A DNA stretch of 64,000 nucleotides from a virus (Duplodnaviria > Heunggongvirae > Uroviricota > Caudoviricetes). The position numbers were made by a program, and so were the translations under genes. The notes beneath the pieces were generated by a model. The model ran no database searches. It was not told the DNA's origin and worked only from the letters and a program-made list of their open reading frames with translations. The stretch's first letter is position 1; each line of letters begins with the position of its first letter. Positions 1 to 64,000 of this stretch are shown in pieces. Where the stretch lies: IMG/VR virus record IMGVR_UViG_3300013121_000010, positions 77,903 to 141,902 of that record; one strand, 5' to 3'.

Positions 1-77
1 CAATACCTTTATCAGCGTTTTTTTGAATAAAGAAAAGTTCTACTTCTGTTGGTTTAATAACTACTGATGATTTTTTC

Positions 78-320
78 TTAGCCATTATCTCTATACTCCC
101 TTTGCGAATTACGCAAAATATCTGCTCTACCACTTTCTAAAAATCTGACATACATATTAAATACGTTATCATTTACTCGCCTTAACTGCCAATAATTTTT
201 ACCTTTATTTCTATCGAAAAAATTTAAAGGTTTATAAGAATCCCAAGGGTTAAAAAATTCACCTTGAGAATTCATATATATTAATTTTCTGCCATCATCT
301 TCAATTTTATACAATTCCAT
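78..320 (-). CDS. hypothetical protein
   Basis: ORF on the dominant coding strand, packed against its neighbours; no recognisable motif. Confidence 0.35.
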   Translation of the reverse strand: MELYKIEDDGRKLIYMNSQGEFFNPWDSYKPLNFFDRNKGKNYWQLRRVNDNVFNMYVRFLESGRADILRNSQREYRDNG

Positions 321-330
321 AAATACTTTA

Positions 331-669
331 TTAACTCCTACATGTAATTATAGTCATTTCTTGGTTTAAACAACCGTTTTCATCAACTTCTGATTTATTA
401 AAAATAATATCTTTATGCAAGCTTTCTTCTGTTACACCTGTATGAAATCCACCGTTGACAGTTGTTTTAAATGATTGGTCCCCGCAGTAATCACATTTAG
501 CAGTAACAATACTTACTATTTTAGCTTTAGGTTTAGTAATCCATAAATCAGCTAAAGATTTATTGCATTTTCTACATCTTATTATAAGATGCTCACCATT
601 ATCTAATTCTGTGTTTAATAACCCGCCATTAGGTAGATTATGTATCGGCGTGAAGTCTAAATTTTTCAT
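331..669 (-). CDS. hypothetical Cys-rich (CxxC..CxxC) protein
   Basis: CRKCNK...CDYCGD zinc-ribbon-like spacing. Confidence 0.35.
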   Translation of the reverse strand: MKNLDFTPIHNLPNGGLLNTELDNGEHLIIRCRKCNKSLADLWITKPKAKIVSIVTAKCDYCGDQSFKTTVNGGFHTGVTEESLHKDIIFNKSEVDENGCLNQEMTIITCRS

Positions 670-827
670 TGCAAAAATCTCTTATATTATTCTTAATTTC
701 ATCAAGATTAATTCTGTTTTGTGATGTTACTGTAAACGAAAAATGGTCAACTGAATCAGGTCTAAATTTATTTTCTGAAATATTCTCGAATTGCAGTAAA
801 TTTATTGTTATGTCAAGACTATACATC

Positions 828-1238
828 TTATATTGTTCCTTTTTCTATATAAGTTGAACGCTGTTCAGGTGTAGCACTCATAAGTTTTCTCATTTTATCT
901 TTTTCTGATTTAGACATTTTCTTCTTATTTTTTTCTAATGATGAAGCTGTCTTAAAACCACGCTCTGAAAGAACATCTTTCTTTTTATTTTTACTTTCTA
1001 AATGGTGTTTATAATCAGAACTAAACTTATTAGAATTTTCATCAGCTATTGCACCAACAGTTCTTCCTTTTATAATAAAACCTAAACCGCCAGTAACTAC
1101 CCTAAACAAAGATTTTTTCTTGCATTTAGGGCATTTTACTAGCGGTTCATCGGTTACTTTTTGAAATTCTTCAAGCGTATGCTCGCACTTCTTACACTCA
1201 TATTGATATATAGGCATATTACAATAGATACTCCACAA
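828..1238 (-). CDS. FmdB-family zinc-ribbon protein
   Basis: N-terminal YECKKCEH...CPKCKKK zinc ribbon typical of FmdB-like regulators. Confidence 0.45.
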   Translation of the reverse strand: MWSIYCNMPIYQYECKKCEHTLEEFQKVTDEPLVKCPKCKKKSLFRVVTGGLGFIIKGRTVGAIADENSNKFSSDYKHHLESKNKKKDVLSERGFKTASSLEKNKKKMSKSEKDKMRKLMSATPEQRSTYIEKGTI

Positions 1239-1914
1239 AAGGCTTCCATTCTTCCGGCATATTCTTCATGTGTTGCATATCCAAAAGCAGATGAAAAGTA
1301 CCTTGCTTAGGCGGTTTTGGTGTTTTATATTTAACCATAACACCATTCACCATTTTTTGTAGTGGCATGTAAATATGAATATCAGATTGTTCAGCCTTAT
1401 CTTTAGAATGAGCAAGGAAGAAGTTGTCCTTTTTTCTGTTGCATTTTCTACATGCTGTTACTACATTGCTCCAACAACTAGGTGAACTACTACCATTCCA
1501 CCTACTTCTAGGAACAACATGTTCAAGCTCTAAATCTACTCCAGGCTCACCACCTTTAGCTCCACAATACTGGCATGTAAAGTTATCTCTGCGAAAAATG
1601 TTAATTCTAGAGTAAGGAACCTTACGGTTACTTTGCTTACTTTGTCTTATATTCCTTATTACTGCTGGTATAAAGTGTTTACGTCCTCTACCATCAAGAA
1701 GATAATCTTCATAATAATCAATTACTTCTGCACTAGGACATACTTTAGTACCATGACACCTTATACAGTTTAAGCTATAGTTTTCTTCACAATCTGGACA
1801 AGAAGTATCTTTGTAAATACGTTTAAAAGATTCTTCCCATCCAATTATTGAAATTGGTGTCATATTAGCATTTAAAACTAAAGTTCTCTTATTAGGAATA
1901 ACGCGAGAAGTCAT
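1219..1914 (-). CDS. HNH endonuclease
   Basis: ELEHVVPRSRWNGSS...CRKCNRKK HNH motif with several CxxC pairs. Confidence 0.7.
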   Translation of the reverse strand: MTSRVIPNKRTLVLNANMTPISIIGWEESFKRIYKDTSCPDCEENYSLNCIRCHGTKVCPSAEVIDYYEDYLLDGRGRKHFIPAVIRNIRQSKQSNRKVPYSRINIFRRDNFTCQYCGAKGGEPGVDLELEHVVPRSRWNGSSSPSCWSNVVTACRKCNRKKDNFFLAHSKDKAEQSDIHIYMPLQKMVNGVMVKYKTPKPPKQGTFHLLLDMQHMKNMPEEWKPFVEYLL

Positions 1915-2635
1915 TTTTTACTGGTTCTTTCTTTTTTCGTCTTATTTCTATGATTTTTGACACAAGTGGATGACGGTTTACGTCATTAATATCTAGTTCT
2001 ATTATACCTATGCCGCTGATTTTGTCAAGGTCTGAACAAAAGTTTGACAAACCACCACTTACATCCCTACATAAATCTGTTTGTTCTGTATCACCAGAAA
2101 TAACCATTTTAGAACCATTCCCTAATCTAGTAAGTAACATTTCTAATTGTTCTTCCGAAGCATTTTGAGCTTCATCACAAATTATAAATGTATTCTCAAA
2201 AGTTCTACCTCTCATAAATTCAAGTGGGCATATTTCTATTACTTTTGAGGTTTGTAATTCATTAAGTTTCTGAGGCCCAATAAATTTATTGAACTCATCA
2301 TATAAAGGTCTTAAAAATGGACTCATCTTTTCATTTATATCACCAGGAAGATAACCAACAGCACTTCGACCTTTATTCTGTGATTGTCCAGCCTCTACCA
2401 AAGGTCTTGTAACCACTATTTTTTCTAATTTATTAGTCATTAGAAAATAAACAGCGGCACCTACAGAAACGCAGGTTTTGCCAGTTCCAGCCGGTCCAGT
2501 ACAAAAAACTATGTCATTTTCATATATAGACTTTAATAAATCTCTTTGGTTTTTACTTCTTGGTTTTATTTTTTGAAAGTTATGATTGGTATTATTAGAA
2601 TTTGCGTTTTGCTTTTTAGTTCTTTTTCTAGTCAT
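1892..2635 (-). CDS. phoH: PhoH-like ATPase
   Basis: Walker A GPAGTGKT, VVTRP and DEAQN motifs; typical phage PhoH length. Confidence 0.9.
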   Translation of the reverse strand: MTRKRTKKQNANSNNTNHNFQKIKPRSKNQRDLLKSIYENDIVFCTGPAGTGKTCVSVGAAVYFLMTNKLEKIVVTRPLVEAGQSQNKGRSAVGYLPGDINEKMSPFLRPLYDEFNKFIGPQKLNELQTSKVIEICPLEFMRGRTFENTFIICDEAQNASEEQLEMLLTRLGNGSKMVISGDTEQTDLCRDVSGGLSNFCSDLDKISGIGIIELDINDVNRHPLVSKIIEIRRKKKEPVKNDFSRYS

Positions 2636-3687
2636 GGTTGATTTTTAATTACTATTTTATTACCAGATTTTATTTTACGATTATGAGAATTGCTTTGCAC
2701 AAATATCTCATATCTATCTTTGTGTTTTTCTGGCAGCAACTTACATTCACTTGAATCAGGAAGTCCTAATAATTTCCTTGCTTGTTTTCCACCATATAAT
2801 TCTGTATTTTGTTTATCAAATATTAATATTTCTTTATTTGATTGAACAGTTTCAGGTTTTGTTAATTGATAAAATGCTAATCCAGCTTTATAAGGTCTTT
2901 TTGAAAATTGCTCTACAACTTCATTTATTTTACAATCTATCCTACAAGTAAATATACCATAAAGATGTGATAAATCATCTAATTTTTGTTGTATTTCTTT
3001 AGAATTAATGTTACTTAAATCTGGTTGAACATAAAACTTTCGTGTATTACTTACACCATAATTATTTACTGAACTATAAAAAGAATTAAGTCCTACAGAT
3101 GTTTGGTACTTTACAAATTCTACACCATCATTAGTTTGTTCCCATGCTAATATATTATCTCTGTCAACACCATATATTTCTAAGAATTCAATACCTGATT
3201 TTGGGCATTGAAATATAAGTGTGGTTTTAGAATTTTTACAATTAACAACTTCTTTAATTTGTTGAGAAAACAAACTTTTATAACGTTCTGAAGAACTATT
3301 TTCTGCTCCATCAGTTAAAACCATAACAACATGAATATCATCTTTATAAGCAGATGAAATCATCTTAATTCTATTAAGAACATTATAGGTAGCTGATATG
3401 ATAGCTGTTGAAGGACCATTAGCAATATACTTATTTTTAACATATTTAGCGTCGGAAACTAAACCTTCATAAACTTTTTGAGTTAAAAATTCAGAAGAAA
3501 AGAATGTGACTTCTAGTATATTATCTAAATTATCAGAAGCATGTTCATTAATTAAAGAATCTATTAATTCTTTTATTTTAGATTCTAAACCGTAATTTTT
3601 AATAGACATACTTTTATCAACCACTAAATGCAACCACTTTTTAATATTTTTTTTACTCATAATACTTACTCCATAACTCTTCTTCAT
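2632..3687 (-). CDS. von Willebrand factor A (vWA) domain protein
   Basis: VVMVLTDGAENSS MIDAS-like vWA signature. Confidence 0.5.
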   Translation of the reverse strand: MKKSYGVSIMSKKNIKKWLHLVVDKSMSIKNYGLESKIKELIDSLINEHASDNLDNILEVTFFSSEFLTQKVYEGLVSDAKYVKNKYIANGPSTAIISATYNVLNRIKMISSAYKDDIHVVMVLTDGAENSSSERYKSLFSQQIKEVVNCKNSKTTLIFQCPKSGIEFLEIYGVDRDNILAWEQTNDGVEFVKYQTSVGLNSFYSSVNNYGVSNTRKFYVQPDLSNINSKEIQQKLDDLSHLYGIFTCRIDCKINEVVEQFSKRPYKAGLAFYQLTKPETVQSNKEILIFDKQNTELYGGKQARKLLGLPDSSECKLLPEKHKDRYEIFVQSNSHNRKIKSGNKIVIKNQP

Positions 3688-4036
3688 TTTTATCTAAATG
3701 TTTTTCATATAGCCATATTAAAGCAAATAAATCGTCGGCATCACGACCTATATCTGTTTCTATGCTTATTTTAATATAAAATTATATGTCCCACCAAAAG
3801 CTTTTAAATCAACTTCTTTTATTTCTTCGACTCTAAGTATATTATTTTCATCTTTATAAATTGAAAACATATAAATTGAATTTAAATTACTGAAACTCAT
3901 AAGTTATATTATCCTGTGTTTGTTCCTCTGTTTCAAAATAATCATTGACTCTTTCTGAGAAAATTAATCCGTCCCTAAAATACTTTATATTATTTTCATT
4001 AAAAGAAGTGAATGTAATAAATTTTTTATATTCATT

Positions 4037-4318
4037 TTATTTAATATCCTCTGTAAACAAACTTAGTAGACCTAAAACAGAATTAACTTTATATTTACTA
4101 AAATCAAATCCATTTTTAAAATTACAATTTGGGCAAGTAAAATTACCAGAACATATACAAAGACTATCAGTTACTAAACAATAACAGTTAATACATGCTA
4201 ATGTACTTATACAACCTGTATTATTTATTCTTGCACTATAAACAGAATTATTATACTCTTTAGCCTGTTCTTTGTTATATCCTACGTTTTTAAACGTTAG
4301 CATTTTGAATATCCGCAA
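4037..4318 (-). CDS. small Cys-rich hypothetical protein
   Basis: Many CxxC pairs; overlaps the 3-prime end of the RNR gene so may be spurious. Confidence 0.2.
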   Translation of the reverse strand: MRIFKMLTFKNVGYNKEQAKEYNNSVYSARINNTGCISTLACINCYCLVTDSLCICSGNFTCPNCNFKNGFDFSKYKVNSVLGLLSLFTEDIK

Positions 4319-7300
4319 TTTTTACAGGTTACACAGCCTTCCTGTCTCACCATACTTTCAGCACCACATTCAGGACATTTTTCCTTTACTATAGTGTCGT
4401 CTGGAATATGCTTTTTAAGAACTCTAGCAATAGCCTTACTAAAACTAGAAATATTACCAGAAACCTTTTCTAACTGTAATACAATTTCATGTAATTCTGT
4501 TCCAGAACGTAAGAGTAATGATGTTAAACGTGTTACAGCTTCTTCTTCTTCATTACACGTTACTGTTATTGGTGCTAAGTAAATTTCTTTAGTGTCGTCA
4601 GCAGCTACTAGATGATAGTGTCCGCCACGCTTCTTTACTATTTTAGCATTTTTTATAGATTTGTCAAGAACACCGTTCTTACCAGCAAAAACCTCATAGA
4701 TTTTATTGTTTAAAATACCAAGCAAGACAAAGTACTGTGTTCCTTTAACTGTAACGTGATGAACTTCACAATCTAAAGCTTTAGGTCTGATGACTTCTTG
4801 AGGTTTTTTAATTTCACTAGACTTTTCTGCTGTTAATACGCCAGTTCTACAACCATCACGGTAAACAGTAATACCTTTAATAGTACCAGTTTTCCATGCG
4901 GTTTCATAAATAGTAGCTACTTCTTCTACACTTACATTATTAGGTAAGTTAATAGTAGAGGAAATACTATGGTCAACATGCTTACCAGCTAAAGCCTGTA
5001 ATTCTACACGCTTACGCCAATTTATATCATTTGCACAAGCTCCGTAATATGGTGATTTTGTAATGTCAGTTTCACCAGTAATTCTCATCCATTCTTTTAA
5101 TTTTGGATGATAAACTGGGAATTCCATCCACATATCACCATTTTGGTCAGTAAAATCACATCTAAAGTTTTCATCTTGTAAATTACCCTTCTTTTTTCTA
5201 AAATAATGAGTCATAAATACAGGTTCAATACCGGATGTAGTTTGAGTTAAAATACTAACTGTGCCAGCCGGAGAGGTTGTTAGTAAAGCTATATTGCGAC
5301 GACCATATTTTTTCATCGCGTTAAGTATATCTTTACCATATAAAGTTAAATCTTCATCTATTATTAAAGATTCATCTTCCATCCTCTTTAAGAATTCACA
5401 ATCCTTTTCAAGTTCATAGTTAAATACAGGAAATGGACCTAATTCTTTTGCCATTTCAATAGATGAAAGATAACAACCAAACTTTAATGTTTTATAAATT
5501 TTTTCAACAGTCTGTAAAGACTCATCTGAATCATATTTAAATCCACACGCAGCTATAGCGTCACCAAGAGCGGTTATTCCAGTTCCCGTCCTTCTACCTA
5601 ATTCACAATACTTTTTAATATTTTGCCACAGTTCTATTTCTCTTTGCTTTATATTTAATGGTTCTGGGTCATTTTCTATTTTATTTAGAATTCTATCTAT
5701 AGATTCTATTTCTAAATCTATTAAGTCATCCATTAAACGTTGTGCAATTATAGCATGTGATAAAAATTTCTTATAGTTAAATTTAGCATTTGCAGTAAAC
5801 GGATTGTCTACATAAGAGTATAAATTCAACAGTAATAATCTGCAAGAATCATAAATAGATAGACAAATTTCGCCACAATTTGAAACATCACAACCATTGG
5901 ACCAATATGAATTACTTTTATTATCAACTGTAATATCAAAAACCTCTTCTGTTGAAGAATATTCAGATGATTTTATATCAAAAGTTTTAAGTTCTGTTTC
6001 AGAAATAAAAATGTTTATTGTTTTAGCATATTGAGCTTCAACCTTTGTATTTTTATCATCAACAACTAATCTATGATTTTTAGTACAATAAACACAACCG
6101 GCAGTTGTAGAGTATTTATATACATCTTTAACTCCATTAGACCATTTATTTAAAACTTTAGTCCAACCTTCCTTACTCCAAATATAATCACCTATATTAA
6201 TATCAGAAAGGTTTTTAATACCACTTTCGGTTAAAATTTTAGTATGTCCAGGTTGACAAGGGTTCAGAGATTCAGTCTTAAATCCAAAAGCTGCATAACA
6301 ATCAGGTAAAGAATTTCTTAAAATAGTATCCCAGAATACTAATCCTGGTTCAGCCATTTCGTGAGCATTCTTAATAATAGCTTTCCATACTTCCTTTGCT
6401 TTTGTTTTTTTAGATATTTTAGGTGTTTTACTATCTACAGGGAAACGAAGTTCATAATCTTCATCGTTTTGTACAGCATTCAAAAATTCATCTGATAAAC
6501 GCAAGGAAATGTTAGCACCAGTCACCTTAGTTCTATCATTTTTAACAGTAGTAAAATCTAATACTTGAGGGTGATGAACATCTAATGTTAATAACATAGC
6601 ACCCCTTCTTCCATACTGACCTACTTCTCTAATAGAATTAGAATATCTTTCCATAAAAGAAAGAATACCGGTAGAAGTTCTGGAAGAATTTTTAGTAGGG
6701 CTACCTTCTGGTCTTAAATTAGAAATATCAATACCAATTCCACCACGCCTTTTACTTACATGGCTAAGCTGTTCATCTGTATGATGTATCCCACCATAGC
6801 TGTCTGCGGGGGAATTTATAACAAAACAATTTAGGCTTATCAAACCTTCTACATTATAAGAGTGGGTGTTTGAAATGCCTAACGTATAAACATATTCTTC
6901 GTTATATTTTATTTTTTCTTTTTCGTTAATTCTTACATAAATTATACCATCTATTTCTATGCTATATTGATGTTTGTTTTTAGATTCGTAATTTAACCTA
7001 TCGTCAAAATAATTTTTCTTGCAGAATTTTTTCAGATATGAATTATTAGTAAAACTTAATCTTGAATAATCTCCTGGTGGCAAACCATGTGTTATACAAG
7101 CTAGTATTCCGTGACTTCTTAGTAAATGATAGAAGCTTTCTATTAAATTACGATTATTTAAAACTACTCTTGTTGAACCACCAGAAGTTACGCAACCATC
7201 AGATTCTATTAAGCCAATTAATAGATTTTCAATTAGTTTTTTAGGCCAACTGTAAATATCATTATTTAGTCTCTTACCATTACAACCTCTACCAAATAAT

Positions 7301-8349
7301 TTATCAAATGTATAACCTATAATACCAGAGTGGAAAACTATTTGTGTAGAACCATCTATTTTAGTATTATCATTTATATCAGGTATTAAACCAAATAAAC
7401 TTGAACCATAATTAGAAACAAACTTGATTATTTCTTCTTCTTTGCTATTAAAGGTAAAAGTTATTCCTCTAATCTTATCTTTTGTTTTTGAGTCAGAAAA
7501 TATACATCCATCACCATACCATAAACCTAAAAATCTAGCAAAGTTTTCGTCAACTTTCCAGTTAGAATTAACCTCTTTGTGTTTCTTTTTATGATTTGGT
7601 TTGTAACAGTAAATAAGGTTAATTTTGTTTTCATCATAGTTTTTATTTACAATATAACTATAATCGCCATAAGTTAAATAATTACCAAATAATTCGTTTA
7701 AATTTATATCTTTGATTATTCCAACATCATTCCTTTTTGGAATAGCAATATAATCACCAGACCTTAAATACTCTACAGTATTCCAAGAAGGTTTTTCTCC
7801 CCACTTTAATTGTTCTTTGCTTATAGATAAAAATTTATGGTTATCGGTTACTTTAATTTCTGGTGTACCAAAACACTTTAATTTAAAGACTGTTCTATTA
7901 GAAAGCTTATTTTTATGTATTTGTTCTACATTTTCAACAGTACCTTTATGTGTAACAACCTTATCTCCAATAGATACATCACATATTTTTTTGACACCGC
8001 TATTTACAGTGAACACATTAGTGTCTTTATCAAAACAATTCGACAAACTTACATATTGATGTGGGTTTCCTATCCCATACATAGGCGAACCTTGTGGAAC
8101 AATATACTTGAAGTCTTTAAGTAAATTAAAAATATCCCCTTCTGATAGTGGCTCACTAAATTTCTTTGCTTCAATTCTAGCAAATTCTTTAGCAATACGA
8201 CTATGCATATCATCAGGGGTTTTTTCTAAAATATTACCTTCATTATCTCTTAATGCATATTTATCAACAAATACTTTAGCAGGTAATTCTTCGCCATTAA
8301 AATAAGAAAGAGACGCTTGAAGCGTCTCATCGTAGGTGTAAATTTTCAT
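4297..8349 (-). CDS. nrdJ: ribonucleotide reductase, class II-like (NrdJ-type), interrupted by two inteins
   Basis: 1350 aa; NPC...GEI catalytic-cysteine motif split by an insertion; C-terminal CPECG...CVTCKNCG zinc finger typical of monomeric class II RNR; two Hint-domain insertions. Confidence 0.8.
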   Translation of the reverse strand: MKIYTYDETLQASLSYFNGEELPAKVFVDKYALRDNEGNILEKTPDDMHSRIAKEFARIEAKKFSEPLSEGDIFNLLKDFKYIVPQGSPMYGIGNPHQYVSLSNCFDKDTNVFTVNSGVKKICDVSIGDKVVTHKGTVENVEQIHKNKLSNRTVFKLKCFGTPEIKVTDNHKFLSISKEQLKWGEKPSWNTVEYLRSGDYIAIPKRNDVGIIKDINLNELFGNYLTYGDYSYIVNKNYDENKINLIYCYKPNHKKKHKEVNSNWKVDENFARFLGLWYGDGCIFSDSKTKDKIRGITFTFNSKEEEIIKFVSNYGSSLFGLIPDINDNTKIDGSTQIVFHSGIIGYTFDKLFGRGCNGKRLNNDIYSWPKKLIENLLIGLIESDGCVTSGGSTRVVLNNRNLIESFYHLLRSHGILACITHGLPPGDYSRLSFTNNSYLKKFCKKNYFDDRLNYESKNKHQYSIEIDGIIYVRINEKEKIKYNEEYVYTLGISNTHSYNVEGLISLNCFVINSPADSYGGIHHTDEQLSHVSKRRGGIGIDISNLRPEGSPTKNSSRTSTGILSFMERYSNSIREVGQYGRRGAMLLTLDVHHPQVLDFTTVKNDRTKVTGANISLRLSDEFLNAVQNDEDYELRFPVDSKTPKISKKTKAKEVWKAIIKNAHEMAEPGLVFWDTILRNSLPDCYAAFGFKTESLNPCQPGHTKILTESGIKNLSDINIGDYIWSKEGWTKVLNKWSNGVKDVYKYSTTAGCVYCTKNHRLVVDDKNTKVEAQYAKTINIFISETELKTFDIKSSEYSSTEEVFDITVDNKSNSYWSNGCDVSNCGEICLSIYDSCRLLLLNLYSYVDNPFTANAKFNYKKFLSHAIIAQRLMDDLIDLEIESIDRILNKIENDPEPLNIKQREIELWQNIKKYCELGRRTGTGITALGDAIAACGFKYDSDESLQTVEKIYKTLKFGCYLSSIEMAKELGPFPVFNYELEKDCEFLKRMEDESLIIDEDLTLYGKDILNAMKKYGRRNIALLTTSPAGTVSILTQTTSGIEPVFMTHYFRKKKGNLQDENFRCDFTDQNGDMWMEFPVYHPKLKEWMRITGETDITKSPYYGACANDINWRKRVELQALAGKHVDHSISSTINLPNNVSVEEVATIYETAWKTGTIKGITVYRDGCRTGVLTAEKSSEIKKPQEVIRPKALDCEVHHVTVKGTQYFVLLGILNNKIYEVFAGKNGVLDKSIKNAKIVKKRGGHYHLVAADDTKEIYLAPITVTCNEEEEAVTRLTSLLLRSGTELHEIVLQLEKVSGNISSFSKAIARVLKKHIPDDTIVKEKCPECGAESMVRQEGCVTCKNCGYSKC
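5878..6258 (-). mobile_element. mini-intein 2 in RNR (about 127 aa) inserted at the NPC/GEI active-site motif
   Basis: Extein NP + C...VSN + CGEI restores the NPCGEI motif once the insertion is removed. Confidence 0.6.
6829..8037 (-). mobile_element. intein 1 in RNR (about 403 aa) with a LAGLIDADG homing-endonuclease domain
   Basis: Starts CFDKDTNVF (Hint block A) and ends ...ISLN followed by Cys; two LAGLIDADG-like motifs LGLWYGDGC and LIGLIESDGC. Confidence 0.65.
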
Positions 8350-8373
8350 CGTCTCAATCTCTTATATTATCTT

Positions 8374-8571
8374 TTACTTATTTTTAACATTCCTATGTGA
8401 TGAGCTAAGAGCATGATATTTTTCAGCTAGTTCTAAACCAGTATCAGCTTCTATATATCTATATGATATAATTTCGTCTGTTCTATGATGACGAATAGCA
8501 ACATTCATAGCAAACTTTTTTCCTTGTGGTTTAAATAGGTCCGCATTCAATTCTCTAAAAGGTACTGACAT
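8374..8571 (-). CDS. hypothetical protein
   Basis: ORF only. Confidence 0.3.
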   Translation of the reverse strand: MSVPFRELNADLFKPQGKKFAMNVAIRHHRTDEIISYRYIEADTGLELAEKYHALSSSHRNVKNK

Positions 8572-9040
8572 TTCTTAAATTAACTCCACATTCCTCTAAT
8601 AAAATACGAGATTTTTTAATTTCTTCTGCATATTTTATTGATTTACTAACATCTAACTCTTTATAAACTATTTCCTTAATCCCAGCTTGTACAATAGAAC
8701 AAGCACAACTCATACATGGTAAACCATGCAAATACATAATAGAATTTAAAAGACTGACACCGTTACGAGAAGCATTGCAAATAGCATTTTGTTCGGCGTG
8801 AATAATCCAGTTGTATTTTTCTGGTCTTTCTAATCGCTCTGGAACATTATCTCTAAGACCTCTTGGGAAAGAGTTATATCCGGTTGTCTTAATTTCTTTA
8901 CCTTCACCAATAATAATACACCCAACTTTAGTATGTGGGTCTTTACTTTTTGATGCGATTAATGGTAATAAGTCAAAAAAATATTCATCCCAACTTTTAT
9001 TATTTATCATGGTAGAATAATTTCTGATGGTGGCCCGCAA
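8555..9040 (-). CDS. dCMP deaminase
   Basis: HAEQNAI...PCMSCA zinc-binding CMP/dCMP deaminase motifs. Confidence 0.85.
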   Translation of the reverse strand: MRATIRNYSTMINNKSWDEYFFDLLPLIASKSKDPHTKVGCIIIGEGKEIKTTGYNSFPRGLRDNVPERLERPEKYNWIIHAEQNAICNASRNGVSLLNSIMYLHGLPCMSCACSIVQAGIKEIVYKELDVSKSIKYAEEIKKSRILLEECGVNLRNVSTF

Positions 9041-9210
9041 GCTATTTGAATTTCCTCTTGTTTTTCTTCACTACATTCACAAATTACAATTCTAGCAATA
9101 GCTTTTACTTCCTTACCATTTTCATCTTTAAATCTAGCAGATTTTGGCAAAATATAATCAATTGTATATTCACCGCGACCATTACACTTTTTACATTTAT
9201 TCTTGTTCAT
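9007..9210 (-). CDS. small zinc-ribbon protein
   Basis: CKKCNGRG...CEC. Confidence 0.35.
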   Translation of the reverse strand: MNKNKCKKCNGRGEYTIDYILPKSARFKDENGKEVKAIARIVICECSEEKQEEIQIACGPPSEIILP

Positions 9211-9433
9211 TTGTTTGTATATTCCTTATATTATCTTCTGGAACACCATGATTCTCAAAATCACTATATACAACACCAAGCAAAGATGTTCCGTCTTTTA
9301 ATAGAATATCACAATATCCATCTTCATACTTACTAATCTTCTCTGCTTCAATATATGTTTCAGAACCAATTTGTCTAATAACGCCATTATTGTCATAAAG
9401 CTCTAAATTGTATAATGCTCTAATTCTCTTCAT
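9197..9433 (-). CDS. hypothetical protein
   Basis: ORF only. Confidence 0.35.
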   Translation of the reverse strand: MKRIRALYNLELYDNNGVIRQIGSETYIEAEKISKYEDGYCDILLKDGTSLLGVVYSDFENHGVPEDNIRNIQTNEQE

Positions 9434-9450
9434 TTTATTTTTACCTTTTA

Positions 9451-9729
9451 TTAATTACAATTACAATCAGATGAAAAAGATGATTTACCAATATTTGCAT
9501 CTTTCCAAATTTCAAAATCATCCTTATTTAATTCAAATAATGAATCATCTTCAAATAATACTTCATGGAAACCATTTGAATCTACTAAAGTAACTTCTTT
9601 TATTAAATGGATAGAACCATATTCAAGATTTTTTTCTATATTGTTTATTACTATTCTAGAATCTTCTATAATAGGAATTATACCGACTATTTTTTGATTT
9701 TTAAGTGAACGTAATTTCATTTCTAGCAA
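9451..9729 (-). CDS. hypothetical protein
   Basis: ORF only. Confidence 0.35.
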   Translation of the reverse strand: MLEMKLRSLKNQKIVGIIPIIEDSRIVINNIEKNLEYGSIHLIKEVTLVDSNGFHEVLFEDDSLFELNKDDFEIWKDANIGKSSFSSDCNCN

Positions 9730-10064
9730 AGTTTATATATTAATTCAAAACCAATTTCACTATTATCTATATCTATTCCATTTTCTTGTAAACGTTTTAA
9801 TAATGATGTTTTAGCTTCCTCTAATTCAGATGGTATAAAATCACAACTATCGTAATCTCCTGATATAGAACAAAATACTTCTTCTAAACATTCATAATCT
9901 TTATTATATTTCAAATTTAAGTTTTCTAAAAGTTTTTCAAATTCTTCTTGATTTAAACACTTATGAGAAGAACCTATAAAGAAAGTTTTTTCTGTTAGTG
10001 AGGTTTTTTCTTTAATATAAACATCAACAGACAACTGTATATTTGATATAAAATCAATGCTCAT
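9723..10064 (-). CDS. hypothetical acidic protein
   Basis: ORF only. Confidence 0.35.
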   Translation of the reverse strand: MSIDFISNIQLSVDVYIKEKTSLTEKTFFIGSSHKCLNQEEFEKLLENLNLKYNKDYECLEEVFCSISGDYDSCDFIPSELEEAKTSLLKRLQENGIDIDNSEIGFELIYKLC

Positions 10065-10077
10065 AATTATTTTCCTT

Positions 10078-10150
10078 AGTACCGAAACTGAGAATCGAAC
10101 TCAGACTAAAAGCGTATGAAACTTCTGTACTACCTTTATACTATTTCGGC
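10078..10150 (-). tRNA. tRNA, anticodon CAT (Met/Ile2 type)
   Basis: Acceptor GCCGAAA/TTTCGG(T); T-arm CTGAG-TTCGATT-CTCAG; anticodon loop TTCATAC; folded by eye. Confidence 0.5.
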
Positions 10151-10242
10151 ATAAACCTAACATTTTACCGTTAAACTACCAACCACTTTCGCAGTCAGGT
10201 GAGACTCGAACTCCACATCTTTAGGGCATTTTAATTTTAAGG

Positions 10243-10313
10243 AGCCAGATACGAGAATCGAACTCGTATTCTTAACGTACCAAGTTAATGTACTACCATT
10301 GTACTAATCCGGC
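10243..10313 (-). tRNA. tRNA-Thr (GGT)
   Basis: Acceptor GCCGGAT/ATCTGGC; D stem GTAC; anticodon stem TTAAC/GTTAA with loop TTGGTAC; T-arm ACGAG-TTCGATT-CTCGT. Confidence 0.6.
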
Positions 10314-10325
10314 GATTGTACTTAA

Positions 10326-10354
10326 ATTATACCACATGTTAAGTGACTTGTCAA
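10326..10354 (-). promoter_or_regulatory. sigma70-like promoter TTGACA-17-TATAAT (minus strand) upstream of the tRNA-Thr cluster
   Basis: Reverse complement reads TTGACAagtcacttaacatgtggTATAAT. Confidence 0.55.
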
Positions 10355-11010
10355 GACACGCCTAAGGTAAATAAATAATTGAGAAGTCCACTTCTAGCTA
10401 AATCATTTGGTTCAGTATAACTATCAGCTCTATTTGGTACTAAATCATAACCAACTTTATGATAGCAATATGCTACTGCTGTAGAACAAACTGGATAAAT
10501 ATCATCTATTTTCTCTATTATAGCATCGTTAGAACTTTTGTCAAGAGACTGAAAAAGTCTTAAGCCAAACATTTTCTTTTTAGCCATCCACCATATTCTA
10601 CCCCAACCATAAGGAAGGCCAGTCATATTTCTCATTATGTTTGTTACACGGCGTGGTTCAAAATGAAATAACTCTTCCTTTACACTATTTGTAATATTGT
10701 CAAAATATAATCTTTTTAATGGTTCACTTACTCTATAAACGTCAATTCTATTTTCTTTTAAATCTTGATAGTAAGCTGTTTCTAAAGAAACAGTACGACC
10801 ACCATAACCTTCTCTAAATTCTGTTACTTCAATAAATTCTCTATCTTCTGGACATGCTAAACACTTTGGGAAAGTAGCTAAAGCCGCATGAGAATATTGA
10901 CCATCGCCAGCTTTTTGTATAATCCAAGAAACTAAACTTTTGCCTCTGAAAAGTAAAATATCACCTTCATTAATCGGAGCTTTTTTGTAGTTTACTATTA
11001 TTTTTTTCAT
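10351..11010 (-). CDS. hypothetical protein, possibly a permuted papain-fold (NlpC/P60-like) enzyme
   Basis: YSHAAL (His) precedes a conserved Cys (PVCSTAVAYC), as in permuted papain-like folds; weak. Confidence 0.3.
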   Translation of the reverse strand: MKKIIVNYKKAPINEGDILLFRGKSLVSWIIQKAGDGQYSHAALATFPKCLACPEDREFIEVTEFREGYGGRTVSLETAYYQDLKENRIDVYRVSEPLKRLYFDNITNSVKEELFHFEPRRVTNIMRNMTGLPYGWGRIWWMAKKKMFGLRLFQSLDKSSNDAIIEKIDDIYPVCSTAVAYCYHKVGYDLVPNRADSYTEPNDLARSGLLNYLFTLGVS

Positions 11011-11461
11011 TTGTTATAGCCTCAAGTAAAGCTTCTATCTTACCGATTTTTAATGTAAGTTGTAATTCTCTATCTAAATGTTTATCAACAATATTTTTAA
11101 TATCATTAGATTTTTCATTATAATAAGCAAAGGAAGTCCATACAGGAGCCATAATTGCTGCAATTATTATACATATAGCACCTACCATAGTCCAAAAACT
11201 TTGCCAATCAGTTTTGTTTATATTAGATATTTTGTCAGCTAAAGAATTATAAGTAAGATTATGATTGTCACTTAATCTTGTTATAGCATTTGTTAGTTGT
11301 ATACCCTGTTCTTTTACAGAAGTAGATAATTCTAGTAAATCACGTTGTATAGCTTCTTGTCCCTTTTCAAGAACACTAACTCTTGGTTCAATTTCATGCA
11401 ATAATTTTTCATTTAAGGTGTTACTTGCCATAAAAAAATGGGGATAGTTTCCTACCCCCAT
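10970..11461 (-). CDS. coiled-coil membrane-anchored protein
   Basis: Coiled-coil N-terminal half plus a hydrophobic helix TMVGAICIIIAAIMAPVW. Confidence 0.35.
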   Translation of the reverse strand: MGVGNYPHFFMASNTLNEKLLHEIEPRVSVLEKGQEAIQRDLLELSTSVKEQGIQLTNAITRLSDNHNLTYNSLADKISNINKTDWQSFWTMVGAICIIIAAIMAPVWTSFAYYNEKSNDIKNIVDKHLDRELQLTLKIGKIEALLEAITNEKNNSKLQKSSD

Positions 11462-11487
11462 CCTTGAATTTTAAATTATGTTTTAAA

Positions 11488-12027
11488 TTAGCCAGATGTT
11501 TTAGCTTCGTAATCTGCACGCAATGGAATAGCTAAAGCACCAGTACCAGCTAAACCATGGTCTGAATAGACATATTCACCCGGCAATGCTCTTGTTGGTC
11601 TAGCAGCATCATCGGTGCCAAAACTATCATTAGTTCCTGCACCCTTAGTAGCAACGCCAGTTTCATAATTCCAACTTGTTATATGATATGAACGGCGGTT
11701 TTCTTTAACATGAATACTACGACGGGTTACTGTTCTATGAATACCAGGAGAGTTCAATAAATCACTAGAAGCTCCATTTAAGTATCCATAACCACGAACA
11801 ATAAATTGACCTTCAAACATTCCTCTTGCGAATGTATTAGCTGTAATAGCTTTCATAGTTCCAACATTTGAACTATTTATAGGAAGATTGCCTTGTTTTG
11901 TTATATTACCTTGTGTTAAATTATTTGGTGCTGTAGTTACATTTCTACCATCTACATTACCAGCACGCGGAATAACCGCACCATTATTGTTAGTAGAACC
12001 AGACCCCTTAGCTGTAGTTGTAGCCAT
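11488..12027 (-). CDS. hypothetical protein, possibly a virion component
   Basis: Low-complexity G/N/T-rich sequence; the gene is preceded by a good RBS. Confidence 0.35.
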   Translation of the reverse strand: MATTTAKGSGSTNNNGAVIPRAGNVDGRNVTTAPNNLTQGNITKQGNLPINSSNVGTMKAITANTFARGMFEGQFIVRGYGYLNGASSDLLNSPGIHRTVTRRSIHVKENRRSYHITSWNYETGVATKGAGTNDSFGTDDAARPTRALPGEYVYSDHGLAGTGALAIPLRADYEAKTSG

Positions 12028-12093
12028 ATTATTTAATTCTCTTTACTTATCTTCTTTCCTGCTTTCCTACATTAATTTATGTTCCTATCATTG

Positions 12094-12609
12094 CTAATGT
12101 ATATACACCATTTTTTCTCTTAATATATTTATAGATTTTTCTATTCTGTTCTTTATTGTTTGTGTTGAATACTTTAGTTTAATACCTATATCTTTTAATG
12201 ATAAACCTTCTAAATATCTCATTTTAAGTATTTTGATATTTTCTTCGTTTATATGTTTATTTATTTCATTAAATATATACTCATATTCATCTTTATTTTC
12301 TTCATTATAAACTACATCACAATCTGAAATTTTAACTTTTTTATGTTTTTTTCTATCTTTTCTAATATCAATAATTTTTTGTTGGCATTCCCACTTAATA
12401 AATTTCCATAAAGAACTTGTAAATTTAGTGGTGTACTTTTCTCCATTATGAAATTGTAAAGCTCTCCACAAACCATGTATACCACACTCTTTTAATGTAT
12501 CACCATCTAAAATACCTGAGTATTTTTTTAACACTGATTTTATTATGTTTGAATTATCTTTATTGTTTATAGCTTCTAAATACTCTTCATTACTTATTTG
12601 TTTCTTCAT
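12094..12609 (-). CDS. sigma-70 family (ECF-like) RNA polymerase sigma factor
   Basis: Region 2-like GIHGLWRALQF...FIKWECQ and region 4.2 HTH LSLKDIGIKLKYSTQTIKNRIEKSINILR. Confidence 0.55.
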   Translation of the reverse strand: MKKQISNEEYLEAINNKDNSNIIKSVLKKYSGILDGDTLKECGIHGLWRALQFHNGEKYTTKFTSSLWKFIKWECQQKIIDIRKDRKKHKKVKISDCDVVYNEENKDEYEYIFNEINKHINEENIKILKMRYLEGLSLKDIGIKLKYSTQTIKNRIEKSINILREKMVYIH

Positions 12610-12886
12610 ATTTTCTATAACCTAAATCCCAAAGAGCATTAGCTAAATCACTTGCTGTATTATGTACCCAAGTTTCATCGCCAAATTTTGCACAACCATG
12701 TAGCATTTCATGTAGATAAGTGTCTAACTCATCTTTACCAACTAACCCCTTTCTAATTCCTATTGTACCTAAAAACTTATTTTTTTCAGATGGATAAATT
12801 ATATATCCATAATTTTTAGTTTTACTACGCTTGACAATCTTATATTTAGAATTATCAAGTGTAATTATCATAAATACAACCACCAA
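12590..12886 (-). CDS. small HExxH metallopeptidase-like protein
   Basis: LHEMLHG (HExxH) motif in a 98-aa protein. Confidence 0.35.
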   Translation of the reverse strand: MVVVFMIITLDNSKYKIVKRSKTKNYGYIIYPSEKNKFLGTIGIRKGLVGKDELDTYLHEMLHGCAKFGDETWVHNTASDLANALWDLGYRKYEETNK

Positions 12887-13454
12887 CTAATTTATGTGTA
12901 TTTTTGAATAAATTTACCTTTTCTATAAATTCATCATTAACAATAACACTTTTTACGACATCAAATTTACCGTTTGGCATTATATACATACACCACAAAA
13001 CGCCCTCATTATTTAATGAATCTATCTTTTCTTTAATTTGTTTAAGAGACTCATCATCCAACTTATCATTGATATTAAATTCTAATGGTAGATTTTCTTC
13101 CATTGTAAGTAAATCTTGTAAATTTTTCTTACATTCTGTTATATCAAATAATCCAGTCGTAGGGAAACCAACAACAAACGAATATCTTGACACAGGCAAA
13201 AATAGAGAAACCCCCTCAGCTTTTATAATTTTCTTACCAATATCCTCAGTAATATCAAAATTAGTGTTTGCTAACCAAGTATCAAAATGCCTAGATGCTA
13301 AAGAAGAATCTTTTACTGTAATAGCTCCTAAACTTGTAATTAATATACGGTCTTTTCTAATATCTTCAAGATTAGACTCTTCCTTTGTATCTTCATCTAA
13401 TTCTAATTTTAGTGGGTCATCCCATTTTTCCCAAACAATCTTTTTTCTTTTCAT
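12855..13454 (-). CDS. hypothetical protein
   Basis: ORF only. Confidence 0.35.
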   Translation of the reverse strand: MKRKKIVWEKWDDPLKLELDEDTKEESNLEDIRKDRILITSLGAITVKDSSLASRHFDTWLANTNFDITEDIGKKIIKAEGVSLFLPVSRYSFVVGFPTTGLFDITECKKNLQDLLTMEENLPLEFNINDKLDDESLKQIKEKIDSLNNEGVLWCMYIMPNGKFDVVKSVIVNDEFIEKVNLFKNTHKLVGGCIYDNYT

Positions 13455-14341
13455 TATACAGTTATCTCCATCTTAATATTTGGATGAAATTTATAATTTA
13501 TTAATTCATAATTATTGTAAGTCCAATCAAATATAGAAGTAAAGTTATTTACTAGCATAGTTGGCAATTCAAATTCTTCTCTATTCAATATAATTTTTGC
13601 TGCTTCTAAATGATTTTCATAAATATGACAATCAACAAAACAAGCGGACAAATTTCCAGGTTTTAACCCGGTTTCTTTACAAAGCAAGAGAAGTAACATA
13701 CCATAGTGAGCTATATCAAACGGTACGCCAAGCATAAAGTCAGCAGAACGCTGTACCCAAAAGAGATTTAATGTATCATTATTACTAACAGTACAATTCC
13801 AAGCATAATGGCATGGTGGTAAGGCCATTTCATTTAATTTAAGTGGATTCCAATAACTAACAACCAATCTTCTATCATTAGGTGTTCTTTTTAATGTTTC
13901 AACTAATATATGCAGTTGGTCACACTTATCACCATTAAAGTTTCTTCCTTGAGAACCATATATAGGGCCTAAATCATCTGTTTTAAGAGCTATTTTTTTA
14001 TAATCATTAAAATTAGCAGAGTTTTCTTTAACGACTTTTGGATTTGCCCATTCATTCCAAATATTACAACCTCTTTCCTTATACCAATTTTTAGACCTAA
14101 TACCTTTGATAAACCCTTCTAATTCAACCATTATTGAATTTATATGGAGTTTTCTTAGTGTTAATAAAGGAAAACCATCAGACATTTCATGTGTAAAAAA
14201 CTGGTTTGGCAACATTATTGTTCCAGTTTGAACTGGTTCTGAACCAATAACCTTGCCATTATCGTCTAAAACATTTCTAGTAGCGACCTTTCTAGTACCG
14301 CTGTTTAATATTCTTAATCCTATATCTTTATAATTTTTCAC
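13454..14341 (-). CDS. thyA: thymidylate synthase (ThyA type)
   Basis: FPLLTLRK, LPPCHYAW, QRSADFMLGVPFDIA and DCHIYENH motifs. Confidence 0.9.
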   Translation of the reverse strand: MKNYKDIGLRILNSGTRKVATRNVLDDNGKVIGSEPVQTGTIMLPNQFFTHEMSDGFPLLTLRKLHINSIMVELEGFIKGIRSKNWYKERGCNIWNEWANPKVVKENSANFNDYKKIALKTDDLGPIYGSQGRNFNGDKCDQLHILVETLKRTPNDRRLVVSYWNPLKLNEMALPPCHYAWNCTVSNNDTLNLFWVQRSADFMLGVPFDIAHYGMLLLLLCKETGLKPGNLSACFVDCHIYENHLEAAKIILNREEFELPTMLVNNFTSIFDWTYNNYELINYKFHPNIKMEITV

Positions 14342-14796
14342 TTTGGTTCTCCAAAAAGTTGATGTGGCCCCACTATTGGAGCATTGTACTCATCTGAGTA
14401 TAATGACCAAGAATTTAATATTTCAGAGGCTAATTTGTCAGTTTTATTAGCTTCCGCCCATCTTAGTAAGTAAACAATAATATTGGTTTTTAACTGACCT
14501 GTATTTAATTTGTGAAATAAATTACCTACATTTCTACAAATATTTTTAGCTGTATCATAATCAGAAAATGATGTTTTAAATCTCACATTTCCTTCATCAT
14601 CTAAGTTAATAACAAATGTAAAACTATTATTTCTGTGTATATCATTAGATAACATTAGAGATTTATAAGCTTCTTGATAAGCAATAACTTCATCTATAGT
14701 TAAACCAGTTGCTTCTGAAAGCATATTGGGTTCTAATTCTATATTTTTTTCTATAAAATCACTTTGAGCTATTGTCATTTTAGACATTTTGAACAC
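14338..14796 (-). CDS. hypothetical protein
   Basis: ORF; translationally coupled to thyA. Confidence 0.35.
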   Translation of the reverse strand: MFKMSKMTIAQSDFIEKNIELEPNMLSEATGLTIDEVIAYQEAYKSLMLSNDIHRNNSFTFVINLDDEGNVRFKTSFSDYDTAKNICRNVGNLFHKLNTGQLKTNIIVYLLRWAEANKTDKLASEILNSWSLYSDEYNAPIVGPHQLFGEPK

Positions 14797-15130
14797 CCAT
14801 TATTATTATTTTTTTGCTAATTTCATCTGTTATAACATTAATGTCATTGCACCAATAAGCATCGTTCCAAGTTTCATGCCCAGGCTCAATCTTAAATCTA
14901 TAAACCAAATGAACACAATTATTGTTATAGTCTATGAAAAATGTATATGGTTCAGTTATTAGCCAATATGGTGGATACATTAAGTATTTGTTTAAAATAC
15001 TGGAAATATCATTATTGATATTAAAATCACAATCCCTACTTATAATCTTATTATCTTTCAATAATAAAAATTCTGGTTGTCCACTATTCCTGTCGTAAGA
15101 TAAAACAATAGCGTGTTCAAATACCTTCAT
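14780..15130 (-). CDS. hypothetical protein
   Basis: ORF only. Confidence 0.35.
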   Translation of the reverse strand: MKVFEHAIVLSYDRNSGQPEFLLLKDNKIISRDCDFNINNDISSILNKYLMYPPYWLITEPYTFFIDYNNNCVHLVYRFKIEPGHETWNDAYWCNDINVITDEISKKIIIMGVQNV

Positions 15131-15608
15131 TTATAATTTTCCTAAAATTAGATATACTTATATTATCTACTCTTTTGAATATATCATTTAATATCTCATT
15201 ATCCTTATATAGTTTAATACAAGCGTTATTATCGCCTACATTAACTAAATCTTTTAATGGTTTAACATATTGAACATATTCTTTCAACACATTTGTTTTG
15301 CAAATCCAAACGCTTTTATGTAAAACACAAAACCAAAAATTAGATTTTGTTATAGATATACCTGACGGAGAACATTTTTTGCTATTATAGTATTCTATTG
15401 CTATATTACCGCTTTTTTCTTGATATGAATCAAATTTTACTTCCGAAGTAAAAGTAAATTTGCAACACAGTGACTTACTAACTAAATCATAGTAAGACAG
15501 TTCATCTTTGTCAATATTAAAAGATGTTTTGTAGCCAGAATTTTCTAGAATTCTAAATACTAATTTTTCAGCTACTTTAGCAAGATTATTATCATTCAGA
15601 AATGACAT
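15117..15608 (-). CDS. hypothetical protein
   Basis: ORF only. Confidence 0.35.
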   Translation of the reverse strand: MSFLNDNNLAKVAEKLVFRILENSGYKTSFNIDKDELSYYDLVSKSLCCKFTFTSEVKFDSYQEKSGNIAIEYYNSKKCSPSGISITKSNFWFCVLHKSVWICKTNVLKEYVQYVKPLKDLVNVGDNNACIKLYKDNEILNDIFKRVDNISISNFRKIINEGI

Positions 15609-16152
15609 ATTTTTTAATTTTATTTAAACCAGCATTATATATTTGATGAACTCTCTGTTTAGTTAATGATAGGTCATTGCTTATTTGTTCAAAAGTATCA
15701 CTTGTCAGTATTCTTCTGCTTACACATTCATGTTCATGCTTAGTTAAATTACTATTTGATAATATCTCATTAAAATTATCTTCTGAATACTCAGTTTTAT
15801 TAAATAATGCTATCTTATCATTTAATTCTGAAATTGTTCCGCTTTTCTTCTTTTGTTTAATATATTCAGAAAAATATTTTTTAGCACCTTGATTAATACA
15901 ATAGATTATATATCTTTCAATTGATAGATTTGATGAAGAATCATATCTCATGTGACCACAAACTGCATAATATAACAAAAATGTTATAAAATCTTCATTG
16001 TTTATTAACCTAGCTTTATTTCTATGGTAAGTTATAATAACTTTTTTAATTAAATCGACATATTTTTTTTCTTCCCATAAGTCTATACCACTACTATTTA
16101 CCATAGTATTATTTTTTAATGATTTAGTCACATTTATATCAGATAAATACAC
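15592..16152 (-). CDS. sigma-70 family sigma factor-like protein
   Basis: C-terminal region 4.2-like HTH ISNDLSLTKQRVHQIYNAGLNKIKKY. Confidence 0.45.
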   Translation of the reverse strand: MYLSDINVTKSLKNNTMVNSSGIDLWEEKKYVDLIKKVIITYHRNKARLINNEDFITFLLYYAVCGHMRYDSSSNLSIERYIIYCINQGAKKYFSEYIKQKKKSGTISELNDKIALFNKTEYSEDNFNEILSNSNLTKHEHECVSRRILTSDTFEQISNDLSLTKQRVHQIYNAGLNKIKKYVISE

Positions 16153-16154
16153 AA

Positions 16155-16637
16155 CTATTTTCCTTTATTTTTAACAAACGAATTTTCTAATAAAATATCT
16201 ACAAATTTCTTTATTGTTCTATATACATTAGATTTTTTTGTAAAAGAATACTTTTCTAATGCTTCATCTTCTATCCAATCTCTTAAAGATGAACCAAACT
16301 CTTGACTTCTAGCTAACCAATCACATACCATTTCAGCTAAAGCTACATCTGGCATTTCATTAATACCACCCCAAAATTCAGGATGATGGTCATTAGAAGA
16401 TTGATGTTCTATAATAGCTAATTCTAGAAATTTTGGGTCTACTTTAATACCCTGATGTAGATAATCCCATTCGATACCAGTAAACTTAGAATTGTCGTGA
16501 CGGTATCCTCTAGCTATTAATTCTCTGCCTACAACCTCATCGCCTTGTTTTATTAATCTATTGCCAAGTAATAAACATGCTTCTCTTACTAAATCTATAT
16601 GTCTTGTAAGATTATCTAAATGTTCTTCCGTATCCAT
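16155..16637 (-). CDS. hypothetical protein
   Basis: ORF only. Confidence 0.35.
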   Translation of the reverse strand: MDTEEHLDNLTRHIDLVREACLLLGNRLIKQGDEVVGRELIARGYRHDNSKFTGIEWDYLHQGIKVDPKFLELAIIEHQSSNDHHPEFWGGINEMPDVALAEMVCDWLARSQEFGSSLRDWIEDEALEKYSFTKKSNVYRTIKKFVDILLENSFVKNKGK

Positions 16638-16663
16638 TTTTCTCCCTTTTATTATTAATAAAG

Positions 16664-16735
16664 TGTCTCTACTAGGAATTGAACCTAGACCATTACGTTA
16701 GGACCGTAAGATGCTATCCTTTACACTATAGAGAC
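16664..16735 (-). tRNA. tRNA-Arg (CCT)
   Basis: Acceptor GTCTCTA/TAGAGAC; anticodon stem TTACG/CGTAA with loop GTCCTAA; T-arm CTAGG-TTCAATT-CCTAG. Confidence 0.55.
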
Positions 16736-16797
16736 ATTTGTGATAGCTCAAGCGTATTTATAACAACAATAAATACACGAACGCTATCACTTTGAAG

Positions 16798-16869
16798 TAC
16801 CCTAGCTAGGATTTGAACCCAGTCTAATTCTTTCGTAGAGAATCGTGCTATCCATCACACTCCAAGGGC
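16798..16869 (-). tRNA. tRNA-Arg (ACG)
   Basis: Anticodon stem ATTCT/AGAAT with loop CTACGAA; T-arm CTGGG-TTCAAAT-CCTAG. Confidence 0.5.
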
Positions 16870-16878
16870 ATTCTAAAG

Positions 16879-16951
16879 TCCGCTCACAGAGACTTGAACT
16901 CTGAACTCACAGGGTAAGAGCCTGGGATGTTGCCGCTAACACCTTGAGCGG
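16879..16951 (-). tRNA. tRNA-Lys (CTT), tentative
   Basis: Acceptor CCGCTCA/TGAGCGG; T-arm CAGAG-TTCAAGT-CTCTG; anticodon loop CTCTTAC. Confidence 0.45.
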
Positions 16952-16986
16952 GTGTTTCTTAATTATATCAGAAACTTCGTTTGTTG

Positions 16987-17418
16987 TCAAGCACCTCTAA
17001 ATTTATGTCCAAGCTCATCAGCCTCACTATTAAGCTCTCTACCAACCCAACCAAAGTGGAACCTATCTATATAATATAAAGCATTTAAACTTTCATATAT
17101 TTTCCTTGCATTACCAATTATTAATTGTAAATTTTCAGATTTGCAAGCATATTCACCAGTAATTTGTCTTACAACTAATTGACTGTCACCAACAATTTGA
17201 ATATGTTTATACCAATCTTTATATGAATAAGCAAATAATAGAGCTTGGTAAGCAGCAAAAGCTTCTGCAACATTATTAGTTTGTGGCAAATCAACTGGAC
17301 ACCTTCCAGCTAATTCACAAAGCTTTCTTTTGGTGGTTAAACACTTACCAACTACTGACCAAACAGCATCGCCGTTTGTATTCCCACCGTCAAAATTTAA
17401 AACTAATGAATTAGACAT
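16987..17418 (-). CDS. rnh: ribonuclease H
   Basis: DGG..G, AEAFA, GDSQLVV and NSEADELG blocks of RNase HI. Confidence 0.75.
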   Translation of the reverse strand: MSNSLVLNFDGGNTNGDAVWSVVGKCLTTKRKLCELAGRCPVDLPQTNNVAEAFAAYQALLFAYSYKDWYKHIQIVGDSQLVVRQITGEYACKSENLQLIIGNARKIYESLNALYYIDRFHFGWVGRELNSEADELGHKFRGA

Positions 17419-17710
17419 TAATAACCTTTTTTAATTGAAAATAATCGCCGTTATGGTATCTAACTCTAATATCATAAGGAAGATTTAACGGTAAACAAAA
17501 ACCTTCTTTTATTGACTGTAACCAACAAGCATGAAATAATATTGGATTAAACAAATTATTATTGAAATTGTAAACATAAAATTCATAAATAAATTGAGAA
17601 TTTTTATTGTCTTTAACAAGAACCTCTAATTTGCTTTCAAGAGGAAATCCATAACCAATATAACTTATATCACATTGAAGTATCTCTATATTTAATTCAG
17701 GAATTTTCAT
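17411..17710 (-). CDS. hypothetical protein
   Basis: ORF only. Confidence 0.3.
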   Translation of the reverse strand: MKIPELNIEILQCDISYIGYGFPLESKLEVLVKDNKNSQFIYEFYVYNFNNNLFNPILFHACWLQSIKEGFCLPLNLPYDIRVRYHNGDYFQLKKVINV

Positions 17711-17928
17711 TAGGATATATCCTCTAATTTTTTCATAAAATCTAATATATGTTGATAAGCCTGCATTCTTGCTGTAGCATCTATATAATTTTCTGATTTA
17801 CTAGAGTATTGACCATCAGCACAATATCCTATATTTTCCAGTATTTCGTCTTTTAAATCATGCCACATTAATTCGTAATCTCTCATTTTCAAACACCTCT
17901 TTCCAATAAGAAAGTTTAACTTTCTCAT
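17710..17928 (-). CDS. hypothetical protein
   Basis: ORF only. Confidence 0.3.
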   Translation of the reverse strand: MRKLNFLIGKRCLKMRDYELMWHDLKDEILENIGYCADGQYSSKSENYIDATARMQAYQHILDFMKKLEDIS

Positions 17929-18805
17929 AACTTATGTCTTTAAAACTATTTTTACCGTATTCAACCAAATCTTTAATAGCATTTTTGCTTAAAAATAAAC
18001 TTTTCAAAACTAACATTGGTAATTCTCTGTATGTTAAAGCAAGAGAAGGATTATCTACTAATGGCAACACACCTAAATATATAGCTTCCAAATTCCTGTA
18101 ACAATCAATACCATTTCCGCACGGTGATATTACAGTATGATGCTGTGCTAAATCCATCAAGTATTCTTTATAAGGTTTCTTTTCTTCTGCTTTAATTACC
18201 GTTGCAAAATCTGAATTTTGATAGTAAGATTCTAATTCTGCTCTTTCATAAGTGTAATTAGTCCAGTTTACATAAACTAGAGAACGTTTTTGAATATCAA
18301 TATCAATTTGATTTAATATATCATCTTGTGAATTAGCTGGTACTCCAAATGGTATTTGTATTATTCTATTATCATCAATAGTTTGGCAGTTGGTCGTAAA
18401 CCATCTTACTATATTACTAGGAATATTATTAAATGTGTAAGTAGTCCATGCATAACACTTAACTGAATATTTATCACTTAATTTACACTTATCAACATCA
18501 CATCTTGGACCAATATTTATTCCATTATAACCAATTTCCGGTGTAACACACATTCTAGCCCATTTAATTAAATCAAAACACGGTTGATTGTATAATTGTT
18601 CAGTTACACCAAAATCAGAACAAGAGCTAACAACAACAAATTTTAAATATGGGTTTTCTTTACAATACTCAAAGAAACTTTGCATTTCTTCTAGATTAAC
18701 ATGTATAAGACCGCTTTTTGGCTTATCTCCAATCTTATAAACACTATCACAAAGACCTTTATAAGACTCACAAGTTATAATATCTTCTTTTTTTATAGAT
18801 AACAT
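17858..18805 (-). CDS. hypothetical protein
   Basis: 315-aa ORF in an operon with the ATP-grasp gene. Confidence 0.35.
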   Translation of the reverse strand: MLSIKKEDIITCESYKGLCDSVYKIGDKPKSGLIHVNLEEMQSFFEYCKENPYLKFVVVSSCSDFGVTEQLYNQPCFDLIKWARMCVTPEIGYNGINIGPRCDVDKCKLSDKYSVKCYAWTTYTFNNIPSNIVRWFTTNCQTIDDNRIIQIPFGVPANSQDDILNQIDIDIQKRSLVYVNWTNYTYERAELESYYQNSDFATVIKAEEKKPYKEYLMDLAQHHTVISPCGNGIDCYRNLEAIYLGVLPLVDNPSLALTYRELPMLVLKSLFLSKNAIKDLVEYGKNSFKDISYEKVKLSYWKEVFENERLRINVA

Positions 18806-19536
18806 TTATTTACAGCCTCAGCAAATTTAACTCTATCACAAGCATATAATCCAGAAGTGTGAATACTATTATATTCAACAACTTTGTATTCACCGTTTCT
18901 TCTCATACAAACATCAATAATGTAACCCTTTTGAGGATTGAACATACTTATAATTTTTTTTGTATAACCAATAGCTTTATCTGGTACTTTATTATCTATT
19001 TTAACACCTAAAAAATCTCTATATTTAGAACATGTAATTATTTCTTTATTTATTACAACAAATCTATATTCTTCCTGTATATATTTATCTAGCGGTGACA
19101 CAAAAATAAGTTCACTATTTGGTACTTTTAAAAGTTCACAATTAGCAATAAAATCATTAACTTGTGAAATATGTAAAAGTGTGCCAGGGAAAGTTCTAAC
19201 CGGAGAGATAGGTTTAATAAAAATATCAGTATATATATAATCTTTATTTCTAATTCTATTCTTGAATATTTGATATGTCATTATGTTAGAATAATAATTA
19301 AGTGCTTCATCACCTAATTTACCAACATAAGTAAGATAGTCTAAATTTTCACATAATTTTTTTCGATAATAAACTAAAGCTCCGTTTATACTAGAATAAA
19401 CAAAACGTTTAGATTTTTCTGCTCTAGAATAATCAATTATATCATGGTAAGAAACTAACTTATAAGGTGTTTTAGTATCTTCTAGAGCTTGACACATAAG
19501 TTCAGATTCTAAAAAGTCTTTTTCAACTAACCACAT
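18793..19536 (-). CDS. ATP-grasp fold protein
   Basis: EYRFVVINKEII and IIDVCMRRNGEYKVVEYNS resemble ATP-grasp C-terminal motifs. Confidence 0.45.
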   Translation of the reverse strand: MWLVEKDFLESELMCQALEDTKTPYKLVSYHDIIDYSRAEKSKRFVYSSINGALVYYRKKLCENLDYLTYVGKLGDEALNYYSNIMTYQIFKNRIRNKDYIYTDIFIKPISPVRTFPGTLLHISQVNDFIANCELLKVPNSELIFVSPLDKYIQEEYRFVVINKEIITCSKYRDFLGVKIDNKVPDKAIGYTKKIISMFNPQKGYIIDVCMRRNGEYKVVEYNSIHTSGLYACDRVKFAEAVNKCYL

Positions 19537-19939
19537 TTTCCACCTTGTAAATATATACTGGCTTACCTAATTTCTTCATATAATTAATCATGTGAGCAGT
19601 TCCACTACTTACACCATCCCATATAGCTAAGCAAGCATCAGCAAAATCACCCATTTTAATATTTCTATCAAGTCCAGCCCTAGCATTGTAATAACCTTCA
19701 TCATCGCCCGGTCTAACATCTACTATAGCACCCGGAGCTTTTAAGTCATGCCATAAAGCCTGGAAAACTTGATATTTTATACCATTTTCCTTTGCATACC
19801 TTTCGCCTAACTTATCAACGCCTTTTGCTCCACCACTAACTATTAAAGTGGCTTTTTTATGAGTATTAGACTTTTTAATTGCGTCTAAAACTATATTGTA
19901 GTCTGTTATTGAACGACTACCGCAAATTATTATTTTCAT
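19523..19939 (-). CDS. SLOG/DUF2493-like nucleotide-binding protein
   Basis: IICGSR...VSGGAKGVD Rossmann-like SLOG pattern. Confidence 0.4.
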   Translation of the reverse strand: MKIIICGSRSITDYNIVLDAIKKSNTHKKATLIVSGGAKGVDKLGERYAKENGIKYQVFQALWHDLKAPGAIVDVRPGDDEGYYNARAGLDRNIKMGDFADACLAIWDGVSSGTAHMINYMKKLGKPVYIYKVENVVS

Positions 19940-20216
19940 AAATTGTAATCTCTTTTGAATTTGGAAGAATAATTAATCCATAATCCCATTCTTGTAATAA
20001 GTAAAAAATACACATTGATATATTTATATCATTTGCTATACTTTCACTTACTAAAATTTCAAACTCTCTAGTTATTTCACAAGCATTATTTTTAAGATAG
20101 TCCTCACAAAAACTTTGTAAGTCACCGTGCAAATATTTAGAACGCCATTCGTTTGGAAGCTTTTCTTCCATAAGTTTGGTTACATGAGCTAAAACTTCAC
20201 TAGACGCCTGCGGCAT
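19917..20216 (-). CDS. hypothetical protein
   Basis: ORF only. Confidence 0.3.
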   Translation of the reverse strand: MPQASSEVLAHVTKLMEEKLPNEWRSKYLHGDLQSFCEDYLKNNACEITREFEILVSESIANDINISMCIFYLLQEWDYGLIILPNSKEITIYENNNLR

Positions 20217-21261
20217 TTCTTATACTCCTTGAACTCAAATCTACAGGAACAAAATCTTCTTGAAATTCAAAGAAATTCTCATAACCACTAATAAGCTTTT
20301 CATTACCTCTTGGGAAAACAGCAAATTTGTTATTGTATATAAAACAATATTCAAGTAATTTACCTAATGATTCTTTATGTCTTATTATTCTATTAGCAGT
20401 ATCAACACCTACTAAATAGGTAGAATTTATTGGGTATAAGTGAAATTTATCTATAAATAAAGGAGCTTTAGTAAAACAAACAGCATTTATATTATTTTCT
20501 TTATACAAAACACTTCTATTTCTATAATCAAGATAATCAAGATTAGGTTTATCGAAATTTTGTACAGATATGTCTAACGTTACTTTTTGTTTAAATTTAT
20601 TAGCCGAATAATTTATTATAGCACGATGACCATCATGTAATGGATTAAAAGAACCTGAATATATAAGATTGCTGCATTTTTCACTATTTATAATAACTTG
20701 CTTAAGAGCAAACTGTTCTTTAGTATCAAAAAATAATCTTGGTGTATCTTCTTCGTGCTGGAAATAGAATTTTTCAGATTTTACACAATCCCATTCATCT
20801 TCTGATAAATGAAAAGTTCCCATTTCAAGACCATCTAGAATTACTTCACTTACTAATTCTTCTTCTTCTTGTCTGCTTCTATTTTCAAGCAATTTAAAAC
20901 TTGTACTACAAATAACTTCACGTTCTAAATATGTAATGTGAAATGAGTGTTCTCTACCAACCCTCTCTACATTACTAGAACGCAAACTTGCACAACAAGC
21001 AAGAGAAACGCACTCATTGAAATCATAACCCAAATCTAACATCTTTTGCATACCGGCCATTGCAAGTTGTCTTGATGTTAGTTGTGAATTATATTTTTCA
21101 GGTTTAAAACCAAGAAAATCATCTACACATTTTGTAGAATATGGAACGTAAGCACCGGCAAAATAGCTTGACGCACCACCATTTCTTAGTATTTTACCTA
21201 TAGCTTCTGTGCCACCGCCAGTAATAGTCAGAAAAAGTTTTTTATCCATAATTAATACCAT
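20200..21261 (-). CDS. nicotinamide-nucleotide adenylyltransferase domain protein (NatV-like)
   Basis: GSFNPLHDGHRAII HxGH nucleotidyltransferase motif in the C-terminal half; lies beside nadV. Confidence 0.65.
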   Translation of the reverse strand: MVLIMDKKLFLTITGGGTEAIGKILRNGGASSYFAGAYVPYSTKCVDDFLGFKPEKYNSQLTSRQLAMAGMQKMLDLGYDFNECVSLACCASLRSSNVERVGREHSFHITYLEREVICSTSFKLLENRSRQEEEELVSEVILDGLEMGTFHLSEDEWDCVKSEKFYFQHEEDTPRLFFDTKEQFALKQVIINSEKCSNLIYSGSFNPLHDGHRAIINYSANKFKQKVTLDISVQNFDKPNLDYLDYRNRSVLYKENNINAVCFTKAPLFIDKFHLYPINSTYLVGVDTANRIIRHKESLGKLLEYCFIYNNKFAVFPRGNEKLISGYENFFEFQEDFVPVDLSSRSIRNAAGV

Positions 21262-21525
21262 ATTAGATTATTGAATAGTTATCTCATAGCCGCGATTCTG
21301 TTAATGTTTATGGTCGCCCATATAACATCGTTTAATATTTATCTGTTTAGTAAACTAAACCGGAGTATTAACTTCCGCGCCTTAACCCGAATATCATAGG
21401 CCCGCAATCCGCCTAATTCTGTTTAAGTTGCTGCCATCTGCGTGATACAAACGAAACCACGATTAAAACGGGTTTCTCTCACGGTCTGCGGAGCAGTCAC
21501 GAACTTCCTCGGGGTTTCCCCCGCA

Positions 21526-24006
21526 TTAAACCGAATAACTTTTCAATAATCTTTGCTTTATATAACTTAAATTTGTTGTTTTCTCAGAATATCCATTGTA
21601 AAATACTGTCTGTAAACAATCTAAACTGTTATATATTTTTTTACTTACAGTTTTATAACTCCCGTTTTCTTTAATGAGAGATAAACGCCCTCTTTTTGAA
21701 GTCTTAAAAGATTGTCCAACAGGCTCTTTATAAACATCATATTCTTCATCATCAATTGCAATACTACTACACTTTATAGCAAACCCCATTGTATCTCTAT
21801 CTAATTTTTGTAAAAGACCACCGCCACTTCCAAATGTTAAATTATCTAGTGACCACTTGTTTGTTAAACAAACTGTATCAAGAATATTGAGTAAACTATT
21901 TCTATTAATTCCATCACCCTGAATAACCCTTACTTTAGGATTTAGAACTTTAAATCCTTTGGAGTTAGTAGTGTAACCAAACTTTTCTCCTAGAACATTT
22001 AAGATTTTAGGTAGAACTTCAAGTGGGTCGCCAGAGTTACCACTAATAGATATTCTATGGTTTCTACGAACTATAATAGCCCCACTAGGAACAGTAACAC
22101 AATATACTTTACCATCATAATTTTTAAAAGTTTTTTCTATACCTTGCCCATCTATAAAATCTTGTTTTATAATATGAACAGTATGTACATCATTAAAAAT
22201 ATCTTTTCTATTATCTTTAGCTATACTGTATTTAGTTTTATACCCAGAAAAACAAGCTAATAATTGCACTATTTCAGCATTAATACCAATAGTTGTATCA
22301 TATTTAAATCTTTTATCACTTCTTCTTGTACCATCCCAATAAGAACACTCTTCTATAAATTGTTGACAGTATTTATAATCTATGTTATTAATAATATCAT
22401 TAACCCATTTAAAATCTTTAAAAATACTAAAAGGTACTTTTACATATATAGTTTTTTGATTCTCTCTTTCTTTTTCTTGATGTATAGAATATTCATAACA
22501 TCCTTCTTCACAAATTTTTATAATACGTTCTATTTTTCTTTGTTTGGTAAAATTAAATCTAATCTTAGTAAAACCATTTTTAAATGAATTTTCTTGATTA
22601 TGATTACTTTCATAAGAACCATCTGCTTGAAACGCTATTTTAATAGCGTGTTCTGGAGTAAATAAAATTGGATTTAAACAAGTTAATTTACCAGCCATTA
22701 TATGATTTCTATCATGGTAATACTTAATATCTTTAGCTTGTTTTACAAATATTTCCCCCTTTTTATTTTTAGTATAACATCTATGATTTGGAGTAACTAA
22801 TAAGTCTACCCCACGTTTATCATTAAAAATACTTACCATTTCGCCAATATAATCTTGGCATATGTATTTTACTGGTTTAACAAACTCTATATTACCATTA
22901 TTATATTGAGCTACATATGTATTAATATTGATACTGTTAAATAACTTCCATCCATCATTTGTTAATATTTCAGTTTTTTCATCATAACAGTCTGGCCTAA
23001 CTACAAGCACACCATCCCTATTTAAAACTTTATCTCTTAGTTCTCCACCCCAAATATTTTCACAAGCATTAAAAATGTCATAGCTATCACTAACACAAGC
23101 AACAAAACCTTCTGGATACACTTTAAGCATATTTCTGTATGCCTCTACTTCTCTGCTTTTACCCCACGAAGTAATAGTTGAATGTTCACTTGCCGGTATA
23201 GAGCTTCCACAACTGGAAGTTGTTTCATCAGCATAATATTCATCTAAAAGTTGAATACCTGCAAGAGTATCAGTACCTTTAAAATTTAATAGGTGAGCAG
23301 CAGCACCAATAGCTGCCGTTTCCATACTAGAAACACCTCTAAAACCGAAATCATGCAGTTTATAATCTACATAACTTTCTGGTTCGTCAGAACTAAGTCT
23401 ATGAAACTTTAAAAGTTTCTTTTTAAGGTAATAAGATTGAGAAGCTACAGTAATAGGATACCAAACTTGCATAAGTAAGGTTTCCAAATAATTTGTAAGC
23501 CAAAAGAACCTATCATCTGTATTTTCAATAATCATTAGGACATTTCCTACTGGAACTACTGAACCTTCTGGAACCGCGTTAATAATAACTGGTAAACGCC
23601 CACCGTATTCTTTATACATTTCAGCCCAACCTTGAGTGTTGAACTTGCAATTTGGCATATATTTAGAATGAAAAGCTTCAGCATCTTTAATATCATTCAT
23701 GTTAAATACATGACCAGTTAAATGCTTTTCAATTAAGTATTGTAGACCGAAAAATACGGTTTCTCCATTACCAAAATCATCTTTACCACCACGAGCTTCT
23801 AAATAAGAATAAATTCCTTTTGTTCCTGGTGGGTATTGCTCATAGTGTGATAACTTATAACCGTCTGTTTTAAGAATTAAGTTCACTGTAAAGTTCCTTT
23901 GCTGAATTTTCCCAACTAAACATTTTAGCAGTTTTAATGCCTTCGGCATTTTCAACGCCTGTCTTGCTCTGTAAGAGATTATACATGACTTCGGCAACGC
24001 TGTCAA
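21526..24006 (-). CDS. nadV: nicotinamide phosphoribosyltransferase (NadV/NAMPT) interrupted by an intein
   Basis: LILKTDGYKLSHYEQYPP N-terminus; the RPD-SGDP active-site motif is split by a 318-aa Hint insertion; the true start is probably an internal Met near 23949 (MPKALK...). Confidence 0.8.
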   Translation of the reverse strand: MTALPKSCIISYRARQALKMPKALKLLKCLVGKIQQRNFTVNLILKTDGYKLSHYEQYPPGTKGIYSYLEARGGKDDFGNGETVFFGLQYLIEKHLTGHVFNMNDIKDAEAFHSKYMPNCKFNTQGWAEMYKEYGGRLPVIINAVPEGSVVPVGNVLMIIENTDDRFFWLTNYLETLLMQVWYPITVASQSYYLKKKLLKFHRLSSDEPESYVDYKLHDFGFRGVSSMETAAIGAAAHLLNFKGTDTLAGIQLLDEYYADETTSSCGSSIPASEHSTITSWGKSREVEAYRNMLKVYPEGFVACVSDSYDIFNACENIWGGELRDKVLNRDGVLVVRPDCYDEKTEILTNDGWKLFNSININTYVAQYNNGNIEFVKPVKYICQDYIGEMVSIFNDKRGVDLLVTPNHRCYTKNKKGEIFVKQAKDIKYYHDRNHIMAGKLTCLNPILFTPEHAIKIAFQADGSYESNHNQENSFKNGFTKIRFNFTKQRKIERIIKICEEGCYEYSIHQEKERENQKTIYVKVPFSIFKDFKWVNDIINNIDYKYCQQFIEECSYWDGTRRSDKRFKYDTTIGINAEIVQLLACFSGYKTKYSIAKDNRKDIFNDVHTVHIIKQDFIDGQGIEKTFKNYDGKVYCVTVPSGAIIVRRNHRISISGNSGDPLEVLPKILNVLGEKFGYTTNSKGFKVLNPKVRVIQGDGINRNSLLNILDTVCLTNKWSLDNLTFGSGGGLLQKLDRDTMGFAIKCSSIAIDDEEYDVYKEPVGQSFKTSKRGRLSLIKENGSYKTVSKKIYNSLDCLQTVFYNGYSEKTTNLSYIKQRLLKSYSV
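22036..22989 (-). mobile_element. intein in NadV with a LAGLIDADG-like endonuclease domain
   Basis: VVRPD + C YDEKTEILTNDGW ... ISISGN + SGDPLEV; FQADGSY LAGLIDADG-like motif. Confidence 0.6.
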
Positions 24007-24967
24007 CGGTCACGCTGGCCCAATTACCAACCATCCCGTCAAACCAAATTCCATCCCAGGCAGGTTCTAAACCTTTTGGTTTTATAAGAATTGAATTTTT
24101 ATCACTACAGAATTGAGTATGTGCAGAGTAATCGGTAATACCAATCCACTTACCACAAGCAAGCATTTCAAGGGCTTCTAAATTCCAACCTTCTGCTCTA
24201 GATGGAAAAATACCAAAGTCTGCCTCATTCATAATTGCGGCGACTTCTTGTTGGGTTTCTACTCTTCCAAGTAGTTTAACTCTACTATCTTCTGCATAAG
24301 GTTTTACCCATTGTTTTGTTTGTTGTTCACTTAAAAATGGGTTATGATTCATCATCCATAATTCAACGTCGTCTCTACCTTTAAAAGCTTTTTGAAAAGC
24401 AGAAAGAAGTATATCGTGACCTTTTCTTATTTCCCATTTACCTATATTAAGAAATACGATTTTGCCATCCTTTCTTTTTTTAGGTTTAGGATTAAAGATT
24501 GATGTATCTACACCAAGGGGAATAACGGAAGTTTTAATAGAAGAACAATCTTCAACTACTTCCTTAGCCCAATCTGAACAAACAAAAACTCTGTCTAAAG
24601 CTGATAGGTGCCACAACTCTCTACTTGTAAACTTATTAAGTTCAAATATTGGAAAACCTATACGCTCACCCTTACCTATATGTTTTGCCATATCAAACTG
24701 ATGCCAAATCAGTAAGGACGGTGCAAGAGGGTCATACATATTTTGACGGTCAATACAACACCCGATAATCGTTTTATCTAAGTCAGAACATTTATAAACT
24801 ATATTTCCAATTGGAAAAAGGGTTGTTTCAAATAACCCACTATTTTCCATTGCTTTTAGAAGGTGAAACCCAGTTTGACCATATCCTAGTGAATTTATAG
24901 GACATTGAAGATTAATATTCATTTTACCACCTACTAATTGAAGTTTCACCAATAATACCTTCTTCAT
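23870..24967 (-). CDS. glycosyltransferase family 1 (GT4-like)
   Basis: C-terminal GT-B motifs EADFGIFPSRAEGWNLEALEMLACGK. Confidence 0.65.
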   Translation of the reverse strand: MKKVLLVKLQLVGGKMNINLQCPINSLGYGQTGFHLLKAMENSGLFETTLFPIGNIVYKCSDLDKTIIGCCIDRQNMYDPLAPSLLIWHQFDMAKHIGKGERIGFPIFELNKFTSRELWHLSALDRVFVCSDWAKEVVEDCSSIKTSVIPLGVDTSIFNPKPKKRKDGKIVFLNIGKWEIRKGHDILLSAFQKAFKGRDDVELWMMNHNPFLSEQQTKQWVKPYAEDSRVKLLGRVETQQEVAAIMNEADFGIFPSRAEGWNLEALEMLACGKWIGITDYSAHTQFCSDKNSILIKPKGLEPAWDGIWFDGMVGNWASVTVDSVAEVMYNLLQSKTGVENAEGIKTAKMFSWENSAKELYSELNS

Positions 24968-25325
24968 TTATTTTATAAAAAATTATAAAATTTCTATTTA
25001 CATAATCATTAATTAAAATAGCAAATGAATGACTAAATACACAGTGATTATCCTTACGTTTACATTCCTTAATTAAATCTTCTACGCATTCTAAGAATGT
25101 GCTAAAATTAAAATAATTTACGGCAAAAGCAAAGGAAAAGATACTACCTTTAGCTGATTCATTAATATATTTTCCAGCACCACCATTCTTTTTAATAGCC
25201 GCCCAAATATTCCAGTGAGAATTATCAATTTCTGTATATCTATCTAAATTGCTATTTAAATATTTTTCAAACTTATCTGAATCACAAATTTCTAATGTAA
25301 AAGTTATATTGCTAACACTACTCAT
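24924..25325 (-). CDS. hypothetical protein
   Basis: ORF only. Confidence 0.3.
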   Translation of the reverse strand: MSSVSNITFTLEICDSDKFEKYLNSNLDRYTEIDNSHWNIWAAIKKNGGAGKYINESAKGSIFSFAFAVNYFNFSTFLECVEDLIKECKRKDNHCVFSHSFAILINDYVNRNFIIFYKINEEGIIGETSISRW

Positions 25326-25684
25326 TAATAAACCTCATAGTTTATGTAAACAGGAATATTATATTCATTAGATATATCAGTAAAAACCTTTTCTAAGTAA
25401 TTTTTCTTTTCTGCAAAAACTTCACCTTTAATATCTATATTAACTTTTAAGTGTTTATAGAAAAACAAGAAATAAGCTTCTTTATTAATAGTAATAGTTA
25501 CATTAACTCCATTATATTCTCCGGAGAAATTAAGAATAGTAAAGAAGGGGATAGAATAGGTGAAAATGACATAACTATTGATATAATATTCATTTTCATA
25601 TTCTCTTAAATATTTTAATATTTTTTGTTTTAACATACGCCATAAATATTTTTCTTCATTTATATTATTTATCTTAATTGACAT
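25325..25684 (-). CDS. hypothetical protein
   Basis: ORF only. Confidence 0.3.
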   Translation of the reverse strand: MSIKINNINEEKYLWRMLKQKILKYLREYENEYYINSYVIFTYSIPFFTILNFSGEYNGVNVTITINKEAYFLFFYKHLKVNIDIKGEVFAEKKNYLEKVFTDISNEYNIPVYINYEVY

Positions 25685-26376
25685 TTCTTAATTTCCCTTT
25701 TATTCAATTGTCTTTTAGATACAATCACTTTATTGTAAGAGTAAGTATTACGAGAACCATAAACACCAGTTCTATTAATATTGTATTTTATATAATGTAG
25801 ATAAGAATGTCTATCAAAAGCATCTGGGAAAAACCACCCTTTCTTAGCAATTTTAACTTCTACTTCATACCATATACCTTCTCTCTTATAATAATTCTTA
25901 CCATCTATTAACTTAATCTGATTAAAAGAATTAGAAGTTTTACGATAAACCTTTTTGTTTTCTGATTTTTGCAAGCATCCATTTTCATTTACAAAGAAAA
26001 TATCATTAAGACCAGAATATCTTTTGTCTAGTACCCGTCTATTTATAATCAAATTCAGAATATAACGTTCTTGCTGTTTTGTATAGATTGAGTAAAGTTC
26101 AGACTTTATATCATTAAAGTTTCTACCAATGTTTTTGTTTAAGAAGCCAAGAATAGGCTGGTCATAATAAGACCAACTCTTTGTGTCCCAACCGTAAACT
26201 TTACGAAGGTTTCCATTATCAGCAATATTTGATTTTTTACCATTTCTTACAGCTTTGTAAGATGGTAAGAAAGACGGTCTTTTAGAACCAATCGCTATTT
26301 TCTTTTTACTTTTCATAGACGCTAATAGCAGAATCGAACTGCCTACCGTAAATTTTGCAGATTCATGCCGGACCAC
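25669..26376 (-). CDS. hypothetical protein
   Basis: ORF only. Confidence 0.35.
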   Translation of the reverse strand: MVRHESAKFTVGSSILLLASMKSKKKIAIGSKRPSFLPSYKAVRNGKKSNIADNGNLRKVYGWDTKSWSYYDQPILGFLNKNIGRNFNDIKSELYSIYTKQQERYILNLIINRRVLDKRYSGLNDIFFVNENGCLQKSENKKVYRKTSNSFNQIKLIDGKNYYKREGIWYEVEVKIAKKGWFFPDAFDRHSYLHYIKYNINRTGVYGSRNTYSYNKVIVSKRQLNKREIKKCQLR

Positions 26377-26397
26377 CCGACTTTCGGTTTATTAGCG
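26319..26397 (-). tRNA. tRNA-Cys (GCA)-like with an enlarged D region
   Basis: Acceptor CGCTAAT/ATTAGCG; anticodon stem TGAAT/ATTTA with loop CTGCAAA; T-arm GGCAG-TTCGATT-CTGCT; D region about 6 nt longer than canonical. Confidence 0.45.
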
Positions 26398-26402
26398 AAA
26401 AG

Positions 26403-26473
26403 TGCCTGTAGACAGAATCGAACTGTCGAAGTTTGATTGGAAGTCAAACAGTTTACCACTAACTTACACAGGC
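26403..26473 (-). tRNA. tRNA-Gly (TCC)
   Basis: Acceptor GCCTGTG/TACAGGC; D stem AGTT/AACT; anticodon stem TTTGA/TCAAA with loop CTTCCAA; T-arm GACAG-TTCGATT-CTGTC. Confidence 0.6.
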
Positions 26474-26490
26474 TTAGAAGCTCACGTTTT

Positions 26491-26519
26491 ATTATATCGC
26501 AAGAAGGTCGTTTTGTCAA
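26491..26519 (-). promoter_or_regulatory. sigma70-like promoter TTGACA-17-TATAAT (minus strand) upstream of tRNA-Gly
   Basis: Reverse complement reads TTGACAaaacgaccttcttgcgaTATAAT. Confidence 0.55.
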
Positions 26520-26788
26520 TATATTTTCATATTTATGATATAATTAAACTTATCAACAATATAATCAATTATATATGTTTTCCTAATATTCTTTGCAAAG
26601 CAAACATAAATAAAAATGTAGCTTAAAGGAAATGGTTGAATTGCTATCATAAAAGCAACTAGCAAATCAGTAAATATTAATTCGCATAACTCTCTTCTAA
26701 AACAACCTATTATTTTTAGTAGAGTAATTAGTGAAATTAAAACGTAAATTAATATAAAGTAATACATAATTTTATTCTTGAAAATCAT
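26516..26788 (-). CDS. small membrane protein
   Basis: Two or three hydrophobic helices. Confidence 0.3.
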   Translation of the reverse strand: MIFKNKIMYYFILIYVLISLITLLKIIGCFRRELCELIFTDLLVAFMIAIQPFPLSYIFIYVCFAKNIRKTYIIDYIVDKFNYIINMKIY

Positions 26789-26851
26789 CAGCTACAATAT
26801 AACTATTTAACATTTACCGCTTTACGAATTGTATTTTTCTCTGTTCTTCTT

Positions 26852-26916
26852 TAAAAGTAGAACATTTAGATGCAAATTCTTTAGTGTAGAACATTTAGAT
26901 GCAAATTCTTTAGTTA
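26852..26916. repeat. tandem direct repeat, about 31 bp x2
   Basis: gtagaacatttagatgcaaattctttagt occurs twice in tandem. Confidence 0.6.
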
Positions 26917-27020
26917 TGCCAATTTGTCTATTAAAATAGAATATTTTTTTACTTCTATTTCTTTTTATTTTTGCACTTAAAAGCAAAGGAAGTGAAAATA
27001 AATAAAATATGAAATACCTT

Positions 27021-27386
27021 CTATTCAATTGCTAATTCCTTACACTTATTAATAAGTAATTTTAAATTTTTTTCTGTTTTTGTACAAATATCTTTAATCA
27101 TCCAACTAAAGAATACATTAGCAATATTATTAGTAACATCTTGTACATTTGAACTGTAACCAAAAACTGTCATCATATTAACAAACTCATTATAAATTGC
27201 ACAATATGCATTTTCTCCATTAAGATAAATTTTAACATCTTCTAAAGATGGAGTATTAGAAGAATGATAAGAATATACTTGATTATGGTTTTCACATGGA
27301 ATCCCGCGAGGAACCACTAAAACAAGACCATCACCATAAGGATTATAATCTACATAAAGTGGTGTATTAGGTATCTGTACGCTCAT
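27021..27386 (-). CDS. hypothetical protein
   Basis: ORF only. Confidence 0.35.
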   Translation of the reverse strand: MSVQIPNTPLYVDYNPYGDGLVLVVPRGIPCENHNQVYSYHSSNTPSLEDVKIYLNGENAYCAIYNEFVNMMTVFGYSSNVQDVTNNIANVFFSWMIKDICTKTEKNLKLLINKCKELAIE

Positions 27387-27456
27387 AATTGTCTCCTTTA
27401 TTCAAAACATATTCTTCCCAGGTTTGCTGCTAAACTACTTCGCGTTATCTCCAAAG

Positions 27457-27527
27457 TGCGATATACCGTAATCGAAACGGTGACTAAAATTTGGTAAATT
27501 TTTATTTTTCCACTAAACTAATATCGC
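27457..27527 (-). tRNA. tRNA, anticodon uncertain (loop TTACCAA)
   Basis: Acceptor GCGATAT/ATATCGC; T-arm ACCGT-TTCGATT-ACGGT; AT-rich body. Confidence 0.4.
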
Positions 27528-27535
27528 GTTACACA

Positions 27536-27610
27536 GTCCTACCATTAAGAATCGAACTTAACGTCTCAATGTTATCAGCATTGATTTAGCAACCAGCTAA
27601 ACTAGTAGGA
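27536..27610 (-). tRNA. tRNA-Ile (GAT)
   Basis: Anticodon stem CAATG/CATTG with loop CTGATAA; T-arm TTAAG-TTCGATT-CTTAA. Confidence 0.55.
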
Positions 27611-27619
27611 TAAATTAAG

Positions 27620-27711
27620 CGAAGGCTGAGGGAGTCGAACCCTCACCGGATTTTACTCGCGGATTAGTTTAGCAAACTAACGTAACAAAACCACATTTTT
27701 ACCTAACCTTC
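27620..27711 (-). tRNA. tRNA-Ser (GCT), type II
   Basis: Acceptor GAAGGTT/AGCCTTC; anticodon stem TTAGT/ACTAA with loop TTGCTAA; long variable arm; T-arm GAGGG-TTCGACT-CCCTC. Confidence 0.5.
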
Positions 27712-27722
27712 ATTGCTCTTAT

Positions 27723-27751
27723 ATTATACCGGACGGTTCCCGTATTGTCAA
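27723..27751 (-). promoter_or_regulatory. sigma70-like promoter TTGACA-17-TATAAT (minus strand)
   Basis: Reverse complement reads TTGACAatacgggaaccgtccggTATAAT. Confidence 0.55.
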
Positions 27752-27786
27752 GTCAAGTGGCGGTTATACCGCATAAGCTAAATTCT

Positions 27787-28068
27787 CTAAACTTTCTGAC
27801 TTTTGCATAATTCCTCAAATATCTTTACAATAATATCACCGTGGCAAGCCAGCGGTTTACAATAACAACCAAGCCTAGCATCGCCTTTGTGACACAGTGA
27901 TTTTATATGATTCATAATGACTGGACTAGAACGAGCATATTCCTCGTACTTCATTATAACGGTTTCTCGGTCGCCGTCAACCCCTATAACGTAGGGATTC
28001 CCAAACGGAGAACCACGACCTATGTATATATCGTATGGTTCTTTTTTAAGATTAACTACTGTTAACAT
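27787..28068 (-). CDS. DUF4326-like protein
   Basis: YIGRGSPFGNPY...CYCKPLACHGDII pattern. Confidence 0.45.
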   Translation of the reverse strand: MLTVVNLKKEPYDIYIGRGSPFGNPYVIGVDGDRETVIMKYEEYARSSPVIMNHIKSLCHKGDARLGCYCKPLACHGDIIVKIFEELCKSQKV

Positions 28069-28070
28069 TT

Positions 28071-28265
28071 CTAGCAGGAACCTTCAGGTTGGTTCTGAAA
28101 TGGAACTCCGTAATTCTGGTAGATACCATGCTTAAGACCTGTTTTCTTGACAAGTACTAAATCTAAATGCTCATTTATACATTTAATTTGTTCTTCATTC
28201 AGTTTCTTCGGTTCGCCCAATTCTAAAAAACCACGCAACCAATAGCAAAAATTCAAACTTTCCAT
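28071..28265 (-). CDS. hypothetical protein
   Basis: ORF only. Confidence 0.3.
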   Translation of the reverse strand: MESLNFCYWLRGFLELGEPKKLNEEQIKCINEHLDLVLVKKTGLKHGIYQNYGVPFQNQPEGSC

Positions 28266-28277
28266 TTCTTATTCCTT

Positions 28278-28481
28278 TTAACTTTTCCCAACATATTCAT
28301 TATTCCAAAAGTTCTTACACATAGCAACCCATCTATCATTAGAGATTCCATGTAATTTATTTCTATTTGTTAGTAGAAAGCATATTCCGGCAGGTGTATT
28401 TATATCAAACCCCTTTCTTTCCATTTCCATTAAACAGAATTCTACAGCAGCTTTTTGTTTTTCATTTAAAGTAAAATACAT
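28278..28481 (-). CDS. hypothetical protein
   Basis: ORF only. Confidence 0.3.
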   Translation of the reverse strand: MYFTLNEKQKAAVEFCLMEMERKGFDINTPAGICFLLTNRNKLHGISNDRWVAMCKNFWNNEYVGKS

Positions 28482-28565
28482 AATTTATTCATCCATAAGT
28501 TTATAAACAATAGATGCAAGGAAAACTGCAAATATTGTTGAAACGATAAAAATAAACATTTTACA

Positions 28566-29777
28566 TTATAAAATCTGTTTAGCTGGACCTTCAACAAAAT
28601 ATCTAGGTCTACCAGATAAGTCTGTTACCTGTTCTTTTGGGTTAATTCCACCGTGTAGTAGAATAGTATTTAGTAAGTCAATAGGTTGATAGCTTTCAGA
28701 TTTTGGAGCCATACCGTCTTTGTCCACTTCACCAATTACGGAGCCTCCAAAATTACCGCCACCTAGCATTAAAGGCACCGCTCTTGCCCAGTGGTCGCGT
28801 CCAGAGTCCTTATTTATTAAAGTTCTGCCAAACTCGGTTGTGACGACAACCAATGTATCTTTAAGCATACCACGGTCACGCAAGTCTGTCAATAGGGCAG
28901 CTACGCCATTATCAAGTTCTGGACCGCGATTTTCCCAACCATTCTTAATATTTTGGTGCATATCCCAACCACCACTACCAATAGTTACAAATCTAACACC
29001 ATTTTCAACAAGTCTACGAGCTAACAAACAAGATTGACCAAATTGAGTGGAACCATATAACTTATGCATAGATTCAGGTTCGTTCTTAACTTCAAAAACT
29101 TCTCTTACACCACCGATAAGCATATTCTTACCTTGTGTTTTATAACCATCAATATCATTAGCTGTTCTAGTGCCCTTAAACTTTGTATCCATTTGTTCTA
29201 ACATATAGAAACGTTGTGCGAAACGTTCTTTTTCAAGAGAAAGTTGTAAATTCTTCTTTCCTTCTGCACTTACACTAAATGGATTATATGTAGAACCAAT
29301 AAAGGAAGCACCTTCTGCGTGCAATCTGCTAGTAGCTACATAAGCTGGAATGCCACTATTATTTGTTGGCCCATACTTATATGAGAAAATAGCACCAATA
29401 CCAGGGTGATTGATTTGTTCTTCTCCTGTACTATTATAGCCGGTCATTGTATAGTGACTAGCACTACCATGCGAAGCGTTATTGTGTCCATAATTATGTA
29501 CTAAACTATAAGTATCACTTATATTAGCTAATTTTGTAAAAGTGCCACCTAAAAGAAATCCGTTTCTTGTTTTATTATAACCTGTTACAGATAAAGCTCT
29601 TTCATTTACGCTATCTTTACAAATAAACGATTCTTGATGAGAAGCTCCACCTTGCAAGAAAATAAATATAATTGATTTTCTACCAGTTTTTACTTGTTCT
29701 GCATCAATTATATTATTTAATCCAAAACAACTAAAACCACTTAAAATACCAGCTTGCACAAAAGTTCTTCTATCCAT
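28566..29777 (-). CDS. DUF1501-like protein with an N-terminal twin-arginine (Tat-like) signal
   Basis: MDRRTFVQAGILSGF Tat-type leader; GSGGWDMHQN...TTEFGRT blocks typical of the DUF1501 family (sulfatase/phosphatase-like fold, abundant in Planctomycetes and Verrucomicrobia). Confidence 0.5.
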   Translation of the reverse strand: MDRRTFVQAGILSGFSCFGLNNIIDAEQVKTGRKSIIFIFLQGGASHQESFICKDSVNERALSVTGYNKTRNGFLLGGTFTKLANISDTYSLVHNYGHNNASHGSASHYTMTGYNSTGEEQINHPGIGAIFSYKYGPTNNSGIPAYVATSRLHAEGASFIGSTYNPFSVSAEGKKNLQLSLEKERFAQRFYMLEQMDTKFKGTRTANDIDGYKTQGKNMLIGGVREVFEVKNEPESMHKLYGSTQFGQSCLLARRLVENGVRFVTIGSGGWDMHQNIKNGWENRGPELDNGVAALLTDLRDRGMLKDTLVVVTTEFGRTLINKDSGRDHWARAVPLMLGGGNFGGSVIGEVDKDGMAPKSESYQPIDLLNTILLHGGINPKEQVTDLSGRPRYFVEGPAKQIL

Positions 29778-30510
29778 TTTTTATTTTCTCCGAAACTTTA
29801 CAACATAAATATTTAAATAAATCTTCACTTAAACCCATTTTCATGATATTTATATGTTTATGAACCCATTGAACATTATTTTCTAAATAACCTATATTAG
29901 AATCAATTCTATCTAAAGAAGCTGTTATATCAAAATCAAAACCAATATAAATTGGTAAGTCAGATAAAGCACATTTAAAGTTTTGTTTTTTTAATAAATT
30001 ATCTATATATTCTATAGAAATTTTAAATTCAAGATTTCTCTTTTTAGCATTATGATAAATACCATTAAAATATGTTCCAGTTACATATTCACAGCCTTTA
30101 TAATTAAAGCTTTTACGACCAGAAAAATTTAGTGTTTTACATTTTACACAACCAATATCGCGTTCTATATCACTTACTCTTTTTTTTATTATATCATTAC
30201 ATAAACATACGACTATATATGTATTATCATTGATATCATAATCAGCTATTATGAAACCAGAATTAGTTATATCTCCAATTTTATATTTTCTTGTACTTAC
30301 TATAAAACACTTTTTACAAACTTTACTATGGTTTAATCTTTTTAGATTGTAATCAATAACATCTATTACAATACCACATTTACATCTACATTTATAGTAA
30401 TGCCTTTTATTTTTGATAAAATGAGATTCAACGGTAAAATATCCGTATTTTTTATTTATTTCTAAATTTATTTTCTCTTGAGATTTTTTAGGCATATCTA
30501 TCTTATACAC
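29770..30510 (-). CDS. HNH_3-type homing endonuclease
   Basis: C-terminal ASLDRIDSNIGYLENNVQWVHKHIN motif of HNH_3 endonucleases; Cys-rich N-terminus. Confidence 0.5.
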   Translation of the reverse strand: MYKIDMPKKSQEKINLEINKKYGYFTVESHFIKNKRHYYKCRCKCGIVIDVIDYNLKRLNHSKVCKKCFIVSTRKYKIGDITNSGFIIADYDINDNTYIVVCLCNDIIKKRVSDIERDIGCVKCKTLNFSGRKSFNYKGCEYVTGTYFNGIYHNAKKRNLEFKISIEYIDNLLKKQNFKCALSDLPIYIGFDFDITASLDRIDSNIGYLENNVQWVHKHINIMKMGLSEDLFKYLCCKVSEKIKNG

Positions 30511-30527
30511 CTACTCCAAAATCTATG

Positions 30528-31556
30528 TTATATACACACAAAACTCCCACACTTAGGCAAATCTTTTAATCTAGAAGCACCAACATAAGTACAAGCACTA
30601 CGAACACCACCTTTAATTTGTTGTATTACTTTTGAAACTGGACCTTTGTATGGATATTTAACCTCAAAACCTTCTTCTGCTTTATATTCATCAAATTTAC
30701 CATAATACTTTTCCATCATTTTTCTTGATGACATTCCATACGCTAATAGAAAATCCTTATCATCAGATTGAGTGTATTCATTATATTTGTAAAACCAATC
30801 TCCATCACACTCATCTGTTCCGCCCAACATTCCATTGCCGAGCATAACAAAATCGGCACCGGCAACAAACGCTTTTACAACATCCCCAGGTTCCTTACAA
30901 CCGCCATCCGAGCATATATGGGCACCAAGACCGTGAGCAACATCAGAACATTCCATTATAGCAGAAAGTTGTGGAATACCAACACCAGTGACCTTTCTAG
31001 TAGAGCAGTTAGCACCGCTTCCTAAACCAACCTTTACTATATCAACTTTACCATTTATAATCAATTCTTGAGTCATTTCGCCAGTAACTACATTACCAGC
31101 CATTATTATAGAATCAGGACATTTATTGCGAATTTCAGCACAAAATTCAACAAACTTTTGTAAATATCCGTTTGGTACATCAATACATATAAACTTTGGC
31201 TTTTCATTATTTTCTATGAAGCATTTAAAATCACCGTAATCTTCTTCTCTAATTCCTAAAGTATAAAATGAATGTGAATAACCATCATCTTTACAATATT
31301 CACGAAGTACAGTATAGTCGTGAAACTTATGTAAGGCTGTTAAACATTGTTCATTTTTAAGAGCTTCAGCCATTTTGCGTGAACCAGTAGTTTCCATATT
31401 AGCTGCTATAATTGGAAATCCTCTCCAAGTCCTATTAGAATTCTTAAATGCAAAACTTCTATTTATATCTACATCTTTCCTAGAAGAAATTGTAGAACGT
31501 TTTGGTTTAATAAGAACATCTTTAAAATCTAGTAATCTTTGATATTCAATCTTCAT
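30528..31556 (-). CDS. guaC: GMP reductase (GuaC-like, IMPDH/GMPR family)
   Basis: FKDVLIKPKRSTISSR N-terminus, PIIAANMETTGS, GLGSGANCSTR and the active-site Cys loop. Confidence 0.75.
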   Translation of the reverse strand: MKIEYQRLLDFKDVLIKPKRSTISSRKDVDINRSFAFKNSNRTWRGFPIIAANMETTGSRKMAEALKNEQCLTALHKFHDYTVLREYCKDDGYSHSFYTLGIREEDYGDFKCFIENNEKPKFICIDVPNGYLQKFVEFCAEIRNKCPDSIIMAGNVVTGEMTQELIINGKVDIVKVGLGSGANCSTRKVTGVGIPQLSAIMECSDVAHGLGAHICSDGGCKEPGDVVKAFVAGADFVMLGNGMLGGTDECDGDWFYKYNEYTQSDDKDFLLAYGMSSRKMMEKYYGKFDEYKAEEGFEVKYPYKGPVSKVIQQIKGGVRSACTYVGASRLKDLPKCGSFVCI

Positions 31557-31561
31557 ATTAT

Positions 31562-32425
31562 TTACTTATTTCCTGTAGGGACAGTCAAGAAAGGCATATT
31601 ATTAGAATTACCCATATATGTTGGAAGTTTACCATCCCACTTCTGTAAAGCTTCATATTGTAGGAGTTCCGGCTTTAAACTTTCCGTTAGTAGGCGGTTT
31701 GCTTCCGCATCAGCCTTAGCTTTTAATAGTCGGGCTTGTGCTTCACCCTCAGCCTTAGCTTCGGCCTGTCTAGCCTCAGCTTCAATCTGACGAACCTTAT
31801 TTTCTGCTTCAATAGCTAGATTAGTAGCTGTAATAGTTTTATTAATGCTTTGGCTAACAGTATTATCTACTCTAAATTCAGAAATAAAAGAAATATTATC
31901 TATAATAAAACCTTCGTGTTCAAGCTCTGCAACTAATTCATTTTTTACAATTTCAAGAAGCTTAGCCTTACCAACACCAAATATATCAGTAACCTTCATT
32001 TCGGCAGCGTGTTTATTTAATCCGTCTCTAACTTTTGTTCTTAAATAACCATGAGTTAAAGCATCTGCGTCTTTTCTAAACTTAACAAATATGTGAGGAA
32101 TTTTAGATTCCTGTATTTGGTATGCTATACCTACATCTACATTTAAACTAGCACCTTCAATACTATTAAATGTTACAGATTCATCTGTAGGTGAACCTTC
32201 TGTTGCATCCTTAGTCCAAACGGCATTTTGCATAAAAGTTGGAAACTCATAAATAACTTCTGTCATTGGGTTATAAAATACACGTCCAGTTACAAGTGGA
32301 GAATCTTCAACACCCTTACTATTACCATACATATTTACGCGAATACCAGAATGCCCTGGTTCGACATAAGTACAACCAACAAAACAAGAAATAAACGCAA
32401 GAGAAAGAAGTGTGTAAGCTTTCAT
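31562..32425 (-). CDS. SPFH/band-7 domain lipoprotein
   Basis: Lipobox LAFISCFVGC; C-terminal Ala/Glu-rich coiled region typical of HflK/C and stomatin. Confidence 0.65.
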   Translation of the reverse strand: MKAYTLLSLAFISCFVGCTYVEPGHSGIRVNMYGNSKGVEDSPLVTGRVFYNPMTEVIYEFPTFMQNAVWTKDATEGSPTDESVTFNSIEGASLNVDVGIAYQIQESKIPHIFVKFRKDADALTHGYLRTKVRDGLNKHAAEMKVTDIFGVGKAKLLEIVKNELVAELEHEGFIIDNISFISEFRVDNTVSQSINKTITATNLAIEAENKVRQIEAEARQAEAKAEGEAQARLLKAKADAEANRLLTESLKPELLQYEALQKWDGKLPTYMGNSNNMPFLTVPTGNK

Positions 32426-32584
32426 TAAAATTTTCCTTTAAAAGAAACATAAACCAAATAAACTGATAATAAAATTGAGAACAAACCTAGACCGTTTAAT
32501 ATTGAATCTGGTGCTGATAATAATCTACTAGATATGAAAAATGTAATTAGACAAGATAAAATTGTTAATATTCTAAGCATATAC

Positions 32585-32803
32585 TTATTCCTTAGTTATA
32601 GCAGCCATGACTATACATAAAATGCTAAACATCAACAATAAAATTAAAACAAGTGCTATTGGTCCATAAATCGGAAGTAAAACCCACCACCAAGACCAAT
32701 CAATGTATCCAGCAAGTTTTAACCCTATAAATAAAATACCAAGTAAACCAAAAAATCCAACGCCATTATAATTAACAACATTATTTTTTTCTTTCATTTC
32801 CAC
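32585..32803 (-). CDS. small membrane protein
   Basis: Two transmembrane helices. Confidence 0.35.
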   Translation of the reverse strand: MEMKEKNNVVNYNGVGFFGLLGILFIGLKLAGYIDWSWWWVLLPIYGPIALVLILLLMFSILCIVMAAITKE

Positions 32804-33134
32804 ATCCCCTTTTTATCATTTCATCCTTAAAAGATGAACCGTCACTTAAATAAACATGTCCTAATATACGTCCAAGAGAAACAGAGTCCATTAAATGTAG
32901 TGGATTATTAGTAGGAATTTCAAGTATAACTTCTGAACCAATTGGAAGTAATTTACAAGCTTCTTCTTTTGCTCTTATTCCACTACCATCTTTAACACTT
33001 AATTCTGGACAATCTAAGTCTAAAACTCTAACAGGAAAAGTAAGCTCTACCGAAAGAGTTGGTGTATCTCCATCATGTATTGACTCTACTTTAGCTTTAA
33101 AAATAACCGCTGGCTCCTTTGTCTTTGTACTCAT
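32781..33134 (-). CDS. SNase (thermonuclease)-like fold protein
   Basis: IHDGDTPTL...VRVLDLDCPE resembles SNase DGDT/GIDAPE blocks. Confidence 0.35.
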   Translation of the reverse strand: MSTKTKEPAVIFKAKVESIHDGDTPTLSVELTFPVRVLDLDCPELSVKDGSGIRAKEEACKLLPIGSEVILEIPTNNPLHLMDSVSLGRILGHVYLSDGSSFKDEMIKRGCGNERKK

Positions 33135-33137
33135 TTT

Positions 33138-33956
33138 TTAAATCCTCTCTAACATATCAATTGAAACTTCTAATTGTTTTATAACTAAATCAATTTTACT
33201 TTTACTAACTTTATACTTAGTATATTCACACTTACTTATAGTTTTAGCTTCTTTATGAAAACTAACAGTGTTTTTATAGAACTTGTTTTTTTTGTCTTTT
33301 AACGCCAAAACACCTTTTGGTGAAACAGTTAATTTTGAAGCGTGTAACTTATAATTATCAAAGAAATTAAGTAAAGCTGTATTTTGTAATTTCATGTTAC
33401 ACAAATCTAGCCTATTTATACATTCAAAACTTTGCTTACCTTCCCATTTCTTATACCAAACTGATTCTGGTACTCTAAATAATTGATTAGCCCTTAAACA
33501 ATTAGGGTCAGGAGTTATACCTTTCTCATCAAACCAATGCCAAAGTTTACTTTGATATTCATTAAATTTACTTAGATGATATGTTAGGTTTTTATAGAAC
33601 CAAATAAGTTGAAAACCATTTCTAGTCTCTGTAACAACACTTGGTTTAACTGGAAAAGCCTTTATAACCTTCTCTGCTTTTTTCTTAAAAGTATTTACTT
33701 CTCTTAGACTTTTATATTTACCATTAGAATCTCTACCGGCGTCTAAGTCTAAAAATAAAGCTCTAAACTTTTTGATATCTTCAACTTTAGTGCCACCTTC
33801 ATTTAAGTAAAAATAAATATCTTTTCCATAATTAAGATTTTGCTTTACAATAAAATCATATTTTTGTGAAGTTTGCATTGGTGTTTTTTTTGTTAACCCA
33901 CCAACATTATAAAGTATATTTTTACCTAAAAACTTATCAAGAATACTATTATTCAT
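33138..33956 (-). CDS. hypothetical protein
   Basis: ORF only. Confidence 0.35.
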   Translation of the reverse strand: MNNSILDKFLGKNILYNVGGLTKKTPMQTSQKYDFIVKQNLNYGKDIYFYLNEGGTKVEDIKKFRALFLDLDAGRDSNGKYKSLREVNTFKKKAEKVIKAFPVKPSVVTETRNGFQLIWFYKNLTYHLSKFNEYQSKLWHWFDEKGITPDPNCLRANQLFRVPESVWYKKWEGKQSFECINRLDLCNMKLQNTALLNFFDNYKLHASKLTVSPKGVLALKDKKNKFYKNTVSFHKEAKTISKCEYTKYKVSKSKIDLVIKQLEVSIDMLERI

Positions 33957-34353
33957 TGTATAATTTTCCTCTTTCTACCCAATGTTCCTCAAACTTTGAA
34001 CATCCAAAACTTTCTACAAAAAAATCTCTAATCTTATCTTTTTCAAAAAAGTTACATGAATAAATATCTATTGTAGAAAACCTTTTTTCTTCACATGAGT
34101 GAATTTGCAAGCCACTGGTTATTAATCCTACCCAACCACTAACACCTGCCTTATCTGGATATAGTTCATAACGTTTACCATTTTTAAACTCACAAGGAGC
34201 ATGAATAACAATAGGTGGGGTCATTGCTGTCATACCTAATCTATAAACAGCTTCTTCAAGAAACCTATAATGTAACTCTAAATCATCACAAGCTCCAACT
34301 TTACAATCATAAGCATCTAACAAATAAGAATATCCAAATGGTTTATTATTCAT
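33949..34353 (-). CDS. speD: S-adenosylmethionine decarboxylase proenzyme (SpeH/SpeD class 1)
   Basis: DAYDC...L, GVSGWVGLITSGLQIHSCEE and IDIYSC blocks characteristic of the small bacterial AdoMetDC. Confidence 0.6.
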   Translation of the reverse strand: MNNKPFGYSYLLDAYDCKVGACDDLELHYRFLEEAVYRLGMTAMTPPIVIHAPCEFKNGKRYELYPDKAGVSGWVGLITSGLQIHSCEEKRFSTIDIYSCNFFEKDKIRDFFVESFGCSKFEEHWVERGKLYNE

Positions 34354-34675
34354 TAATCACCTGTAAATCACTAGTAAATAAAAATTTGATATTATTAGTT
34401 GTAATGTATGTATCATTATTATCTATTTTTAATAATGTGTAAGGGTTCAATTTCAAATAAAACTCTAAATTATCTGGGTGTATATCAGAATAATAATACC
34501 CTGTATATTCACTACCACCTTCAAAATAGAAATGAATTCTGTAATAATACTTTGTATTTATACTATTATCTATTCTTATGATATTATTTAAATCTAAATT
34601 CGTTTTTTTGTAATATATGTTATAACATCCTATACTAGAAATAAGCACAAGTGATAGTAAAAATAACCTTTTCAT
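34346..34675 (-). CDS. secreted hypothetical protein
   Basis: Signal peptide MKRLFLLSLVLISSIGC. Confidence 0.35.
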   Translation of the reverse strand: MKRLFLLSLVLISSIGCYNIYYKKTNLDLNNIIRIDNSINTKYYYRIHFYFEGGSEYTGYYYSDIHPDNLEFYLKLNPYTLLKIDNNDTYITTNNIKFLFTSDLQVINE

Positions 34676-34677
34676 AT

Positions 34678-34908
34678 TTACTCCTTAATTATTGTATCAT
34701 TTTCATAGAAAGAACAAAGTATTGGTATTTCTTTTAAACAATCAATTGGGTTATTAAAATCAATAAAGTCAGTATCATATATGTAAAACTTATCTAAATC
34801 ATTTTGGTCTACAAAGAAAACCTTTTTACCATATTCATCTGTATGACAATATCCATATAAAGGTTGGTTATAATACATAATTTCATTTAGATTTATTCTT
34901 ACTTCCAT
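34678..34908 (-). CDS. hypothetical protein
   Basis: ORF only. Confidence 0.3.
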   Translation of the reverse strand: MEVRINLNEIMYYNQPLYGYCHTDEYGKKVFFVDQNDLDKFYIYDTDFIDFNNPIDCLKEIPILCSFYENDTIIKE

Positions 34909-35107
34909 AACTTTTACCTAAATAAGAACCGTTCGGTGAATAATAAAAACTTTGTGTTCTTCCGTTATTATAGCGATAGATTCGTTCGTTATAAAGCTGA
35001 CGACCTGATTTATCGAAATAGCGAGAAGTTGAATAGAAATTATCACTTGCTTCGGAAGTTAAATTACTAATTAGAATTAGAGTCGTTATTATTAAGTTCT
35101 TTATCAT
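34883..35107 (-). CDS. secreted hypothetical protein
   Basis: Signal peptide. Confidence 0.3.
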   Translation of the reverse strand: MIKNLIITTLILISNLTSEASDNFYSTSRYFDKSGRQLYNERIYRYNNGRTQSFYYSPNGSYLGKSYGSKNKSK

Positions 35108-35631
35108 TTAATTCTCCAATTATTGAAATCAACGTAATTAGATAAACAAAGAGTTGGTGGATATTCTGGCATACCTATAAATTCATTAGAAAATGGATAA
35201 AAATTATGAGAATATGCAAACTTAAAAGATTTACCAAGATGCGAAACACATCTTTCTAAATGTTGTGGAAAACTATCATGTAAGATAATTACATCACACT
35301 TATCAGAAAGATATTCTACTAACTCACAACGTTCATTCCAATTATCACCATCTATAAAAGCAAAGGAATATCTAAGCTCTGGTTTATTATGTTTCCATTG
35401 AAATTTCACAGCCTCTAAGTAGTTCTCATCATGGTATATATTATGATTATCATCTTTAAAGATTAATAGTTTTTGAAACCAATCGTAATTATTTTCAAAT
35501 GTAATACTTTTCTTGCTTTTCTTAATAATTAATGGTGTAGAAAACAAGCCGCCACCACATTCAATAACAAATTCATTATAATGTTCTAATACGTATTCTA
35601 AAATTGGAATATGAGTATTAAACGGAGACAT
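35104..35631 (-). CDS. hypothetical protein
   Basis: ORF only. Confidence 0.35.
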   Translation of the reverse strand: MSPFNTHIPILEYVLEHYNEFVIECGGGLFSTPLIIKKSKKSITFENNYDWFQKLLIFKDDNHNIYHDENYLEAVKFQWKHNKPELRYSFAFIDGDNWNERCELVEYLSDKCDVIILHDSFPQHLERCVSHLGKSFKFAYSHNFYPFSNEFIGMPEYPPTLCLSNYVDFNNWRIK

Positions 35632-35888
35632 TACTTAGTTCCCTTGTCTTTTAGTAAAATATCAAGCTTAGAATTTACTTCGTCTACAACTTCAAGTTTA
35701 CTTTCAACAGCTTCAACTCTTTGTGTAAGCTTACTTACTCCATAAACATCTGGCAATTGTTCGTATAAACGGTCAACATTACCACCAGCAGCACCAAAAA
35801 GCACTAAAATTGCAGCCCAAGCATAATTCTTAACATCTTTCCACGTTACTGTTTCTAACTTAATTTCAAGACTCTTATCATCATTCAT
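35631..35888 (-). CDS. membrane-anchored hypothetical protein
   Basis: Hydrophobic helix AWAAILVLFGAAGG. Confidence 0.3.
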   Translation of the reverse strand: MNDDKSLEIKLETVTWKDVKNYAWAAILVLFGAAGGNVDRLYEQLPDVYGVSKLTQRVEAVESKLEVVDEVNSKLDILLKDKGTK

Positions 35889-35890
35889 TT

Positions 35891-36403
35891 TTAATTCTCC
35901 AATAGGCGATTAGTCGCTTGATACATTGCAATTGCAGAAGCACACCCAACATTTAGAGAGCGAACACTCCCATACTGTTTAATATAGATTGTAGCAGTAG
36001 CTACGTCAAGTATTTCCTGAGGAACACCAACATTTTCTTCGCCAAAAGCTAAAAGAAAGTATTCACTAGGAAAAGTAAAAGTCGAAATATCAACAGCACT
36101 ACCAATATTGTCAACAGCGATGATTGGAACGTTTCTTGGTAATTCATCTACTTCCTTAACATGTTTAAAATTTGTATAGTTTTGAGTACCTACAGCACCC
36201 CTTCTATCAAACTTTTTACGTCCATATATAATAACTTCTTTAGCAAGAAAGGCGTTGGCATTGCGGATTACGCTTCCTAAATTCAAATCACCTTGTATAT
36301 TAGCACATATAACACCATAGTTAAATCTTTTTTCATTTAAATCTGCTAATATAGCCTCTGTTTTCCAATATTTATAATAGTCGATTACGTTTCGGTTGTC
36401 CAC
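35891..36403 (-). CDS. SpoU/TrmH-family RNA 2-prime-O-methyltransferase
   Basis: SPOUT motifs: LLAFGEENVGVPQEIL and SLNVGCASAIAMYQ. Confidence 0.7.
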   Translation of the reverse strand: MDNRNVIDYYKYWKTEAILADLNEKRFNYGVICANIQGDLNLGSVIRNANAFLAKEVIIYGRKKFDRRGAVGTQNYTNFKHVKEVDELPRNVPIIAVDNIGSAVDISTFTFPSEYFLLAFGEENVGVPQEILDVATATIYIKQYGSVRSLNVGCASAIAMYQATNRLLEN

Positions 36404-36418
36404 TATGTTTTCCTTGCT

Positions 36419-36619
36419 TTAACAACTACCAAATCTATATGAAATAAATGCATATTTTTGTTTTATAAACCCTAGTTCACGCAAAGTTTCAATATCTTCT
36501 TCTGATACAGCGTCTACATCTTCTAAACAGATATATATAACATCATGTTCACATTGAATTGGATTTCTAGAATTTTCATATTTTAAGAAAATCTGTAAAG
36601 CTTTGATTAAATCATTCAT
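36419..36619 (-). CDS. hypothetical protein
   Basis: ORF only. Confidence 0.3.
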   Translation of the reverse strand: MNDLIKALQIFLKYENSRNPIQCEHDVIYICLEDVDAVSEEDIETLRELGFIKQKYAFISYRFGSC

Positions 36620-37160
36620 GGCTAAATCCTTTCTTACTATTTAAAATTTTCTGAATTTCTTCAAAAGAAAACGGTCTGTAAGTACCCAGGAGCTTAAATG
36701 CATTATCAACGCCAACATCCATGCTAAGCCTTTCTGGCATTATTTTATCTAGATTTTCTTCTGCATTTGAATGAGAATGACCATACAGATGAATTGAGCT
36801 ATGATGGGATTTTTCCCAGATAGCCATTGCATAATGACACAAGATTACATCTTGGTCACACACCTTGATTCTTTTGAGGTCAAAGCAAGGAAGAATATTA
36901 GAAAGTTCTTTTCTATGAGACTTATCGTGATTTCCATAAATAAGATTTATGTTTTTACAGTTTATTCTGTCTAGATAATGAGATATATTACGAAATGAAA
37001 AATCACCCAGGTGATATAGCATGTCAGTTGGTTTTACAACTTTATTAATTTCATAAAGTAAACTCTCATCCATATCATAAATAGATGAAAATGGTCTGTT
37101 ACAATACTCTATAATGTTTGTATGACCAAAGTGAGTGTCGGAAGTAAACCAAACTGTCAT
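36612..37160 (-). CDS. calcineurin-like metallophosphoesterase
   Basis: GDxxFR...GNHD...H motifs (LGDFSF, GNHDKSH). Confidence 0.7.
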   Translation of the reverse strand: MTVWFTSDTHFGHTNIIEYCNRPFSSIYDMDESLLYEINKVVKPTDMLYHLGDFSFRNISHYLDRINCKNINLIYGNHDKSHRKELSNILPCFDLKRIKVCDQDVILCHYAMAIWEKSHHSSIHLYGHSHSNAEENLDKIMPERLSMDVGVDNAFKLLGTYRPFSFEEIQKILNSKKGFSHE

Positions 37161-37414
37161 TAGTTAAATACCACCACTTTCTTATTAAACTTTTTTATTT
37201 CAATTTTAACATCAAGACCGTTAGACTGACATTTTTGTATAATTGAATTTGCCGATTTCTTATATCTATCAGAATATTTCTTAGCCTTACCTTTTAAGGT
37301 GGCACCAGAAATAGCATGAATACCAAGAAGAATTGACTGTTGATAAGTAGAAGATTTCCTACAAAGTTTTAAAGCCTTATCAAGAGTCTCTTTGTTATTA
37401 ACCTCATTATACAT
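37160..37414 (-). CDS. hypothetical protein
   Basis: ORF only. Confidence 0.3.
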   Translation of the reverse strand: MYNEVNNKETLDKALKLCRKSSTYQQSILLGIHAISGATLKGKAKKYSDRYKKSANSIIQKCQSNGLDVKIEIKKFNKKVVVFN

Positions 37415-37673
37415 TTTTGCTTAACTCACTTTCTATAAGGCGGTCATGTTGAATACAACCTCTATATTCACCATTAGTAATTCTACTATAAGACTTTCTA
37501 AGAGCTTCTACTTCTGGACCATCTAGTTTTTCAACAAAACATTTTTCTACAGCCATTCTATAAAGAGGAATAACTTGAATACCAACAGACTCATCATAAT
37601 CAAAAAGATGAGAATATCCAAGTTTACTGAACATTTTTTGTTCTGGAACTGATAGTATAGATTTTAATTTCAT
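37407..37673 (-). CDS. hypothetical protein
   Basis: ORF only. Confidence 0.3.
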   Translation of the reverse strand: MKLKSILSVPEQKMFSKLGYSHLFDYDESVGIQVIPLYRMAVEKCFVEKLDGPEVEALRKSYSRITNGEYRGCIQHDRLIESELSKNV

Positions 37674-37675
37674 AG

Positions 37676-37746
37676 TACCCAGTAACAGAATCGAACTGTT
37701 TTAACTAAAATGTAAACTTAGTGTTTTACCATTAAACTAACCGGGC
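37676..37746 (-). tRNA. tRNA-Val (TAC)
   Basis: Acceptor GCCCGGT/ACTGGGT; D stem GTTT/AAAC; anticodon stem CTAAG/TTTAG with loop TTTACAT; T-arm AACAG-TTCGATT-CTGTT. Confidence 0.6.
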
Positions 37747-37752
37747 ATAGTT

Positions 37753-37830
37753 TAGAGAACAGTTAAACAGGTTAGTTGCTTACGCAACATTCAGTTACAA
37801 TGATTGAAGTAACCCATTTATTCACATCTA
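37753..37830 (-). repeat. conserved 78-nt element, copy 1 (second copy at 41185-41261), immediately upstream of a tRNA
   Basis: TAGAGAACAnTTAAACAGGTTAGT + hairpin + ATTGAAGTAACCCATTTATTCACATCTA; the hairpin is GTTGC-TTAC-GCAAC here and GTGC-TTTC-GCAC in copy 2, a compensatory change. Confidence 0.5.
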
Positions 37831-37842
37831 AACTACACTATC

Positions 37843-37870
37843 ATTATACCGCAAAAAAAATTTTTGTCAA
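37843..37870 (-). promoter_or_regulatory. sigma70-like promoter TTGACA-16-TATAAT (minus strand)
   Basis: Reverse complement reads TTGACAaaaattttttttgcggTATAAT. Confidence 0.5.
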
Positions 37871-37925
37871 GTGGGTGGGGTGATTTATTTTTCTTGGTGT
37901 ATAAAATACTAACCGGAGAAAACGT

Positions 37926-38636
37926 ATGACACCCCTCTTTACACAACAAGAATATAAAATATGTAAGTTACACGAAAAGTTACCTTTAGAGTGTAAACAA
38001 TGTAAAAATAAATTTTTCCAAACAAAAAAACAAATAAATAAAGCTTATAGATTTTTATCTGGTGAGTATTTAGCGAACGGTATTACTTGTGATTTTTGTT
38101 CTAAAAAATGTTCTGGAAAACATAAAACTTTAATTAATAGGACTTATATTAACTGTAAAAACTGTAATAAGATAATTTATCTACAAAATAAAGCTGTAAA
38201 AACAAATAATTTTTGTTCTAAATCATGTGCTGTAACATATAATAATAAAAATAAAAAATATGGAACTAGGGTAAGTAAACTTGAAATTTGGCTACAAAAC
38301 CAATTAAAAATTAAATTTCCTAATCTAGTATTTGAATTCAACAAAAAAGAATATATAAAATCTGAACTTGATATTTATATACCTTCTTTGGGCTTAGCTT
38401 TTGAACTTAATGGAATCTTTCATTACGAACCAATTTACGGAGAAGAAAAACTAAAGTCTATACAAAATAATGATTTTAGAAAATTCCAAGCGTGTTTGGA
38501 AAACAATATAGAATTATGTATTATAAACACATCAAATCAAAAACATTTTACAGTAAAAAGTGGCCAAAAATATCTTGAAATTATCTATAATATCATTAAT
38601 GTTAAGTTAAAGGGAGATATATCAGAATCGAACTGA
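37926..38636 (+). CDS. free-standing endonuclease-like protein (DUF559/Vsr-like fold) with a Cys-rich N-terminus; probable homing endonuclease
   Basis: The only plus-strand gene in the tRNA cluster; ELDIYIPSLGLAFELNGIFHYE resembles the DUF559 motif V-D-F...IEvDG..H; RBS ggagaaaacgtATG; its 3-prime end overlaps tRNA-His. Confidence 0.45.
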   Translation: MTPLFTQQEYKICKLHEKLPLECKQCKNKFFQTKKQINKAYRFLSGEYLANGITCDFCSKKCSGKHKTLINRTYINCKNCNKIIYLQNKAVKTNNFCSKSCAVTYNNKNKKYGTRVSKLEIWLQNQLKIKFPNLVFEFNKKEYIKSELDIYIPSLGLAFELNGIFHYEPIYGEEKLKSIQNNDFRKFQACLENNIELCIINTSNQKHFTVKSGQKYLEIIYNIINVKLKGDISESN

Positions 38637-38685
38637 CACCTTTTCATTCACAGTGAACTATGCAGACCTCTACACTAATATCTCC
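38612..38685 (-). tRNA. tRNA-His (GTG)
   Basis: 8-bp acceptor GGAGATAT/ATATCTCC, consistent with the His G-1 position; anticodon loop CTGTGAA; T-arm GTCAG-TTCGATT-CTGAT. Confidence 0.55.
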
Positions 38686-38692
38686 ATACAAG

Positions 38693-38766
38693 TGGGCAAC
38701 TTGAGATTTGAACTCAAACTTTACTGCTTTTGAGACAGTTGCTTCTGCCAATTGAGCGAGTTACCC
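38693..38766 (-). tRNA. tRNA, anticodon tentatively CAA
   Basis: Acceptor GGGTAAC/GTTGCCC; T-arm TTGAG-TTCAAAT-CTCAA; anticodon stem ACTGT/GCAGT with loop CTCAAAA; short variable arm. Confidence 0.4.
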
Positions 38767-38782
38767 GTTTCTTATTATAAAA

Positions 38783-38857
38783 TTCGGGGGTAAGGAATCG
38801 AACCTTAGCATTCTTCGTTCAAAGCGAAGTAGGATTACCAACAACCCCAGCCCCCGA
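38783..38857 (-). tRNA. tRNA-Gln (TTG)
   Basis: Anticodon stem CTTCG/CGAAG with loop CTTTGAA; T-arm TAAGG-TTCGATT-CCTTA. Confidence 0.55.
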
Positions 38858-38858
38858 G

Positions 38859-38929
38859 TACCCACTACAGGAATCGAGCCTGTTTCTTAACTTTGTCACA
38901 GTTACATTCTACCATTGAACTAAGCGGGT
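38859..38929 (-). tRNA. tRNA-Val (GAC)
   Basis: Anticodon stem TAACT/AGTTA with loop GTGACAA; T-arm ACAGG-CTCGATT-CCTGT. Confidence 0.5.
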
Positions 38930-38950
38930 GTGTTATTTTCAATAACTTAG

Positions 38951-39023
38951 TGACTGCTCTCAGAATCGAACTGAGTTCCGAAGTGCTTCAAACTTCTGCT
39001 ATAACCATATCAGCTAAACAGTC
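38951..39023 (-). tRNA. tRNA-Phe (GAA)
   Basis: D stem GCTG/TAGC; anticodon stem GAAGT/ACTTC with loop TTGAAGC; T-arm CTCAG-TTCGATT-CTGAG. Confidence 0.6.
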
Positions 39024-39029
39024 ATTTGT

Positions 39030-39195
39030 ATTTCTTTAATGTCTAATACTAAAGACAGGGGCGGTAGGCCCTCCACCAGTTAGATAAATCTAACAGTGAC
39101 GCATACGGGTACTGCCCCCGTCTATTCTGGTTGAAAGCCAGACTACCTCACTTGATGTATAATGCGCCGTCTGTGGGACAGTTTCCATCCCACTT
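39030..39195 (-). ncRNA. GC-rich structured RNA immediately downstream of the Ro60/Rsr gene; candidate Y-RNA-like ncRNA with its own promoter
   Basis: About 50% GC in a 30% GC genome; hairpins GUGGGA-UGGAAACUG-UCCCAC, ACGGG-GGCAGUA-CCCGU and GUUAGAU-UUAUCUAAC; no credible ORF; the promoter at 39201-39229 fires into it. Confidence 0.4.
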
Positions 39196-39200
39196 GTTTT

Positions 39201-39229
39201 ATTATACCAGGAACTTAGCGTTCTGTCAA
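39201..39229 (-). promoter_or_regulatory. sigma70-like promoter TTGACA-17-TATAAT (minus strand) inside the 3-prime end of the Ro60 gene
   Basis: Reverse complement reads TTGACAgaacgctaagttcctggTATAAT. Confidence 0.55.
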
Positions 39230-40780
39230 GTCCGACATTTCCTTTGCATATCTTAAAATTCCGTCGCTCCATCCACCTAAGATATAAGTTCTGTCGTATA
39301 CTTCTGGCATAATAGTATCAGTATATCCAGCGACCTGCACAAGATATACATTTACCTTTGGATTGACGTTCTTTCTATAGGTGTTCACCAACATAGGAAC
39401 ATCAATACAATATGAATGATACCATAAATACTTTGAGTATTCATCTGGGTTCCTACCATAAAGTCCACCATGACCAGCTTGCATATCACTATAGATGAAA
39501 ACATTATCCCAATGTTCAGCTTTAGCTATAGCATCACGCCAAAACAACCAAATTCCATTTTCAGTTGATTTACCAATTCTGTTAGCTAAACTATTAGCAT
39601 TTTTTAAATCATCAAAAATACTAGAATTTTTGCGAATACTGAAAGTTTCCAGTTTATCACCAAAAACACCTAAATATCCATCATTAGAAACCTTACCAGT
39701 AATAATACCAGTTAAGTTCGCAATTTCAGATACCTTAACAGAACCATATTGACTAGTAGTTGTACCTTGTGCCGAACCACTATTATCGCAAAGCGACATA
39801 GTACGTCCTTTAAACTGAGGTAGTGAATGCAAGGAAATATTCAGGCAGTTTTCAATTGCATCCAAAACACTACCAGGAGCATTTACAGCTTTCAGTTCTT
39901 TGTAAGCCGTCCAATACCTAAACGGCAGTTGCTTACCTTTTTCGGCAGTTTTAACCAACTTATCTAGAACAACTTCCATATTAGCATTATTTTCAACAAA
40001 ATTTCTCAAATTGCGAAGTAATGCCATGTGCCCCATAACTGGAACGCATTCATCCCAACTTTTACCTTGAGAACGCATACTTTCCCAAGTTTCAGTATTT
40101 TTCAAAGTACCCTTTACAAGCCCATCAATAGCTGGTGTAGGAACAGGGTGAACCAAGTTAATAACATCTACTGTCTTAACTTCACGATTCTCCATTTTGT
40201 ACTTAGCAAGTTCATACTCACTAAATGTTGTTAAAACATAAGCTAAGGCTCGCTTTAAAGAGCTAGGGATAGCCACGCCTTTGAATGCGGACTTGTGATA
40301 AGCCACACAAACAGCAGGTTCATCCGCCCTCTTAACTATTTCCTTTGCATATCTGCGTATTAATTGAGTGCCTTTACTACCTTTATGGTTTGCAGCCCTT
40401 ACCAAAATAACTTGTGGTGTAGTTCTGATATTATCAGTATTACGCAAATGAGCGGCAAGTTCTAGAGTTTGTTTAACACTAAAATCTAAAGCCTTATCAA
40501 TACACTTCTCAAGAGTATTCTTAGCAGTATCACCTTCTAGCTCTACCAAAACCTTACCAAGTTGCTTAGTTAGGTCAAACTTAACCTTAAAAGTAGGAGA
40601 AGCCTTTTGAGTTTCTCCATAATAAGTTGGTTCGCCAAAGAAACAGCTTGCTGCTGCAACACGAAGTTTATGAATTGGATTGGAAATATCAAAGGATGTT
40701 CCATCCATAAAATTACGATGAGAGTTCTTATGAACTCTCTTTTCGTTTAGTGAGTTTACTCTTTTAGAATTTACAGCCAT
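39215..40780 (-). CDS. rsr: Ro60/Rsr orthologue (TROVE domain plus C-terminal vWA with MIDAS)
   Basis: N-terminal TROVE-like ...AAASCFFGEPTYYGE...; C-terminal vWA with DxSGS MIDAS (LCDNSGSAQG); 521 aa, matching Ro60 domain order and size. Confidence 0.6.
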   Translation of the reverse strand: MAVNSKRVNSLNEKRVHKNSHRNFMDGTSFDISNPIHKLRVAAASCFFGEPTYYGETQKASPTFKVKFDLTKQLGKVLVELEGDTAKNTLEKCIDKALDFSVKQTLELAAHLRNTDNIRTTPQVILVRAANHKGSKGTQLIRRYAKEIVKRADEPAVCVAYHKSAFKGVAIPSSLKRALAYVLTTFSEYELAKYKMENREVKTVDVINLVHPVPTPAIDGLVKGTLKNTETWESMRSQGKSWDECVPVMGHMALLRNLRNFVENNANMEVVLDKLVKTAEKGKQLPFRYWTAYKELKAVNAPGSVLDAIENCLNISLHSLPQFKGRTMSLCDNSGSAQGTTTSQYGSVKVSEIANLTGIITGKVSNDGYLGVFGDKLETFSIRKNSSIFDDLKNANSLANRIGKSTENGIWLFWRDAIAKAEHWDNVFIYSDMQAGHGGLYGRNPDEYSKYLWYHSYCIDVPMLVNTYRKNVNPKVNVYLVQVAGYTDTIMPEVYDRTYILGGWSDGILRYAKEMSDLTER

Positions 40781-41109
40781 TTTTAAATCTCCTAATCCTA
40801 GATTTCTAACCTTTCTTTAATAAGTTTTGTAAAATAATCGAATGCTATCTGTTTAGCTTTTTCAATACCTTCATCTACTGGACAAAGAACAATTTTTGTT
40901 TTTATAACTAGAAATTGGGTCCATTACCTTATAACATTCAGAAAGAGTATGTGGATACCATCCTTTAAAGATTTTCATATTATCTAACCTTTCATTTTAA
41001 AAGATATTCTTAGAGAACATAACTATAAAGTGTTTTTAATCCCAATTTTTTGATGGACGGGATTTTCAATTTTAAATGAAGTAACTCTATATCTCACATC
41101 TAAAAATAA

Positions 41110-41184
41110 GTGGACCTTGAGGGAGTCGCACCCTCTATCAGAATTTGCAGGATTCCAAATTTACCTCTAAAAAGGCCCATTTTG
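41110..41184 (-). ncRNA. tRNA-like RNA with non-canonical T-loop TGCGACT and anticodon-like loop CCTGCAA (Cys-like GCA); lies upstream of rsr
   Basis: Acceptor GGGCCTT/AAGGTCC; T-arm GAGGG-TGCGACT-CCCTC (G in place of the universal U55); C at position 33 of the anticodon loop. Confidence 0.45.
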
Positions 41185-41261
41185 TAGAGAACAATTAAAC
41201 AGGTTAGTGCTTTCGCACGACTAATTAATTCTAATTGAAGTAACCCATTTATTCACATCTA
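41185..41261 (-). repeat. conserved 78-nt element, copy 2
   Basis: See copy 1 at 37753-37830. Confidence 0.5.
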
Positions 41262-41265
41262 CAAG

Positions 41266-41338
41266 CACCAATAACGGGAATCGAACCCGCCGCGATAGGA
41301 TAGACAGTCCTACATCACCCCCAGATGAACTTATTGGT
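41266..41338 (-). tRNA. tRNA-Asp (GTC)
   Basis: Anticodon stem TAGGA/TCCTA with loop CTGTCTA; T-arm GCGGG-TTCGATT-CCCGT. Confidence 0.5.
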
Positions 41339-41349
41339 ATATCAAACAG

Positions 41350-41433
41350 TCTCGGAGACAGGATTTGAACCTGCATGGTCATTAAGACCGGAAACTTCTA
41401 AGGTTTCTGCGTATCCCTTTCCGCCACTCCGAG
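41350..41433 (-). tRNA. tRNA-Leu (TAG), type II
   Basis: Anticodon stem GAAAC/GTTTC with loop CTTAGAA; variable-arm hairpin GGTC-TTAAT-GACC; T-arm GCAGG-TTCAAAT-CCTGT. Confidence 0.55.
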
Positions 41434-41546
41434 ATAAAATTAAGCTAGTAGGTCAGGTAACGCTCCTGCAACAACGGATTAACAGTCCGCCCGAAAAACT
41501 TCTTTCATCCTACTAATATGAGAGGAATCCTCTCATTTGTTCTTTC

Positions 41547-41575
41547 ATTATACCGGAAGCTTTCCTTCCTGTCAA
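41547..41575 (-). promoter_or_regulatory. sigma70-like promoter TTGACA-17-TATAAT (minus strand) with a structured roughly 95-nt leader before tRNA-Leu
   Basis: Reverse complement reads TTGACAggaaggaaagcttccggTATAAT; the leader holds hairpin GAGAGGAUUCCUCUC and a long-range stem TAGTAGG...CCTACTA. Confidence 0.55.
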
Positions 41576-41589
41576 GCCCCATCTCTAAA

Positions 41590-41960
41590 AATTTTTAAAG
41601 CGTAGCTTTACCATAAAACGGAGTTTTTAACTCATTAAACCTATCAGCATCAAAGTTTAAAATAAAATCCGTAGTACCATCATCAAAGATATATTCTTTA
41701 TCGCCGATTGATACTGAACATGTACGCACACTTATTATAAGCAACGTATTTACCAACTTCGATAGAACTTCCAGCTAAATCTAACATATCTTTACAACTT
41801 TCTTTTCCTGAAAACCTTTATATGTTTCTTTAAGTGTAACACTTAAAACTTTAGAGTCATCACCGTTAGAATCTTTAACGAGAACCTCAAGTTCTCCGTC
41901 TAGCTTTTCAAGTTCTTTGATTAAGTCTTTAACCAACATAGTGCTATACACTCCTTACAA
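41590..41960 (-). pseudogene. decayed fragments of the CPIALAIKEK-family / MLDSVGKK-family gene pair
   Basis: Minus-strand frames encode ...FDADRFNELKTPFYGKATL (matches the C-terminus of ORF 43889-44185) and MLDLAGSSIEVGKYVAY (matches the N-terminus of ORF 43563-43895), interrupted by stops. Confidence 0.45.
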
Positions 41961-42053
41961 CTCAAGAGTTACGACAAACGGGGTTTTTAGTAACCAGTCG
42001 TTACCTTCATCAAAGTTATTAACAAAATTCTTTTTCTTTTTTGCTTGAAAATA

Positions 42054-42140
42054 AACAGTCCCGAATAAAGGAATTGAACCTCTTGACCGCCACCATACTT
42101 AATAGGTCAACTGTTTTACAGACAGCCGTATGGGATAGCC
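42054..42140 (-). ncRNA. tRNA-Tyr (GTA)-like gene lacking a canonical D-arm, with a large variable stem-loop (paralogue of 44204-44288)
   Basis: Anticodon stem GCTGT/ACAGT with loop CTGTAAA; only about 10 nt (ATCCCATACG) between acceptor and anticodon stem; variable stem TTGACC/GGTCAA. Confidence 0.4.
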
Positions 42141-42174
42141 GGGGATTAAGTAGCGCAATCAGGACTCGAATCAG

Positions 42175-42247
42175 CACCATCAGCAGGAGTCGAACCCGCA
42201 TAGAACTGTTTAGAACACAGACACACTATCCGTTGTGTTATGATGGC
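42175..42247 (-). tRNA. tRNA-Arg (TCT)
   Basis: D stem ACAC/GTGT; anticodon loop GTTCTAA; T-arm GCGGG-TTCGACT-CCTGC. Confidence 0.5.
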
Positions 42248-42347
42248 GTTTTCTTAGGTATTCCTTTTAATTTTTATTCCCTAAGTGGCAAAACTTTAGT
42301 ATTAGAAGGCTTCTGTGACCAACATAACTAAAATCTTGTCAAAGTGT

Positions 42348-42420
42348 TAGATACTGGAGTCGCACCAATCAGTCCTACCTTATGAGGGTTGGTTGAGCCT
42401 ACGCCCATCTGGCTTGTTCA
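42348..42420 (-). ncRNA. tRNA-Met (CAT)-like with T-loop TGCGACT and a mismatched acceptor stem
   Basis: Anticodon stem AACC/GGTT with loop CTCATAA; T-arm ATTGG-TGCGACT-CCAGT; paralogue at 44488-44560. Confidence 0.4.
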
Positions 42421-42423
42421 TTC

Positions 42424-42452
42424 ATTATACCGGAAGCATCGCTTCCTGTCAA
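42424..42452 (-). promoter_or_regulatory. sigma70-like promoter TTGACA-17-TATAAT (minus strand)
   Basis: Reverse complement reads TTGACAggaagcgatgcttccggTATAAT. Confidence 0.55.
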
Positions 42453-42453
42453 G

Positions 42454-42524
42454 TCCCCATTGCTGGAATCGAGCCAGCTTCTTATCCGTGTCATAGATAC
42501 ATTCTACCATTGAACTAAACGGGG
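42454..42524 (-). tRNA. tRNA-Val (GAC), second copy
   Basis: Anticodon stem TATCT/GGATA with loop ATGACAC; T-arm GCTGG-CTCGATT-CCAGC. Confidence 0.45.
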
Positions 42525-42529
42525 GTTAA

Positions 42530-42610
42530 GCAGGTTTGTGACAAATCGAATGCCCTAGCTTTCGCAACTGTTTTGGAGGCAGTTTCCCATCCCACTGGGG
42601 AGCAAACCTG
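42530..42610 (-). tRNA. tRNA-Trp (CCA) with an 8-bp terminal helix and a long variable region
   Basis: Terminal stem CAGGTTTG/CAAACCTG; D stem CCCC/GGGA; anticodon loop CTCCAAA; paralogue at 44561-44640 has terminal stem CATATTTG/CAAATATG (compensatory). Confidence 0.45.
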
Positions 42611-43230
42611 TATTACATTGGAAGGATTATTGATTACCTTCAACCATCCTTAAATCCGATATTGTTCAGCCATACACTTATAGAGTAGCTAGTTCTATAA
42701 TTAACGTGTAGCTCGTTTGGTTACAAGCAAAGGAAAGCAGACTTCAACATTGTTCTTATTCCTTACCACCCTCACATCAGGTTGGCCAACCCAATGCTAT
42801 TAGTGCTTTATACCGAATTTACATTCTGAACGTTAGTAGGACACTTTTCAGTGTACTCCCAACTGTATTTAGGGCAGTCAACCCTATTTTCTACCACAAT
42901 GTAAGTAGCCCCGCATGGAAGTCGAACCATGTTCCCAAGATTAACCTACTACTATTAGTTTCCTAATCAGAAATATTTTTATTTCTTTGTAGTCTGGACT
43001 ATATCATCAACCAAATTGGTTGTTTCGCGTTTAGTCTCTGAGGAACCCTTTCGGTTTCCTGCTGATTGCCCAATATTTTAGATTGTCACGATTGTAATCG
43101 TACTAAAATCTCTAAGGGGTTTCCAGCATATAGCGAAATTCATTTTACATATTACTATGTAAACGCTCTTATTTTATGGAATCAAGTCTTGTGCTAATCC
43201 AGTTAAAGCTTCGGAGCCATTTTCTTCTTA

Positions 43231-43259
43231 CATTATATCAGATGCTTCGCATCTTGTCA
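43231..43259 (-). promoter_or_regulatory. sigma70-like promoter TTGACA-17-TATAAT (minus strand) firing into the ORF-free 42610-43225 region
   Basis: Reverse complement reads TTGACAagatgcgaagcatctgaTATAAT. Confidence 0.55.
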
Positions 43260-43553
43260 AGTTCTCTCTATTGTAAAACTAATTTCTCTCAATTTGTTAA
43301 AATTTGCTGTATCAAAATTCTTAATAAACTTATCAACTTTATTACAATCTTTAATAGAAGTAACTTTATATCTCTTCTTAGTATATCTATCTATAAATAT
43401 TTCAATAGACCCAGAATCACCAACAATTGCTGTTTTATGTAGCTTTTCTTTAATAGCTAAAGCAACTGGGCAAAATTGACATATATCCAGTGACTTTATT
43501 TTATTTTTAGCCTGTTCAATATGCTTACGCTTAACTTCAATTTTAATACTCAT
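43257..43553 (-). CDS. CPIALAIKEK-motif family protein (paralogue A2)
   Basis: KRKHIEQAKNK...CQFCPVALAIKEKLHK; three intact paralogues plus one decayed copy. Confidence 0.5.
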   Translation of the reverse strand: MSIKIEVKRKHIEQAKNKIKSLDICQFCPVALAIKEKLHKTAIVGDSGSIEIFIDRYTKKRYKVTSIKDCNKVDKFIKNFDTANFNKLREISFTIERT

Positions 43554-43562
43554 AATAAATCC

Positions 43563-43895
43563 TTAATCGCTAAAATCTAACACACCTTTATGTAACCACT
43601 TTTCTATACACTTTTTAAGTGTACATGAATTTGGTATACCATTAAAAAAATCTTTTACAATTTCTAGCGGTTCAACCACTACAAACTTTCCTGCTTCTTT
43701 AAAAGTTGTAATAATTTTAATTGTTAGTTGTGGTTTATAGTCTACGCTAAGTCTTTGAATTTTAACCTTATTTTTATTTTCATCAATATCAATAACTTTT
43801 CCGGTTATCATTCCATATTCAGCGTCAACATTACCTTTACCCCCATAAGAGATAAAATCACCAATATTAACCTTTTTACCAACAGAATCTAACAT
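43563..43895 (-). CDS. hypothetical protein (MLDSVGKK family)
   Basis: Translationally coupled to the upstream paralogue; a fragment homologue lies in the 41590-41960 pseudogene. Confidence 0.45.
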   Translation of the reverse strand: MLDSVGKKVNIGDFISYGGKGNVDAEYGMITGKVIDIDENKNKVKIQRLSVDYKPQLTIKIITTFKEAGKFVVVEPLEIVKDFFNGIPNSCTLKKCIEKWLHKGVLDFSD

Positions 43896-44185
43896 AGTTT
43901 TACAACTTCCAATGTAAGATAAAATGGTGTTTTCAATTCATTATATTTTTCACCATCAAAAGATTCTACAAAATCTTTAACGTGCAAATTGCCATAACTA
44001 TAACGCTTATCATCTATGAAGATTCTAGCACCACTATCAACATCAACCCTCTTATGAGTTTTCTCTTTAATAGCTAGAGCAATAGGGCAGCATGAGCTTA
44101 AAACAATACCATTTTTATGTCTAATTTTCTTTGCTCTTTCAATATGGCGTTTAAGAACTTTTACTTTAATCAACTTCATACCCAT
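43889..44185 (-). CDS. CPIALAIKEK-motif family protein (paralogue A1)
   Basis: KRHIERAKKI...SCCPIALAIKEKTHK. Confidence 0.5.
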   Translation of the reverse strand: MGMKLIKVKVLKRHIERAKKIRHKNGIVLSSCCPIALAIKEKTHKRVDVDSGARIFIDDKRYSYGNLHVKDFVESFDGEKYNELKTPFYLTLEVVKLC

Positions 44186-44203
44186 TCCTTTCTTTTAGTG
44201 CCA

Positions 44204-44288
44204 ACCAAGGGAATCGAACCCCCTGCCGCCACCATACATATTAATGGCAGTTGATTTACAGTCAACCGTATGGGATAGCTGGCTTAAG
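44204..44288 (-). ncRNA. tRNA-Tyr (GTA)-like gene lacking a canonical D-arm (paralogue of 42054-42140)
   Basis: Acceptor GCCAGCT/GGTTGGC; anticodon stem GTTGA/TCAAC with loop CTGTAAA; variable stem CTGCC/GGCAG enclosing an 18-nt loop; T-arm GGGGG-TTCGATT-CCCTT. Confidence 0.4.
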
Positions 44289-44359
44289 TCTCGCAGGCAA
44301 GAATCGAACTTGCATTTTGAGCTTATGAAGCTCACGAATTGCCATTACTCTACCGCGAA
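44289..44359 (-). tRNA. tRNA-Met (CAT)
   Basis: Acceptor TTCGCGG/CTGCGAG; anticodon stem TGAGC/GCTCA with loop TTCATAA; T-arm GCAAG-TTCGATT-CTTGC. Confidence 0.5.
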
Positions 44360-44360
44360 G

Positions 44361-44433
44361 TAACCACGGTCGGTCTTGCACCGACATCTGACAATTTAGA
44401 AGATTGCCGCTCTATCTATTAAGCTACGTGGTC
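44361..44433 (-). tRNA. tRNA-Arg (TCT)-like with T-loop TGCAAGA
   Basis: D stem GCTT/GAGC; anticodon stem GCAAT/ATTGT with loop CTTCTAA; T-arm GTCGG-TGCAAGA-CCGAC (G55). Confidence 0.45.
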
Positions 44434-44448
44434 GTGTTTTGTTCTTTC

Positions 44449-44477
44449 ATTATAACAGAGGGAAAACCTCTTGTCAA
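44449..44477 (-). promoter_or_regulatory. sigma70-like promoter TTGACA-17-TATAAT (minus strand)
   Basis: Reverse complement reads TTGACAagaggttttccctctgtTATAAT. Confidence 0.55.
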
Positions 44478-44487
44478 GTGGCAGATA

Positions 44488-44560
44488 TTGGAGTCGCACC
44501 AATCAAATTAACCTTATGAGGGTTAGTCGAGCCTTCGCCCATCTGCAAGCATATTTGTGA
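44488..44560 (-). ncRNA. tRNA-Met (CAT)-like with T-loop TGCGACT (paralogue of 42348-42420)
   Basis: Anticodon stem AACC/GGTT with loop CTCATAA; T-arm ATTGG-TGCGACT-CCAAT. Confidence 0.4.
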
Positions 44561-44640
44561 GGAATCGAACCCCTTAGCGTTTAGCAACTGTTTTGGAGGC
44601 AGTTTCCCATCCCACTGGGAAGCAAATATATGAGCCGTAA
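44561..44640 (-). tRNA. tRNA-Trp (CCA), paralogue of 42530-42610
   Basis: D stem TCCC/GGGA; anticodon loop CTCCAAA; T-loop TTCGATT. Confidence 0.45.
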
Positions 44641-44649
44641 AACGGCAAG

Positions 44650-44741
44650 CGGAAAGTAAGGGAATCGAACCCTCATTGCATTTTCAGGTGCAACCTAGTT
44701 TTCAAGACTAGTGCGACCTACCAATAGTCGCCAATCTTTCC
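44650..44741 (-). tRNA. tRNA-Ser (TGA), type II
   Basis: D stem GCGAC/GTCGC; anticodon stem CTAGT/ACTAG with loop CTTGAAA; variable stem TTGCA/TGCAA; T-arm GAGGG-TTCGATT-CCCTT. Confidence 0.55.
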
Positions 44742-44780
44742 ATTTATAGGATTTTGTCCTACTTTGTATTATATCGGAAG

Positions 44781-45089
44781 TTACGGTTTATGTAAAGTGT
44801 CCCTAGCAATTTTAAATTTAATTGGGCGAGCTTTATTAAATAAACCGTTATCAAAATTACTAATAAAATTATCAATTGCGGAAACATACCTGTTTCCTAA
44901 AACTTCGTATACTTTACCATCTATATTAATATCTTCTGGAGATATAACATAAACTTTTTTATGAGTCTTTTCCTTAATTGCTAATGCAATTGGACAAGAA
45001 TTAGAGCTAACGCAATCATATTTTTGTGCAATTTTAATTGCATCTTTAATATGTTTTCTAGTAACTTGAATTTCAATCATATGTTTCAC
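44781..45089 (-). CDS. CPIALAIKEK-motif family protein (paralogue A3)
   Basis: RKHIKDAIKI...NSCPIALAIKEKTHK. Confidence 0.5.
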   Translation of the reverse strand: MKHMIEIQVTRKHIKDAIKIAQKYDCVSSNSCPIALAIKEKTHKKVYVISPEDINIDGKVYEVLGNRYVSAIDNFISNFDNGLFNKARPIKFKIARDTLHKP

Positions 45090-45104
45090 ACTTTTCCTTT
45101 CTAG

Positions 45105-45175
45105 TTAGTAAACTTGGATTTGAACCAAGACAGAGACTTTCAGAGAGTCTAATGCTACCATTACATTATTTACTA
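45105..45175 (-). tRNA. tRNA-Gln (CTG)
   Basis: Anticodon stem AGACT/AGTCT with loop CTCTGAA; T-arm CTTGG-TTCAAAT-CCAAG. Confidence 0.55.
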
Positions 45176-45176
45176 G

Positions 45177-45249
45177 TCGGGCATATCAGATTTGAACTGC
45201 TTCTCGAAATCCCAAATTTCGCGTGTTTCCAGGTTACACCATACACCCG
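45177..45249 (-). tRNA. tRNA-Pro (TGG)
   Basis: Anticodon stem CGAAA/TTTCG with loop TTTGGGA. Confidence 0.5.
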
Positions 45250-45325
45250 TTATTAACCTTCTCTGCTGTCTATAGCCAGCATCGCCATTTGTGTTTAAGT
45301 GCTTAATGGTTTCTGGTCAGGTTAG

Positions 45326-45408
45326 TGTCTGAGGTGGGAGTCGAACCCACAAGGTTTAATACCGACAGTGTTTAAGACTGTTGCGTTTGCCAGTTACGCC
45401 ACTCAGAC
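45326..45408 (-). tRNA. tRNA-Leu (TAA), type II
   Basis: Acceptor GTCTGAG/CTCAGAC; anticodon stem ACAGT/ACTGT with loop CTTAAAC; T-arm GTGGG-TTCGACT-CCCAC. Confidence 0.55.
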
Positions 45409-45419
45409 TTGTCTTTTTC

Positions 45420-45448
45420 ATTATAGCAGATGGTTTACCATCTGTCAA
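45420..45448 (-). promoter_or_regulatory. sigma70-like promoter TTGACA-17-TATAAT (minus strand) upstream of tRNA-Leu
   Basis: Reverse complement reads TTGACAgatggtaaaccatctgcTATAAT. Confidence 0.55.
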
Positions 45449-45450
45449 GG

Positions 45451-45521
45451 GGCCGAAGGGGTGAATCGAACACCCGTAGTAAATTTACAAGATTTACGTC
45501 CTACCACTGAACGACTCCGGC
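45451..45521 (-). tRNA. tRNA-Thr (TGT)
   Basis: Acceptor GCCGGAG/CTTCGGC; anticodon stem TAAAT/ATTTA with loop CTTGTAA; T-arm GGGTG-TTCGATT-CACCC. Confidence 0.55.
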
Positions 45522-45535
45522 TAACTTACTCTTAC

Positions 45536-45564
45536 ATTGTACCAGACGTTTCGTATTTTGTCAA
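45536..45564 (-). promoter_or_regulatory. sigma70-like promoter TTGACA-17-TACAAT (minus strand)
   Basis: Reverse complement reads TTGACAaaatacgaaacgtctggTACAAT. Confidence 0.5.
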
Positions 45565-45902
45565 GAGCAAATTTCTTCAACACTAATCTCTTCGCTATAA
45601 TAACCGTTTGATTCTCCTATCCACCTAGTTGTTACTGTAGAATCATCAACAAAAAAAGTTATAAGTGTTATTGTTTTACTTCCATGTCCCAATTCATCAC
45701 TAAATTGTTTAGACATGTGAGTAAAATCTTCTATAACTTTACCTTTTAAGTTTTTGATATTACCATTAATATCAACAAGCCTAACACTTTCACAACAATC
45801 TTGTTTATGGTAAATAAGAAAAACACGACCAGATTCAGTCTCTACTCTTATTTGATGGTCATATTCATCAACATCAATATATTTAATTGTTTCGCCAATC
45901 AT
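45561..45902 (-). CDS. hypothetical protein
   Basis: ORF only. Confidence 0.35.
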   Translation of the reverse strand: MIGETIKYIDVDEYDHQIRVETESGRVFLIYHKQDCCESVRLVDINGNIKNLKGKVIEDFTHMSKQFSDELGHGSKTITLITFFVDDSTVTTRWIGESNGYYSEEISVEEICS

Positions 45903-46069
45903 AAAATATACTTTTTATTTCCAATGTTTCTTTTGGTGTTCTTTACATATTTTATTGAAACATACTTGATGAACATACAAAGAAATATTAGGTGGATAAC
46001 CAATTAGTTTACCATCTTTTTTACCACAAGCAATACAATAATTCAAAGTTTCTTTGTTTTTCATGTAAG

Positions 46070-46098
46070 TATTCTAACACAGATTAGCCGTCTTGTCA
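46070..46098 (-). promoter_or_regulatory. sigma70-like promoter TTGACA-17-TAGAAT (minus strand)
   Basis: Reverse complement reads TTGACAagacggctaatctgtgtTAGAAT. Confidence 0.45.
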
Positions 46099-46116
46099 AG
46101 TGGGCGAAGCCGCCCA

Positions 46117-46392
46117 CTAAACAAACTTCCTTACATTAAATTGTTCTCTTAATAAGAGAAGTAAATTTTCAGTAATGTATTGAGAAGATTCAGCTTCCAT
46201 CACAGCCATTACAGGTTCATCAGGCAGAAAATTAATAATGCGATTTAAAACATCTTCAAGCTCCTTTTTATTTTCAGAAGCAGCTTGATAAGCGGCAGTT
46301 TCTAAAACTGCAATAAACTGTTTAGAAGAAAGACAATGATTACATTTACCACCACTGTCTAAACAATGAATGCACTTAATTGTATTTTTCAT
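46117..46392 (-). CDS. hypothetical protein
   Basis: CxxC...CxxC N-terminus. Confidence 0.35.
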   Translation of the reverse strand: MKNTIKCIHCLDSGGKCNHCLSSKQFIAVLETAAYQAASENKKELEDVLNRIINFLPDEPVMAVMEAESSQYITENLLLLLREQFNVRKFV

Positions 46393-46734
46393 AAGTGGAC
46401 CGGGCGGGTACTGCCCCCGCGTACTAAAATAAATTTAAAGATTTGAATAATATACAGGTTTCTTTAAGATTTTAAGGTAATCTTATAACCTACCTTACGA
46501 TTTGAATTTTAACTATTAAAGGTTTTAAGTTAAAACCACTCTAATTAAAGAGCAAATGAGTAATCGACGTTTTTGTTGCTCTTACGAGCAACTTTAGTGC
46601 TTGTTGCACTCAAACCACGAACACTGAACATACTATCGTTTGCTGTTACTTTTTTGACTGTTTTTAGGTAGCCTCAGCCTCTACCACCTGCCAGCACTTT
46701 AAATTTAAGCTAGGCGAATCTATTTCCGGCCCAT

Positions 46735-46775
46735 AAAAAAGCCAGCCGGGATTTTAATTACCGGCTGACAGTATT
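46735..46775 (-). terminator. candidate intrinsic terminator (minus strand) overlapping a promoter
   Basis: Minus-strand RNA CAGCCGG-uaauuaaaauc-CCGGCUG followed by GCUUUUUUAU. Confidence 0.45.
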
Positions 46776-46809
46776 CTATCACAAAAATGTTGGCTTGTCA
46801 AACAAACCT

Positions 46810-47148
46810 TTATTCTACTTCATTATAAAGAGAATTTACTTCTTCTAATGTAAGTTCAGAACCAGTTTTTACTAAAGCTTCTACTAAATTTTCACCTTCT
46901 CTTCTCATAGCTTTAAAACCGCCTAAATGTTGACGAACTGCACGGCGTGCAACTTGTTTTTCCCAAAAGTTTGGATTCTTACTTGATTTTAAAGCATCAG
47001 AAGGTGTTTTCTTACAGTTTTTAAAATTACCAATTAAACTGGTAATAATATCCATAATTGTAAAAATCATAGATGGGTCGAAAGCAGCTTCTTTATCACC
47101 CAACTTATAGTTATCAACTACTTTAATTGATATGGATTGTAAAGACAT
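46810..47148 (-). CDS. hypothetical protein
   Basis: ORF only. Confidence 0.35.
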   Translation of the reverse strand: MSLQSISIKVVDNYKLGDKEAAFDPSMIFTIMDIITSLIGNFKNCKKTPSDALKSSKNPNFWEKQVARRAVRQHLGGFKAMRREGENLVEALVKTGSELTLEEVNSLYNEVE

Positions 47149-47153
47149 AAATG

Positions 47154-47501
47154 TTATCTCCTAGGTCCAATTCTATTACGACCTACGTTAACATCAACAT
47201 TAACACGACCACGATTAGCATCTCTTACTACTACTCTTTCTACAACATTAACATTAGCAGAATGATGATGACCATCTACAAAACGTTCTCTAACAATAAT
47301 TCTTTCTGCTGGAACTTCAACATGTTGAACAACTCTTACACGTTCTACAACAGGAGCTACAACTACACGTTCTACAACTTGTGCATGATGACCATGACCA
47401 TGTACAACTTGACGTTGAACTACAGCTTGTCCACAATTACCAGCAAAAGCTGTTGCAGCACCTAGAAAGAATACAACAAATGATACAATTAAACTCTTCA
47501 T
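47154..47501 (-). CDS. secreted His/Val/Arg-rich repetitive protein
   Basis: Signal peptide MKSLIVSFVVFFLGAATAFA; repeated V-V-E-R-V-V-V / H-G-H-G-H-H units encoded by acgttctacaac-type DNA repeats. Confidence 0.45.
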   Translation of the reverse strand: MKSLIVSFVVFFLGAATAFAGNCGQAVVQRQVVHGHGHHAQVVERVVVAPVVERVRVVQHVEVPAERIIVRERFVDGHHHSANVNVVERVVVRDANRGRVNVDVNVGRNRIGPRR

Positions 47502-47516
47502 AAATTTTCTCCTATT

Positions 47517-48107
47517 TTACTCATACACCTTTTCTAACAACCACTCATAAACTAAAAGAACCTCTTCATCTGTTAAGTTACCACCTTTAGGCATTTTAGC
47601 TAAACCTCTCTCTTGAAGTTTATAACCATAAACTCTATCATAGGTTTTAATTCTATCAACTAAAGGTAAATCAACTAACTCATTGCTTTTTACTAATGAT
47701 AAACCATTATTTTGAGGAACAGAGCCATGACAATTAACACATTTCTTATTCCACAACGCTATTATTCTTGAATTAACAGATGGTTTTTCAGGGGTTTCTT
47801 CTGGTTGAGGCTCAGGTTTTACGCCACCTTTTAAAGCTCCAGACTCAATAAGCTTTAATAATAATTCTAATTTTGCTTTAAGCTCTTTAACTTCATCGTC
47901 CCTACTTTGATTTTTTTCCTGAACAAATTTTTCGCCTAATTGATAATAATAATCAGTTCCGCGAAAATATTCAGAATCAAATTGAACGGTTTTTTGTGGA
48001 ACTATTACCGTTTCAACCTTTTTTTGTACAAAATCATCTGCTGATAGATAAAAATTACCATAAGCAAGGAAAGCTATGGCAGCTAATAATATTTTACTTA
48101 CTTTCAT
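47517..48107 (-). CDS. secreted protein with a c-type cytochrome CxxCH motif
   Basis: Signal peptide; KKCVNCHG heme-binding-like motif; translationally coupled to the upstream 592-aa ORF. Confidence 0.45.
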   Translation of the reverse strand: MKVSKILLAAIAFLAYGNFYLSADDFVQKKVETVIVPQKTVQFDSEYFRGTDYYYQLGEKFVQEKNQSRDDEVKELKAKLELLLKLIESGALKGGVKPEPQPEETPEKPSVNSRIIALWNKKCVNCHGSVPQNNGLSLVKSNELVDLPLVDRIKTYDRVYGYKLQERGLAKMPKGGNLTDEEVLLVYEWLLEKVYE

Positions 48108-49882
48108 TTTTCTACATCCTCACTCTTAATAAACCCATTTTTACCATTATATTCTACACCTAACCAGCCTTCTACTGTACTATCTGTTTTTGATTTTTTA
48201 ACTTTTTCGCCAACTTTTAACATTTGGTTTACAGCTATTGTATTAGAATTAGGTGAAGTATAAATGTAAGTTTGTTTTTTAACAACATAATCAATAACTT
48301 TTACAGTCTCAACTTCTATAGCCACATCTTCTTTAACTATTTGTGTAAGACCATTGATTAAAATCATTGACTGTTGAAATAAACCAGGACGACCATCTTG
48401 ACCAGGATGTTCCCATACTTCACGTGGTATAGCTTCTTTATTAGATAGCAACAAAGCTAATCTAAAAGGAACCTTATTTTCTTCTATCTTATTTTCCTTG
48501 CTTAATCCTCTTATAAATTCAGCGGGTTCTAAACCACATTCAAAAGCAGCCTGTTCAAGAGTAATACCTTGATTGTACTTAGAAACTATACTTAAATAAG
48601 CCTTAGCATTTTCATCTGGTTTTAATCCATTTACTTTAGATAACGCTTTTTCAAATAACAATTGATGTTCTTCTATAGAATCCTCAAAGCGACCATCTAG
48701 ATAGACCCGTTTTGTTCTCAAATAAGTATCTTGGTCAGAAATATATGCTTTAGCTTTAGATTGTAATAATTCTTTTAATGAATTTTCACTAGGAATAGGA
48801 CCAGCAGCATGACAATCAAAACAACCGATAGGTGTTCTAACTCTAGCATCAGCAGTAACATCAGTAATATGACGTACTAATGTTGGGTCAGCAAAATCAG
48901 CAAGTTCTTCCTTGTCATTATAAAGGTCGTATACTTGTAATTTCATAAAATTAGTAGCAAATATTTCACCACCATCAAAAACTGTTGGTGGGCCACCTTT
49001 AAAGTCTAATATAGCATCACCATAATCTCTAAGACCTCTCATAAATTTAACATCATAACTTCTATAATACCAACCTAACTCTGTTTCATATCCTATTAAA
49101 GTTCTGTTATGTCTAGAAACCGCTTTAGATTTAGTAACTACCACGCCAAAAATATTGCCTATTTCAGCAGCTTTAGCGGTATCAATTGACCATGCTGTTT
49201 CAAATTCTTTTACTGTTGTAGGTATTTTATCTAAAGTACCATATAGAAATTCCTTATAAATCTTAACTTTAGAACCAGTATCGCTTTGTTTAGTTAAATC
49301 AGAAGCGTGAACGATAAACCAATCAGCACGCACAACAGCATTTCCAGAAATCAATCTAAGTAATGAATTGGCGTCGTGAGTAACGATAGGCTCAACAAAA
49401 TACCCATCTTCTGTACTCATTGATTCCCAGGCTTTCTCAGTCCAGTTGAATTCTCTTATATCTACCCACCATAATGTATCTGAACCAGGAACCTTTCTTA
49501 AAGCTTCAAACTTTCCATCTTCTGTTCTTCTTGCTAATGGATAAAAACCACCACCTTGAAAATCTTTAGTAACCGCACCTGTCAAGCTATGACATATAAA
49601 AGACAGAATTAAAGCTAAATCTTCTCTTGATTTTTCATCTTGTTCAGCATAAGTAGTAAAAAATCTAATATACTTTTTATCTTCTTCACTTTTAAAGTTT
49701 TCTTCTAAGAAAACAATAGCGTCCTTTACCTCTTGGTCTGGTGTTACCAACTTAGGTTTATTTTTTAATAAAGTTGCGGCTGGAAGTGGGGCAGCATCTT
49801 TTGTTTCTTGAGCAATAACAGTATTTACCACTATTAAAGATAGTAGTATTACAAATAAAATTATTTTCCTCATACTTATCAT
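48104..49882 (-). CDS. large secreted protein with a CxxCH motif, possibly of the planctomycete DUF1549/DUF1553 type
   Basis: Signal peptide MISMRKIILFVILLSLIVVNTVIA; GCFDCHAAGP CxxCH motif; 592 aa. Confidence 0.4.
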   Translation of the reverse strand: MISMRKIILFVILLSLIVVNTVIAQETKDAAPLPAATLLKNKPKLVTPDQEVKDAIVFLEENFKSEEDKKYIRFFTTYAEQDEKSREDLALILSFICHSLTGAVTKDFQGGGFYPLARRTEDGKFEALRKVPGSDTLWWVDIREFNWTEKAWESMSTEDGYFVEPIVTHDANSLLRLISGNAVVRADWFIVHASDLTKQSDTGSKVKIYKEFLYGTLDKIPTTVKEFETAWSIDTAKAAEIGNIFGVVVTKSKAVSRHNRTLIGYETELGWYYRSYDVKFMRGLRDYGDAILDFKGGPPTVFDGGEIFATNFMKLQVYDLYNDKEELADFADPTLVRHITDVTADARVRTPIGCFDCHAAGPIPSENSLKELLQSKAKAYISDQDTYLRTKRVYLDGRFEDSIEEHQLLFEKALSKVNGLKPDENAKAYLSIVSKYNQGITLEQAAFECGLEPAEFIRGLSKENKIEENKVPFRLALLLSNKEAIPREVWEHPGQDGRPGLFQQSMILINGLTQIVKEDVAIEVETVKVIDYVVKKQTYIYTSPNSNTIAVNQMLKVGEKVKKSKTDSTVEGWLGVEYNGKNGFIKSEDVEK

Positions 49883-49887
49883 TTCCT

Positions 49888-50784
49888 TTAAGAAATCTTT
49901 GTTATTCTATATCCAGGTATTGAAATACTTTCTACATTACCATTTATAGAAATTATGGTAGTCTTAGAATCTTTCGGTGGTGGTGTTGGTTCAGGTTCAG
50001 GATTAGGTTTAGAAACTACTGGTTTACCATAAAGATTTTGTAATCTTGGTATATCATCATTTTGTTGTGGAACAGCTATAGAAGGTGAATAAATAGGAGC
50101 CATTAAAGCCGAATTTACTTTACTGTGTCTTAGACCTAAACCATGACAAATTTCATGTGTTGCCACATTCAATAAATAGATACCACGACCAGACTGACCA
50201 TTACCAAGCCAAAATTCATCTAAGTCAAACTTACCAGATAATCTACCCATAAAGTTAGATGTTGTTGGTAATTGAAACCAAGCTAAAGTACCACTTGAAC
50301 CATCAAAATCATCAGAGCGACCTCTACCAGTATCTAAAACCAAGTTAGATTGACTTAAAGAATTTACTTGTGTAAATGTAAGACCACAAATAGCAGATAT
50401 ATTATCAAAAGCTTTTTTTATAGTAGCAAACCACAATTCTTTTGACATATCACCATCAGTTGATGCTATAAAATAATTAAGTTCTTTCTTACCCCATTTA
50501 GCAAAATCACTTGCATTTTCAACAATATCTTCATCTTCATAAATATCTGGTAAACTACATCTTGGATAATCCATTATTCTTAATGTTTGACCATCAAGAA
50601 TTCCAGTTTGATTGATACCGGAAATAGATTGAAACTTATTTATTACTAATAATAAATCTTCTACAGATTTTACTTCTTTTCTTAAATATCCATACTTTTT
50701 AAGATAGGAAATAGCTTTATTTATATTTCCTTCATTTTTAATAGCAAAATCGGCAACCTTGTCAAAAAAATCTAAAATACTCAT
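49888..50784 (-). CDS. matrixin-like (M10) zinc metalloprotease with a peptidoglycan-binding-like prodomain and cysteine switch
   Basis: HEICHGLGLRHS (HExxHxxGxxH); PRCSLPD cysteine-switch-like motif; PG-binding-like N-terminal region. Confidence 0.6.
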   Translation of the reverse strand: MSILDFFDKVADFAIKNEGNINKAISYLKKYGYLRKEVKSVEDLLLVINKFQSISGINQTGILDGQTLRIMDYPRCSLPDIYEDEDIVENASDFAKWGKKELNYFIASTDGDMSKELWFATIKKAFDNISAICGLTFTQVNSLSQSNLVLDTGRGRSDDFDGSSGTLAWFQLPTTSNFMGRLSGKFDLDEFWLGNGQSGRGIYLLNVATHEICHGLGLRHSKVNSALMAPIYSPSIAVPQQNDDIPRLQNLYGKPVVSKPNPEPEPTPPPKDSKTTIISINGNVESISIPGYRITKIS

Positions 50785-50798
50785 ATAGTGTACCTCAT

Positions 50799-51356
50799 TT
50801 ATTTATACACTTGTGATTGCAACTTTGCGTAATCAAAAAACATCCATCTTTTCTTTCTTTCTTTAAAACTCGGATTAACAGCAACATCTATAAGATAAGT
50901 TTTTAGTTTATCAAATGAATCGAAAAACCAATCATTTGGTAAGGTCCAAAAAAGCCAGTCTGGTAGTTTACCTACACCATCTTCACAAACAATTAATATA
51001 GGTTTTTTCTGTCTATTAGCTAAGAATATTTCTTCATAAGAACCGCATAAATGAAAATTCATGTCTATTTTACAAACTAAAAAATCAGAAACATCAACCA
51101 TTCTTAAATCTACAGCACGAACTTCTTTATCATTTAAAACTGGTCCGTAATCATTCATCATCTTAGCTTTTTGTCTTATATTTCTTATTTCCTTATTTTC
51201 TATACCAAAATTACATGGTTTATTAGTAGGGTCCATAACAACCACACCAATACTTCTTAAAAATGGAGTGATTTTTAATCTCCACTCTGTTCCACCATCA
51301 GGAACTCTATCCATACCACCACATAAATAACATCTATGATATAGCAATCTGCTCAT
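50799..51356 (-). CDS. nucleoside 2-deoxyribosyltransferase-like protein
   Basis: YLCGGMD...WR N-terminal motif and CGSYEEIFLANRQKKPIL catalytic-Glu region typical of PF05014. Confidence 0.45.
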   Translation of the reverse strand: MSRLLYHRCYLCGGMDRVPDGGTEWRLKITPFLRSIGVVVMDPTNKPCNFGIENKEIRNIRQKAKMMNDYGPVLNDKEVRAVDLRMVDVSDFLVCKIDMNFHLCGSYEEIFLANRQKKPILIVCEDGVGKLPDWLFWTLPNDWFFDSFDKLKTYLIDVAVNPSFKERKKRWMFFDYAKLQSQVYK

Positions 51357-51868
51357 TTATTTATTAAACCTCTATTGAATATTAATTTTATGTTTGAATT
51401 AAAACCATTATTATCTCTATTTTCAGCTTCTCTATCATACATTGTAAGAGTTGTAATACTATTTACAAACTTGATTTTAATAAAATCGCCGTTATGATAA
51501 GAATAATAGACTTTATTATTATAGTCTATAGTAACATCTAATCGTTGTTTTAGATAAAAATTTATTGGTTGAGGTGGCGAACTAGAACTTGATGTAAAAT
51601 TCTTAACTATATGCCAAAATTGTATTTTATCATCAGTCCAAAATATAGATTGGCAAAATATAGGTCTTAATGTTAAAAAACTTCTATCTATTCCTTCTAC
51701 AGGAAATACTTCATAAACTACAGTATCATCAAAGAAATAGTTTAATTCAAATAACTCAACTTTATTAGTGTTTAATATTTGTATATCGTCATTAGCCTTA
51801 CCTATTGTCGCCGTCACCACGAATAGTATTGTTATTAAGACGATTTGTAAGAGTTTTGAAGTTTTCAT
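51353..51868 (-). CDS. secreted hypothetical protein
   Basis: Signal peptide. Confidence 0.35.
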   Translation of the reverse strand: MKTSKLLQIVLITILFVVTATIGKANDDIQILNTNKVELFELNYFFDDTVVYEVFPVEGIDRSFLTLRPIFCQSIFWTDDKIQFWHIVKNFTSSSSSPPQPINFYLKQRLDVTIDYNNKVYYSYHNGDFIKIKFVNSITTLTMYDREAENRDNNGFNSNIKLIFNRGLINK

Positions 51869-52124
51869 CCATAATATCCTCTGCTTTCAAACCTAATTCA
51901 TTACAAAGTTGATATAAATACCAAAATACACCGCCAAGTTCCTTAGATATACCTTCCTTTGCTTCTTCTAAAGTCTTATCACCGCGAAGCACTTTTTTAA
52001 ATTTATTTGATGTTTCTCCAACCTCACCAGCAAGACCAATAATCGTATAGGATATTGCTGGTAAACTTCCAGTATTACAATCTGGATAAACAGCTAGTTT
52101 TTTAATATTTTGTTGATAACTCAT
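51798..52124 (-). CDS. mazG: MazG-like nucleotide pyrophosphohydrolase
   Basis: IIGLAGEVGE EVGE motif; 108 aa. Confidence 0.65.
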   Translation of the reverse strand: MSYQQNIKKLAVYPDCNTGSLPAISYTIIGLAGEVGETSNKFKKVLRGDKTLEEAKEGISKELGGVFWYLYQLCNELGLKAEDIMDENFKTLTNRLNNNTIRGDGDNR

Positions 52125-52691
52125 TTACTTTTTCTCCTCTGGTGCAGGTAATTGTTTTTCTGATTTGAAGAAAATCATTTTTCTTGGACTATATTCATAC
52201 CAAACCTTTTCAGATTTACTATATTTTAAAGTTGTACCTAAGATAAAATCATTATCACCAAATTCTAAATAAGTAGCTGGAACATTAGTTCCTTTAAAAT
52301 AATATTGTTTATCTTCACCTTTAAGTATTGTAAATCCATTTATTTCAATAGCTGACTTTTCATCCCTTTTAATAGATTTATATTCTATCAAGTCTACAGG
52401 CCATTGTTCTTTAATAATTGAATAATCATTTATTCTTAAAATAATAGAATTATCATCTTCTCTAACCCTATATTTACCTTCTACTTTTACCCAAACATTA
52501 TCTTCAAAAATTTCTTTTTGTTTTGTATCATTATTATTATAAATACTATATTCATTATTAAATGCATAAATACCTACATTACCATCTAAAGACTTAAAAC
52601 TCCTATCCTTATAAAGTTTTACAACCAATTCGTCACAAAAAACAGTAGAACTAAACAACAATAATAAAATACTACTTAATAAAGTTTTCAT
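52125..52691 (-). CDS. secreted hypothetical protein
   Basis: Signal peptide MKTLLSSILLLLFSSTVFC. Confidence 0.35.
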   Translation of the reverse strand: MKTLLSSILLLLFSSTVFCDELVVKLYKDRSFKSLDGNVGIYAFNNEYSIYNNNDTKQKEIFEDNVWVKVEGKYRVREDDNSIILRINDYSIIKEQWPVDLIEYKSIKRDEKSAIEINGFTILKGEDKQYYFKGTNVPATYLEFGDNDFILGTTLKYSKSEKVWYEYSPRKMIFFKSEKQLPAPEEKK

Positions 52692-53187
52692 ACCAATCAG
52701 GTGACTTTCGCCCCTTCTCCCATTTACAACCAGTTTTCATTTCATACCTTTTAACAAGATTATAATAATTGCGGTATCCCGCAACACTATCATTTAAATC
52801 AATACATTCATTACCATACTTGCCAAAACATTGAGGTATAGCTAAGCCTTTATTAGTATAGCTCTTTAAACGAAAAAATCCAGCCCATTCCAAAACAGAA
52901 TGGCTGGCGTGTTGTTTTCCATATCTGAATATGTATTCAGTTGATATAGCTAAACCATGAGTAAGTGCCCACTCATAATTATCTTCACTATCTTGACACC
53001 ATAAAACAGTTGGGTGTTTTAAATGTGGTTTATTTTCCTTATATGGTATATCTGCTTTATAAGTACCCATATTATGATGAGCAAAACATAAAATTTGTGC
53101 GGTTTCCAACACCATTTTATGTACATGTCTATCACATAAAAATTCAGCAGCTTTTACTGGATTGTTATCTAGTCTAAATATATTCAT
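52672..53187 (-). CDS. hypothetical protein
   Basis: ORF only. Confidence 0.35.
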   Translation of the reverse strand: MNIFRLDNNPVKAAEFLCDRHVHKMVLETAQILCFAHHNMGTYKADIPYKENKPHLKHPTVLWCQDSEDNYEWALTHGLAISTEYIFRYGKQHASHSVLEWAGFFRLKSYTNKGLAIPQCFGKYGNECIDLNDSVAGYRNYYNLVKRYEMKTGCKWEKGRKSPDWYENFIK

Positions 53188-53780
53188 TTTTGTAGCTGAA
53201 GCTTTCGTTTTTGCTTTCGCTTACGCAACGCTCGTTCGCCCCTTGTCTTTCGTTCATATTGAGGCTTAAAAAGAATTTCTTCTTTTTCTCCTTTAATAAT
53301 AGCTTCGTGATAATCAATCAGTTTTGAAACACTATCAAATCTCTTGACCAAAGCAAGGAAGTTATTAGGCTGATATTTAGAAAGTGAGTAATAAGGGGTG
53401 GTTTCGTGAGCTTCCATATCACCATAAATACTTCTAGCTGGAACACTAAAGAAATGGCTATATTGTCTCACTCTATATTTACCACACTTACTTTCATAAA
53501 CATTTACCTTATTTCCATAAAGTTCCTTTTCCCTAAGAGTTGGTTCTACTGAAATAAAATATTCTGAAAGTTCACGAAGATATTTTGGTTCCTCATTAAT
53601 TTCAGTATCAGCGACAACTTTACTCTTTTCCTTTGCTCTCTCAATAGACAATCTAATGTCAGCTTGAGTTGGCTTGCTACCATTCTTAAAAGTAAATGGG
53701 CTACCACACTTTACACAGACAAAAGAACGCGGGCCGCAGTTATGGCCGCAGCTAGGACAGGTTTTGGACCCCTTAGGCAT
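53184..53780 (-). CDS. zinc-ribbon protein with a basic C-terminus
   Basis: CPSCGHNCGPRSFVCVKCG. Confidence 0.35.
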   Translation of the reverse strand: MPKGSKTCPSCGHNCGPRSFVCVKCGSPFTFKNGSKPTQADIRLSIERAKEKSKVVADTEINEEPKYLRELSEYFISVEPTLREKELYGNKVNVYESKCGKYRVRQYSHFFSVPARSIYGDMEAHETTPYYSLSKYQPNNFLALVKRFDSVSKLIDYHEAIIKGEKEEILFKPQYERKTRGERALRKRKQKRKLQLQK

Positions 53781-53820
53781 TTTAATTTCCCTTTCTGCGT
53801 CCTATCTTACCACATTTTTT

Positions 53821-54591
53821 TTAATTGTCAAGCTGTAAAATATTTTCAAAACCAGAGTTTTTTGAATATATTAATTTATCATCAGTGGATAGTTCTTTAA
53901 TTGGAGTATATCTACAACATCTAATTTTTGCATATTCTTTCTTAGGGACAGAAACAATATCAGTTGGGTCTACTTTTACAAGTAAAATACAAGGTTCTGT
54001 TTTTACATAATCATAAGTACCTACATGCAAACCGCTTGCACTACACATAGCATCATTTAATTCTACTTCATGTCTTGGCATTTCAACAGGTATATCTATT
54101 TTAATAGACATTTTTTCAGTGTGACAATCAGTATAACAATTATCGCCAGTCTTTTTTACATATTTAAAACCAAGAATATTACCTTCTTTATCAATAGCAA
54201 CACCATTATTACCCATCCACCTTAGTACAGACTCTCTACTTTGTTCTATAGGATTTTTTTCAAGTTTTTCCATAAATCTAAGTAATGGTAATGCTTCACA
54301 CCCATTTTCTATAATCTCATTAATCATCTTTTCAATAGCTAGATTGTCATAAGCAATATTATTGTATAATAGTTCTCCATCTTTAATAGAAAAATAACAA
54401 CTTTCTAATTTAGTTTTTAATTCATTATACATTTTTGTAATTTTATAAACCTTATATCTATAAGAAAAGTTTGATGTTAATGCAGAATAAACATCTTTAT
54501 ATCTAATATGATTAATAGGAAAATGATATTCCTTACCTTCAATAAAGATATTTAGACCAGATTTAGATGAGTTTGAGTAAGTGATATACAT
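53821..54591 (-). CDS. rIIB: rIIB protein
   Basis: C-terminal half aligns with T4 rIIB: DCHT/MPRHEV/CSASGLHVG/VKVDPTDIVSVP/AKIRCCRY against T4 DCHS/MPRTRV/CSRGLHVC/VKVHPRDVVSIP/AKMRTCQY. Confidence 0.8.
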   Translation of the reverse strand: MYITYSNSSKSGLNIFIEGKEYHFPINHIRYKDVYSALTSNFSYRYKVYKITKMYNELKTKLESCYFSIKDGELLYNNIAYDNLAIEKMINEIIENGCEALPLLRFMEKLEKNPIEQSRESVLRWMGNNGVAIDKEGNILGFKYVKKTGDNCYTDCHTEKMSIKIDIPVEMPRHEVELNDAMCSASGLHVGTYDYVKTEPCILLVKVDPTDIVSVPKKEYAKIRCCRYTPIKELSTDDKLIYSKNSGFENILQLDN

Positions 54592-54595
54592 ATTT

Positions 54596-56716
54596 TTAAT
54601 TCTCCTTATTTATTTGCTTGATATAATCTAAAACATCATCATTTACATGATTAACATATTTTAACATTGGATATGTCTTAAATATATCTGGTATTTCAAC
54701 AGCTTGTTCATTATAAGTAATAAACTTTTTGTATAAATTATAATAATATACAGCTTTATTACCTTCATCTGATATGTATTTTAAAATACTTTTATCAAAA
54801 TTTCTTATGTGTTTATGTATTTTTACTAATATTTGCCTGTAATTTTTATCAGTTTTATCATAAAAATAACACATTTTCAATATATCATCGTTGAATAAAT
54901 CTTTGATATAATCTTTTAACTTTATTAACTTAATAGACTGAGATTGTTTTTCTTTATTTTTTCCTTTTAATTTAATACCTATGAGTGAAAATTTACTTCC
55001 GCTAATATTTAATAAATCATTATGATATGTTGTAAAAACATCAGGGTTAATACCATCTATATTAAGTGTATTATCAAGTAAAACATAACAGCTATATTTT
55101 TTAACGTCAAAATTGTTTATTTTGTTCCAAAAACGACACTTACCTCTACTTCTACTTCTATAATAACCACCATAATATTCTTTATATTCATAATATTCTA
55201 CATCTTCATTTTTAATAGTAGAATTTTTATGTTTTTTAGGCATTGGTAATGCACTAACTTTTGTAAAAGTGAATGAGTCCGGTAAACCTATTGTTTTTAT
55301 AGCGTGTTTTCTAGCATTATCATTATTTTTGAAATCAAATAGATAAATTACATTATATTTTTCACTATTATTTCTTAAGAATTCTTTACTTCTACTAAAA
55401 AATGAATTATAACTATCTAATTCTATAAACAATTCTTTACCAGAAAATTCGTAAAAACTATTTTCTATATTATTAGATTTAGAAGAATCTTTTCTTAAAC
55501 TCTTAATTACATAATTATTATTCTTATTTTGATAATCTATATTTCCAGTATTTTGAGTTTTTTCAAGAGAAATACCATTCCAAATAAGATTTGGTCTATA
55601 ATAAAACAATTCAAAATTAAGATTATTATACTTAACTCTAGCTTCATATAAACTTTTACAAGAACTAATTTCTTGATTATATTCACTTACAATTTTATTG
55701 TATATATTATCTATTCTTTCTTGCAGTTTACTTATAGTTTTATCATCATAAGATAAATGTTCTCTACTTGGAGTTATATCTAACTCACCAATATTAAACT
55801 TAATTATAATACATTTTAATTTTTTGTTGTATTTACTATCTATTGGATAAACAATATTTCCTATTAAAGCACAAGCTCCATTCTTAATATTTTTATCTAC
55901 ATAATAATCACCACAATCTTTATAAGAAAGCCTGTATTCTTCAATTCTTTTAGATAAAAGTGAATCGCCTACAAACACAGGAAGTTTATTAAAATATTTG
56001 TATACATCAAATATACTACTAGTAAAATTATTTATATCAGTAATATCCACATTTACTTTTATAAGCAAACCGTTTTGCTCATCGCAATCAGTTTTACTTA
56101 CCATATTTATTTTAGGTATACCATTATTAAGATAAGCAGTATAGATATACTTTATACCATTCCAGTAAGAAGTAACAGTAAAATTATCTGTATAAGCAAA
56201 TGGGCTTTTACTACCTAAACCCATACAACCAACATAATCATTACTTGTTGTTTTATTACTAAAGAAATATTGAGTATACAATTGTTCAATAAATTCTGGT
56301 GATAAACCAGTACCAAAATCCCTGATAGAAAACCAAGGTTCGTTCCTGTTTGGTATATGAACTATATAATTATGCTCTTTTAAGTCAGATAAATTATAGT
56401 TTGGATATTTTTCAAGCAAGGAAAATTCATTATCTATAAATTCCTTTGAAAATAAATCACTATCAAGGTTGATAAAATTAAAAAATGGTAAATTATTTTT
56501 TATTAATGTATGAAAACGACTTACTTTCTTAGCATCAATTGTAGCATCATTAGCATTTGTGCTAAGTTCTCTTACAACAGCCAGAATTTTGTTAGAGTAT
56601 ATATTATCAGATAGAATCTTAAAACTCTTTGCGTTAGCACGAATAGTAAAGTCTTGACTTGTATTATTACTATTGACCAATTCTATAGTAGATTCTTCTT
56701 TGTTTAAAATAGCCAT
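54596..56716 (-). CDS. rIIA: rIIA protein (GHKL ATPase N-terminus)
   Basis: N-terminal SQDFTIRANAKSFKILSDNIYSNKILAVVRELSTNANDA closely parallels the T4 rIIA N-terminus (...[29 protein letters not shown]). Confidence 0.8.
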   Translation of the reverse strand: MAILNKEESTIELVNSNNTSQDFTIRANAKSFKILSDNIYSNKILAVVRELSTNANDATIDAKKVSRFHTLIKNNLPFFNFINLDSDLFSKEFIDNEFSLLEKYPNYNLSDLKEHNYIVHIPNRNEPWFSIRDFGTGLSPEFIEQLYTQYFFSNKTTSNDYVGCMGLGSKSPFAYTDNFTVTSYWNGIKYIYTAYLNNGIPKINMVSKTDCDEQNGLLIKVNVDITDINNFTSSIFDVYKYFNKLPVFVGDSLLSKRIEEYRLSYKDCGDYYVDKNIKNGACALIGNIVYPIDSKYNKKLKCIIIKFNIGELDITPSREHLSYDDKTISKLQERIDNIYNKIVSEYNQEISSCKSLYEARVKYNNLNFELFYYRPNLIWNGISLEKTQNTGNIDYQNKNNNYVIKSLRKDSSKSNNIENSFYEFSGKELFIELDSYNSFFSRSKEFLRNNSEKYNVIYLFDFKNNDNARKHAIKTIGLPDSFTFTKVSALPMPKKHKNSTIKNEDVEYYEYKEYYGGYYRSRSRGKCRFWNKINNFDVKKYSCYVLLDNTLNIDGINPDVFTTYHNDLLNISGSKFSLIGIKLKGKNKEKQSQSIKLIKLKDYIKDLFNDDILKMCYFYDKTDKNYRQILVKIHKHIRNFDKSILKYISDEGNKAVYYYNLYKKFITYNEQAVEIPDIFKTYPMLKYVNHVNDDVLDYIKQINKEN

Positions 56717-56733
56717 AATTTTCCTTTCTTTTT

Positions 56734-57096
56734 TTAATTACGATTAAAAATTCTTCTACGTCTCTTCTGTTCTTCTTCAATTCCAATTAAATCAATGACT
56801 TCTTGGCGTGAGCGTGGCCCAGGCTGTAGTGACTTTATAACTTTCCCATCGTCACTCAACCTACTAATTTGAGGTATGTATTTAAATCCATTTTCATTAA
56901 ACAATTTAAAACCTTCCTCGGTATCTATTGATACTTTTTTTATACGTTTAGATTCAATCAAATCTTTTATGGTAGATTCTTGTGTTTTACAAGGTCCACA
57001 ACTCACAGAACTAAAAAAGATTACTTCGTCTGCGGCGGTAAAACTGCCTGTAAGTAATAGTAAAATAAATGTCAGGGCTTTACTTTTCATTTTCAA
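56734..57096 (-). CDS. secreted thioredoxin-fold protein (CGPC)
   Basis: Signal peptide followed by SCGPCK thioredoxin active site. Confidence 0.55.
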   Translation of the reverse strand: MKMKSKALTFILLLLTGSFTAADEVIFFSSVSCGPCKTQESTIKDLIESKRIKKVSIDTEEGFKLFNENGFKYIPQISRLSDDGKVIKSLQPGPRSRQEVIDLIGIEEEQKRRRRIFNRN

Positions 57097-57111
57097 TTAT
57101 CTCCATAATTT

Positions 57112-57414
57112 TTAATTATAAGGTTCAGTACTTTTATATGTAGGCATAGTTATAACCTTCGATATTTTTGACTCAAGTTCCTGCAATTCTTCCAGTTCCT
57201 TTATACTCTTTAAGAATGCTTCTTGTTTTCGTTTGTATTCTTCTGTTTTTAACTCAAGTTTATTTAATTTTACATTTACATTTTGTTTATATTTATTTTC
57301 TACATAATCACTAATTTGTACACATATAAATAGACCTACAAATAAACATAATGTCATTAAACAATAAACACATAAATCAAGAGTTCTTTTGATATATTCA
57401 ATATTATTTTTCAT
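57112..57414 (-). CDS. membrane coiled-coil protein
   Basis: Transmembrane helix plus coiled coil. Confidence 0.35.
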   Translation of the reverse strand: MKNNIEYIKRTLDLCVYCLMTLCLFVGLFICVQISDYVENKYKQNVNVKLNKLELKTEEYKRKQEAFLKSIKELEELQELESKISKVITMPTYKSTEPYN

Positions 57415-58039
57415 TTATTAGACCATTAATTCTTTCTTCATACTTAGAATCATCTTCATTAAACATATCTACTTGGCCAGAAACCTCATCTAAAGCCTTT
57501 ATTGTAGCTTCAATATTTTCTATTTCTTCTTCTAAAACCTTATTATTAAAGGATTCCTTAGAATATTTATCTCTAATAGAAATTAAATTCTTTTTAACTT
57601 CTAGTTCTATACGCTTAGATGATAGTAAATCTTTCTTAAGTGCATTATCAAATTGTGCTTTATCTAAATTAGTTTCTGAATTCTTGAGAGATAGTAATAC
57701 TTTTTCATACTCATTTAAAGTAGACTTTGTATTATCAATTTTTTGGTAAAGCAACTTAAGTTGTTTCTTAAGTAATTCACCTTTTTCTGTTGCATAATTT
57801 TGCTTGTAAGAACTCTCTAGTAATTCTTTTTGTTTTTCAAAGTTATCAACTTTATTACTTAATAAGTAGACTTTTGATTGTGCTTCTACAATACCATTAA
57901 AAATTTCAATCTTTGTCACTTCTTTATTGCATAAAAAATTAAGACTATACTCATCAATAAGGGCACCTGTAATAAAAAACATTAAAGTACATGAAAGTAA
58001 AATACATGAAATAACAAATACACCCTTACTCATACTCAT
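57404..58039 (-). CDS. membrane-anchored coiled-coil protein
   Basis: N-terminal transmembrane helix plus long coiled coil. Confidence 0.35.
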   Translation of the reverse strand: MSMSKGVFVISCILLSCTLMFFITGALIDEYSLNFLCNKEVTKIEIFNGIVEAQSKVYLLSNKVDNFEKQKELLESSYKQNYATEKGELLKKQLKLLYQKIDNTKSTLNEYEKVLLSLKNSETNLDKAQFDNALKKDLLSSKRIELEVKKNLISIRDKYSKESFNNKVLEEEIENIEATIKALDEVSGQVDMFNEDDSKYEERINGLINEK

Positions 58040-58532
58040 AAACCTCCCAATCTAAATCCATATCACTAAACACTTTTAAAATTAATGCCTCAATTTTATT
58101 CCAATCACCACCAGCAAGACCAGAACCAAATTTCGGAGAACAAACAACAACATTTTCTTTTAATAATTTTATTTCAATTTTCAATCTTAATAAACACTCG
58201 TGTAATGAATCATAACGAAGATTAGGAATTCCTAGAAGAATACCTTCATGTGAAAGTCTACCACCGCAATCTCTTTGAGCAATCATATTTACAACAAAAA
58301 CATTATCATTAATTAGAACTTTTTGTATTTGTCCAAGTTTAAAATCATCTAACCTAGAGAATATTCTATATTCCTCTCTTGGTTTCATAGAAACTTTATT
58401 TATTGCTAAAACAAAACCAGAACCCCAACCACCAACATCATTACACACATGTGGTATAAATATAACTTTATCTTTTCTATTTATTACTGCTGGTGATAAA
58501 CAATCACCTTTAATATAGTTTAGTTTAAACAT
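58026..58532 (-). CDS. macro domain (ADP-ribose binding/processing) protein
   Basis: GDCL...IFIPHVCNDVGGWGSGFVLAI resembles the macro domain GD...AIVNAAN..GGGV..AI. Confidence 0.45.
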   Translation of the reverse strand: MFKLNYIKGDCLSPAVINRKDKVIFIPHVCNDVGGWGSGFVLAINKVSMKPREEYRIFSRLDDFKLGQIQKVLINDNVFVVNMIAQRDCGGRLSHEGILLGIPNLRYDSLHECLLRLKIEIKLLKENVVVCSPKFGSGLAGGDWNKIEALILKVFSDMDLDWEVYEYE

Positions 58533-58533
58533 A

Positions 58534-59217
58534 TTATTTTATACAACCAACCTTTCCATTTTCTACATCAACATAAGCAAGTTCATTCAAACAAATAAAT
58601 CTTGTATTATTTATTACTTTATCAAAATTAAGATGGTGATGACCAAAAATCCAATTATCTACAACTAAATTAGTATATATTTCATTTAATAATCTAGAAG
58701 TGTAACTTGGTTTTATTTCACTACAATTAGAATATTTTGTTATCAAGTGTTTTTCATCAAGTAAAAATGACGGGCATTCATGTGTAATCATTATGTGGAC
58801 ATACTTTTTCTCATTAAAATATTCAATAGCCTTATTTCCTTGTTCATTTGTTAATTCTTCATTAACCCAATAATCATATCCAACAGTCCTACAAAATCTA
58901 TCTATAGAAAAAGCACCACGAACAAAAGAAAAACTATGACTATCAATATTATAGGTTCCATAATCGCCTAAACTATGAGGTATAATTCTATCATAATCAT
59001 CGTGATTACCTAAAACTACCCTATGTCTAAATTCGTCAACTTGACTCATCTTTTTGTGAAAATATTTGCCGTATCCCATATCGCCGACCTGAATACTATA
59101 GCGACACCCCTTTATTAAATCAAGGTATGTTCTTTTGGTTGCGTCTGGATTAAAAGAAAAACCATCCTTGCGATGCTCATCTATAAGATTGTGTACATCA
59201 CCAATTATTCTAACCAT
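58534..59217 (-). CDS. calcineurin-like metallophosphoesterase
   Basis: GDVHN, GDMGYG, GNHDDYD and GHHH motifs. Confidence 0.7.
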   Translation of the reverse strand: MVRIIGDVHNLIDEHRKDGFSFNPDATKRTYLDLIKGCRYSIQVGDMGYGKYFHKKMSQVDEFRHRVVLGNHDDYDRIIPHSLGDYGTYNIDSHSFSFVRGAFSIDRFCRTVGYDYWVNEELTNEQGNKAIEYFNEKKYVHIMITHECPSFLLDEKHLITKYSNCSEIKPSYTSRLLNEIYTNLVVDNWIFGHHHLNFDKVINNTRFICLNELAYVDVENGKVGCIK

Positions 59218-59723
59218 TAATTAATAATATCCTTTAAATAAAAACAACCATTTCTTTCTAAACTGAATTTATTTTTATTAGAATAAATGTATAGTTCAGT
59301 CCTGTGTGGACCATTTAAATTGTAATAATGCTCTATAAAACTTTTCCAATTTTTAAGATTTGGTACTCGAACGTGAGTGCGTGGGTCAAAAGGTGTTGAC
59401 CAAATAGGTAAGTTACACTCCATATACTCTGAATATTTATACTTTTTAAGTACATACTCAGATGAATATAATTCTTTTGTTTTTCTACCTAACAATATTG
59501 AAACACAACGGTGATGACCGTTATGAATCATAATTCGTCCATCCTCGAACTCAACAAGCTCAACAAGACCGTCAAGAGTTCGCTTATTAGTAGATAGTAA
59601 AATATGAGCATTGATAGCACTTAAAGTATAAATATGTCCATTCTTAACATATTCAATCATCTGTTTTAGTTCATTTTTATTTCTCAACCCAATTTGAGAA
59701 ACCCAAATATCATTTAGTTTCAC
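59217..59723 (-). CDS. ParB-like nuclease domain protein
   Basis: IHNGHHRCVSILLG resembles the ParB/Srx motif. Confidence 0.4.
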   Translation of the reverse strand: MKLNDIWVSQIGLRNKNELKQMIEYVKNGHIYTLSAINAHILLSTNKRTLDGLVELVEFEDGRIMIHNGHHRCVSILLGRKTKELYSSEYVLKKYKYSEYMECNLPIWSTPFDPRTHVRVPNLKNWKSFIEHYYNLNGPHRTELYIYSNKNKFSLERNGCFYLKDIIN

Positions 59724-60039
59724 GCTTTTTCTTATTCCTTTCTTCTGCTTCTATTTGTTTTTTCTTTTTTATTAACCATTCATTATTAATAAATTCTTCT
59801 GGTGTAAGAATACCTCTCTTCTTATTACATTTTTTACAAGCAATTTTGCAATTAGATAAGCAGTCCTCACCACCCATAGAAACAGGTTTTATATGTTCTA
59901 TTGTAGAAATTTCATAAGTTAAGTGATAACCGCACCAGTAGCATGGCTGAGTTTGTTGACCATTAAACAATTGCTGTTTAATTATTCTAAAATTCTCTAA
60001 TTTAATCTTCCAGTTCATTTTTATATGGAATAAATTCAT
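59710..60039 (-). CDS. HNH endonuclease
   Basis: CYWCG...EHIKPVSMGGEDCLSNCKIACKKCNKKRG. Confidence 0.7.
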   Translation of the reverse strand: MNLFHIKMNWKIKLENFRIIKQQLFNGQQTQPCYWCGYHLTYEISTIEHIKPVSMGGEDCLSNCKIACKKCNKKRGILTPEEFINNEWLIKKKKQIEAEERNKKKRETK

Positions 60040-60259
60040 TATTCTTTGTTAATTTCAAACAACCATCATCAATTTCAGTATCAATTTTACTACAACAAAC
60101 ATAACCTTGAATAACTTTTAAGTCTGGTGTCATACCACCCTCAGACCTATAGCCATCAGCGGTTGTGTGTTGAGAACATTGTTTTTGATGATAACAGCCA
60201 ACAATATTACAAACACCATCCCATTTTCTAACTTCACCTATTTTGTAAAATACTTTCAT
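60002..60259 (-). CDS. Cys-rich hypothetical protein
   Basis: ORF only. Confidence 0.3.
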   Translation of the reverse strand: MKVFYKIGEVRKWDGVCNIVGCYHQKQCSQHTTADGYRSEGGMTPDLKVIQGYVCCSKIDTEIDDGCLKLTKNNEFIPYKNELED

Positions 60260-60796
60260 TTAAATTTCACCTGCTTTCAAGAATTGAATAGTAGAATTTG
60301 GTGTGTCAAATTCGCCGCACTTTGGGCACTTTACCAATTTTTGCTTCATATACAGATTACCGCGACGAACAGAAAATTCAATTGATGAATATTTACATTT
60401 TTGACAGTTATACTTACATCTGTTGCCAAAAGAATATCCATAACAATGATAGGGATTTGGGTTTCTATACCCAAGTTCAATCATAAGATTCTTCCAAACA
60501 TCTTCATGTCCTTGAGTTCTATTGTACATATAGATATTACGTTTAGCAATACCCTTTTGATGACGATAAGAATCAACAATATGGCAGGCTTCATGCCTCA
60601 GCGTTTCAATCTTATCAGTATCAGAAGCAAAATTCCAGTATTTAGAACTGATTTTGATTTGCTTTTTAATGTAGCTGGCAGATGCGGCAGCTACATTCAT
60701 TCGATTACAAAATTCCACATTGATATAATTTACAAGTTGTGGATGACCAAAAAACTCAAAAACATCGTTAATTTCGTCTTTAACGTTAGTAATCAT
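60260..60796 (-). CDS. SprT-like zinc metallopeptidase domain protein
   Basis: RHEACHIV HExxH motif; C-terminal Cys cluster; tandem paralogue of 60818-61423. Confidence 0.5.
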   Translation of the reverse strand: MITNVKDEINDVFEFFGHPQLVNYINVEFCNRMNVAAASASYIKKQIKISSKYWNFASDTDKIETLRHEACHIVDSYRHQKGIAKRNIYMYNRTQGHEDVWKNLMIELGYRNPNPYHCYGYSFGNRCKYNCQKCKYSSIEFSVRRGNLYMKQKLVKCPKCGEFDTPNSTIQFLKAGEI

Positions 60797-60817
60797 GTTT
60801 ACTATTTTACCACACTT

Positions 60818-61423
60818 CTATTGCTCTGTCAATACCCTCTTTGTAATCCTTTCGCTCCTTATGATACTTTTACAATTACTACAATATCTTTTACTAGACC
60901 CATTTTTAATCCTTAAATATAAATTATGAGTAAGAATGTCTCTATTAGGACAATCATAACAGTTATTAACGTAAAATGGAATTCCGTTTAAAGTGTAAAT
61001 TTGTGAGTTTGGTTCATAACTTAAGAATTTCATAAGAAATGACCAACCTTCACCATGTCCATTAGTTGATTTGTTTTTTGAATCGAATTTACGCCATTCA
61101 TTTGAAATACTTCTAAAATAATCATTTACAATATGACAGCTTTCATGTATAATCAATTCTTTAATTTTATCTTTATTATTATGTTTTAGAAAATGAGAAG
61201 ATATTCGTATAATTTTTCTATCAAATGAAGCATCACCAGCAATCGTTTTTAAATTTACAAGTTTTACATCTATAGTTCCAACTAATTCATCACAACCTAA
61301 AAAATAAAATGTATCATTAACAATTTTTAATATTTGAGTCAAAGTTAAAATATGAGCCACTTTTACCTCTTTTTTCATGTAATGTATTTGCCATGTGATT
61401 ATGTACCCACACATCATCATCAT
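60818..61423 (-). CDS. SprT-like zinc metallopeptidase domain protein (paralogue)
   Basis: IHESCHIV HExxH motif; shares the GH.E.W..LM..LGY block and C-terminal Cys cluster with its neighbour. Confidence 0.5.
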   Translation of the reverse strand: MMMMCGYIITWQIHYMKKEVKVAHILTLTQILKIVNDTFYFLGCDELVGTIDVKLVNLKTIAGDASFDRKIIRISSHFLKHNNKDKIKELIIHESCHIVNDYFRSISNEWRKFDSKNKSTNGHGEGWSFLMKFLSYEPNSQIYTLNGIPFYVNNCYDCPNRDILTHNLYLRIKNGSSKRYCSNCKSIIRSERITKRVLTEQ

Positions 61424-61985
61424 AGTAATTACATATTGAATTATAAGATTTTACAACATCATCTTCACTCAATAGACAATAATGATTTGCGTCAACACCA
61501 ACATTTAACATATTTTTCTGTACTCTCCAAGAACTATGTATATGACCAACTAAATTAAAAGCATCTGGTGTTGACAGTCTTGGATAATGATTCAAACTAA
61601 CGTTTAATTTACAATCTAAAACTAAGTTTATACTTATGCCTTCTTCAAATATTTCTGTGATACCCAAACGTTTAAAAAATGCATCAGAATAGTTTCTATC
61701 GTGATTACCTCTAAGTAATGTTACTTTATTAAATTTTGAAAACAATAAAAATATTTTTTCTGCGGCAAAACGGTACTCATGGATTTGTTCATAAGCATTT
61801 TTGCAAAATAAATCACCTAAAATAAATAGACTATCATTATCTGAATTAACATATCTACGATTATCTGATAATTTATTTAAGAACCAACTATCAGTATAGT
61901 ATTTAGGTCTATTCAATACTGATAAACGAGCTTCGGTTTCGCACAAATGCCAATCTGATGTAAAATATATCATTAATCGACCCAC
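61317..61985 (-). CDS. calcineurin-like metallophosphoesterase
   Basis: DWH, ILGDLF, RGNHDRNY and GHIH motifs. Confidence 0.7.
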   Translation of the reverse strand: MGRLMIYFTSDWHLCETEARLSVLNRPKYYTDSWFLNKLSDNRRYVNSDNDSLFILGDLFCKNAYEQIHEYRFAAEKIFLLFSKFNKVTLLRGNHDRNYSDAFFKRLGITEIFEEGISINLVLDCKLNVSLNHYPRLSTPDAFNLVGHIHSSWRVQKNMLNVGVDANHYCLLSEDDVVKSYNSICNYYDDDVWVHNHMANTLHEKRGKSGSYFNFDSNIKNC

Positions 61986-62254
61986 ATTTCTAATTCACTT
62001 TCATAAAAGTCAATATACTTAAAATCAATACTATCTTTATTTAAAGTAACAAAAGAACATTTACAGCCATAAGCTTCATAAGAAGCAGTATGAAAATCAA
62101 AATTATACAACAATCTTACTACTAACATTTTCTTTTCAGGATTTAGTTTATGTCTTACAATATCACCACATTTAAATTTAAAATCATTAACTGTTGGTGG
62201 TTTCATAAATCCAAAAACATATAAAAAAAGCTTATACCAAAAATTATTTTTCAT
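61973..62254 (-). CDS. hypothetical protein
   Basis: ORF only. Confidence 0.3.
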   Translation of the reverse strand: MKNNFWYKLFLYVFGFMKPPTVNDFKFKCGDIVRHKLNPEKKMLVVRLLYNFDFHTASYEAYGCKCSFVTLNKDSIDFKYIDFYESELEMWVD

Positions 62255-62306
62255 GTTTATCTCCCAAATTTTCTATTTATGTTTTCAGTAGTATAAAATA
62301 TATTAA

Positions 62307-63407
62307 TCAATGGTATTCAGTACCCCATTTCCTATTCAAATAGTCAAAACTTATATTTTTTAATTGTCTACGACTAAAACATTTATTGTGAGTAATTGCA
62401 CTTTGTTCAAATTTACTTGTAATAACTATACCTTCTCTAATTTGCTCAGGGTATAAAGTAGACTTTCCATCAGTAAGACTTTCTACAATTTCATGACTAA
62501 ATAAACCATCATAAAGTACAGGAACGTGATTTACTCCAAATTGGTTAAATAACTTAATCTTGTTATGATAAGATAGGTATGAGCCATTAAATGTAATATC
62601 AAAAGCAAGGAAATTAACCTCACCATTCTTTAACCCGTAAGTCAAATCTTGAATACCGCTTCCAAACATTTCACCAAATAGTACGGCACCCCTAGGAAGT
62701 TCAGTTTCACTTTCGTATGTAGAACCATCAATTTCATCTATATGTTTATCTATACCAATAAGATGAGCTAGTAAGGCTTTTACATTATCAGTTAGGTGCT
62801 TCCAGTAAACAGACTCTACGCCATTTTTATCAAATCTACGGCGACGTACATTATGAGAACCAGCAGCCCAAGTCCATACACCATCTTCTACTATAAGACC
62901 TAACCTTAAGTTTTGCCCGTGAACCTTTTCCGTTATAATTACACTATCAATACCAGGTTCAAACAGATTTGGGTAGTGCTTATAATTTTCCATATCATAA
63001 TATCTATGAAATAGAGAACAATCACGTTCAGCATCACCGCAAACCTGCTTTACAGGCGGCTCATACTTTTTAATTTCAAGTAAGTTGGCTACATCGTCCC
63101 CCTCTTTCATACTTTTTAATTCTGGACGCAAATCAAGAGACATTACAGCCCCATAAGACTTCTTCCCCCTAAGGTTAGCACAAAGAACACGCCCCTTAGA
63201 AAGATACTTAGTAATCTTCATATCGTCACTAAGTGAACTTGGTAGAATAGAATCTGGTGGGAAATAAACTACTAATTCTCCTTGCTTATGTTTACCTTTA
63301 GGAACACAGCTTTCCCAACCTTTAATGACAGCAACTTCTAAAGAGTCAGCATTAGGATGAGGAACTATCTTATCAATCTTACAAATTTCTACTATTAAAC
63401 TACTCAT
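62307..63407 (-). CDS. RNA ligase (Rnl2/DraRnl-like nucleotidyltransferase) with an N-terminal tRNA-binding-type OB domain
   Basis: N-terminal KIVPHPNADSLEVAVIKG...ELVVYFPPDSI matches the Trbp111/CsaA-type tRNA-binding OB motif; lysine adenylyltransferase motif I TEKVHGQN. Confidence 0.6.
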   Translation of the reverse strand: MSSLIVEICKIDKIVPHPNADSLEVAVIKGWESCVPKGKHKQGELVVYFPPDSILPSSLSDDMKITKYLSKGRVLCANLRGKKSYGAVMSLDLRPELKSMKEGDDVANLLEIKKYEPPVKQVCGDAERDCSLFHRYYDMENYKHYPNLFEPGIDSVIITEKVHGQNLRLGLIVEDGVWTWAAGSHNVRRRRFDKNGVESVYWKHLTDNVKALLAHLIGIDKHIDEIDGSTYESETELPRGAVLFGEMFGSGIQDLTYGLKNGEVNFLAFDITFNGSYLSYHNKIKLFNQFGVNHVPVLYDGLFSHEIVESLTDGKSTLYPEQIREGIVITSKFEQSAITHNKCFSRRQLKNISFDYLNRKWGTEYH

Positions 63408-63631
63408 AAATTATCCTCTATTTCTAATTCATTCAATCTATGTTTTAATAATGAAATATTAATAAATTACCTTCCTATTATATGTCTATTACTTGCTATT
63501 CTTTGACTCTAAAACTTTAATTCTATTTTCCAAACGTACAATATAGTCAAGAAGAAAACCAAAAATGCATGTGGAAATTGCCATGAATATGATTGTTAAA
63601 AGTGTCATAATTAGTGTAGTAAAAACCTTTC

Positions 63632-63877
63632 TTAAGAATTTTTCAATCTTCTTAAATTATAAATCTTAATTTCATTTACACTACTAATATGTTTGTCTGC
63701 TTTATCTAAAACTTCTTCTATAGTTTTACCATAAAACCACTGTTTTTCCCCTTGAAAAGGGCCAAAACCAACACCCCACCCTACCCAATCTTTTAATAAA
63801 ATTCTATTCAAAACAGTACCAGGAATACTATCCCCAAACTTCTTCTCAATACTACATATTCTCTCTACAATAGACAT
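63632..63877 (-). CDS. hypothetical protein
   Basis: ORF only. Confidence 0.3.
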   Translation of the reverse strand: MSIVERICSIEKKFGDSIPGTVLNRILLKDWVGWGVGFGPFQGEKQWFYGKTIEEVLDKADKHISSVNEIKIYNLRRLKNS

Positions 63878-64000
63878 TAGTTAAAAACCCCACCTATAAA
63901 CCAATAAACCTAGTAGTAAGGGATGGGGAGTGAGTGGCTTAACGGTGTTAAATTGTACATTTAAAACAGTAATTGGGGGGAACAGAGAATAAGATGTCAC

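Follow-up and report, generated by a model that had tools for sequence, protein, structure and literature searches.

Proteins of the DUF1501 family have no assigned function even in bacteria (PMC3542564), and the cellular genes that encode them lie in a neighborhood with PPC and PSCyt1-DUF1549-DUF1553 genes (Kamneva 2012, PMC3542564). Here we describe a 64,000-nt stretch of viral DNA (the window) that encodes both a DUF1501 protein and a pair of CxxCH proteins.

The window is part of an uncultured aquatic T4-like phage of about 149 kb. Proteins identical to those of the window, including a 100% identical copy of the 403-aa DUF1501 protein, are encoded on a 148,730-bp JGI contig. The GC content of the source phage is 30%, and the window carries rIIA (phrog_612, 8e-110), rIIB, and 26 tRNAs as well as genes for RNR, thymidylate synthase, and PhoH. 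Among cultured phages, such genes as those for DUF1501, cytochrome c, and matrixin are exceptional, with no or hardly any cases in 50,697 GenBank records, as would be expected if the region were cellular DNA from a mis-binned island or chimeric assembly. However, composition and coding strand are uniform over the 64 kb, the region is flanked and interleaved by rIIA/rIIB, tRNA arrays, and T4-type nucleotide-metabolism genes, and these gene orders recur across many independent contigs of 130-190 kb; we therefore regard a cellular origin of the region as hardly credible.

The six genes singled out in the first-pass annotation (DUF1501, SPFH lipoprotein, two CxxCH proteins, protease, and thioredoxin) were all confirmed at their positions on the minus strand. 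The features of the region are as follows.

28566-29777, minus strand: Tat-signal DUF1501 protein (PF07394), 403 aa, putative periplasmic enzyme resembling the alkaline phosphatase superfamily
29770-30510, minus strand: HNH homing-type endonuclease, inserted between the genes for GMP reductase and DUF1501 (phrog_3322, phrog_3118, phrog_374; context)
30528-31556, minus strand: IMPDH/GMP-reductase family enzyme (Pfam IMPDH, 207 bits), a syntenic neighbor of DUF1501 in relatives (context)
31562-32425, minus strand: SPFH/Band 7 lipoprotein with a signal and an FVGC lipobox-like site (Band_7, 65.3 bits; phrog_200 "lipoprotein", 2.4e-70)
46801-46773, minus strand: near-consensus promoter for the downstream tmRNA (consensus scan only)
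46792-46808, minus strand: terminator-like hairpin ending the cassette operon (consensus scan only)
46810-47148, minus strand: p112, small non-exported helical protein, last gene of the cassette (syntenic homologs)
47154-47501, minus strand: p115, exported repeat protein rich in Val, Arg, and His, with a Cys close to the mature N-terminus (from sequence)
47517-48107, minus strand: predicted exported mono-heme cytochrome c of the PSCyt1/cbb3 type, 196 aa (Cytochrome_CBB3, 27.9 bits against a cutoff of 27)
48104-49882, minus strand: p592, exported protein of 592 aa with CxxCH (C354/C357/H358) and a C-terminal SH3b domain
49888-50784, minus strand: pro-matrixin (M10) with no signal peptide (Peptidase_M10, 95.6 bits, and PG_binding_1)
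50799-51356, minus strand: p185, cytoplasmic, the closest of the tightly linked genes on the upstream side of the matrixin (no Pfam hit)
51353-51868, minus strand: exported protein, 171 aa, signal-like N-terminus (no Pfam hit)
52125-52691, minus strand: exported protein, 188 aa, signal-like N-terminus (no Pfam hit)
56734-57096, minus strand: signal-peptide thioredoxin-fold protein with CGPC and a TTG start (Thioredoxin, 24.4 bits against a cutoff of 23.5)

Signal peptides were assigned by inspection and with a crude rule based on hydrophobicity. By this rule, 17 ORFs had a signal- or TM-like N-terminus and all of them fell within 26.3-58 kb, in agreement with the earlier description of the region as rich in exported proteins. 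CxxCH motifs are more frequent in the window than expected by chance (three observed among 108 minus-strand ORFs against 0.22 expected); they were carried by two adjacent coupled genes, those for p592 and the 196-aa cytochrome, and by one HNH nuclease.

The proposal that the first of these genes encodes a DUF1501 protein with a Tat motif held, since the Pfam match was strong (E = 5.5e-81; 273 bits against a cutoff of 27) and RRxF was invariant. The protein begins with MDRRTFVQ, of which R3, R4, and F6 were unchanged in 22 relatives, and GGWDMH and GRDH were likewise invariant in the alignment (A3). Its closest cellular relatives, with 29-41% identity, belong to Planctomycetota and Verrucomicrobiota and adjoin PPC and PSCyt1-DUF1549-DUF1553 genes, which supports the affinity suggested previously. 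The DUF1501 and PSCyt1 affinities may point to a host of the PVC type, a signal that arises in part because both families are most abundant in PVC.

DUF1501 relatives were encoded in at least 454 viral stretches in IMG/VR, mostly with no CxxCH gene nearby. At 80 such loci, a second DUF1501 paralog was present in 28, a p185 homolog lay upstream of DUF1501 in 25 (many directly abutting), and a GMP reductase gene was nearby in nine. The IMPDH, Band_7, and DUF1501 genes were contiguous in related phages (L099/L100), and in L099 no gene was called between them except one 63-aa ORF. The SPFH lipoprotein had been listed among genes unusual for a phage; on the contrary, it is common, and 709 GenBank phage records contain a match. 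The first module is a Tat-exported DUF1501 enzyme, found widely among uncultured T4-like phages beside an SPFH lipoprotein and a GMP reductase, and may have been taken from a lineage of the PVC type. Made during infection and acting alone, the enzyme could serve as a periplasmic hydrolase of the alkaline phosphatase/sulfatase type.

The smaller CxxCH protein proved to be cytochrome-like, as had been supposed. It comprises a signal peptide, a coiled-coil and Pro-rich linker, and a C-terminal CxxCH...MP domain with CxxCH at residue 123. In our alignment (A4), C123, C126, H127, and P173 were invariant and the MP motif was present in 10 of 10 sequences; nine of the 10 relatives matched Cytochrome_CBB3 and five matched PSCyt1. 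Even in the five most distant cassettes, every cytochrome matched Cytochrome_CBB3.

The larger protein, p592, did not conform to its earlier assignment to the PSCyt/DUF1549/DUF1553 type. A comparison by hhalign with 46 DUF1549-DUF1553 sequences gave a probability of 0.45%, and neither Pfam nor NCBIfam yielded a match. Its core matched no PDB entry and no solved cytochrome or heme fold, whereas the SH3b domain matched the cell-wall-binding domains of lysins. The public gene call (P0001, 575 aa) starts 17 codons later and would remove the signal peptide; we favor the longer ORF because the homologs at other loci all start with signal-like sequences. The p592 family is large and had a phage context at every locus inspected, and no close relative was found among 185,579 species genomes.

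All 38 close and 35 distant homologs retained the CxxCH motif, which lies at residue 354 of p592. Neither a Met nor a second His was conserved, and the heme would thus probably be five-coordinate or Tyr-ligated (Y209 and Y436 are conserved) and, we propose, catalytic rather than a simple carrier. The lack of a conserved distal ligand and the unfamiliar core could also mean that the Cys and His residues form a metal or disulfide cluster in a non-redox wall-binding enzyme or scaffold, with the cytochrome as an independent gene. The invariant residues R185, D187, W188, Y209, D277, and E306 of the N-terminal half could then form a hydrolase- or lectin-type site. However, the exact CxxCH spacing is kept down to 22% identity, p592 is exported, a prerequisite for the attachment of heme c, and a bona fide cytochrome c gene always comes next, often with overlapping codons. 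In addition, the structure model, confident overall (pLDDT 87.6), is less so at residues 340-380, which would fit a cofactor pocket left empty. These points make a non-heme role of the motif improbable.

The adjacent gene encodes an M10 protease, as claimed, with a cysteine switch (PRCSLPD, of the form PRCxxPD) and a zinc site (HEICHGLGLRH, of the form HExxHxxGxxH) that are invariant in 30 homologs (R75, C76, H210, E211, H214, and H220, together with M228); its supposed secretion was not borne out, since an N-terminal signal peptide was looked for and was absent. The protein is built of a PG_binding_1-type prodomain, the cysteine switch, the zinc site, a Met-turn, a Pro-rich linker, and a conserved C-terminal IPGYRxxK tail, and it had no match among GenBank phages.

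Together these genes form an operon, module 2, at about 51.9 to 46.8 kb in the window. Between 51356 and 46810, its genes are separated by gaps of 5-15 nt, apart from a 4-nt overlap of the p592 gene with the start of the cytochrome c gene. The order from a p592-like gene to a cytochrome c gene was found in all 17 cassette loci examined (L001-L013, L017, L101, L182, and L183), which range from 30 to 68% GC and include a 595-kb phage (L101). Among complete loci, an exported repeat protein follows the cytochrome in L001-L011, L013, L101, L182, and L183 and is absent at L017; proteins in this position, which is that of p115, carry V/Q/R or G/Y repeats as well as a signal peptide. Neither p115 nor p112 matched any family, and syntenic homologs of p112 occur in L002, L003, L004, and L006, with positional counterparts in L005 and L007. 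Most loci have a protease upstream of the p592-like gene. It is of the M10 type directly upstream in L001-L004, L006, and L007 and two genes upstream in L183, and papain-like in L011, L013, L017, L101, and L182, where the Pfam match to Peptidase_C1 was marginal (L182) or weak (L101).

The thioredoxin assignment is marginal, and the part in heme attachment proposed for it earlier is conjectural. Its hydrophobic N-terminus is part of the protein because no internal Met precedes CGPC. No close relative was found in IMG/VR, and the only matches were weak (about 30% identity), to thioredoxins of Proteus and Cronobacter phages.

The explanation we favor, to which we give an even chance, is that the region holds two separate recurrent phage modules together with ordinary or orphan genes, and that module 2 supplies a periplasmic pair of heme proteins acting on the envelope. 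We infer the following course of events, with a benefit to the phage. The operon would yield a latent pro-matrixin and a small protein in the cytoplasm and three exported products: p592 (by Sec), the translationally coupled cytochrome c, and the repeat protein. Heme could be attached at both CxxCH sites in the periplasm by the Sec and cytochrome c maturation systems of the host, and electrons could pass in either direction between the small His/Met cytochrome and the p592 heme. Anchored at the peptidoglycan by SH3b, p592 may act on a substrate in the envelope or periplasm, for which the repeat protein encoded alongside is a candidate. The protease would act after reaching the compartment of p592. 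It counts against this scheme that the matrixin and papain-like proteases lack signal peptides and so start in another compartment than the heme proteins.

The lack of signal peptides is also a property of canonical endolysins, and SH3b domains are typical of lysins, raising the possibility that module 2 serves lysis or egress in an unconventional way, with the protease released late and the exported proteins weakening or breaching the wall and outer layers. In small phages, the cassette occupies the usual site of lysis genes, after RusA in a lambdoid-like phage (L183) and immediately ahead of the large-terminase gene in L017. That T4-like, lambdoid-like, and huge phages all retain it points to a role in the life cycle rather than in a niche. 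A phage-origin metzincin is known to sensitize Listeria to phage lysis via the cell wall (PMC8235301). However, we identified no holin, spanin, or known muralytic domain, and in T4-like phages the cassette sits among early-type accessory genes and tRNAs. The PG_binding_1 match is a standard matrixin prodomain. To our knowledge, M10 and C1 peptidases are not peptidoglycan hydrolases, and heme proteins have no precedent in lysis. We consider a lysis function unlikely.

The cellular gene neighborhood of DUF1501 would also allow DUF1501 and the two CxxCH proteins to work together as a single auxiliary periplasmic system of the PVC type, copied from a host among Planctomycetes, Verrucomicrobia, or Bacteroidota, and the first-pass annotation had likewise grouped DUF1501 with the CxxCH genes as a functional set. 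The PSCyt1-like character of the small cytochrome in half of its relatives is consistent with such a system. In L004, DUF1501 immediately follows the cassette, and both are carried by the genome of the window, by L003/L102, and by a 174-kb contig; the adjacency and these three further genomes or contigs, at least two of them besides the source, leave room for a functional link. The overall synteny argues against it: 79 of the 80 viral DUF1501 loci had no cassette within 10 kb, no CxxCH gene family recurred beside DUF1501 at these loci, most cassette loci had no DUF1501 nearby, and in the window the two lie 17 kb apart. Since p592 also shows no homology to DUF1549/DUF1553 and no close relative in the species genomes searched, we find a single copied system rather improbable. 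The DUF1501 gene has its closest cellular counterparts in Planctomycetota and Verrucomicrobiota, and the cassette is a previously undescribed operon that recurs in very different uncultured phages.

Every substantial ORF of the window is encoded on the minus strand; GC content stays within 23-37% throughout. The window encodes rIIA (phrog_612, 8e-110) and rIIB, ribonucleotide reductase (RNR), thymidylate synthase, NAMPT, and RNA ligase, together with 26 tRNA genes. Its rIIA is only about 32% identical to that of T4, a megablast search using 22.8 kb of the window as query returned no related GenBank phage, and one 148,730-bp JGI contig encodes proteins identical to three window ORFs. The phage is a distant, uncultured T4-like myophage. 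PhoH and MazG are also encoded, among the following accessory genes:

1892-2635, minus strand, PhoH
33949-34353, minus strand, S-adenosylmethionine decarboxylase
35891-36403, minus strand, SpoU-type methylase
51798-52124, minus strand, MazG
52672-53187, minus strand, DenV-like pyrimidine-dimer glycosylase

The RNR large-subunit ORF (4297-8349, minus strand; 1350 aa) matched RNR only at residues 507-1350 and has an N-terminal extension of ~500 aa. The NAMPT ORF (21526-24006, minus strand; 826 aa) matched NAMPT at residues 35-345 and 670-819; its ~320-aa insert matched PHROGs of unrelated enzymes and looks like an intein or a homing-endonuclease insertion. The tRNA genes form several arrays (10079-45521, minus strand), with one more added by Rfam at 27620-27711; the tRNA at 44649-44741, called Ser(tga) by ARAGORN, scored just at the Rfam tRNA-Sec threshold (47.3 versus 47). 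A TROVE/Ro60-like RNA-binding protein (39215-40780, minus strand) is encoded between tRNA arrays, and no Rfam Y-RNA model scored at or above its gathering threshold.

Each of the six genes named in the first-pass annotation was found where it had been placed:

28566-29777, minus strand, DUF1501 protein
31562-32425, SPFH lipoprotein
47517-48107, minus strand, 196-aa CxxCH protein
48104-49882, minus strand, 592-aa CxxCH protein with a C-terminal SH3b domain (p592)
49888-50784, minus strand, matrixin-like M10 protease
56734-57096, thioredoxin

The CxxCH motif occurred three times in 108 minus-strand ORFs, against 0.22 expected. Two of the three lie in the overlapping gene pair encoding p592 and the 196-aa protein; the third, in an HNH endonuclease (1219-1914, minus strand), is presumably incidental. 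A crude hydrophobicity rule identified 17 signal- or TM-like N-termini, all within 26.3-58 kb. Overall, two independent exported modules are best supported, the DUF1501 gene and an operon at ~51.9-46.8 kb.

This operon, hereafter the cassette, is conserved, has been seen only in phage contexts, and has the exported CxxCH protein pair as its core. From 51356 to 46810, consecutive genes either overlap by 4 nt or lie 5-15 nt apart, and a terminator-like hairpin lies 3' of the last one. We compared 17 cassette loci (L001-L013, L017, L101, L182, and L183), which range from 30 to 68% GC and occur in T4-like, lambdoid-like, and 250-595 kb genome settings. A signal-peptide cytochrome c gene immediately follows the p592-like gene in all 17. 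The gene after that, in all complete loci but L017, encodes a repeat protein with a signal peptide and a high V/Q/R or G/Y content. Upstream of the p592-like gene, most loci have either a signal-less M10 protease (L001-L004, L006, L007, and L183) or a signal-less papain-like sequence (L011, L013, L017, L101, and L182), for which the Pfam Peptidase_C1 match was marginal in L182, weak in L101, and absent in L017; some loci additionally encode a secreted trypsin-like protease. A search of 10 proteins found no Pfam YTV match, and assignment of the repeat-rich N-termini to the planctomycete YTV family was rejected. Directly after the cassette, Rfam placed a phage-encoded tmRNA at 46393-46732 on the minus strand (RF00023; 50.1 bits, gathering score 47, E about 1e-18), which ARAGORN did not report, and a near-consensus promoter lies by it at 46801-46773.

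p592 matched nothing in Pfam (E<=0.1), NCBIfam, PHROGs, or PADLOC. Its 92 close homologs are all metagenomic, many of them on 130-190 kb contigs, and when 1.84 billion representatives were searched by profile, 3661 matched at E<=1e-3, 628 of them at E<=1e-30. No close relative, cellular or prophage, was found among 185,579 species genomes using patterns from the close alignment, and the only GenBank phage match was the 595-kb uncultured phage LR756511.1. The CxxCH residues C354, C357, and H358 do not vary among 38 close and 35 distant members, even at identities as low as 22%; Y209 and Y436 are also conserved, and no Met or second His is. For DUF1549/DUF1553 (PSCyt2/PSD1), Pfam gave no match to the protein, and hhalign comparison of the p592 alignment with 46 DUF1549-DUF1553 sequences ruled out even a divergent member, at a probability of 0.45%. 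The AlphaFold2 model of p592 is confident (pLDDT 87.6). This uncharacterised family numbers over 600 robust clusters, is absent from Pfam, and matches nothing in the PDB; it is a well-defined structural and biochemical target and could prove categorically new. In the homolog at 6001-7947 of L182, a 165-kb contig, an SH3-like insert appeared by eye to lie mid-protein instead of at the C-terminus; if it is real, the link of the family to wall-binding SH3 domains is recurrent.

The 196-aa protein begins with a signal peptide, continues with a linker of coiled-coil and Pro-rich sequence, and ends in a CxxCH...MP domain. Its description as cytochrome-like proved sound, with a Cytochrome_CBB3 match of 27.9 bits (cutoff 27), an invariant CxxCH, and the MP motif in 10 of 10 sequences. 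Cytochrome_CBB3 was also matched by nine of its 10 cassette relatives and by the five most distant ones. PSCyt1 (PF07635) was matched by five of the 10 cassette relatives (best 5.2e-5) and one of the five distant ones, and not by the window protein at E<=0.1. We found almost no reports of phage c-type cytochromes, and such proteins depend on the periplasmic maturation system of the host.

The protease gave a Peptidase_M10 match of 95.6 bits, with PG_binding_1 over residues 26-71. Both motifs claimed for it were borne out in 30 homologs: H210, E211, H214, H220, and M228 of the zinc site and Met-turn (HEICHGLGLRH and ALMAP) are invariant, as are R75 and C76 of the cysteine switch (PRCSLPD), which follows PG_binding_1. 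Its inclusion among the secreted proteins did not hold as regards a signal peptide, since the N-terminus, MSILDFFDKVADFAIKNEG, is not hydrophobic and falls outside the heuristic signal list; its homologs are alike in this. All 156 homologs are metagenomic, many on phage-sized contigs, and none was found in GenBank phages. M10 and p592 repeatedly share contigs, few of which also carry DUF1501. Members of the family have in common a Pro-rich linker and an IPGYRxxK tail, and the matrixin alignment and L001-L007 show the C-terminus conserved as IPGYR[VI]xK; this tail might serve in docking or targeting, with the SH3 domain of the protein encoded next to it as a conceivable partner.

The simplest way in which these proteins might work together is as follows. 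The host maturation system would attach heme to both CxxCH proteins, and the small His/Met cytochrome would serve a catalytic heme in p592 by electron transfer. p592, tethered to the wall by SH3b, would act on an envelope substrate, and the latent protease would contribute once in the periplasm. Taken to its full extent, p592, the cytochrome, the repeat protein, and the latent protease would form a new phage-specific envelope redox machinery, in which a wall-tethered c-heme enzyme without known relatives, with its own electron carrier, would oxidatively cleave or cross-link the wall or outer protein layers for egress or exclusion, in phages ranging from T4-like ones to those of 595 kb; we regard this complete scheme as rather unlikely. 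If true, it would be the first heme-dependent step of a phage infection cycle. We know of no current infection model with a periplasmic redox step run by the phage, and the retention of the heme-motif pair across unrelated phage types suggests such a reaction in the host periplasm.

The main functional rival is that the cassette serves lysis or egress. In favour of this role are the lack of a signal peptide in the proteases, the presence of SH3b, and the proximity of the cassette to RusA or terminase in small phages (L183 and L017); however, no cassette gene matched a known muralytic, holin, or spanin family. It also has a precedent in Listeria monocytogenes, in which a metzincin/TIMP-like pair of phage origin modifies the cell wall and promotes lysis by phage (Boichis et al. 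2021, PMC8235301). Apart from this metzincin, we found no literature on DUF1501, M10, or the cassette in phages. A defence or anti-defence role was discarded, as none of 10 proteins matched a PADLOC defence or counter-defence model at E<=0.01.

Two other genes had been assigned to the same exported set. The SPFH lipoprotein was confirmed (Band_7, 65.3 bits; phrog_200, 2.4e-70; N-terminus ending in FVGC), and with 709 matching phage records it is ordinary for phages. For the putative periplasmic thioredoxin, PF00085 and the CGPC motif were present, although the match was marginal (24.4 bits versus 23.5). No CcmG/ResA/TlpA-type family was matched, NCBIfam giving only generic thioredoxin and TrxC, weakly, and a mature length of ~98 aa would leave no space for the insert of those families. 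This exported protein has no close relatives, and none was found in IMG/VR; its tie to cytochrome maturation is a matter of plausibility. Beside it, two overlapping minus-strand genes (57112-57414 and 57404-58039) encode proteins whose N-terminal TM helix leads into long coiled coils, a spanin- or holin-antiholin-like layout; 57404-58039 had no significant match in Pfam.

The DUF1501 assignment was upheld by PF07394 at 273.1 bits (cutoff 27), with residues 33-401 covering profile positions 1-385 of 390. So was its predicted Tat signal, MDRRTFVQ followed by a hydrophobic stretch, in which R3, R4, and F6 are shared by all of 22 relatives, phage and cellular. W271, D272, H274, G326, R327, D328, and H329 of the GGWDxH (GGWDMH) and GRDH motifs are likewise invariant, and their Asp and His residues are probably catalytic, as in a metal-dependent enzyme. 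Because the Tat motif, GGWDMH, and GRDH are all invariant across phage and cellular relatives, the enzyme is under selection. NCBIfam gave an alkaline-phosphatase-like trace (YejM, E 0.008), and the protein may act as a stand-alone periplasmic hydrolase.

GenBank phages were essentially devoid of DUF1501, with one partial match, and no PHROG covers it. IMG/VR, however, yielded relatives in at least 454 viral stretches, on source contigs of 31-55% GC. At 80 such loci the recurrent neighbours were rIIA/rIIB-like genes and an IscA-like gene; a homolog of window ORF 50799-51356 was nearby in 25 and a matrixin in seven, and no CxxCH-bearing neighbour family was found. Given these counts and neighbours, DUF1501 is a widespread yet unremarked gene of uncultured T4-like phages, where PSCyt partners are lacking. 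A second Tat-signal DUF1501 paralog lies directly downstream of the first at 28 of the 80 loci, and a 108-aa HesB/IscA-like gene lies immediately 3' of DUF1501 at 21. IMPDH, Band_7, and DUF1501 are kept adjacent in a related 174-kb phage; in the window, an inserted HNH endonuclease gene lies beside DUF1501. This gene (29770-30510, minus strand) lies between DUF1501 and a GMP reductase gene, and no counterpart was called in the related phage locus L099.

The best cellular relatives, at 29-41% identity among 185,579 species genomes, came overwhelmingly from Planctomycetota and Verrucomicrobiota, where the DUF1501 gene is followed by genes for a PPC-domain protein and a PSCyt1/Big_2/PSCyt2/PSD1 protein. 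A four-gene module of DUF1501 with PSCyt1-PSCyt2(DUF1549)-PSD1(DUF1553) has been described in the PVC group, with its function unknown (Kamneva et al. 2012, PMC3542564). The first-pass annotation had read the window genes as one system of this type; that reading is weakened because homology and linkage are both lacking. No PSCyt1-PSCyt2-PSD1 (DUF1549/DUF1553) protein was found in about 50 window ORFs scanned, including the DUF1501 neighbours and both CxxCH proteins. A PVC host is suggested by the phylogenetic neighbours of DUF1501 and the PSCyt1-like cytochrome; if this link is confirmed, both modules could help to assign hosts to uncultured T4-like phages. On marine Tara/ENA contigs (L015 and L016) we observed an abundant group of 412-aa DUF1501 proteins, 40-42% identical to the phage protein, in co-directional settings with fatty-acid beta-oxidation genes, a short RuvB-like ATPase gene, and many hypotheticals. 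The context of this group is ambiguous between cellular and viral, and IMG/VR is rich in such contigs; the group is unusable as a host indicator. DUF1501 is a signature "unknown" family of Planctomycetes and Verrucomicrobia; its solo occurrence in hundreds of viral contigs argues for a function without PSCyt partners and simplifies the search for its activity.

The phage resembles the PVC module in that its DUF1501 is genuine and bears a twin-arginine signal, that the closest cellular relatives of this DUF1501 occur in exactly that four-gene arrangement, and that two further exported proteins are a PSCyt1-like cytochrome c and a large protein with CxxCH. However, PSCyt2, PSD1, and PPC genes are missing, profile comparison shows no relationship for the large CxxCH protein, and the DUF1501 and CxxCH genes are mostly unlinked on viral contigs. 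By analogy with the Listeria pair, a metzincin gene of phage origin lies beside genes for exported envelope proteins. The Listeria protease is secreted, its host is Gram-positive, and its partner is a TIMP-like lipoprotein, whereas the phage protease is a signal-less M10 zymogen with a cysteine switch and has heme-motif proteins as partners. With eukaryote-type matrix metalloproteinases it shares an invariant prodomain, PRCxxPD switch, HExxHxxGxxH site, and Met-turn; unlike them, it has no signal peptide or hemopexin domain, and its Pro-rich linker and IPGYRxxK tail are phage-specific.

Nutrient-scavenging auxiliary metabolic genes of phages include those for Tat-exported PhoX/PhoD-type phosphatases and, in marine phages, PhoH and PstS. 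DUF1501 resembles these in its predicted Tat export and alkaline-phosphatase-like trace, and the same phage carries PhoH; DUF1501 has no known phosphatase or sulfatase activity, however, and the likeness is an analogy. Bacterial periplasmic heme enzymes of the cytochrome c peroxidase/MauG type (CCP/MauG) are served by a small cytochrome c. Here, too, the gene for a small exported His/Met class-I-type cytochrome adjoins that for a larger exported protein with a c-heme motif, and p592 has neither Met nor His conserved as a distal ligand. In contrast to the CCP/MauG enzymes, p592 shares no sequence or fold with them or with any solved heme protein, the phage proteins carry one CxxCH each and are not di-heme, and the cassette has an SH3b domain and a repeat-protein partner, all phage-encoded. 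We place the finding among known kinds, as a novel form of auxiliary exported proteins of phages and of periplasmic enzymes served by cytochromes.

What the first reader, a model, noticed from the sequence alone, without database searches (positions are those of the whole stretch)
37676..45531. Very large tRNA array (about 30 tRNA or tRNA-like genes) with duplicated isoacceptors
Manual folding finds tRNAs for Val (TAC and two GAC), His, Gln (TTG and CTG), Phe, Asp, Leu (TAG and TAA), Arg (TCT x2), Met/CAT (several), Trp (x2), Ser (TGA), Pro and Thr (TGT). More lie in the smaller clusters at 10.1, 16.7, 26.3 and 27.5 kb (Thr-GGT, Arg-CCT/ACG, Lys, Cys, Gly, Ile, Ser-GCT). This is large even for T4-like phages. 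Several are paralogous pairs (Trp, Tyr-like, Met-like, Val-GAC).
Basis: seen in the sequence. Interest (0 to 1): 0.5.

Follow-up and report, generated by a model that had tools for sequence, protein, structure and literature searches.

The report
Phage tRNA array with RNA-handling extras
This is a real, large cluster of transfer-RNA genes in an uncultivated AT-rich phage, of a kind already seen in Bacillus phage G, and it also holds a self-splicing intron inside a tRNA gene, a tmRNA-like gene and a Ro60-like protein with small partner RNAs.

Summary
ARAGORN at default settings tRNAs in the window, all on the minus strand, and 18 of them lie in 37675-45521. Shuffled windows give none. Rfam confirms 17 of the 18. 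Nine more tRNA-like genes lie in the same stretch, making 27. They are a tRNA-Lys(UUU) split by a 239-nt group I intron, seven sub-threshold genes (Ala-, Asn-, Trp-, 2 Met-, 2 Tyr-like) and a by-eye Glu(UUC) cloverleaf.

With the smaller clusters, anticodons cover all 20 amino acids and match the phage's own A/T-ending codons. Eleven near-consensus sigma-70 promoters lie in 37-47 kb; ten head tRNA groups or the tmRNA.

- the intron;
- a tmRNA-like gene (46393-46732);
- a TROVE/Ro60-like gene (39215-40780) inside the array;
- three short Y-RNA-like units beside it;
- an HNH endonuclease gene.

Bacillus phage G has the same tRNA + TROVE + tmRNA layout and the same Y-like units. Complete phage genomes carry up to 67 tRNAs. 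The array is therefore a new member of a known kind. Function is inferred: a self-sufficient decoding set for phage mRNAs. Host unknown.

The parts
37675..37746 (-). tRNA-Val(UAC)
   Evidence: ARAGORN default; Rfam tRNA 59.7 bits.
37747..37836 (-). Y-RNA-like unit Ya. It starts just after its own promoter and ends about 4 nt before tRNA-Val.
   Evidence: Outer helix GTTTAGA/TCTAAAC, loop motif GAUGUGA, inner helix UAAAUGGG/CCUGUUUA, invariant UUACUUC.
37843..37870 (-). Sigma-70-type promoter, 12/12 match, driving Ya plus tRNA-Val
   Evidence: Promoter scan.
37926..38636 (+). HNH/homing-endonuclease-like ORF (236 aa), the only plus-strand gene here. Its 3' end overlaps tRNA-His.
   Evidence: phrog_559 HNH endonuclease E 2.9e-8 and phrog_3339 homing endonuclease; no Pfam hit.
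38612..38684 (-). tRNA-His(GUG)
   Evidence: ARAGORN; Rfam 54.4 bits.
38692..38766 (-). 75-nt tRNA with anticodon CAA (Leu codon UUG) but a short 5-nt variable loop (class I shape)
   Evidence: ARAGORN; Rfam 53.5 bits; sequence read.
38783..38857 (-). tRNA-Gln(UUG)
   Evidence: ARAGORN; Rfam 44.2 bits.
38858..38929 (-). tRNA-Val(GAC), copy 1
   Evidence: ARAGORN; Rfam 58.9 bits; 83% identical to the copy at 42453-42524.
38950..39023 (-). tRNA-Phe(GAA)
   Evidence: ARAGORN; Rfam 53.6 bits.
39097..39168 (-). Candidate tRNA-Glu(UUC) with the non-canonical T-loop GGCAGUA
   Evidence: The minimum-energy fold is a full cloverleaf, z -2.37. Not called by ARAGORN even at 75% or by Rfam. Its T-arm 13-mer is shared only with the tmRNA.
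39201..39229 (-). Sigma-70-type promoter, 12/12, heading the Glu-like to His group
   Evidence: Promoter scan.
39215..40780 (-). TROVE-domain (Ro60/Rsr-like) protein, 521 aa
   Evidence: Pfam PF05731, 39.2 bits against cut-off 23; phrog_850 E 8e-36. 38.8% identical over its full length to Bacillus phage G gp540.
41007..41104 (-). Y-RNA-like unit Yc, between the Ala-like tRNA and the TROVE start codon
   Evidence: Outer helix UUUAGA/UCUAAG, inner helix AUAUAGAG/CUUUAUAG, UUACUUC, A-rich AAAAACA.
41110..41178 (-). Ala(UGC)-like tRNA, 69 nt, with a weak D arm and T-loop UGCGACU
   Evidence: ARAGORN only at the 90% threshold; no Rfam hit at E<=10.
41179..41264 (-). Y-RNA-like unit Yb, wedged between tRNA-Asp and the Ala-like tRNA
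   Evidence: Paralog of Ya with compensatory changes in the outer helix and in a GNRA hairpin.
41265..41338 (-). tRNA-Asp(GUC)
   Evidence: ARAGORN; Rfam 32.9 bits.
41349..41433 (-). tRNA-Leu(UAG), long variable arm
   Evidence: ARAGORN; Rfam 50.5 bits.
41444..41515 (-). Asn(GUU)-like tRNA with T-loop AGCGUUA
   Evidence: ARAGORN at 90% only; the minimum-energy fold is a cloverleaf; no Rfam hit.
41547..41575 (-). Sigma-70-type promoter, 12/12
   Evidence: Promoter scan.
42058..42144 (-). Tyr(GUA)-like tRNA, copy 2, with a reduced D arm and a variable arm of about 28 nt
   Evidence: Paralog of 44198-44284 with compensatory changes in the acceptor, anticodon and variable stems.
42174..42247 (-). 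tRNA-Arg(UCU), copy 1
   Evidence: ARAGORN; Rfam 49 bits.
42342..42413 (-). Met(CAU)-like, copy 2, probably degenerate (two acceptor-stem mismatches)
   Evidence: 84% identical to 44476-44545; no finder calls it.
42424..42452 (-). Sigma-70-type promoter, 12/12
   Evidence: Promoter scan.
42453..42524 (-). tRNA-Val(GAC), copy 2
   Evidence: ARAGORN; Rfam 55.7 bits.
42530..42609 (-). tRNA-Trp(CCA)-like, copy 2, 80 nt with a variable arm of about 12 nt
   Evidence: ARAGORN at 90%. D and anticodon arms are identical to copy 1, and the acceptor stem changes are compensatory.
42610..42905 (-). 296-nt non-coding stretch of unknown nature that folds better than shuffles
   Evidence: z -3.84; no Rfam family; no similar sequence in any fetched locus.
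42906..43218 (-). tRNA-Lys(UUU) gene split by a group I intron. 5' exon 43218-43184, intron 43183-42945 (239 nt), 3' exon 42944-42906.
   Evidence: Rfam Intron_gpI 67.8 bits against gathering score 50. ARAGORN intron mode gives Lys(ttt) with 'gactt-Intron-ttaat'. The guide sequence UAAGAG pairs with CUU|UUA. 41 of 87 predicted pairs covary with three related loci.
43232..43260 (-). Sigma-70-type promoter, 12/12, 14 nt upstream of the split tRNA-Lys
   Evidence: Promoter scan.
43257..44185 (-). Three small ORFs. 43257-43553 and 43889-44185 are paralogs with the motif CPIALAIKEK; 43563-43895 lies between them.
   Evidence: ORF list; phrog_19191 and phrog_2251, both of unknown function; repeat family D5.
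44198..44284 (-). Tyr(GUA)-like tRNA, copy 1
   Evidence: Rfam tRNA-Sec model 23.4 bits, E 0.59; anticodon loop CUGUAAA; paralogy.
44288..44359 (-). tRNA-Met(CAU)
   Evidence: ARAGORN; Rfam 53.8 bits.
44360..44433 (-). tRNA-Arg(UCU), copy 2, with T-loop UGCAAGA
   Evidence: ARAGORN; Rfam 58.3 bits; sequence.
44449..44477 (-). Sigma-70-type promoter, 12/12
   Evidence: Promoter scan.
44478..44547 (-). Met(CAU)-like, copy 1, with a 1-72 mismatch and T-loop UGCGACU
   Evidence: ARAGORN at 90%; the minimum-energy fold is a cloverleaf.
44549..44629 (-). tRNA-Trp(CCA), copy 1, 81 nt with a 13-nt variable arm, A1-U72 and G73
   Evidence: ARAGORN default; Rfam tRNA-Sec model 33 bits.
44649..44741 (-). 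tRNA-Ser(UGA)
   Evidence: ARAGORN; Rfam tRNA-Sec model 47.3 bits, explained by the long arm. The anticodon is UGA, not UCA.
44768..44796 (-). Sigma-70-type promoter, 11/12
   Evidence: Promoter scan.
44781..45089 (-). Third paralog of the CPIALAIKEK small ORF family (102 aa)
45104..45175 (-). tRNA-Gln(CUG)
   Evidence: ARAGORN; Rfam 59.5 bits.
45176..45249 (-). tRNA-Pro(UGG)
   Evidence: ARAGORN; Rfam 41.3 bits.
45325..45408 (-). tRNA-Leu(UAA)
   Evidence: ARAGORN; Rfam 58.3 bits.
45420..45448 (-). Sigma-70-type promoter, 12/12
   Evidence: Promoter scan.
45449..45521 (-). tRNA-Thr(UGU)
   Evidence: ARAGORN; Rfam 57.4 bits.
45536..45564 (-). Sigma-70-type promoter, 11/12
   Evidence: Promoter scan.
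46393..46732 (-). tmRNA-like gene just outside the stated range
   Evidence: Rfam RF00023 50.1 bits against gathering score 47. Acceptor GGGCCGG/CCGGUCC with G3.U70. Tag ORF ANDSMFSVRGLSATSTKVARKSNKNVDYSFAL*. T-loop is GGCAGUA. ARAGORN does not call it.
46773..46801 (-). Sigma-70-type promoter, 11/12, upstream of the tmRNA-like gene
   Evidence: Promoter scan.

Best explanation
The stretch 37.7-46.8 kb is the core of a phage-encoded RNA module whose main content is a near-complete set of tRNA genes.

Shown:
- There are 27 tRNA or tRNA-like genes on one strand in 37675-45521, and 36 in the window.
- Eleven near-consensus sigma-70 promoters lie in 37-47 kb. Ten of them sit just upstream of a tRNA sub-cluster, the Y-like unit Ya or the tmRNA-like gene; the eleventh (46099-46071) precedes a small ORF.
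- None of the ARAGORN-called genes encodes a 3' CCA.
- One gene, tRNA-Lys(UUU), is interrupted between anticodon positions 34 and 35 by a group I intron whose structure is conserved.

Inferred: host RNA polymerase transcribes short polycistronic precursors. Host RNase P, RNase Z and the CCA-adding enzyme mature them. The Lys precursor splices itself.

The anticodons cover all 20 amino acids and read the phage's preferred A/T-ending codons, with extra copies for AGA (Arg) and GUU (Val). The most likely role is therefore to give the AT-rich phage its own decoding capacity. That would make late translation less dependent on a host tRNA pool that may be mismatched, depleted or attacked.

A TROVE/Ro60-like protein sits in the same module with three short Y-RNA-like partners. 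These appear to be released by processing of the flanking tRNAs, and the likely role is RNA quality control. The module also holds a tmRNA-like gene (likely ribosome rescue) and an HNH endonuclease gene that may drive the duplications.
For: tRNA calls and controls.

Sub-threshold paralogs keep their helices through compensatory changes. Examples are the Tyr-like anticodon stem UUGA/UCAA against CUGU/ACAG and the Trp-like acceptor AGGUUUG/CAAACCU against AUAUUUG/CAAAUAU.

Promoters: seven 12/12 and four 11/12 TTGACA-17-TATAAT sites (one has a 16-nt spacer), all on the minus strand. Ten lie directly upstream of a tRNA group, Ya or the tmRNA.

Codon match: on 64 ORFs of at least 100 aa, AAA, AAU, GAA, GAU, UUA, UAU, UUU, AUU, GGU, AGA and GUU dominate. 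Each is read by a window-encoded anticodon; AGA is 60% of Arg codons and GUU 52% of Val codons, and both have two tRNA genes.

Intron: Rfam 67.8 bits. ARAGORN intron mode independently gives the boundaries I derived from P1/P10 pairing. 41 of 87 pairs show compensatory change across four loci, including the acceptor and anticodon stems that form across the intron. The same intron lineage sits in tRNA genes in 88 of 123 viral segments and 107 of 120 bacterial segments.

Module precedent: Bacillus phage G has TROVE gp540 inside its tRNA array, with an annotated tmRNA. A 6-kb metagenomic contig, L057, has 11 tRNAs around a TROVE gene that is 54% identical.

Y-like units: 15 units next to TROVE genes share one design. 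Their inner helices pair at 6.9 of 8 positions, against 3.9 of 8 when units are mismatched; these figures come from 18 units, including three from phage G. Phage G has five more such units upstream of gp540, plus one whose insert matches Rfam YrlA at E 1.3e-5.
Against: No expression, processing, charging or splicing data exist; every functional step is inferred.

The host is unknown, so codon compensation cannot be tested against a host tRNA pool.

Nine of the 27 genes fail default detection, and seven of these get no Rfam tRNA score at all. At least one (Met-like copy 2) looks degenerate.

Several genes have T-loops that depart from the UUCRANY consensus (GGCAGUA, UGCGACU, UGCAAGA, AGCGUUA, an 8-nt loop in tRNA-Lys). 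This might impair folding or recognition.

The tmRNA-like gene barely passes Rfam's gathering score, its pseudoknots align poorly, and ARAGORN does not see it.

The window's Y-like units get no Rfam YrlA hit and lack the published GNCGAAN0-1G motif (PMC4201824).
Confidence: 0.8

Rival explanations
1. The array exists mainly as counter-defence. It would replace host tRNAs cut by anticodon nucleases, retron effectors, PARIS, Septu or Schlafen-type enzymes. The structurally odd copies (altered T-loops, enlarged variable arms, reduced D arm) would be nuclease-resistant versions. This can coexist with codon supply.
For: Non-canonical variants are kept in pairs with compensatory changes. The window also encodes an RNA ligase and a metallophosphoesterase, a possible tRNA-repair pair. 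A homing endonuclease sits in the array.

Published work shows phage tRNAs evading tRNA-targeting defences (PMC10264068 and PMC11555353). One abstract reports that Septu cleaves the tRNA-Tyr variable loop and that T-even SegB amplifies the tRNA locus (PMC13096335). Here the Tyr-like genes have an unusually long variable arm and are duplicated.
Against: No defence system or host is known for this phage. The anticodon loops of the main tRNAs are canonical; for example, Lys is CUUUUAA. The close fit between the anticodon set and phage codon usage is what plain codon supply predicts.
Confidence: 0.3
2. The sub-threshold tRNA-like genes are decaying pseudogenes left by segmental duplication, perhaps endonuclease-driven. 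Only the roughly 19 well-scoring genes would work as tRNAs.
For: Seven get no Rfam tRNA score at E<=10. Met-like copy 2 has two acceptor mismatches and one in the anticodon stem. Tyr-like copy 2 and Trp copy 1 fold no better than shuffles, z about -0.4. The region shows shuffled duplicate blocks.
Against: The differences between Tyr-like copies are overwhelmingly compensatory in three helices, and the anticodon loops are identical. The Trp-like copies keep 36 identical nucleotides of D and anticodon arms and covary in the acceptor stem. All lie in register within tight tRNA runs with spacers of 1-19 nt. Without them the set would lack Tyr, Asn, Ala and Glu.
Confidence: 0.3
3. Some tRNA-like elements serve as processing punctuation or as Ro60 ligands rather than decoders. 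RNase P and RNase Z cuts at them would release the flanking Y-like RNAs and mRNAs.
For: Yb lies exactly between tRNA-Asp and the Ala-like element. Yc starts 6 nt after the Ala-like element. Ya ends about 4 nt before tRNA-Val. Bacterial Y RNAs are known to mimic tRNA and to be handled by tRNA enzymes (PMC4201824).
Against: This explains at most the Ala-like gene. The others carry sensible anticodons in 7-nt loops that fill gaps in the set.
Confidence: 0.2
4. The window is a bacterial chromosomal tRNA island or a mis-assembly, not a phage.
For: No phage record matches at the nucleotide level. Secreted cytochrome-motif proteins and a DUF1501 protein are unusual for phages.
Against: There are PHROG matches to rIIA (E 8e-110), RNA ligase, NAMPT, ribonucleotide reductase and homing endonuclease. 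Genes are co-oriented on one strand across 64 kb at 31% G+C. The closest TROVE relatives are in IMG/VR viral contigs and Bacillus phage G.
Confidence: 0.03

Closest known systems
Bacillus phage G (NC_023719) tRNA / tmRNA / TROVE region, gp536-gp557
   Same: The TROVE protein gp540 is 38.8% identical over its full length. It sits inside the tRNA array, and an annotated tmRNA lies 3 kb away. The 1-kb gap upstream of gp540 holds five units of the same design (GA[A/U]GCGG ... ACAGUUACUUC ... CUGUU ... outer helix). A sixth unit has an insert that matches Rfam YrlA.
   Different: Phage G is reported to have 18 tRNAs and a 13-residue tag (PMC12484599). This window alone has 26-36 tRNA genes and a 32-residue tag. 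No intron-split tRNA was seen in the phage G stretch. There is no nucleotide similarity. The window's Y-like units have short inserts and the loop motif GAUGUGA.
Group I introns in tRNA anticodon loops, such as cyanobacterial and plastid tRNA-Leu(UAA) (from memory; Kuhsel 1990 and Xu 1990 as cited in PMC11878797)
   Same: A self-splicing group I fold sits in the anticodon loop after U34. A short P1 has a U.G pair at the splice site. The acceptor and anticodon stems form across the intron.
   Different: The host gene is tRNA-Lys(UUU) in a phage. The sequence lineage (core GAUAUAGUCCAGACYACAA) occurs in many tRNA types in viral contigs and in Bacillota, Bacteroidota, Arenicellales, Acidobacteriota and others. 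The IC3 subgroup was not tested.
Bacterial Y RNAs YrlA/YrlB bound by Rsr (Ro60) (PMC4201824)
   Same: They are encoded beside a TROVE gene. A long stem formed by the two ends carries an internal loop and a variable distal module. In two relatives (L057 unit 2 and a phage G unit) the module is a permuted tRNA-like domain.
   Different: The window units have no tRNA-like domain and no Rfam YrlA hit. They carry GAUGUGA/GUAGCGG plus UUACUUC instead of the published GNCGAAN0-1G motif. Binding to the TROVE protein is untested.
T4 tRNA gene cluster with the SegB homing endonuclease (from memory; PMC13096335 abstract)
   Same: Clustered phage tRNA genes have a free-standing homing-endonuclease gene among them, and there is evidence of segmental duplication.
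   Different: T4 has 8 tRNAs (from memory). Here the endonuclease is HNH-like rather than GIY-YIG and lies on the opposite strand. Its activity on the array is untested.
tRNA-rich huge phages (PMC7162821)
   Same: They carry large tRNA sets, tmRNAs and other translation genes. The number of tRNAs rises with genome size.
   Different: This window shows no tRNA synthetase, SmpB or release factor among the ORFs scanned. Genome size is unknown.

Membership tests
Canonical tRNA genes (Rfam RF00005 / ARAGORN) | Cloverleaf scoring above the curated threshold | tested here: met
   17 of the 27 genes in range reach Rfam's gathering score and 18 pass ARAGORN default. Shuffled windows give 0.
Canonical tRNA genes (Rfam RF00005 / ARAGORN) | The same threshold applied to the nine extra tRNA-like genes | tested here: not met
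   Ala-, Asn-, Trp#2-, Met-like x2 and Tyr#2 get no Rfam tRNA hit at E<=10. Tyr#1 gets 23 bits on the Sec model. The Glu-like gene is missed even at the ARAGORN 75% threshold. Split Lys scores 91 in intron mode at a lowered threshold; at default the spliced sequence is not called.
Canonical tRNA genes (Rfam RF00005 / ARAGORN) | Aminoacylation and use in decoding | not testable with these tools
   Needs charged-tRNA sequencing or northern blots from infected cells.
Group I intron (Rfam RF00028) | Covariance-model score above the gathering score | tested here: met
   67.8 bits against 50, E 7e-17, full model 1-253.
Group I intron (Rfam RF00028) | U.G pair at the 5' splice site in P1, terminal G at the 3' end, P10 pairing with the 3' exon | tested here: met
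   The exon ends ...CUU and the intron ends ...GUAGG. The guide UAAGAG pairs continuously with CUU|UUA. The same logic holds with different sequences in L024/L052 (UUAGGAGU with GCUU|UUAA) and L063 (AGGGGGC with GCCU|UCU).
Group I intron (Rfam RF00028) | Conserved core helices supported by covariation | tested here: met
   87 predicted pairs, 41 with changes on both sides, in a four-sequence alignment.
Group I intron (Rfam RF00028) | Self-splicing activity | not testable with these tools
   Needs in vitro transcription and a GTP-dependent splicing assay.
tmRNA (Rfam RF00023) | Score above the gathering score; tRNA-like domain with G3.U70; tag ORF starting at a GCA resume codon and ending in a stop | tested here: met
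   50.1 bits against 47. The acceptor is GGGCCGG/CCGGUCC-A. There is a 32-codon ORF ending UAA.
tmRNA (Rfam RF00023) | Canonical T-loop and detection by ARAGORN | tested here: not met
   The T-loop is GGCAGUA. ARAGORN gives no call at this locus, even at the 85% threshold.
tmRNA (Rfam RF00023) | Four pseudoknots | tested here: inconclusive
   Posterior probabilities are low across the pseudoknot 2-4 region of the Rfam alignment.
Ro60 / TROVE proteins (Pfam PF05731) | TROVE domain above the Pfam cut-off | tested here: met
   39.2 bits against 23. phrog_850 covers residues 17-513.
Y RNA (YrlA, Rfam RF02553; PMC4201824) | Encoded next to the Ro60 gene, with a long terminal stem bearing an internal loop | tested here: met
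   Yc and Yb lie within 500 nt upstream of the TROVE gene. The outer and inner helices covary across 15 units.
Y RNA (YrlA, Rfam RF02553; PMC4201824) | Covariance-model match, tRNA-like T and D arms, GNCGAAN0-1G motif | tested here: not met
   There is no YrlA hit in the window at E<=10 and no extra T-arm in the window. The motif is replaced by GAUGUGA/GUAGCGG. A related phage G unit does hit YrlA at 36.2 bits, below the gathering score of 69.
Y RNA (YrlA, Rfam RF02553; PMC4201824) | Binding by the Ro60 orthologue | not testable with these tools
   Needs immunoprecipitation or gel shift with the 521-aa protein.

The most novel reading that the evidence does not exclude
The phage maintains a deliberately non-standard tRNA set. 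Its oddities include a T-loop GGCAGUA shared by a tRNA-Glu and the tmRNA, UGCGACU and UGCAAGA T-loops, a tRNA-Tyr with a reduced D arm and a 28-nt variable arm, a tRNA-Trp with a 13-nt variable arm, and a class-I-shaped tRNA with a Leu anticodon.

On this reading the departures are adaptive. They would make the RNAs invisible to host tRNA-targeting nucleases while still usable in translation. The set would be coupled to a Ro60/mini-Y-RNA surveillance system whose RNAs are released from tRNA precursors by RNase P and RNase Z.
Probability: 0.2. Interest if true: 0.7.

Novelty: new member of a known kind. Interest (0 to 1): 0.45.

Why it matters
The array adds a well-resolved example from an unsampled phage lineage. 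The nearest TROVE relative is 56% identical and there is no nucleotide match to any isolate. The module combines a near-complete tRNA set with a split tRNA, a tmRNA and a Ro60/Y-RNA system.

Two by-products may be more useful than the array itself:
- One group I intron lineage turns out to sit mostly in tRNA genes, of many anticodon types, in viral contigs and in diverse bacterial genomes. Default tRNA finders miss these genes, so tRNA inventories of phages and bacteria are probably undercounted.
- A simple shared design (outer helix, GAUGYGR loop, inner helix, UUACUUC) marks short RNAs beside phage TROVE genes, including those of cultivable Bacillus phage G. That gives a tractable system for testing what phage Ro60 proteins do.

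Tried and rejected
- Megablast of 37000-47500 against 50,697 phage records found no match.
- An exact-protein look-up of the TROVE protein found nothing on record.
- Exact-pattern scans of viral contigs for the Trp-like and Tyr-like genes found no match, so no close relative was available to test them by covariation.
- TROVE-anchored scans of viral and metagenome contigs found relatives at 56% identity at best.
- Host inference failed. A genome scan with the 592-aa secreted protein found no relative. The codon-usage comparison with a host was therefore not done.
- ARAGORN's intron mode at lowered thresholds produces many false positives. I accepted the split tRNA-Lys only because its boundaries coincide with the Rfam intron hit and the P1/P10 pairing.
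- Asn(GUU) was considered as the alternative reading of the split tRNA. I rejected it because the discriminator is A (typical of bacterial tRNA-Lys, against G73 in tRNA-Asn; from memory), the guide sequence fits CUU|UUA, and a separate Asn-like gene exists.
- tRNA-Sec was considered for 44649-44741 and for the Trp-like genes. I rejected it because the anticodons are UGA and CCA and the acceptor stems have 7 bp.
- ARAGORN's low-threshold 'tmRNA' calls at 38692-39117 and 42905-43218 are artefacts of neighbouring tRNAs and of the split tRNA.
- A YrlA-type T-arm was sought across the whole window and not found.
- MAFFT could not align the 3' halves of the Y-like units. On trimmed units the outer helix fell in two registers, so I did not build a covariance model and relied on the manual structural alignment instead. 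A simple helix descriptor passed 34 of 373 control motifs and is too loose to use alone.
- Five literature searches found no paper describing group I introns in phage tRNA genes. That is absence from the held library only.

Full report

ARAGORN at default settings tRNA genes in the 64-kb window, all on the minus strand, and 18 of them lie in 37675-45521. Twenty dinucleotide-preserving shuffles of the window give no call at default settings and 0.45 per window at a 90% threshold. Rfam at gathering score confirms 17 of the 18. It adds a long-arm tRNA at 27620-27711, whose anticodon loop UUGCUAA makes it Ser-GCU.

**The extra tRNA-like genes**

At a 90% threshold ARAGORN adds six candidates. All are on the minus strand inside existing tRNA runs:

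| Candidate | Coordinates |
|---|---|
| Cys-GCA | 26318-26386 |
| long-arm gene (Ser-GCU) | 27619-27711 |
| Ala-UGC-like | 41110-41178 |
| Asn-GUU-like | 41444-41515 |
| second 80-nt Trp-CCA | 42530-42609 |
| Met-CAU-like | 44478-44547 |

Repeat finding adds a second Met-like copy at 42342-42413 and shows that the Tyr-like gene at 44198-44284 has a paralog at about 42058-42144.

These genes get no Rfam tRNA score at E<=10, so they are not canonical. Even so, the paralogs differ mostly by compensatory changes:
- The Tyr-like anticodon stem is UUGA/UCAA in one copy and CUGU/ACAG in the other, around an identical CUGUAAA loop. The long variable arm changes from CUGCC/GGCAG to UUGAC/GUCAA.
- The two Trp genes share 36 identical nucleotides of D and anticodon arms. 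Their acceptor stems are AGGUUUG/CAAACCU and AUAUUUG/CAAAUAU.

Met-like copy 2 has acceptor mismatches and may be decaying.

A further 72-nt sequence at 39097-39168 folds as a complete cloverleaf at minimum free energy, with anticodon loop CUUUCAA. That makes it Glu-UUC, the only amino acid otherwise missing. No finder calls it, because its T-loop is GGCAGUA.

My count for the stated range is therefore 27: 18 default calls, one split gene, seven sub-threshold genes and one by-eye candidate.

**A tRNA gene split by a group I intron**

A permissive Rfam scan found a group I intron at 42979-43193, scoring 67.8 bits against a gathering score of 50. The default filters had missed it.

Its flanks are two tRNA halves. 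The 5' half is GGCUCCG...CAAGACUU and the 3' half is UUAAUCUUG...CGGGGCUA. The intron's internal guide UAAGAG pairs continuously with the ligated exons CUU|UUA, with a U.G pair at the 5' splice site and a terminal G at the 3' end.

ARAGORN in intron mode independently reports tRNA-Lys(ttt) with a 239-nt intron and the junction 'gactt-Intron-ttaat'. That mode is noisy. The support is that it coincides with the Rfam boundaries.

Three related split Lys genes from viral contigs (L121, L024, L052) align at 76% mean identity. RNAalifold predicts 87 pairs, 41 of them with changes on both sides. These include the acceptor and anticodon stems that form across the intron. The guide sequence changes with the exon in other tRNA types, for example AGGGGGC with GCCU|UCU in an Arg-UCU gene.

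AAA is the commonest codon in the window's ORFs (1023 of about 15,300), and this is the only gene in the window that reads it directly.

**How common such introns are**

At ARAGORN's default threshold, 88 of 123 viral segments and 107 of 120 bacterial segments are tRNA genes whose intron encloses the motif. Many anticodon types are represented, including Leu-UAA, Arg-UCU, Ser-GCU, Phe-GAA and Lys-UUU. ARAGORN's anticodon labels for these genes are approximate.

The window's intron is thus a member of a widespread lineage. Five searches of the held literature found no paper describing such introns in phage tRNA genes.

**Transcription layout**

The region has seven perfect and four 11/12 matches to TTGACA-17-TATAAT (one has a 16-nt spacer), all on the minus strand. 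Ten lie directly upstream of a tRNA group, the Y-like unit Ya or the tmRNA-like gene; the eleventh (46099-46071) precedes a small ORF. Most belong to one repeat family whose spacer contains a short palindrome.

None of the ARAGORN-called genes encodes CCA. No CCA-adding enzyme was seen among the larger ORFs.

**What else is in the module**

- *TROVE/Ro60-like protein.* ORF 39215-40780 is a TROVE-domain protein: Pfam 39.2 bits against a cut-off of 23, and phrog_850 at E 8e-36.
- *tmRNA-like gene.* 46393-46732 passes Rfam's gathering score (50.1 against 47). It has a G3.U70 acceptor and an intact 32-codon tag ending YSFAL. Its T-loop is GGCAGUA, and ARAGORN does not call it.
- *A shared T-arm.* The 13-mer GGGGGCAGUACCC occurs exactly twice in the window, in this T-arm and in the Glu-like gene. 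The expected number by chance is 0.
- *Homing endonuclease.* ORF 37926-38636 on the plus strand matches HNH and homing-endonuclease PHROGs.
- *RNA-handling enzymes near the array.* These are a SpoU methylase, a metallophosphoesterase and an RNA ligase.

**Y-RNA-like units**

An 85-nt leader is repeated upstream of tRNA-Val-UAC and upstream of the Ala-like gene, and partly again downstream of the Ala-like gene. It contains GGGUUACUUC, a motif that also recurs upstream of TROVE genes in related contigs.

Fifteen units were aligned by hand: three from the window, four from L057, two from L001, three from L003, two from L060 and one from L061. All share one design:
- an outer helix of 5-10 bp;
- an internal loop with GA(U/A)G(U/C)G(A/G) on the 5' side and AUUC on the 3' side;
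- an inner 8-bp helix;
- the invariant UUACUUC;
- a 9-70-nt insert;
- an A-rich stretch.

Both helices differ in sequence between units but stay complementary. Across 18 units (these 15 plus three from phage G), inner helices pair at 6.9 of 8 positions within a unit and 3.9 of 8 between mismatched units.

Background density of UUACUUC is about one per 7.8 kb of strand in 2.9 Mb of unrelated loci, whereas TROVE-upstream regions hold 2-5 within 700 nt.

Bacillus phage G has five such units in the gap upstream of its TROVE gene gp540. It has a sixth whose insert matches Rfam YrlA at E 1.3e-5, below the gathering score. L057 unit 2 likewise carries a T-arm and a D-arm-like insert.

I therefore read the window's Ya (37747-37836), Yb (41179-41264) and Yc (41007-41104) as short Y-RNA-like partners of the TROVE protein. 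They do not match the Rfam YrlA model or the published GNCGAAN0-1G motif, and binding is untested.

Their positions suggest release by tRNA processing: Ya ends 4 nt before tRNA-Val, Yb is wedged between tRNA-Asp and the Ala-like gene, and Yc starts 6 nt after it.

**Function**

On 64 ORFs of at least 100 aa, codon use is strongly A/T-ending and fits the standard code. Stops are TAA 39, TGA 17 and TAG 8, and no suppressor anticodon is present.

For every amino acid, a window-encoded anticodon reads the preferred codon directly or by G.U or U34 wobble. The duplicated genes serve AGA (60% of Arg codons) and GUU (52% of Val codons). This fits a self-sufficient decoding set for phage mRNAs.

Whether the driving force is codon mismatch with the host, loss of host tRNAs during infection, or evasion of tRNA-targeting defences cannot be decided without a host (PMC10264068, PMC11555353). 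The maintained structural oddities and the nearby RNA ligase make the counter-defence reading worth testing.

**Comparison and novelty**

Bacillus phage G shows the same tRNA + TROVE + tmRNA + Y-like layout. A 6-kb metagenomic contig has 11 tRNAs around a related TROVE gene. Complete phage genomes carry up to 67 tRNAs, and tmRNAs are reported in huge phages (PMC7162821).

The array is a new member of a known kind, from a lineage with no close relative in the collections searched.

**Unexplained**

The 296-nt non-coding stretch at 42610-42905 folds well (z -3.84) but matches no Rfam family and no fetched locus.

Noticed in passing
window 46393-46732 (-): A tmRNA-like gene lies just outside the stated range. 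Rfam gives 50.1 bits against a gathering score of 47. It has a G3.U70 acceptor and a 32-residue tag ANDSMFSVRGLSATSTKVARKSNKNVDYSFAL. Its T-loop is the non-canonical GGCAGUA, and ARAGORN does not call it.
   Followed up: partly
window 39107-39119 and 46406-46418 (-): The 13-mer GGGGGCAGTACCC occurs exactly twice in 64 kb, against 0 expected. It forms the T-arm of the tmRNA-like gene and of the by-eye tRNA-Glu(UUC) candidate. Two unrelated genes share one unusual T-arm.
   Followed up: partly
window 42610-42905 (-): A 296-nt non-coding stretch lies between the split tRNA-Lys and the Trp-like gene. It folds much better than shuffles (z -3.84). It has no Rfam match and no similar sequence in any fetched locus.
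   Followed up: partly
window 37747-37836, 41179-41264, 41007-41104 (-); L057 2646-3040; L001 9762-9929; L003 9388-9932; L060 9702-9944; L180 (Bacillus phage G) 2768-2920 and 4262-4930: A shared RNA design sits next to TROVE genes in this phage, in metagenomic relatives and in Bacillus phage G: outer helix, GAUGYGR loop, inner helix, UUACUUC, variable insert. Both helices covary. It looks like a family of short Y RNAs that the Rfam YrlA model does not capture.
   Followed up: partly
L063-L179 (viral contigs) and L181-L300 (bacterial genomes): One group I intron lineage (core GATATAGTCCAGACYACAA) sits mostly inside tRNA genes of many anticodon types: 88 of 123 viral and 107 of 120 bacterial segments. 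The bacteria include Bacillaceae, Arenicellales, Bacteroidota, Acidobacteriota and Chloroflexota. Introns are about 190-360 nt, or about 640-800 nt and then probably ORF-bearing.
   Followed up: partly
window 38692-38766 (-): A well-scoring 75-nt tRNA has anticodon CAA (Leu) but a 5-nt variable loop, which is class I shape rather than the long-arm shape of bacterial tRNA-Leu. Its amino-acid identity is uncertain.
   Followed up: no
window 27456-27527 (-): tRNA-Gly with anticodon ACC (A at position 34), 32% G+C, Rfam 59.2 bits. GGU is the phage's main Gly codon (62%). A34 is unusual in bacterial-type tRNAs outside Arg-ACG (from memory).
   Followed up: no
window 43257-43553, 43889-44185, 44781-45089 (-): Three paralogous ORFs of about 100 aa (motif CPIALAIKEK; phrog_19191, unknown function) are interleaved with the tRNA groups.
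   Followed up: no
window 37926-38636 (+): An HNH/homing-endonuclease-like ORF is the only plus-strand gene in the region. Its last 25 nt overlap tRNA-His. It may be linked to the shuffled duplicate blocks 42058-42609 and 44198-44629.
   Followed up: no
window 39191-46103 (-), eight copies: The promoters form a repeat family: TTGACA, a 17-nt spacer holding a short palindrome such as GGAAG-N-CTTCC, TATAAT, then GAAAGAACAA. The palindrome might be an operator.
   Followed up: no
window 35891-36403, 36612-37160, 62307-63407 (-): A SpoU-type RNA methylase (Pfam E 1e-22), a metallophosphoesterase (phrog_547) and an RNA ligase (Pfam RNA_ligase E 1e-18) lie near the array. They could be tRNA modification and repair functions.
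   Followed up: no
window 21526-24006 (-) and 4297-8349 (-): The 826-aa NAMPT homologue matches its family in two pieces. Residues about 333-660 hit PHROGs annotated as unrelated enzymes (RNR, thymidylate synthase, PhoH), which suggests an intein. The 1350-aa ribonucleotide reductase has about 500 extra N-terminal residues.
   Followed up: no
window 28566-29777, 47517-48107, 48104-49882 (-): A DUF1501 protein (Pfam E 5e-81) and two signal-peptide proteins with CxxCH haem-type motifs are present. These are unusual phage cargo and might hint at the host lineage. A genome scan with the 592-aa protein found no relative.
   Followed up: partly
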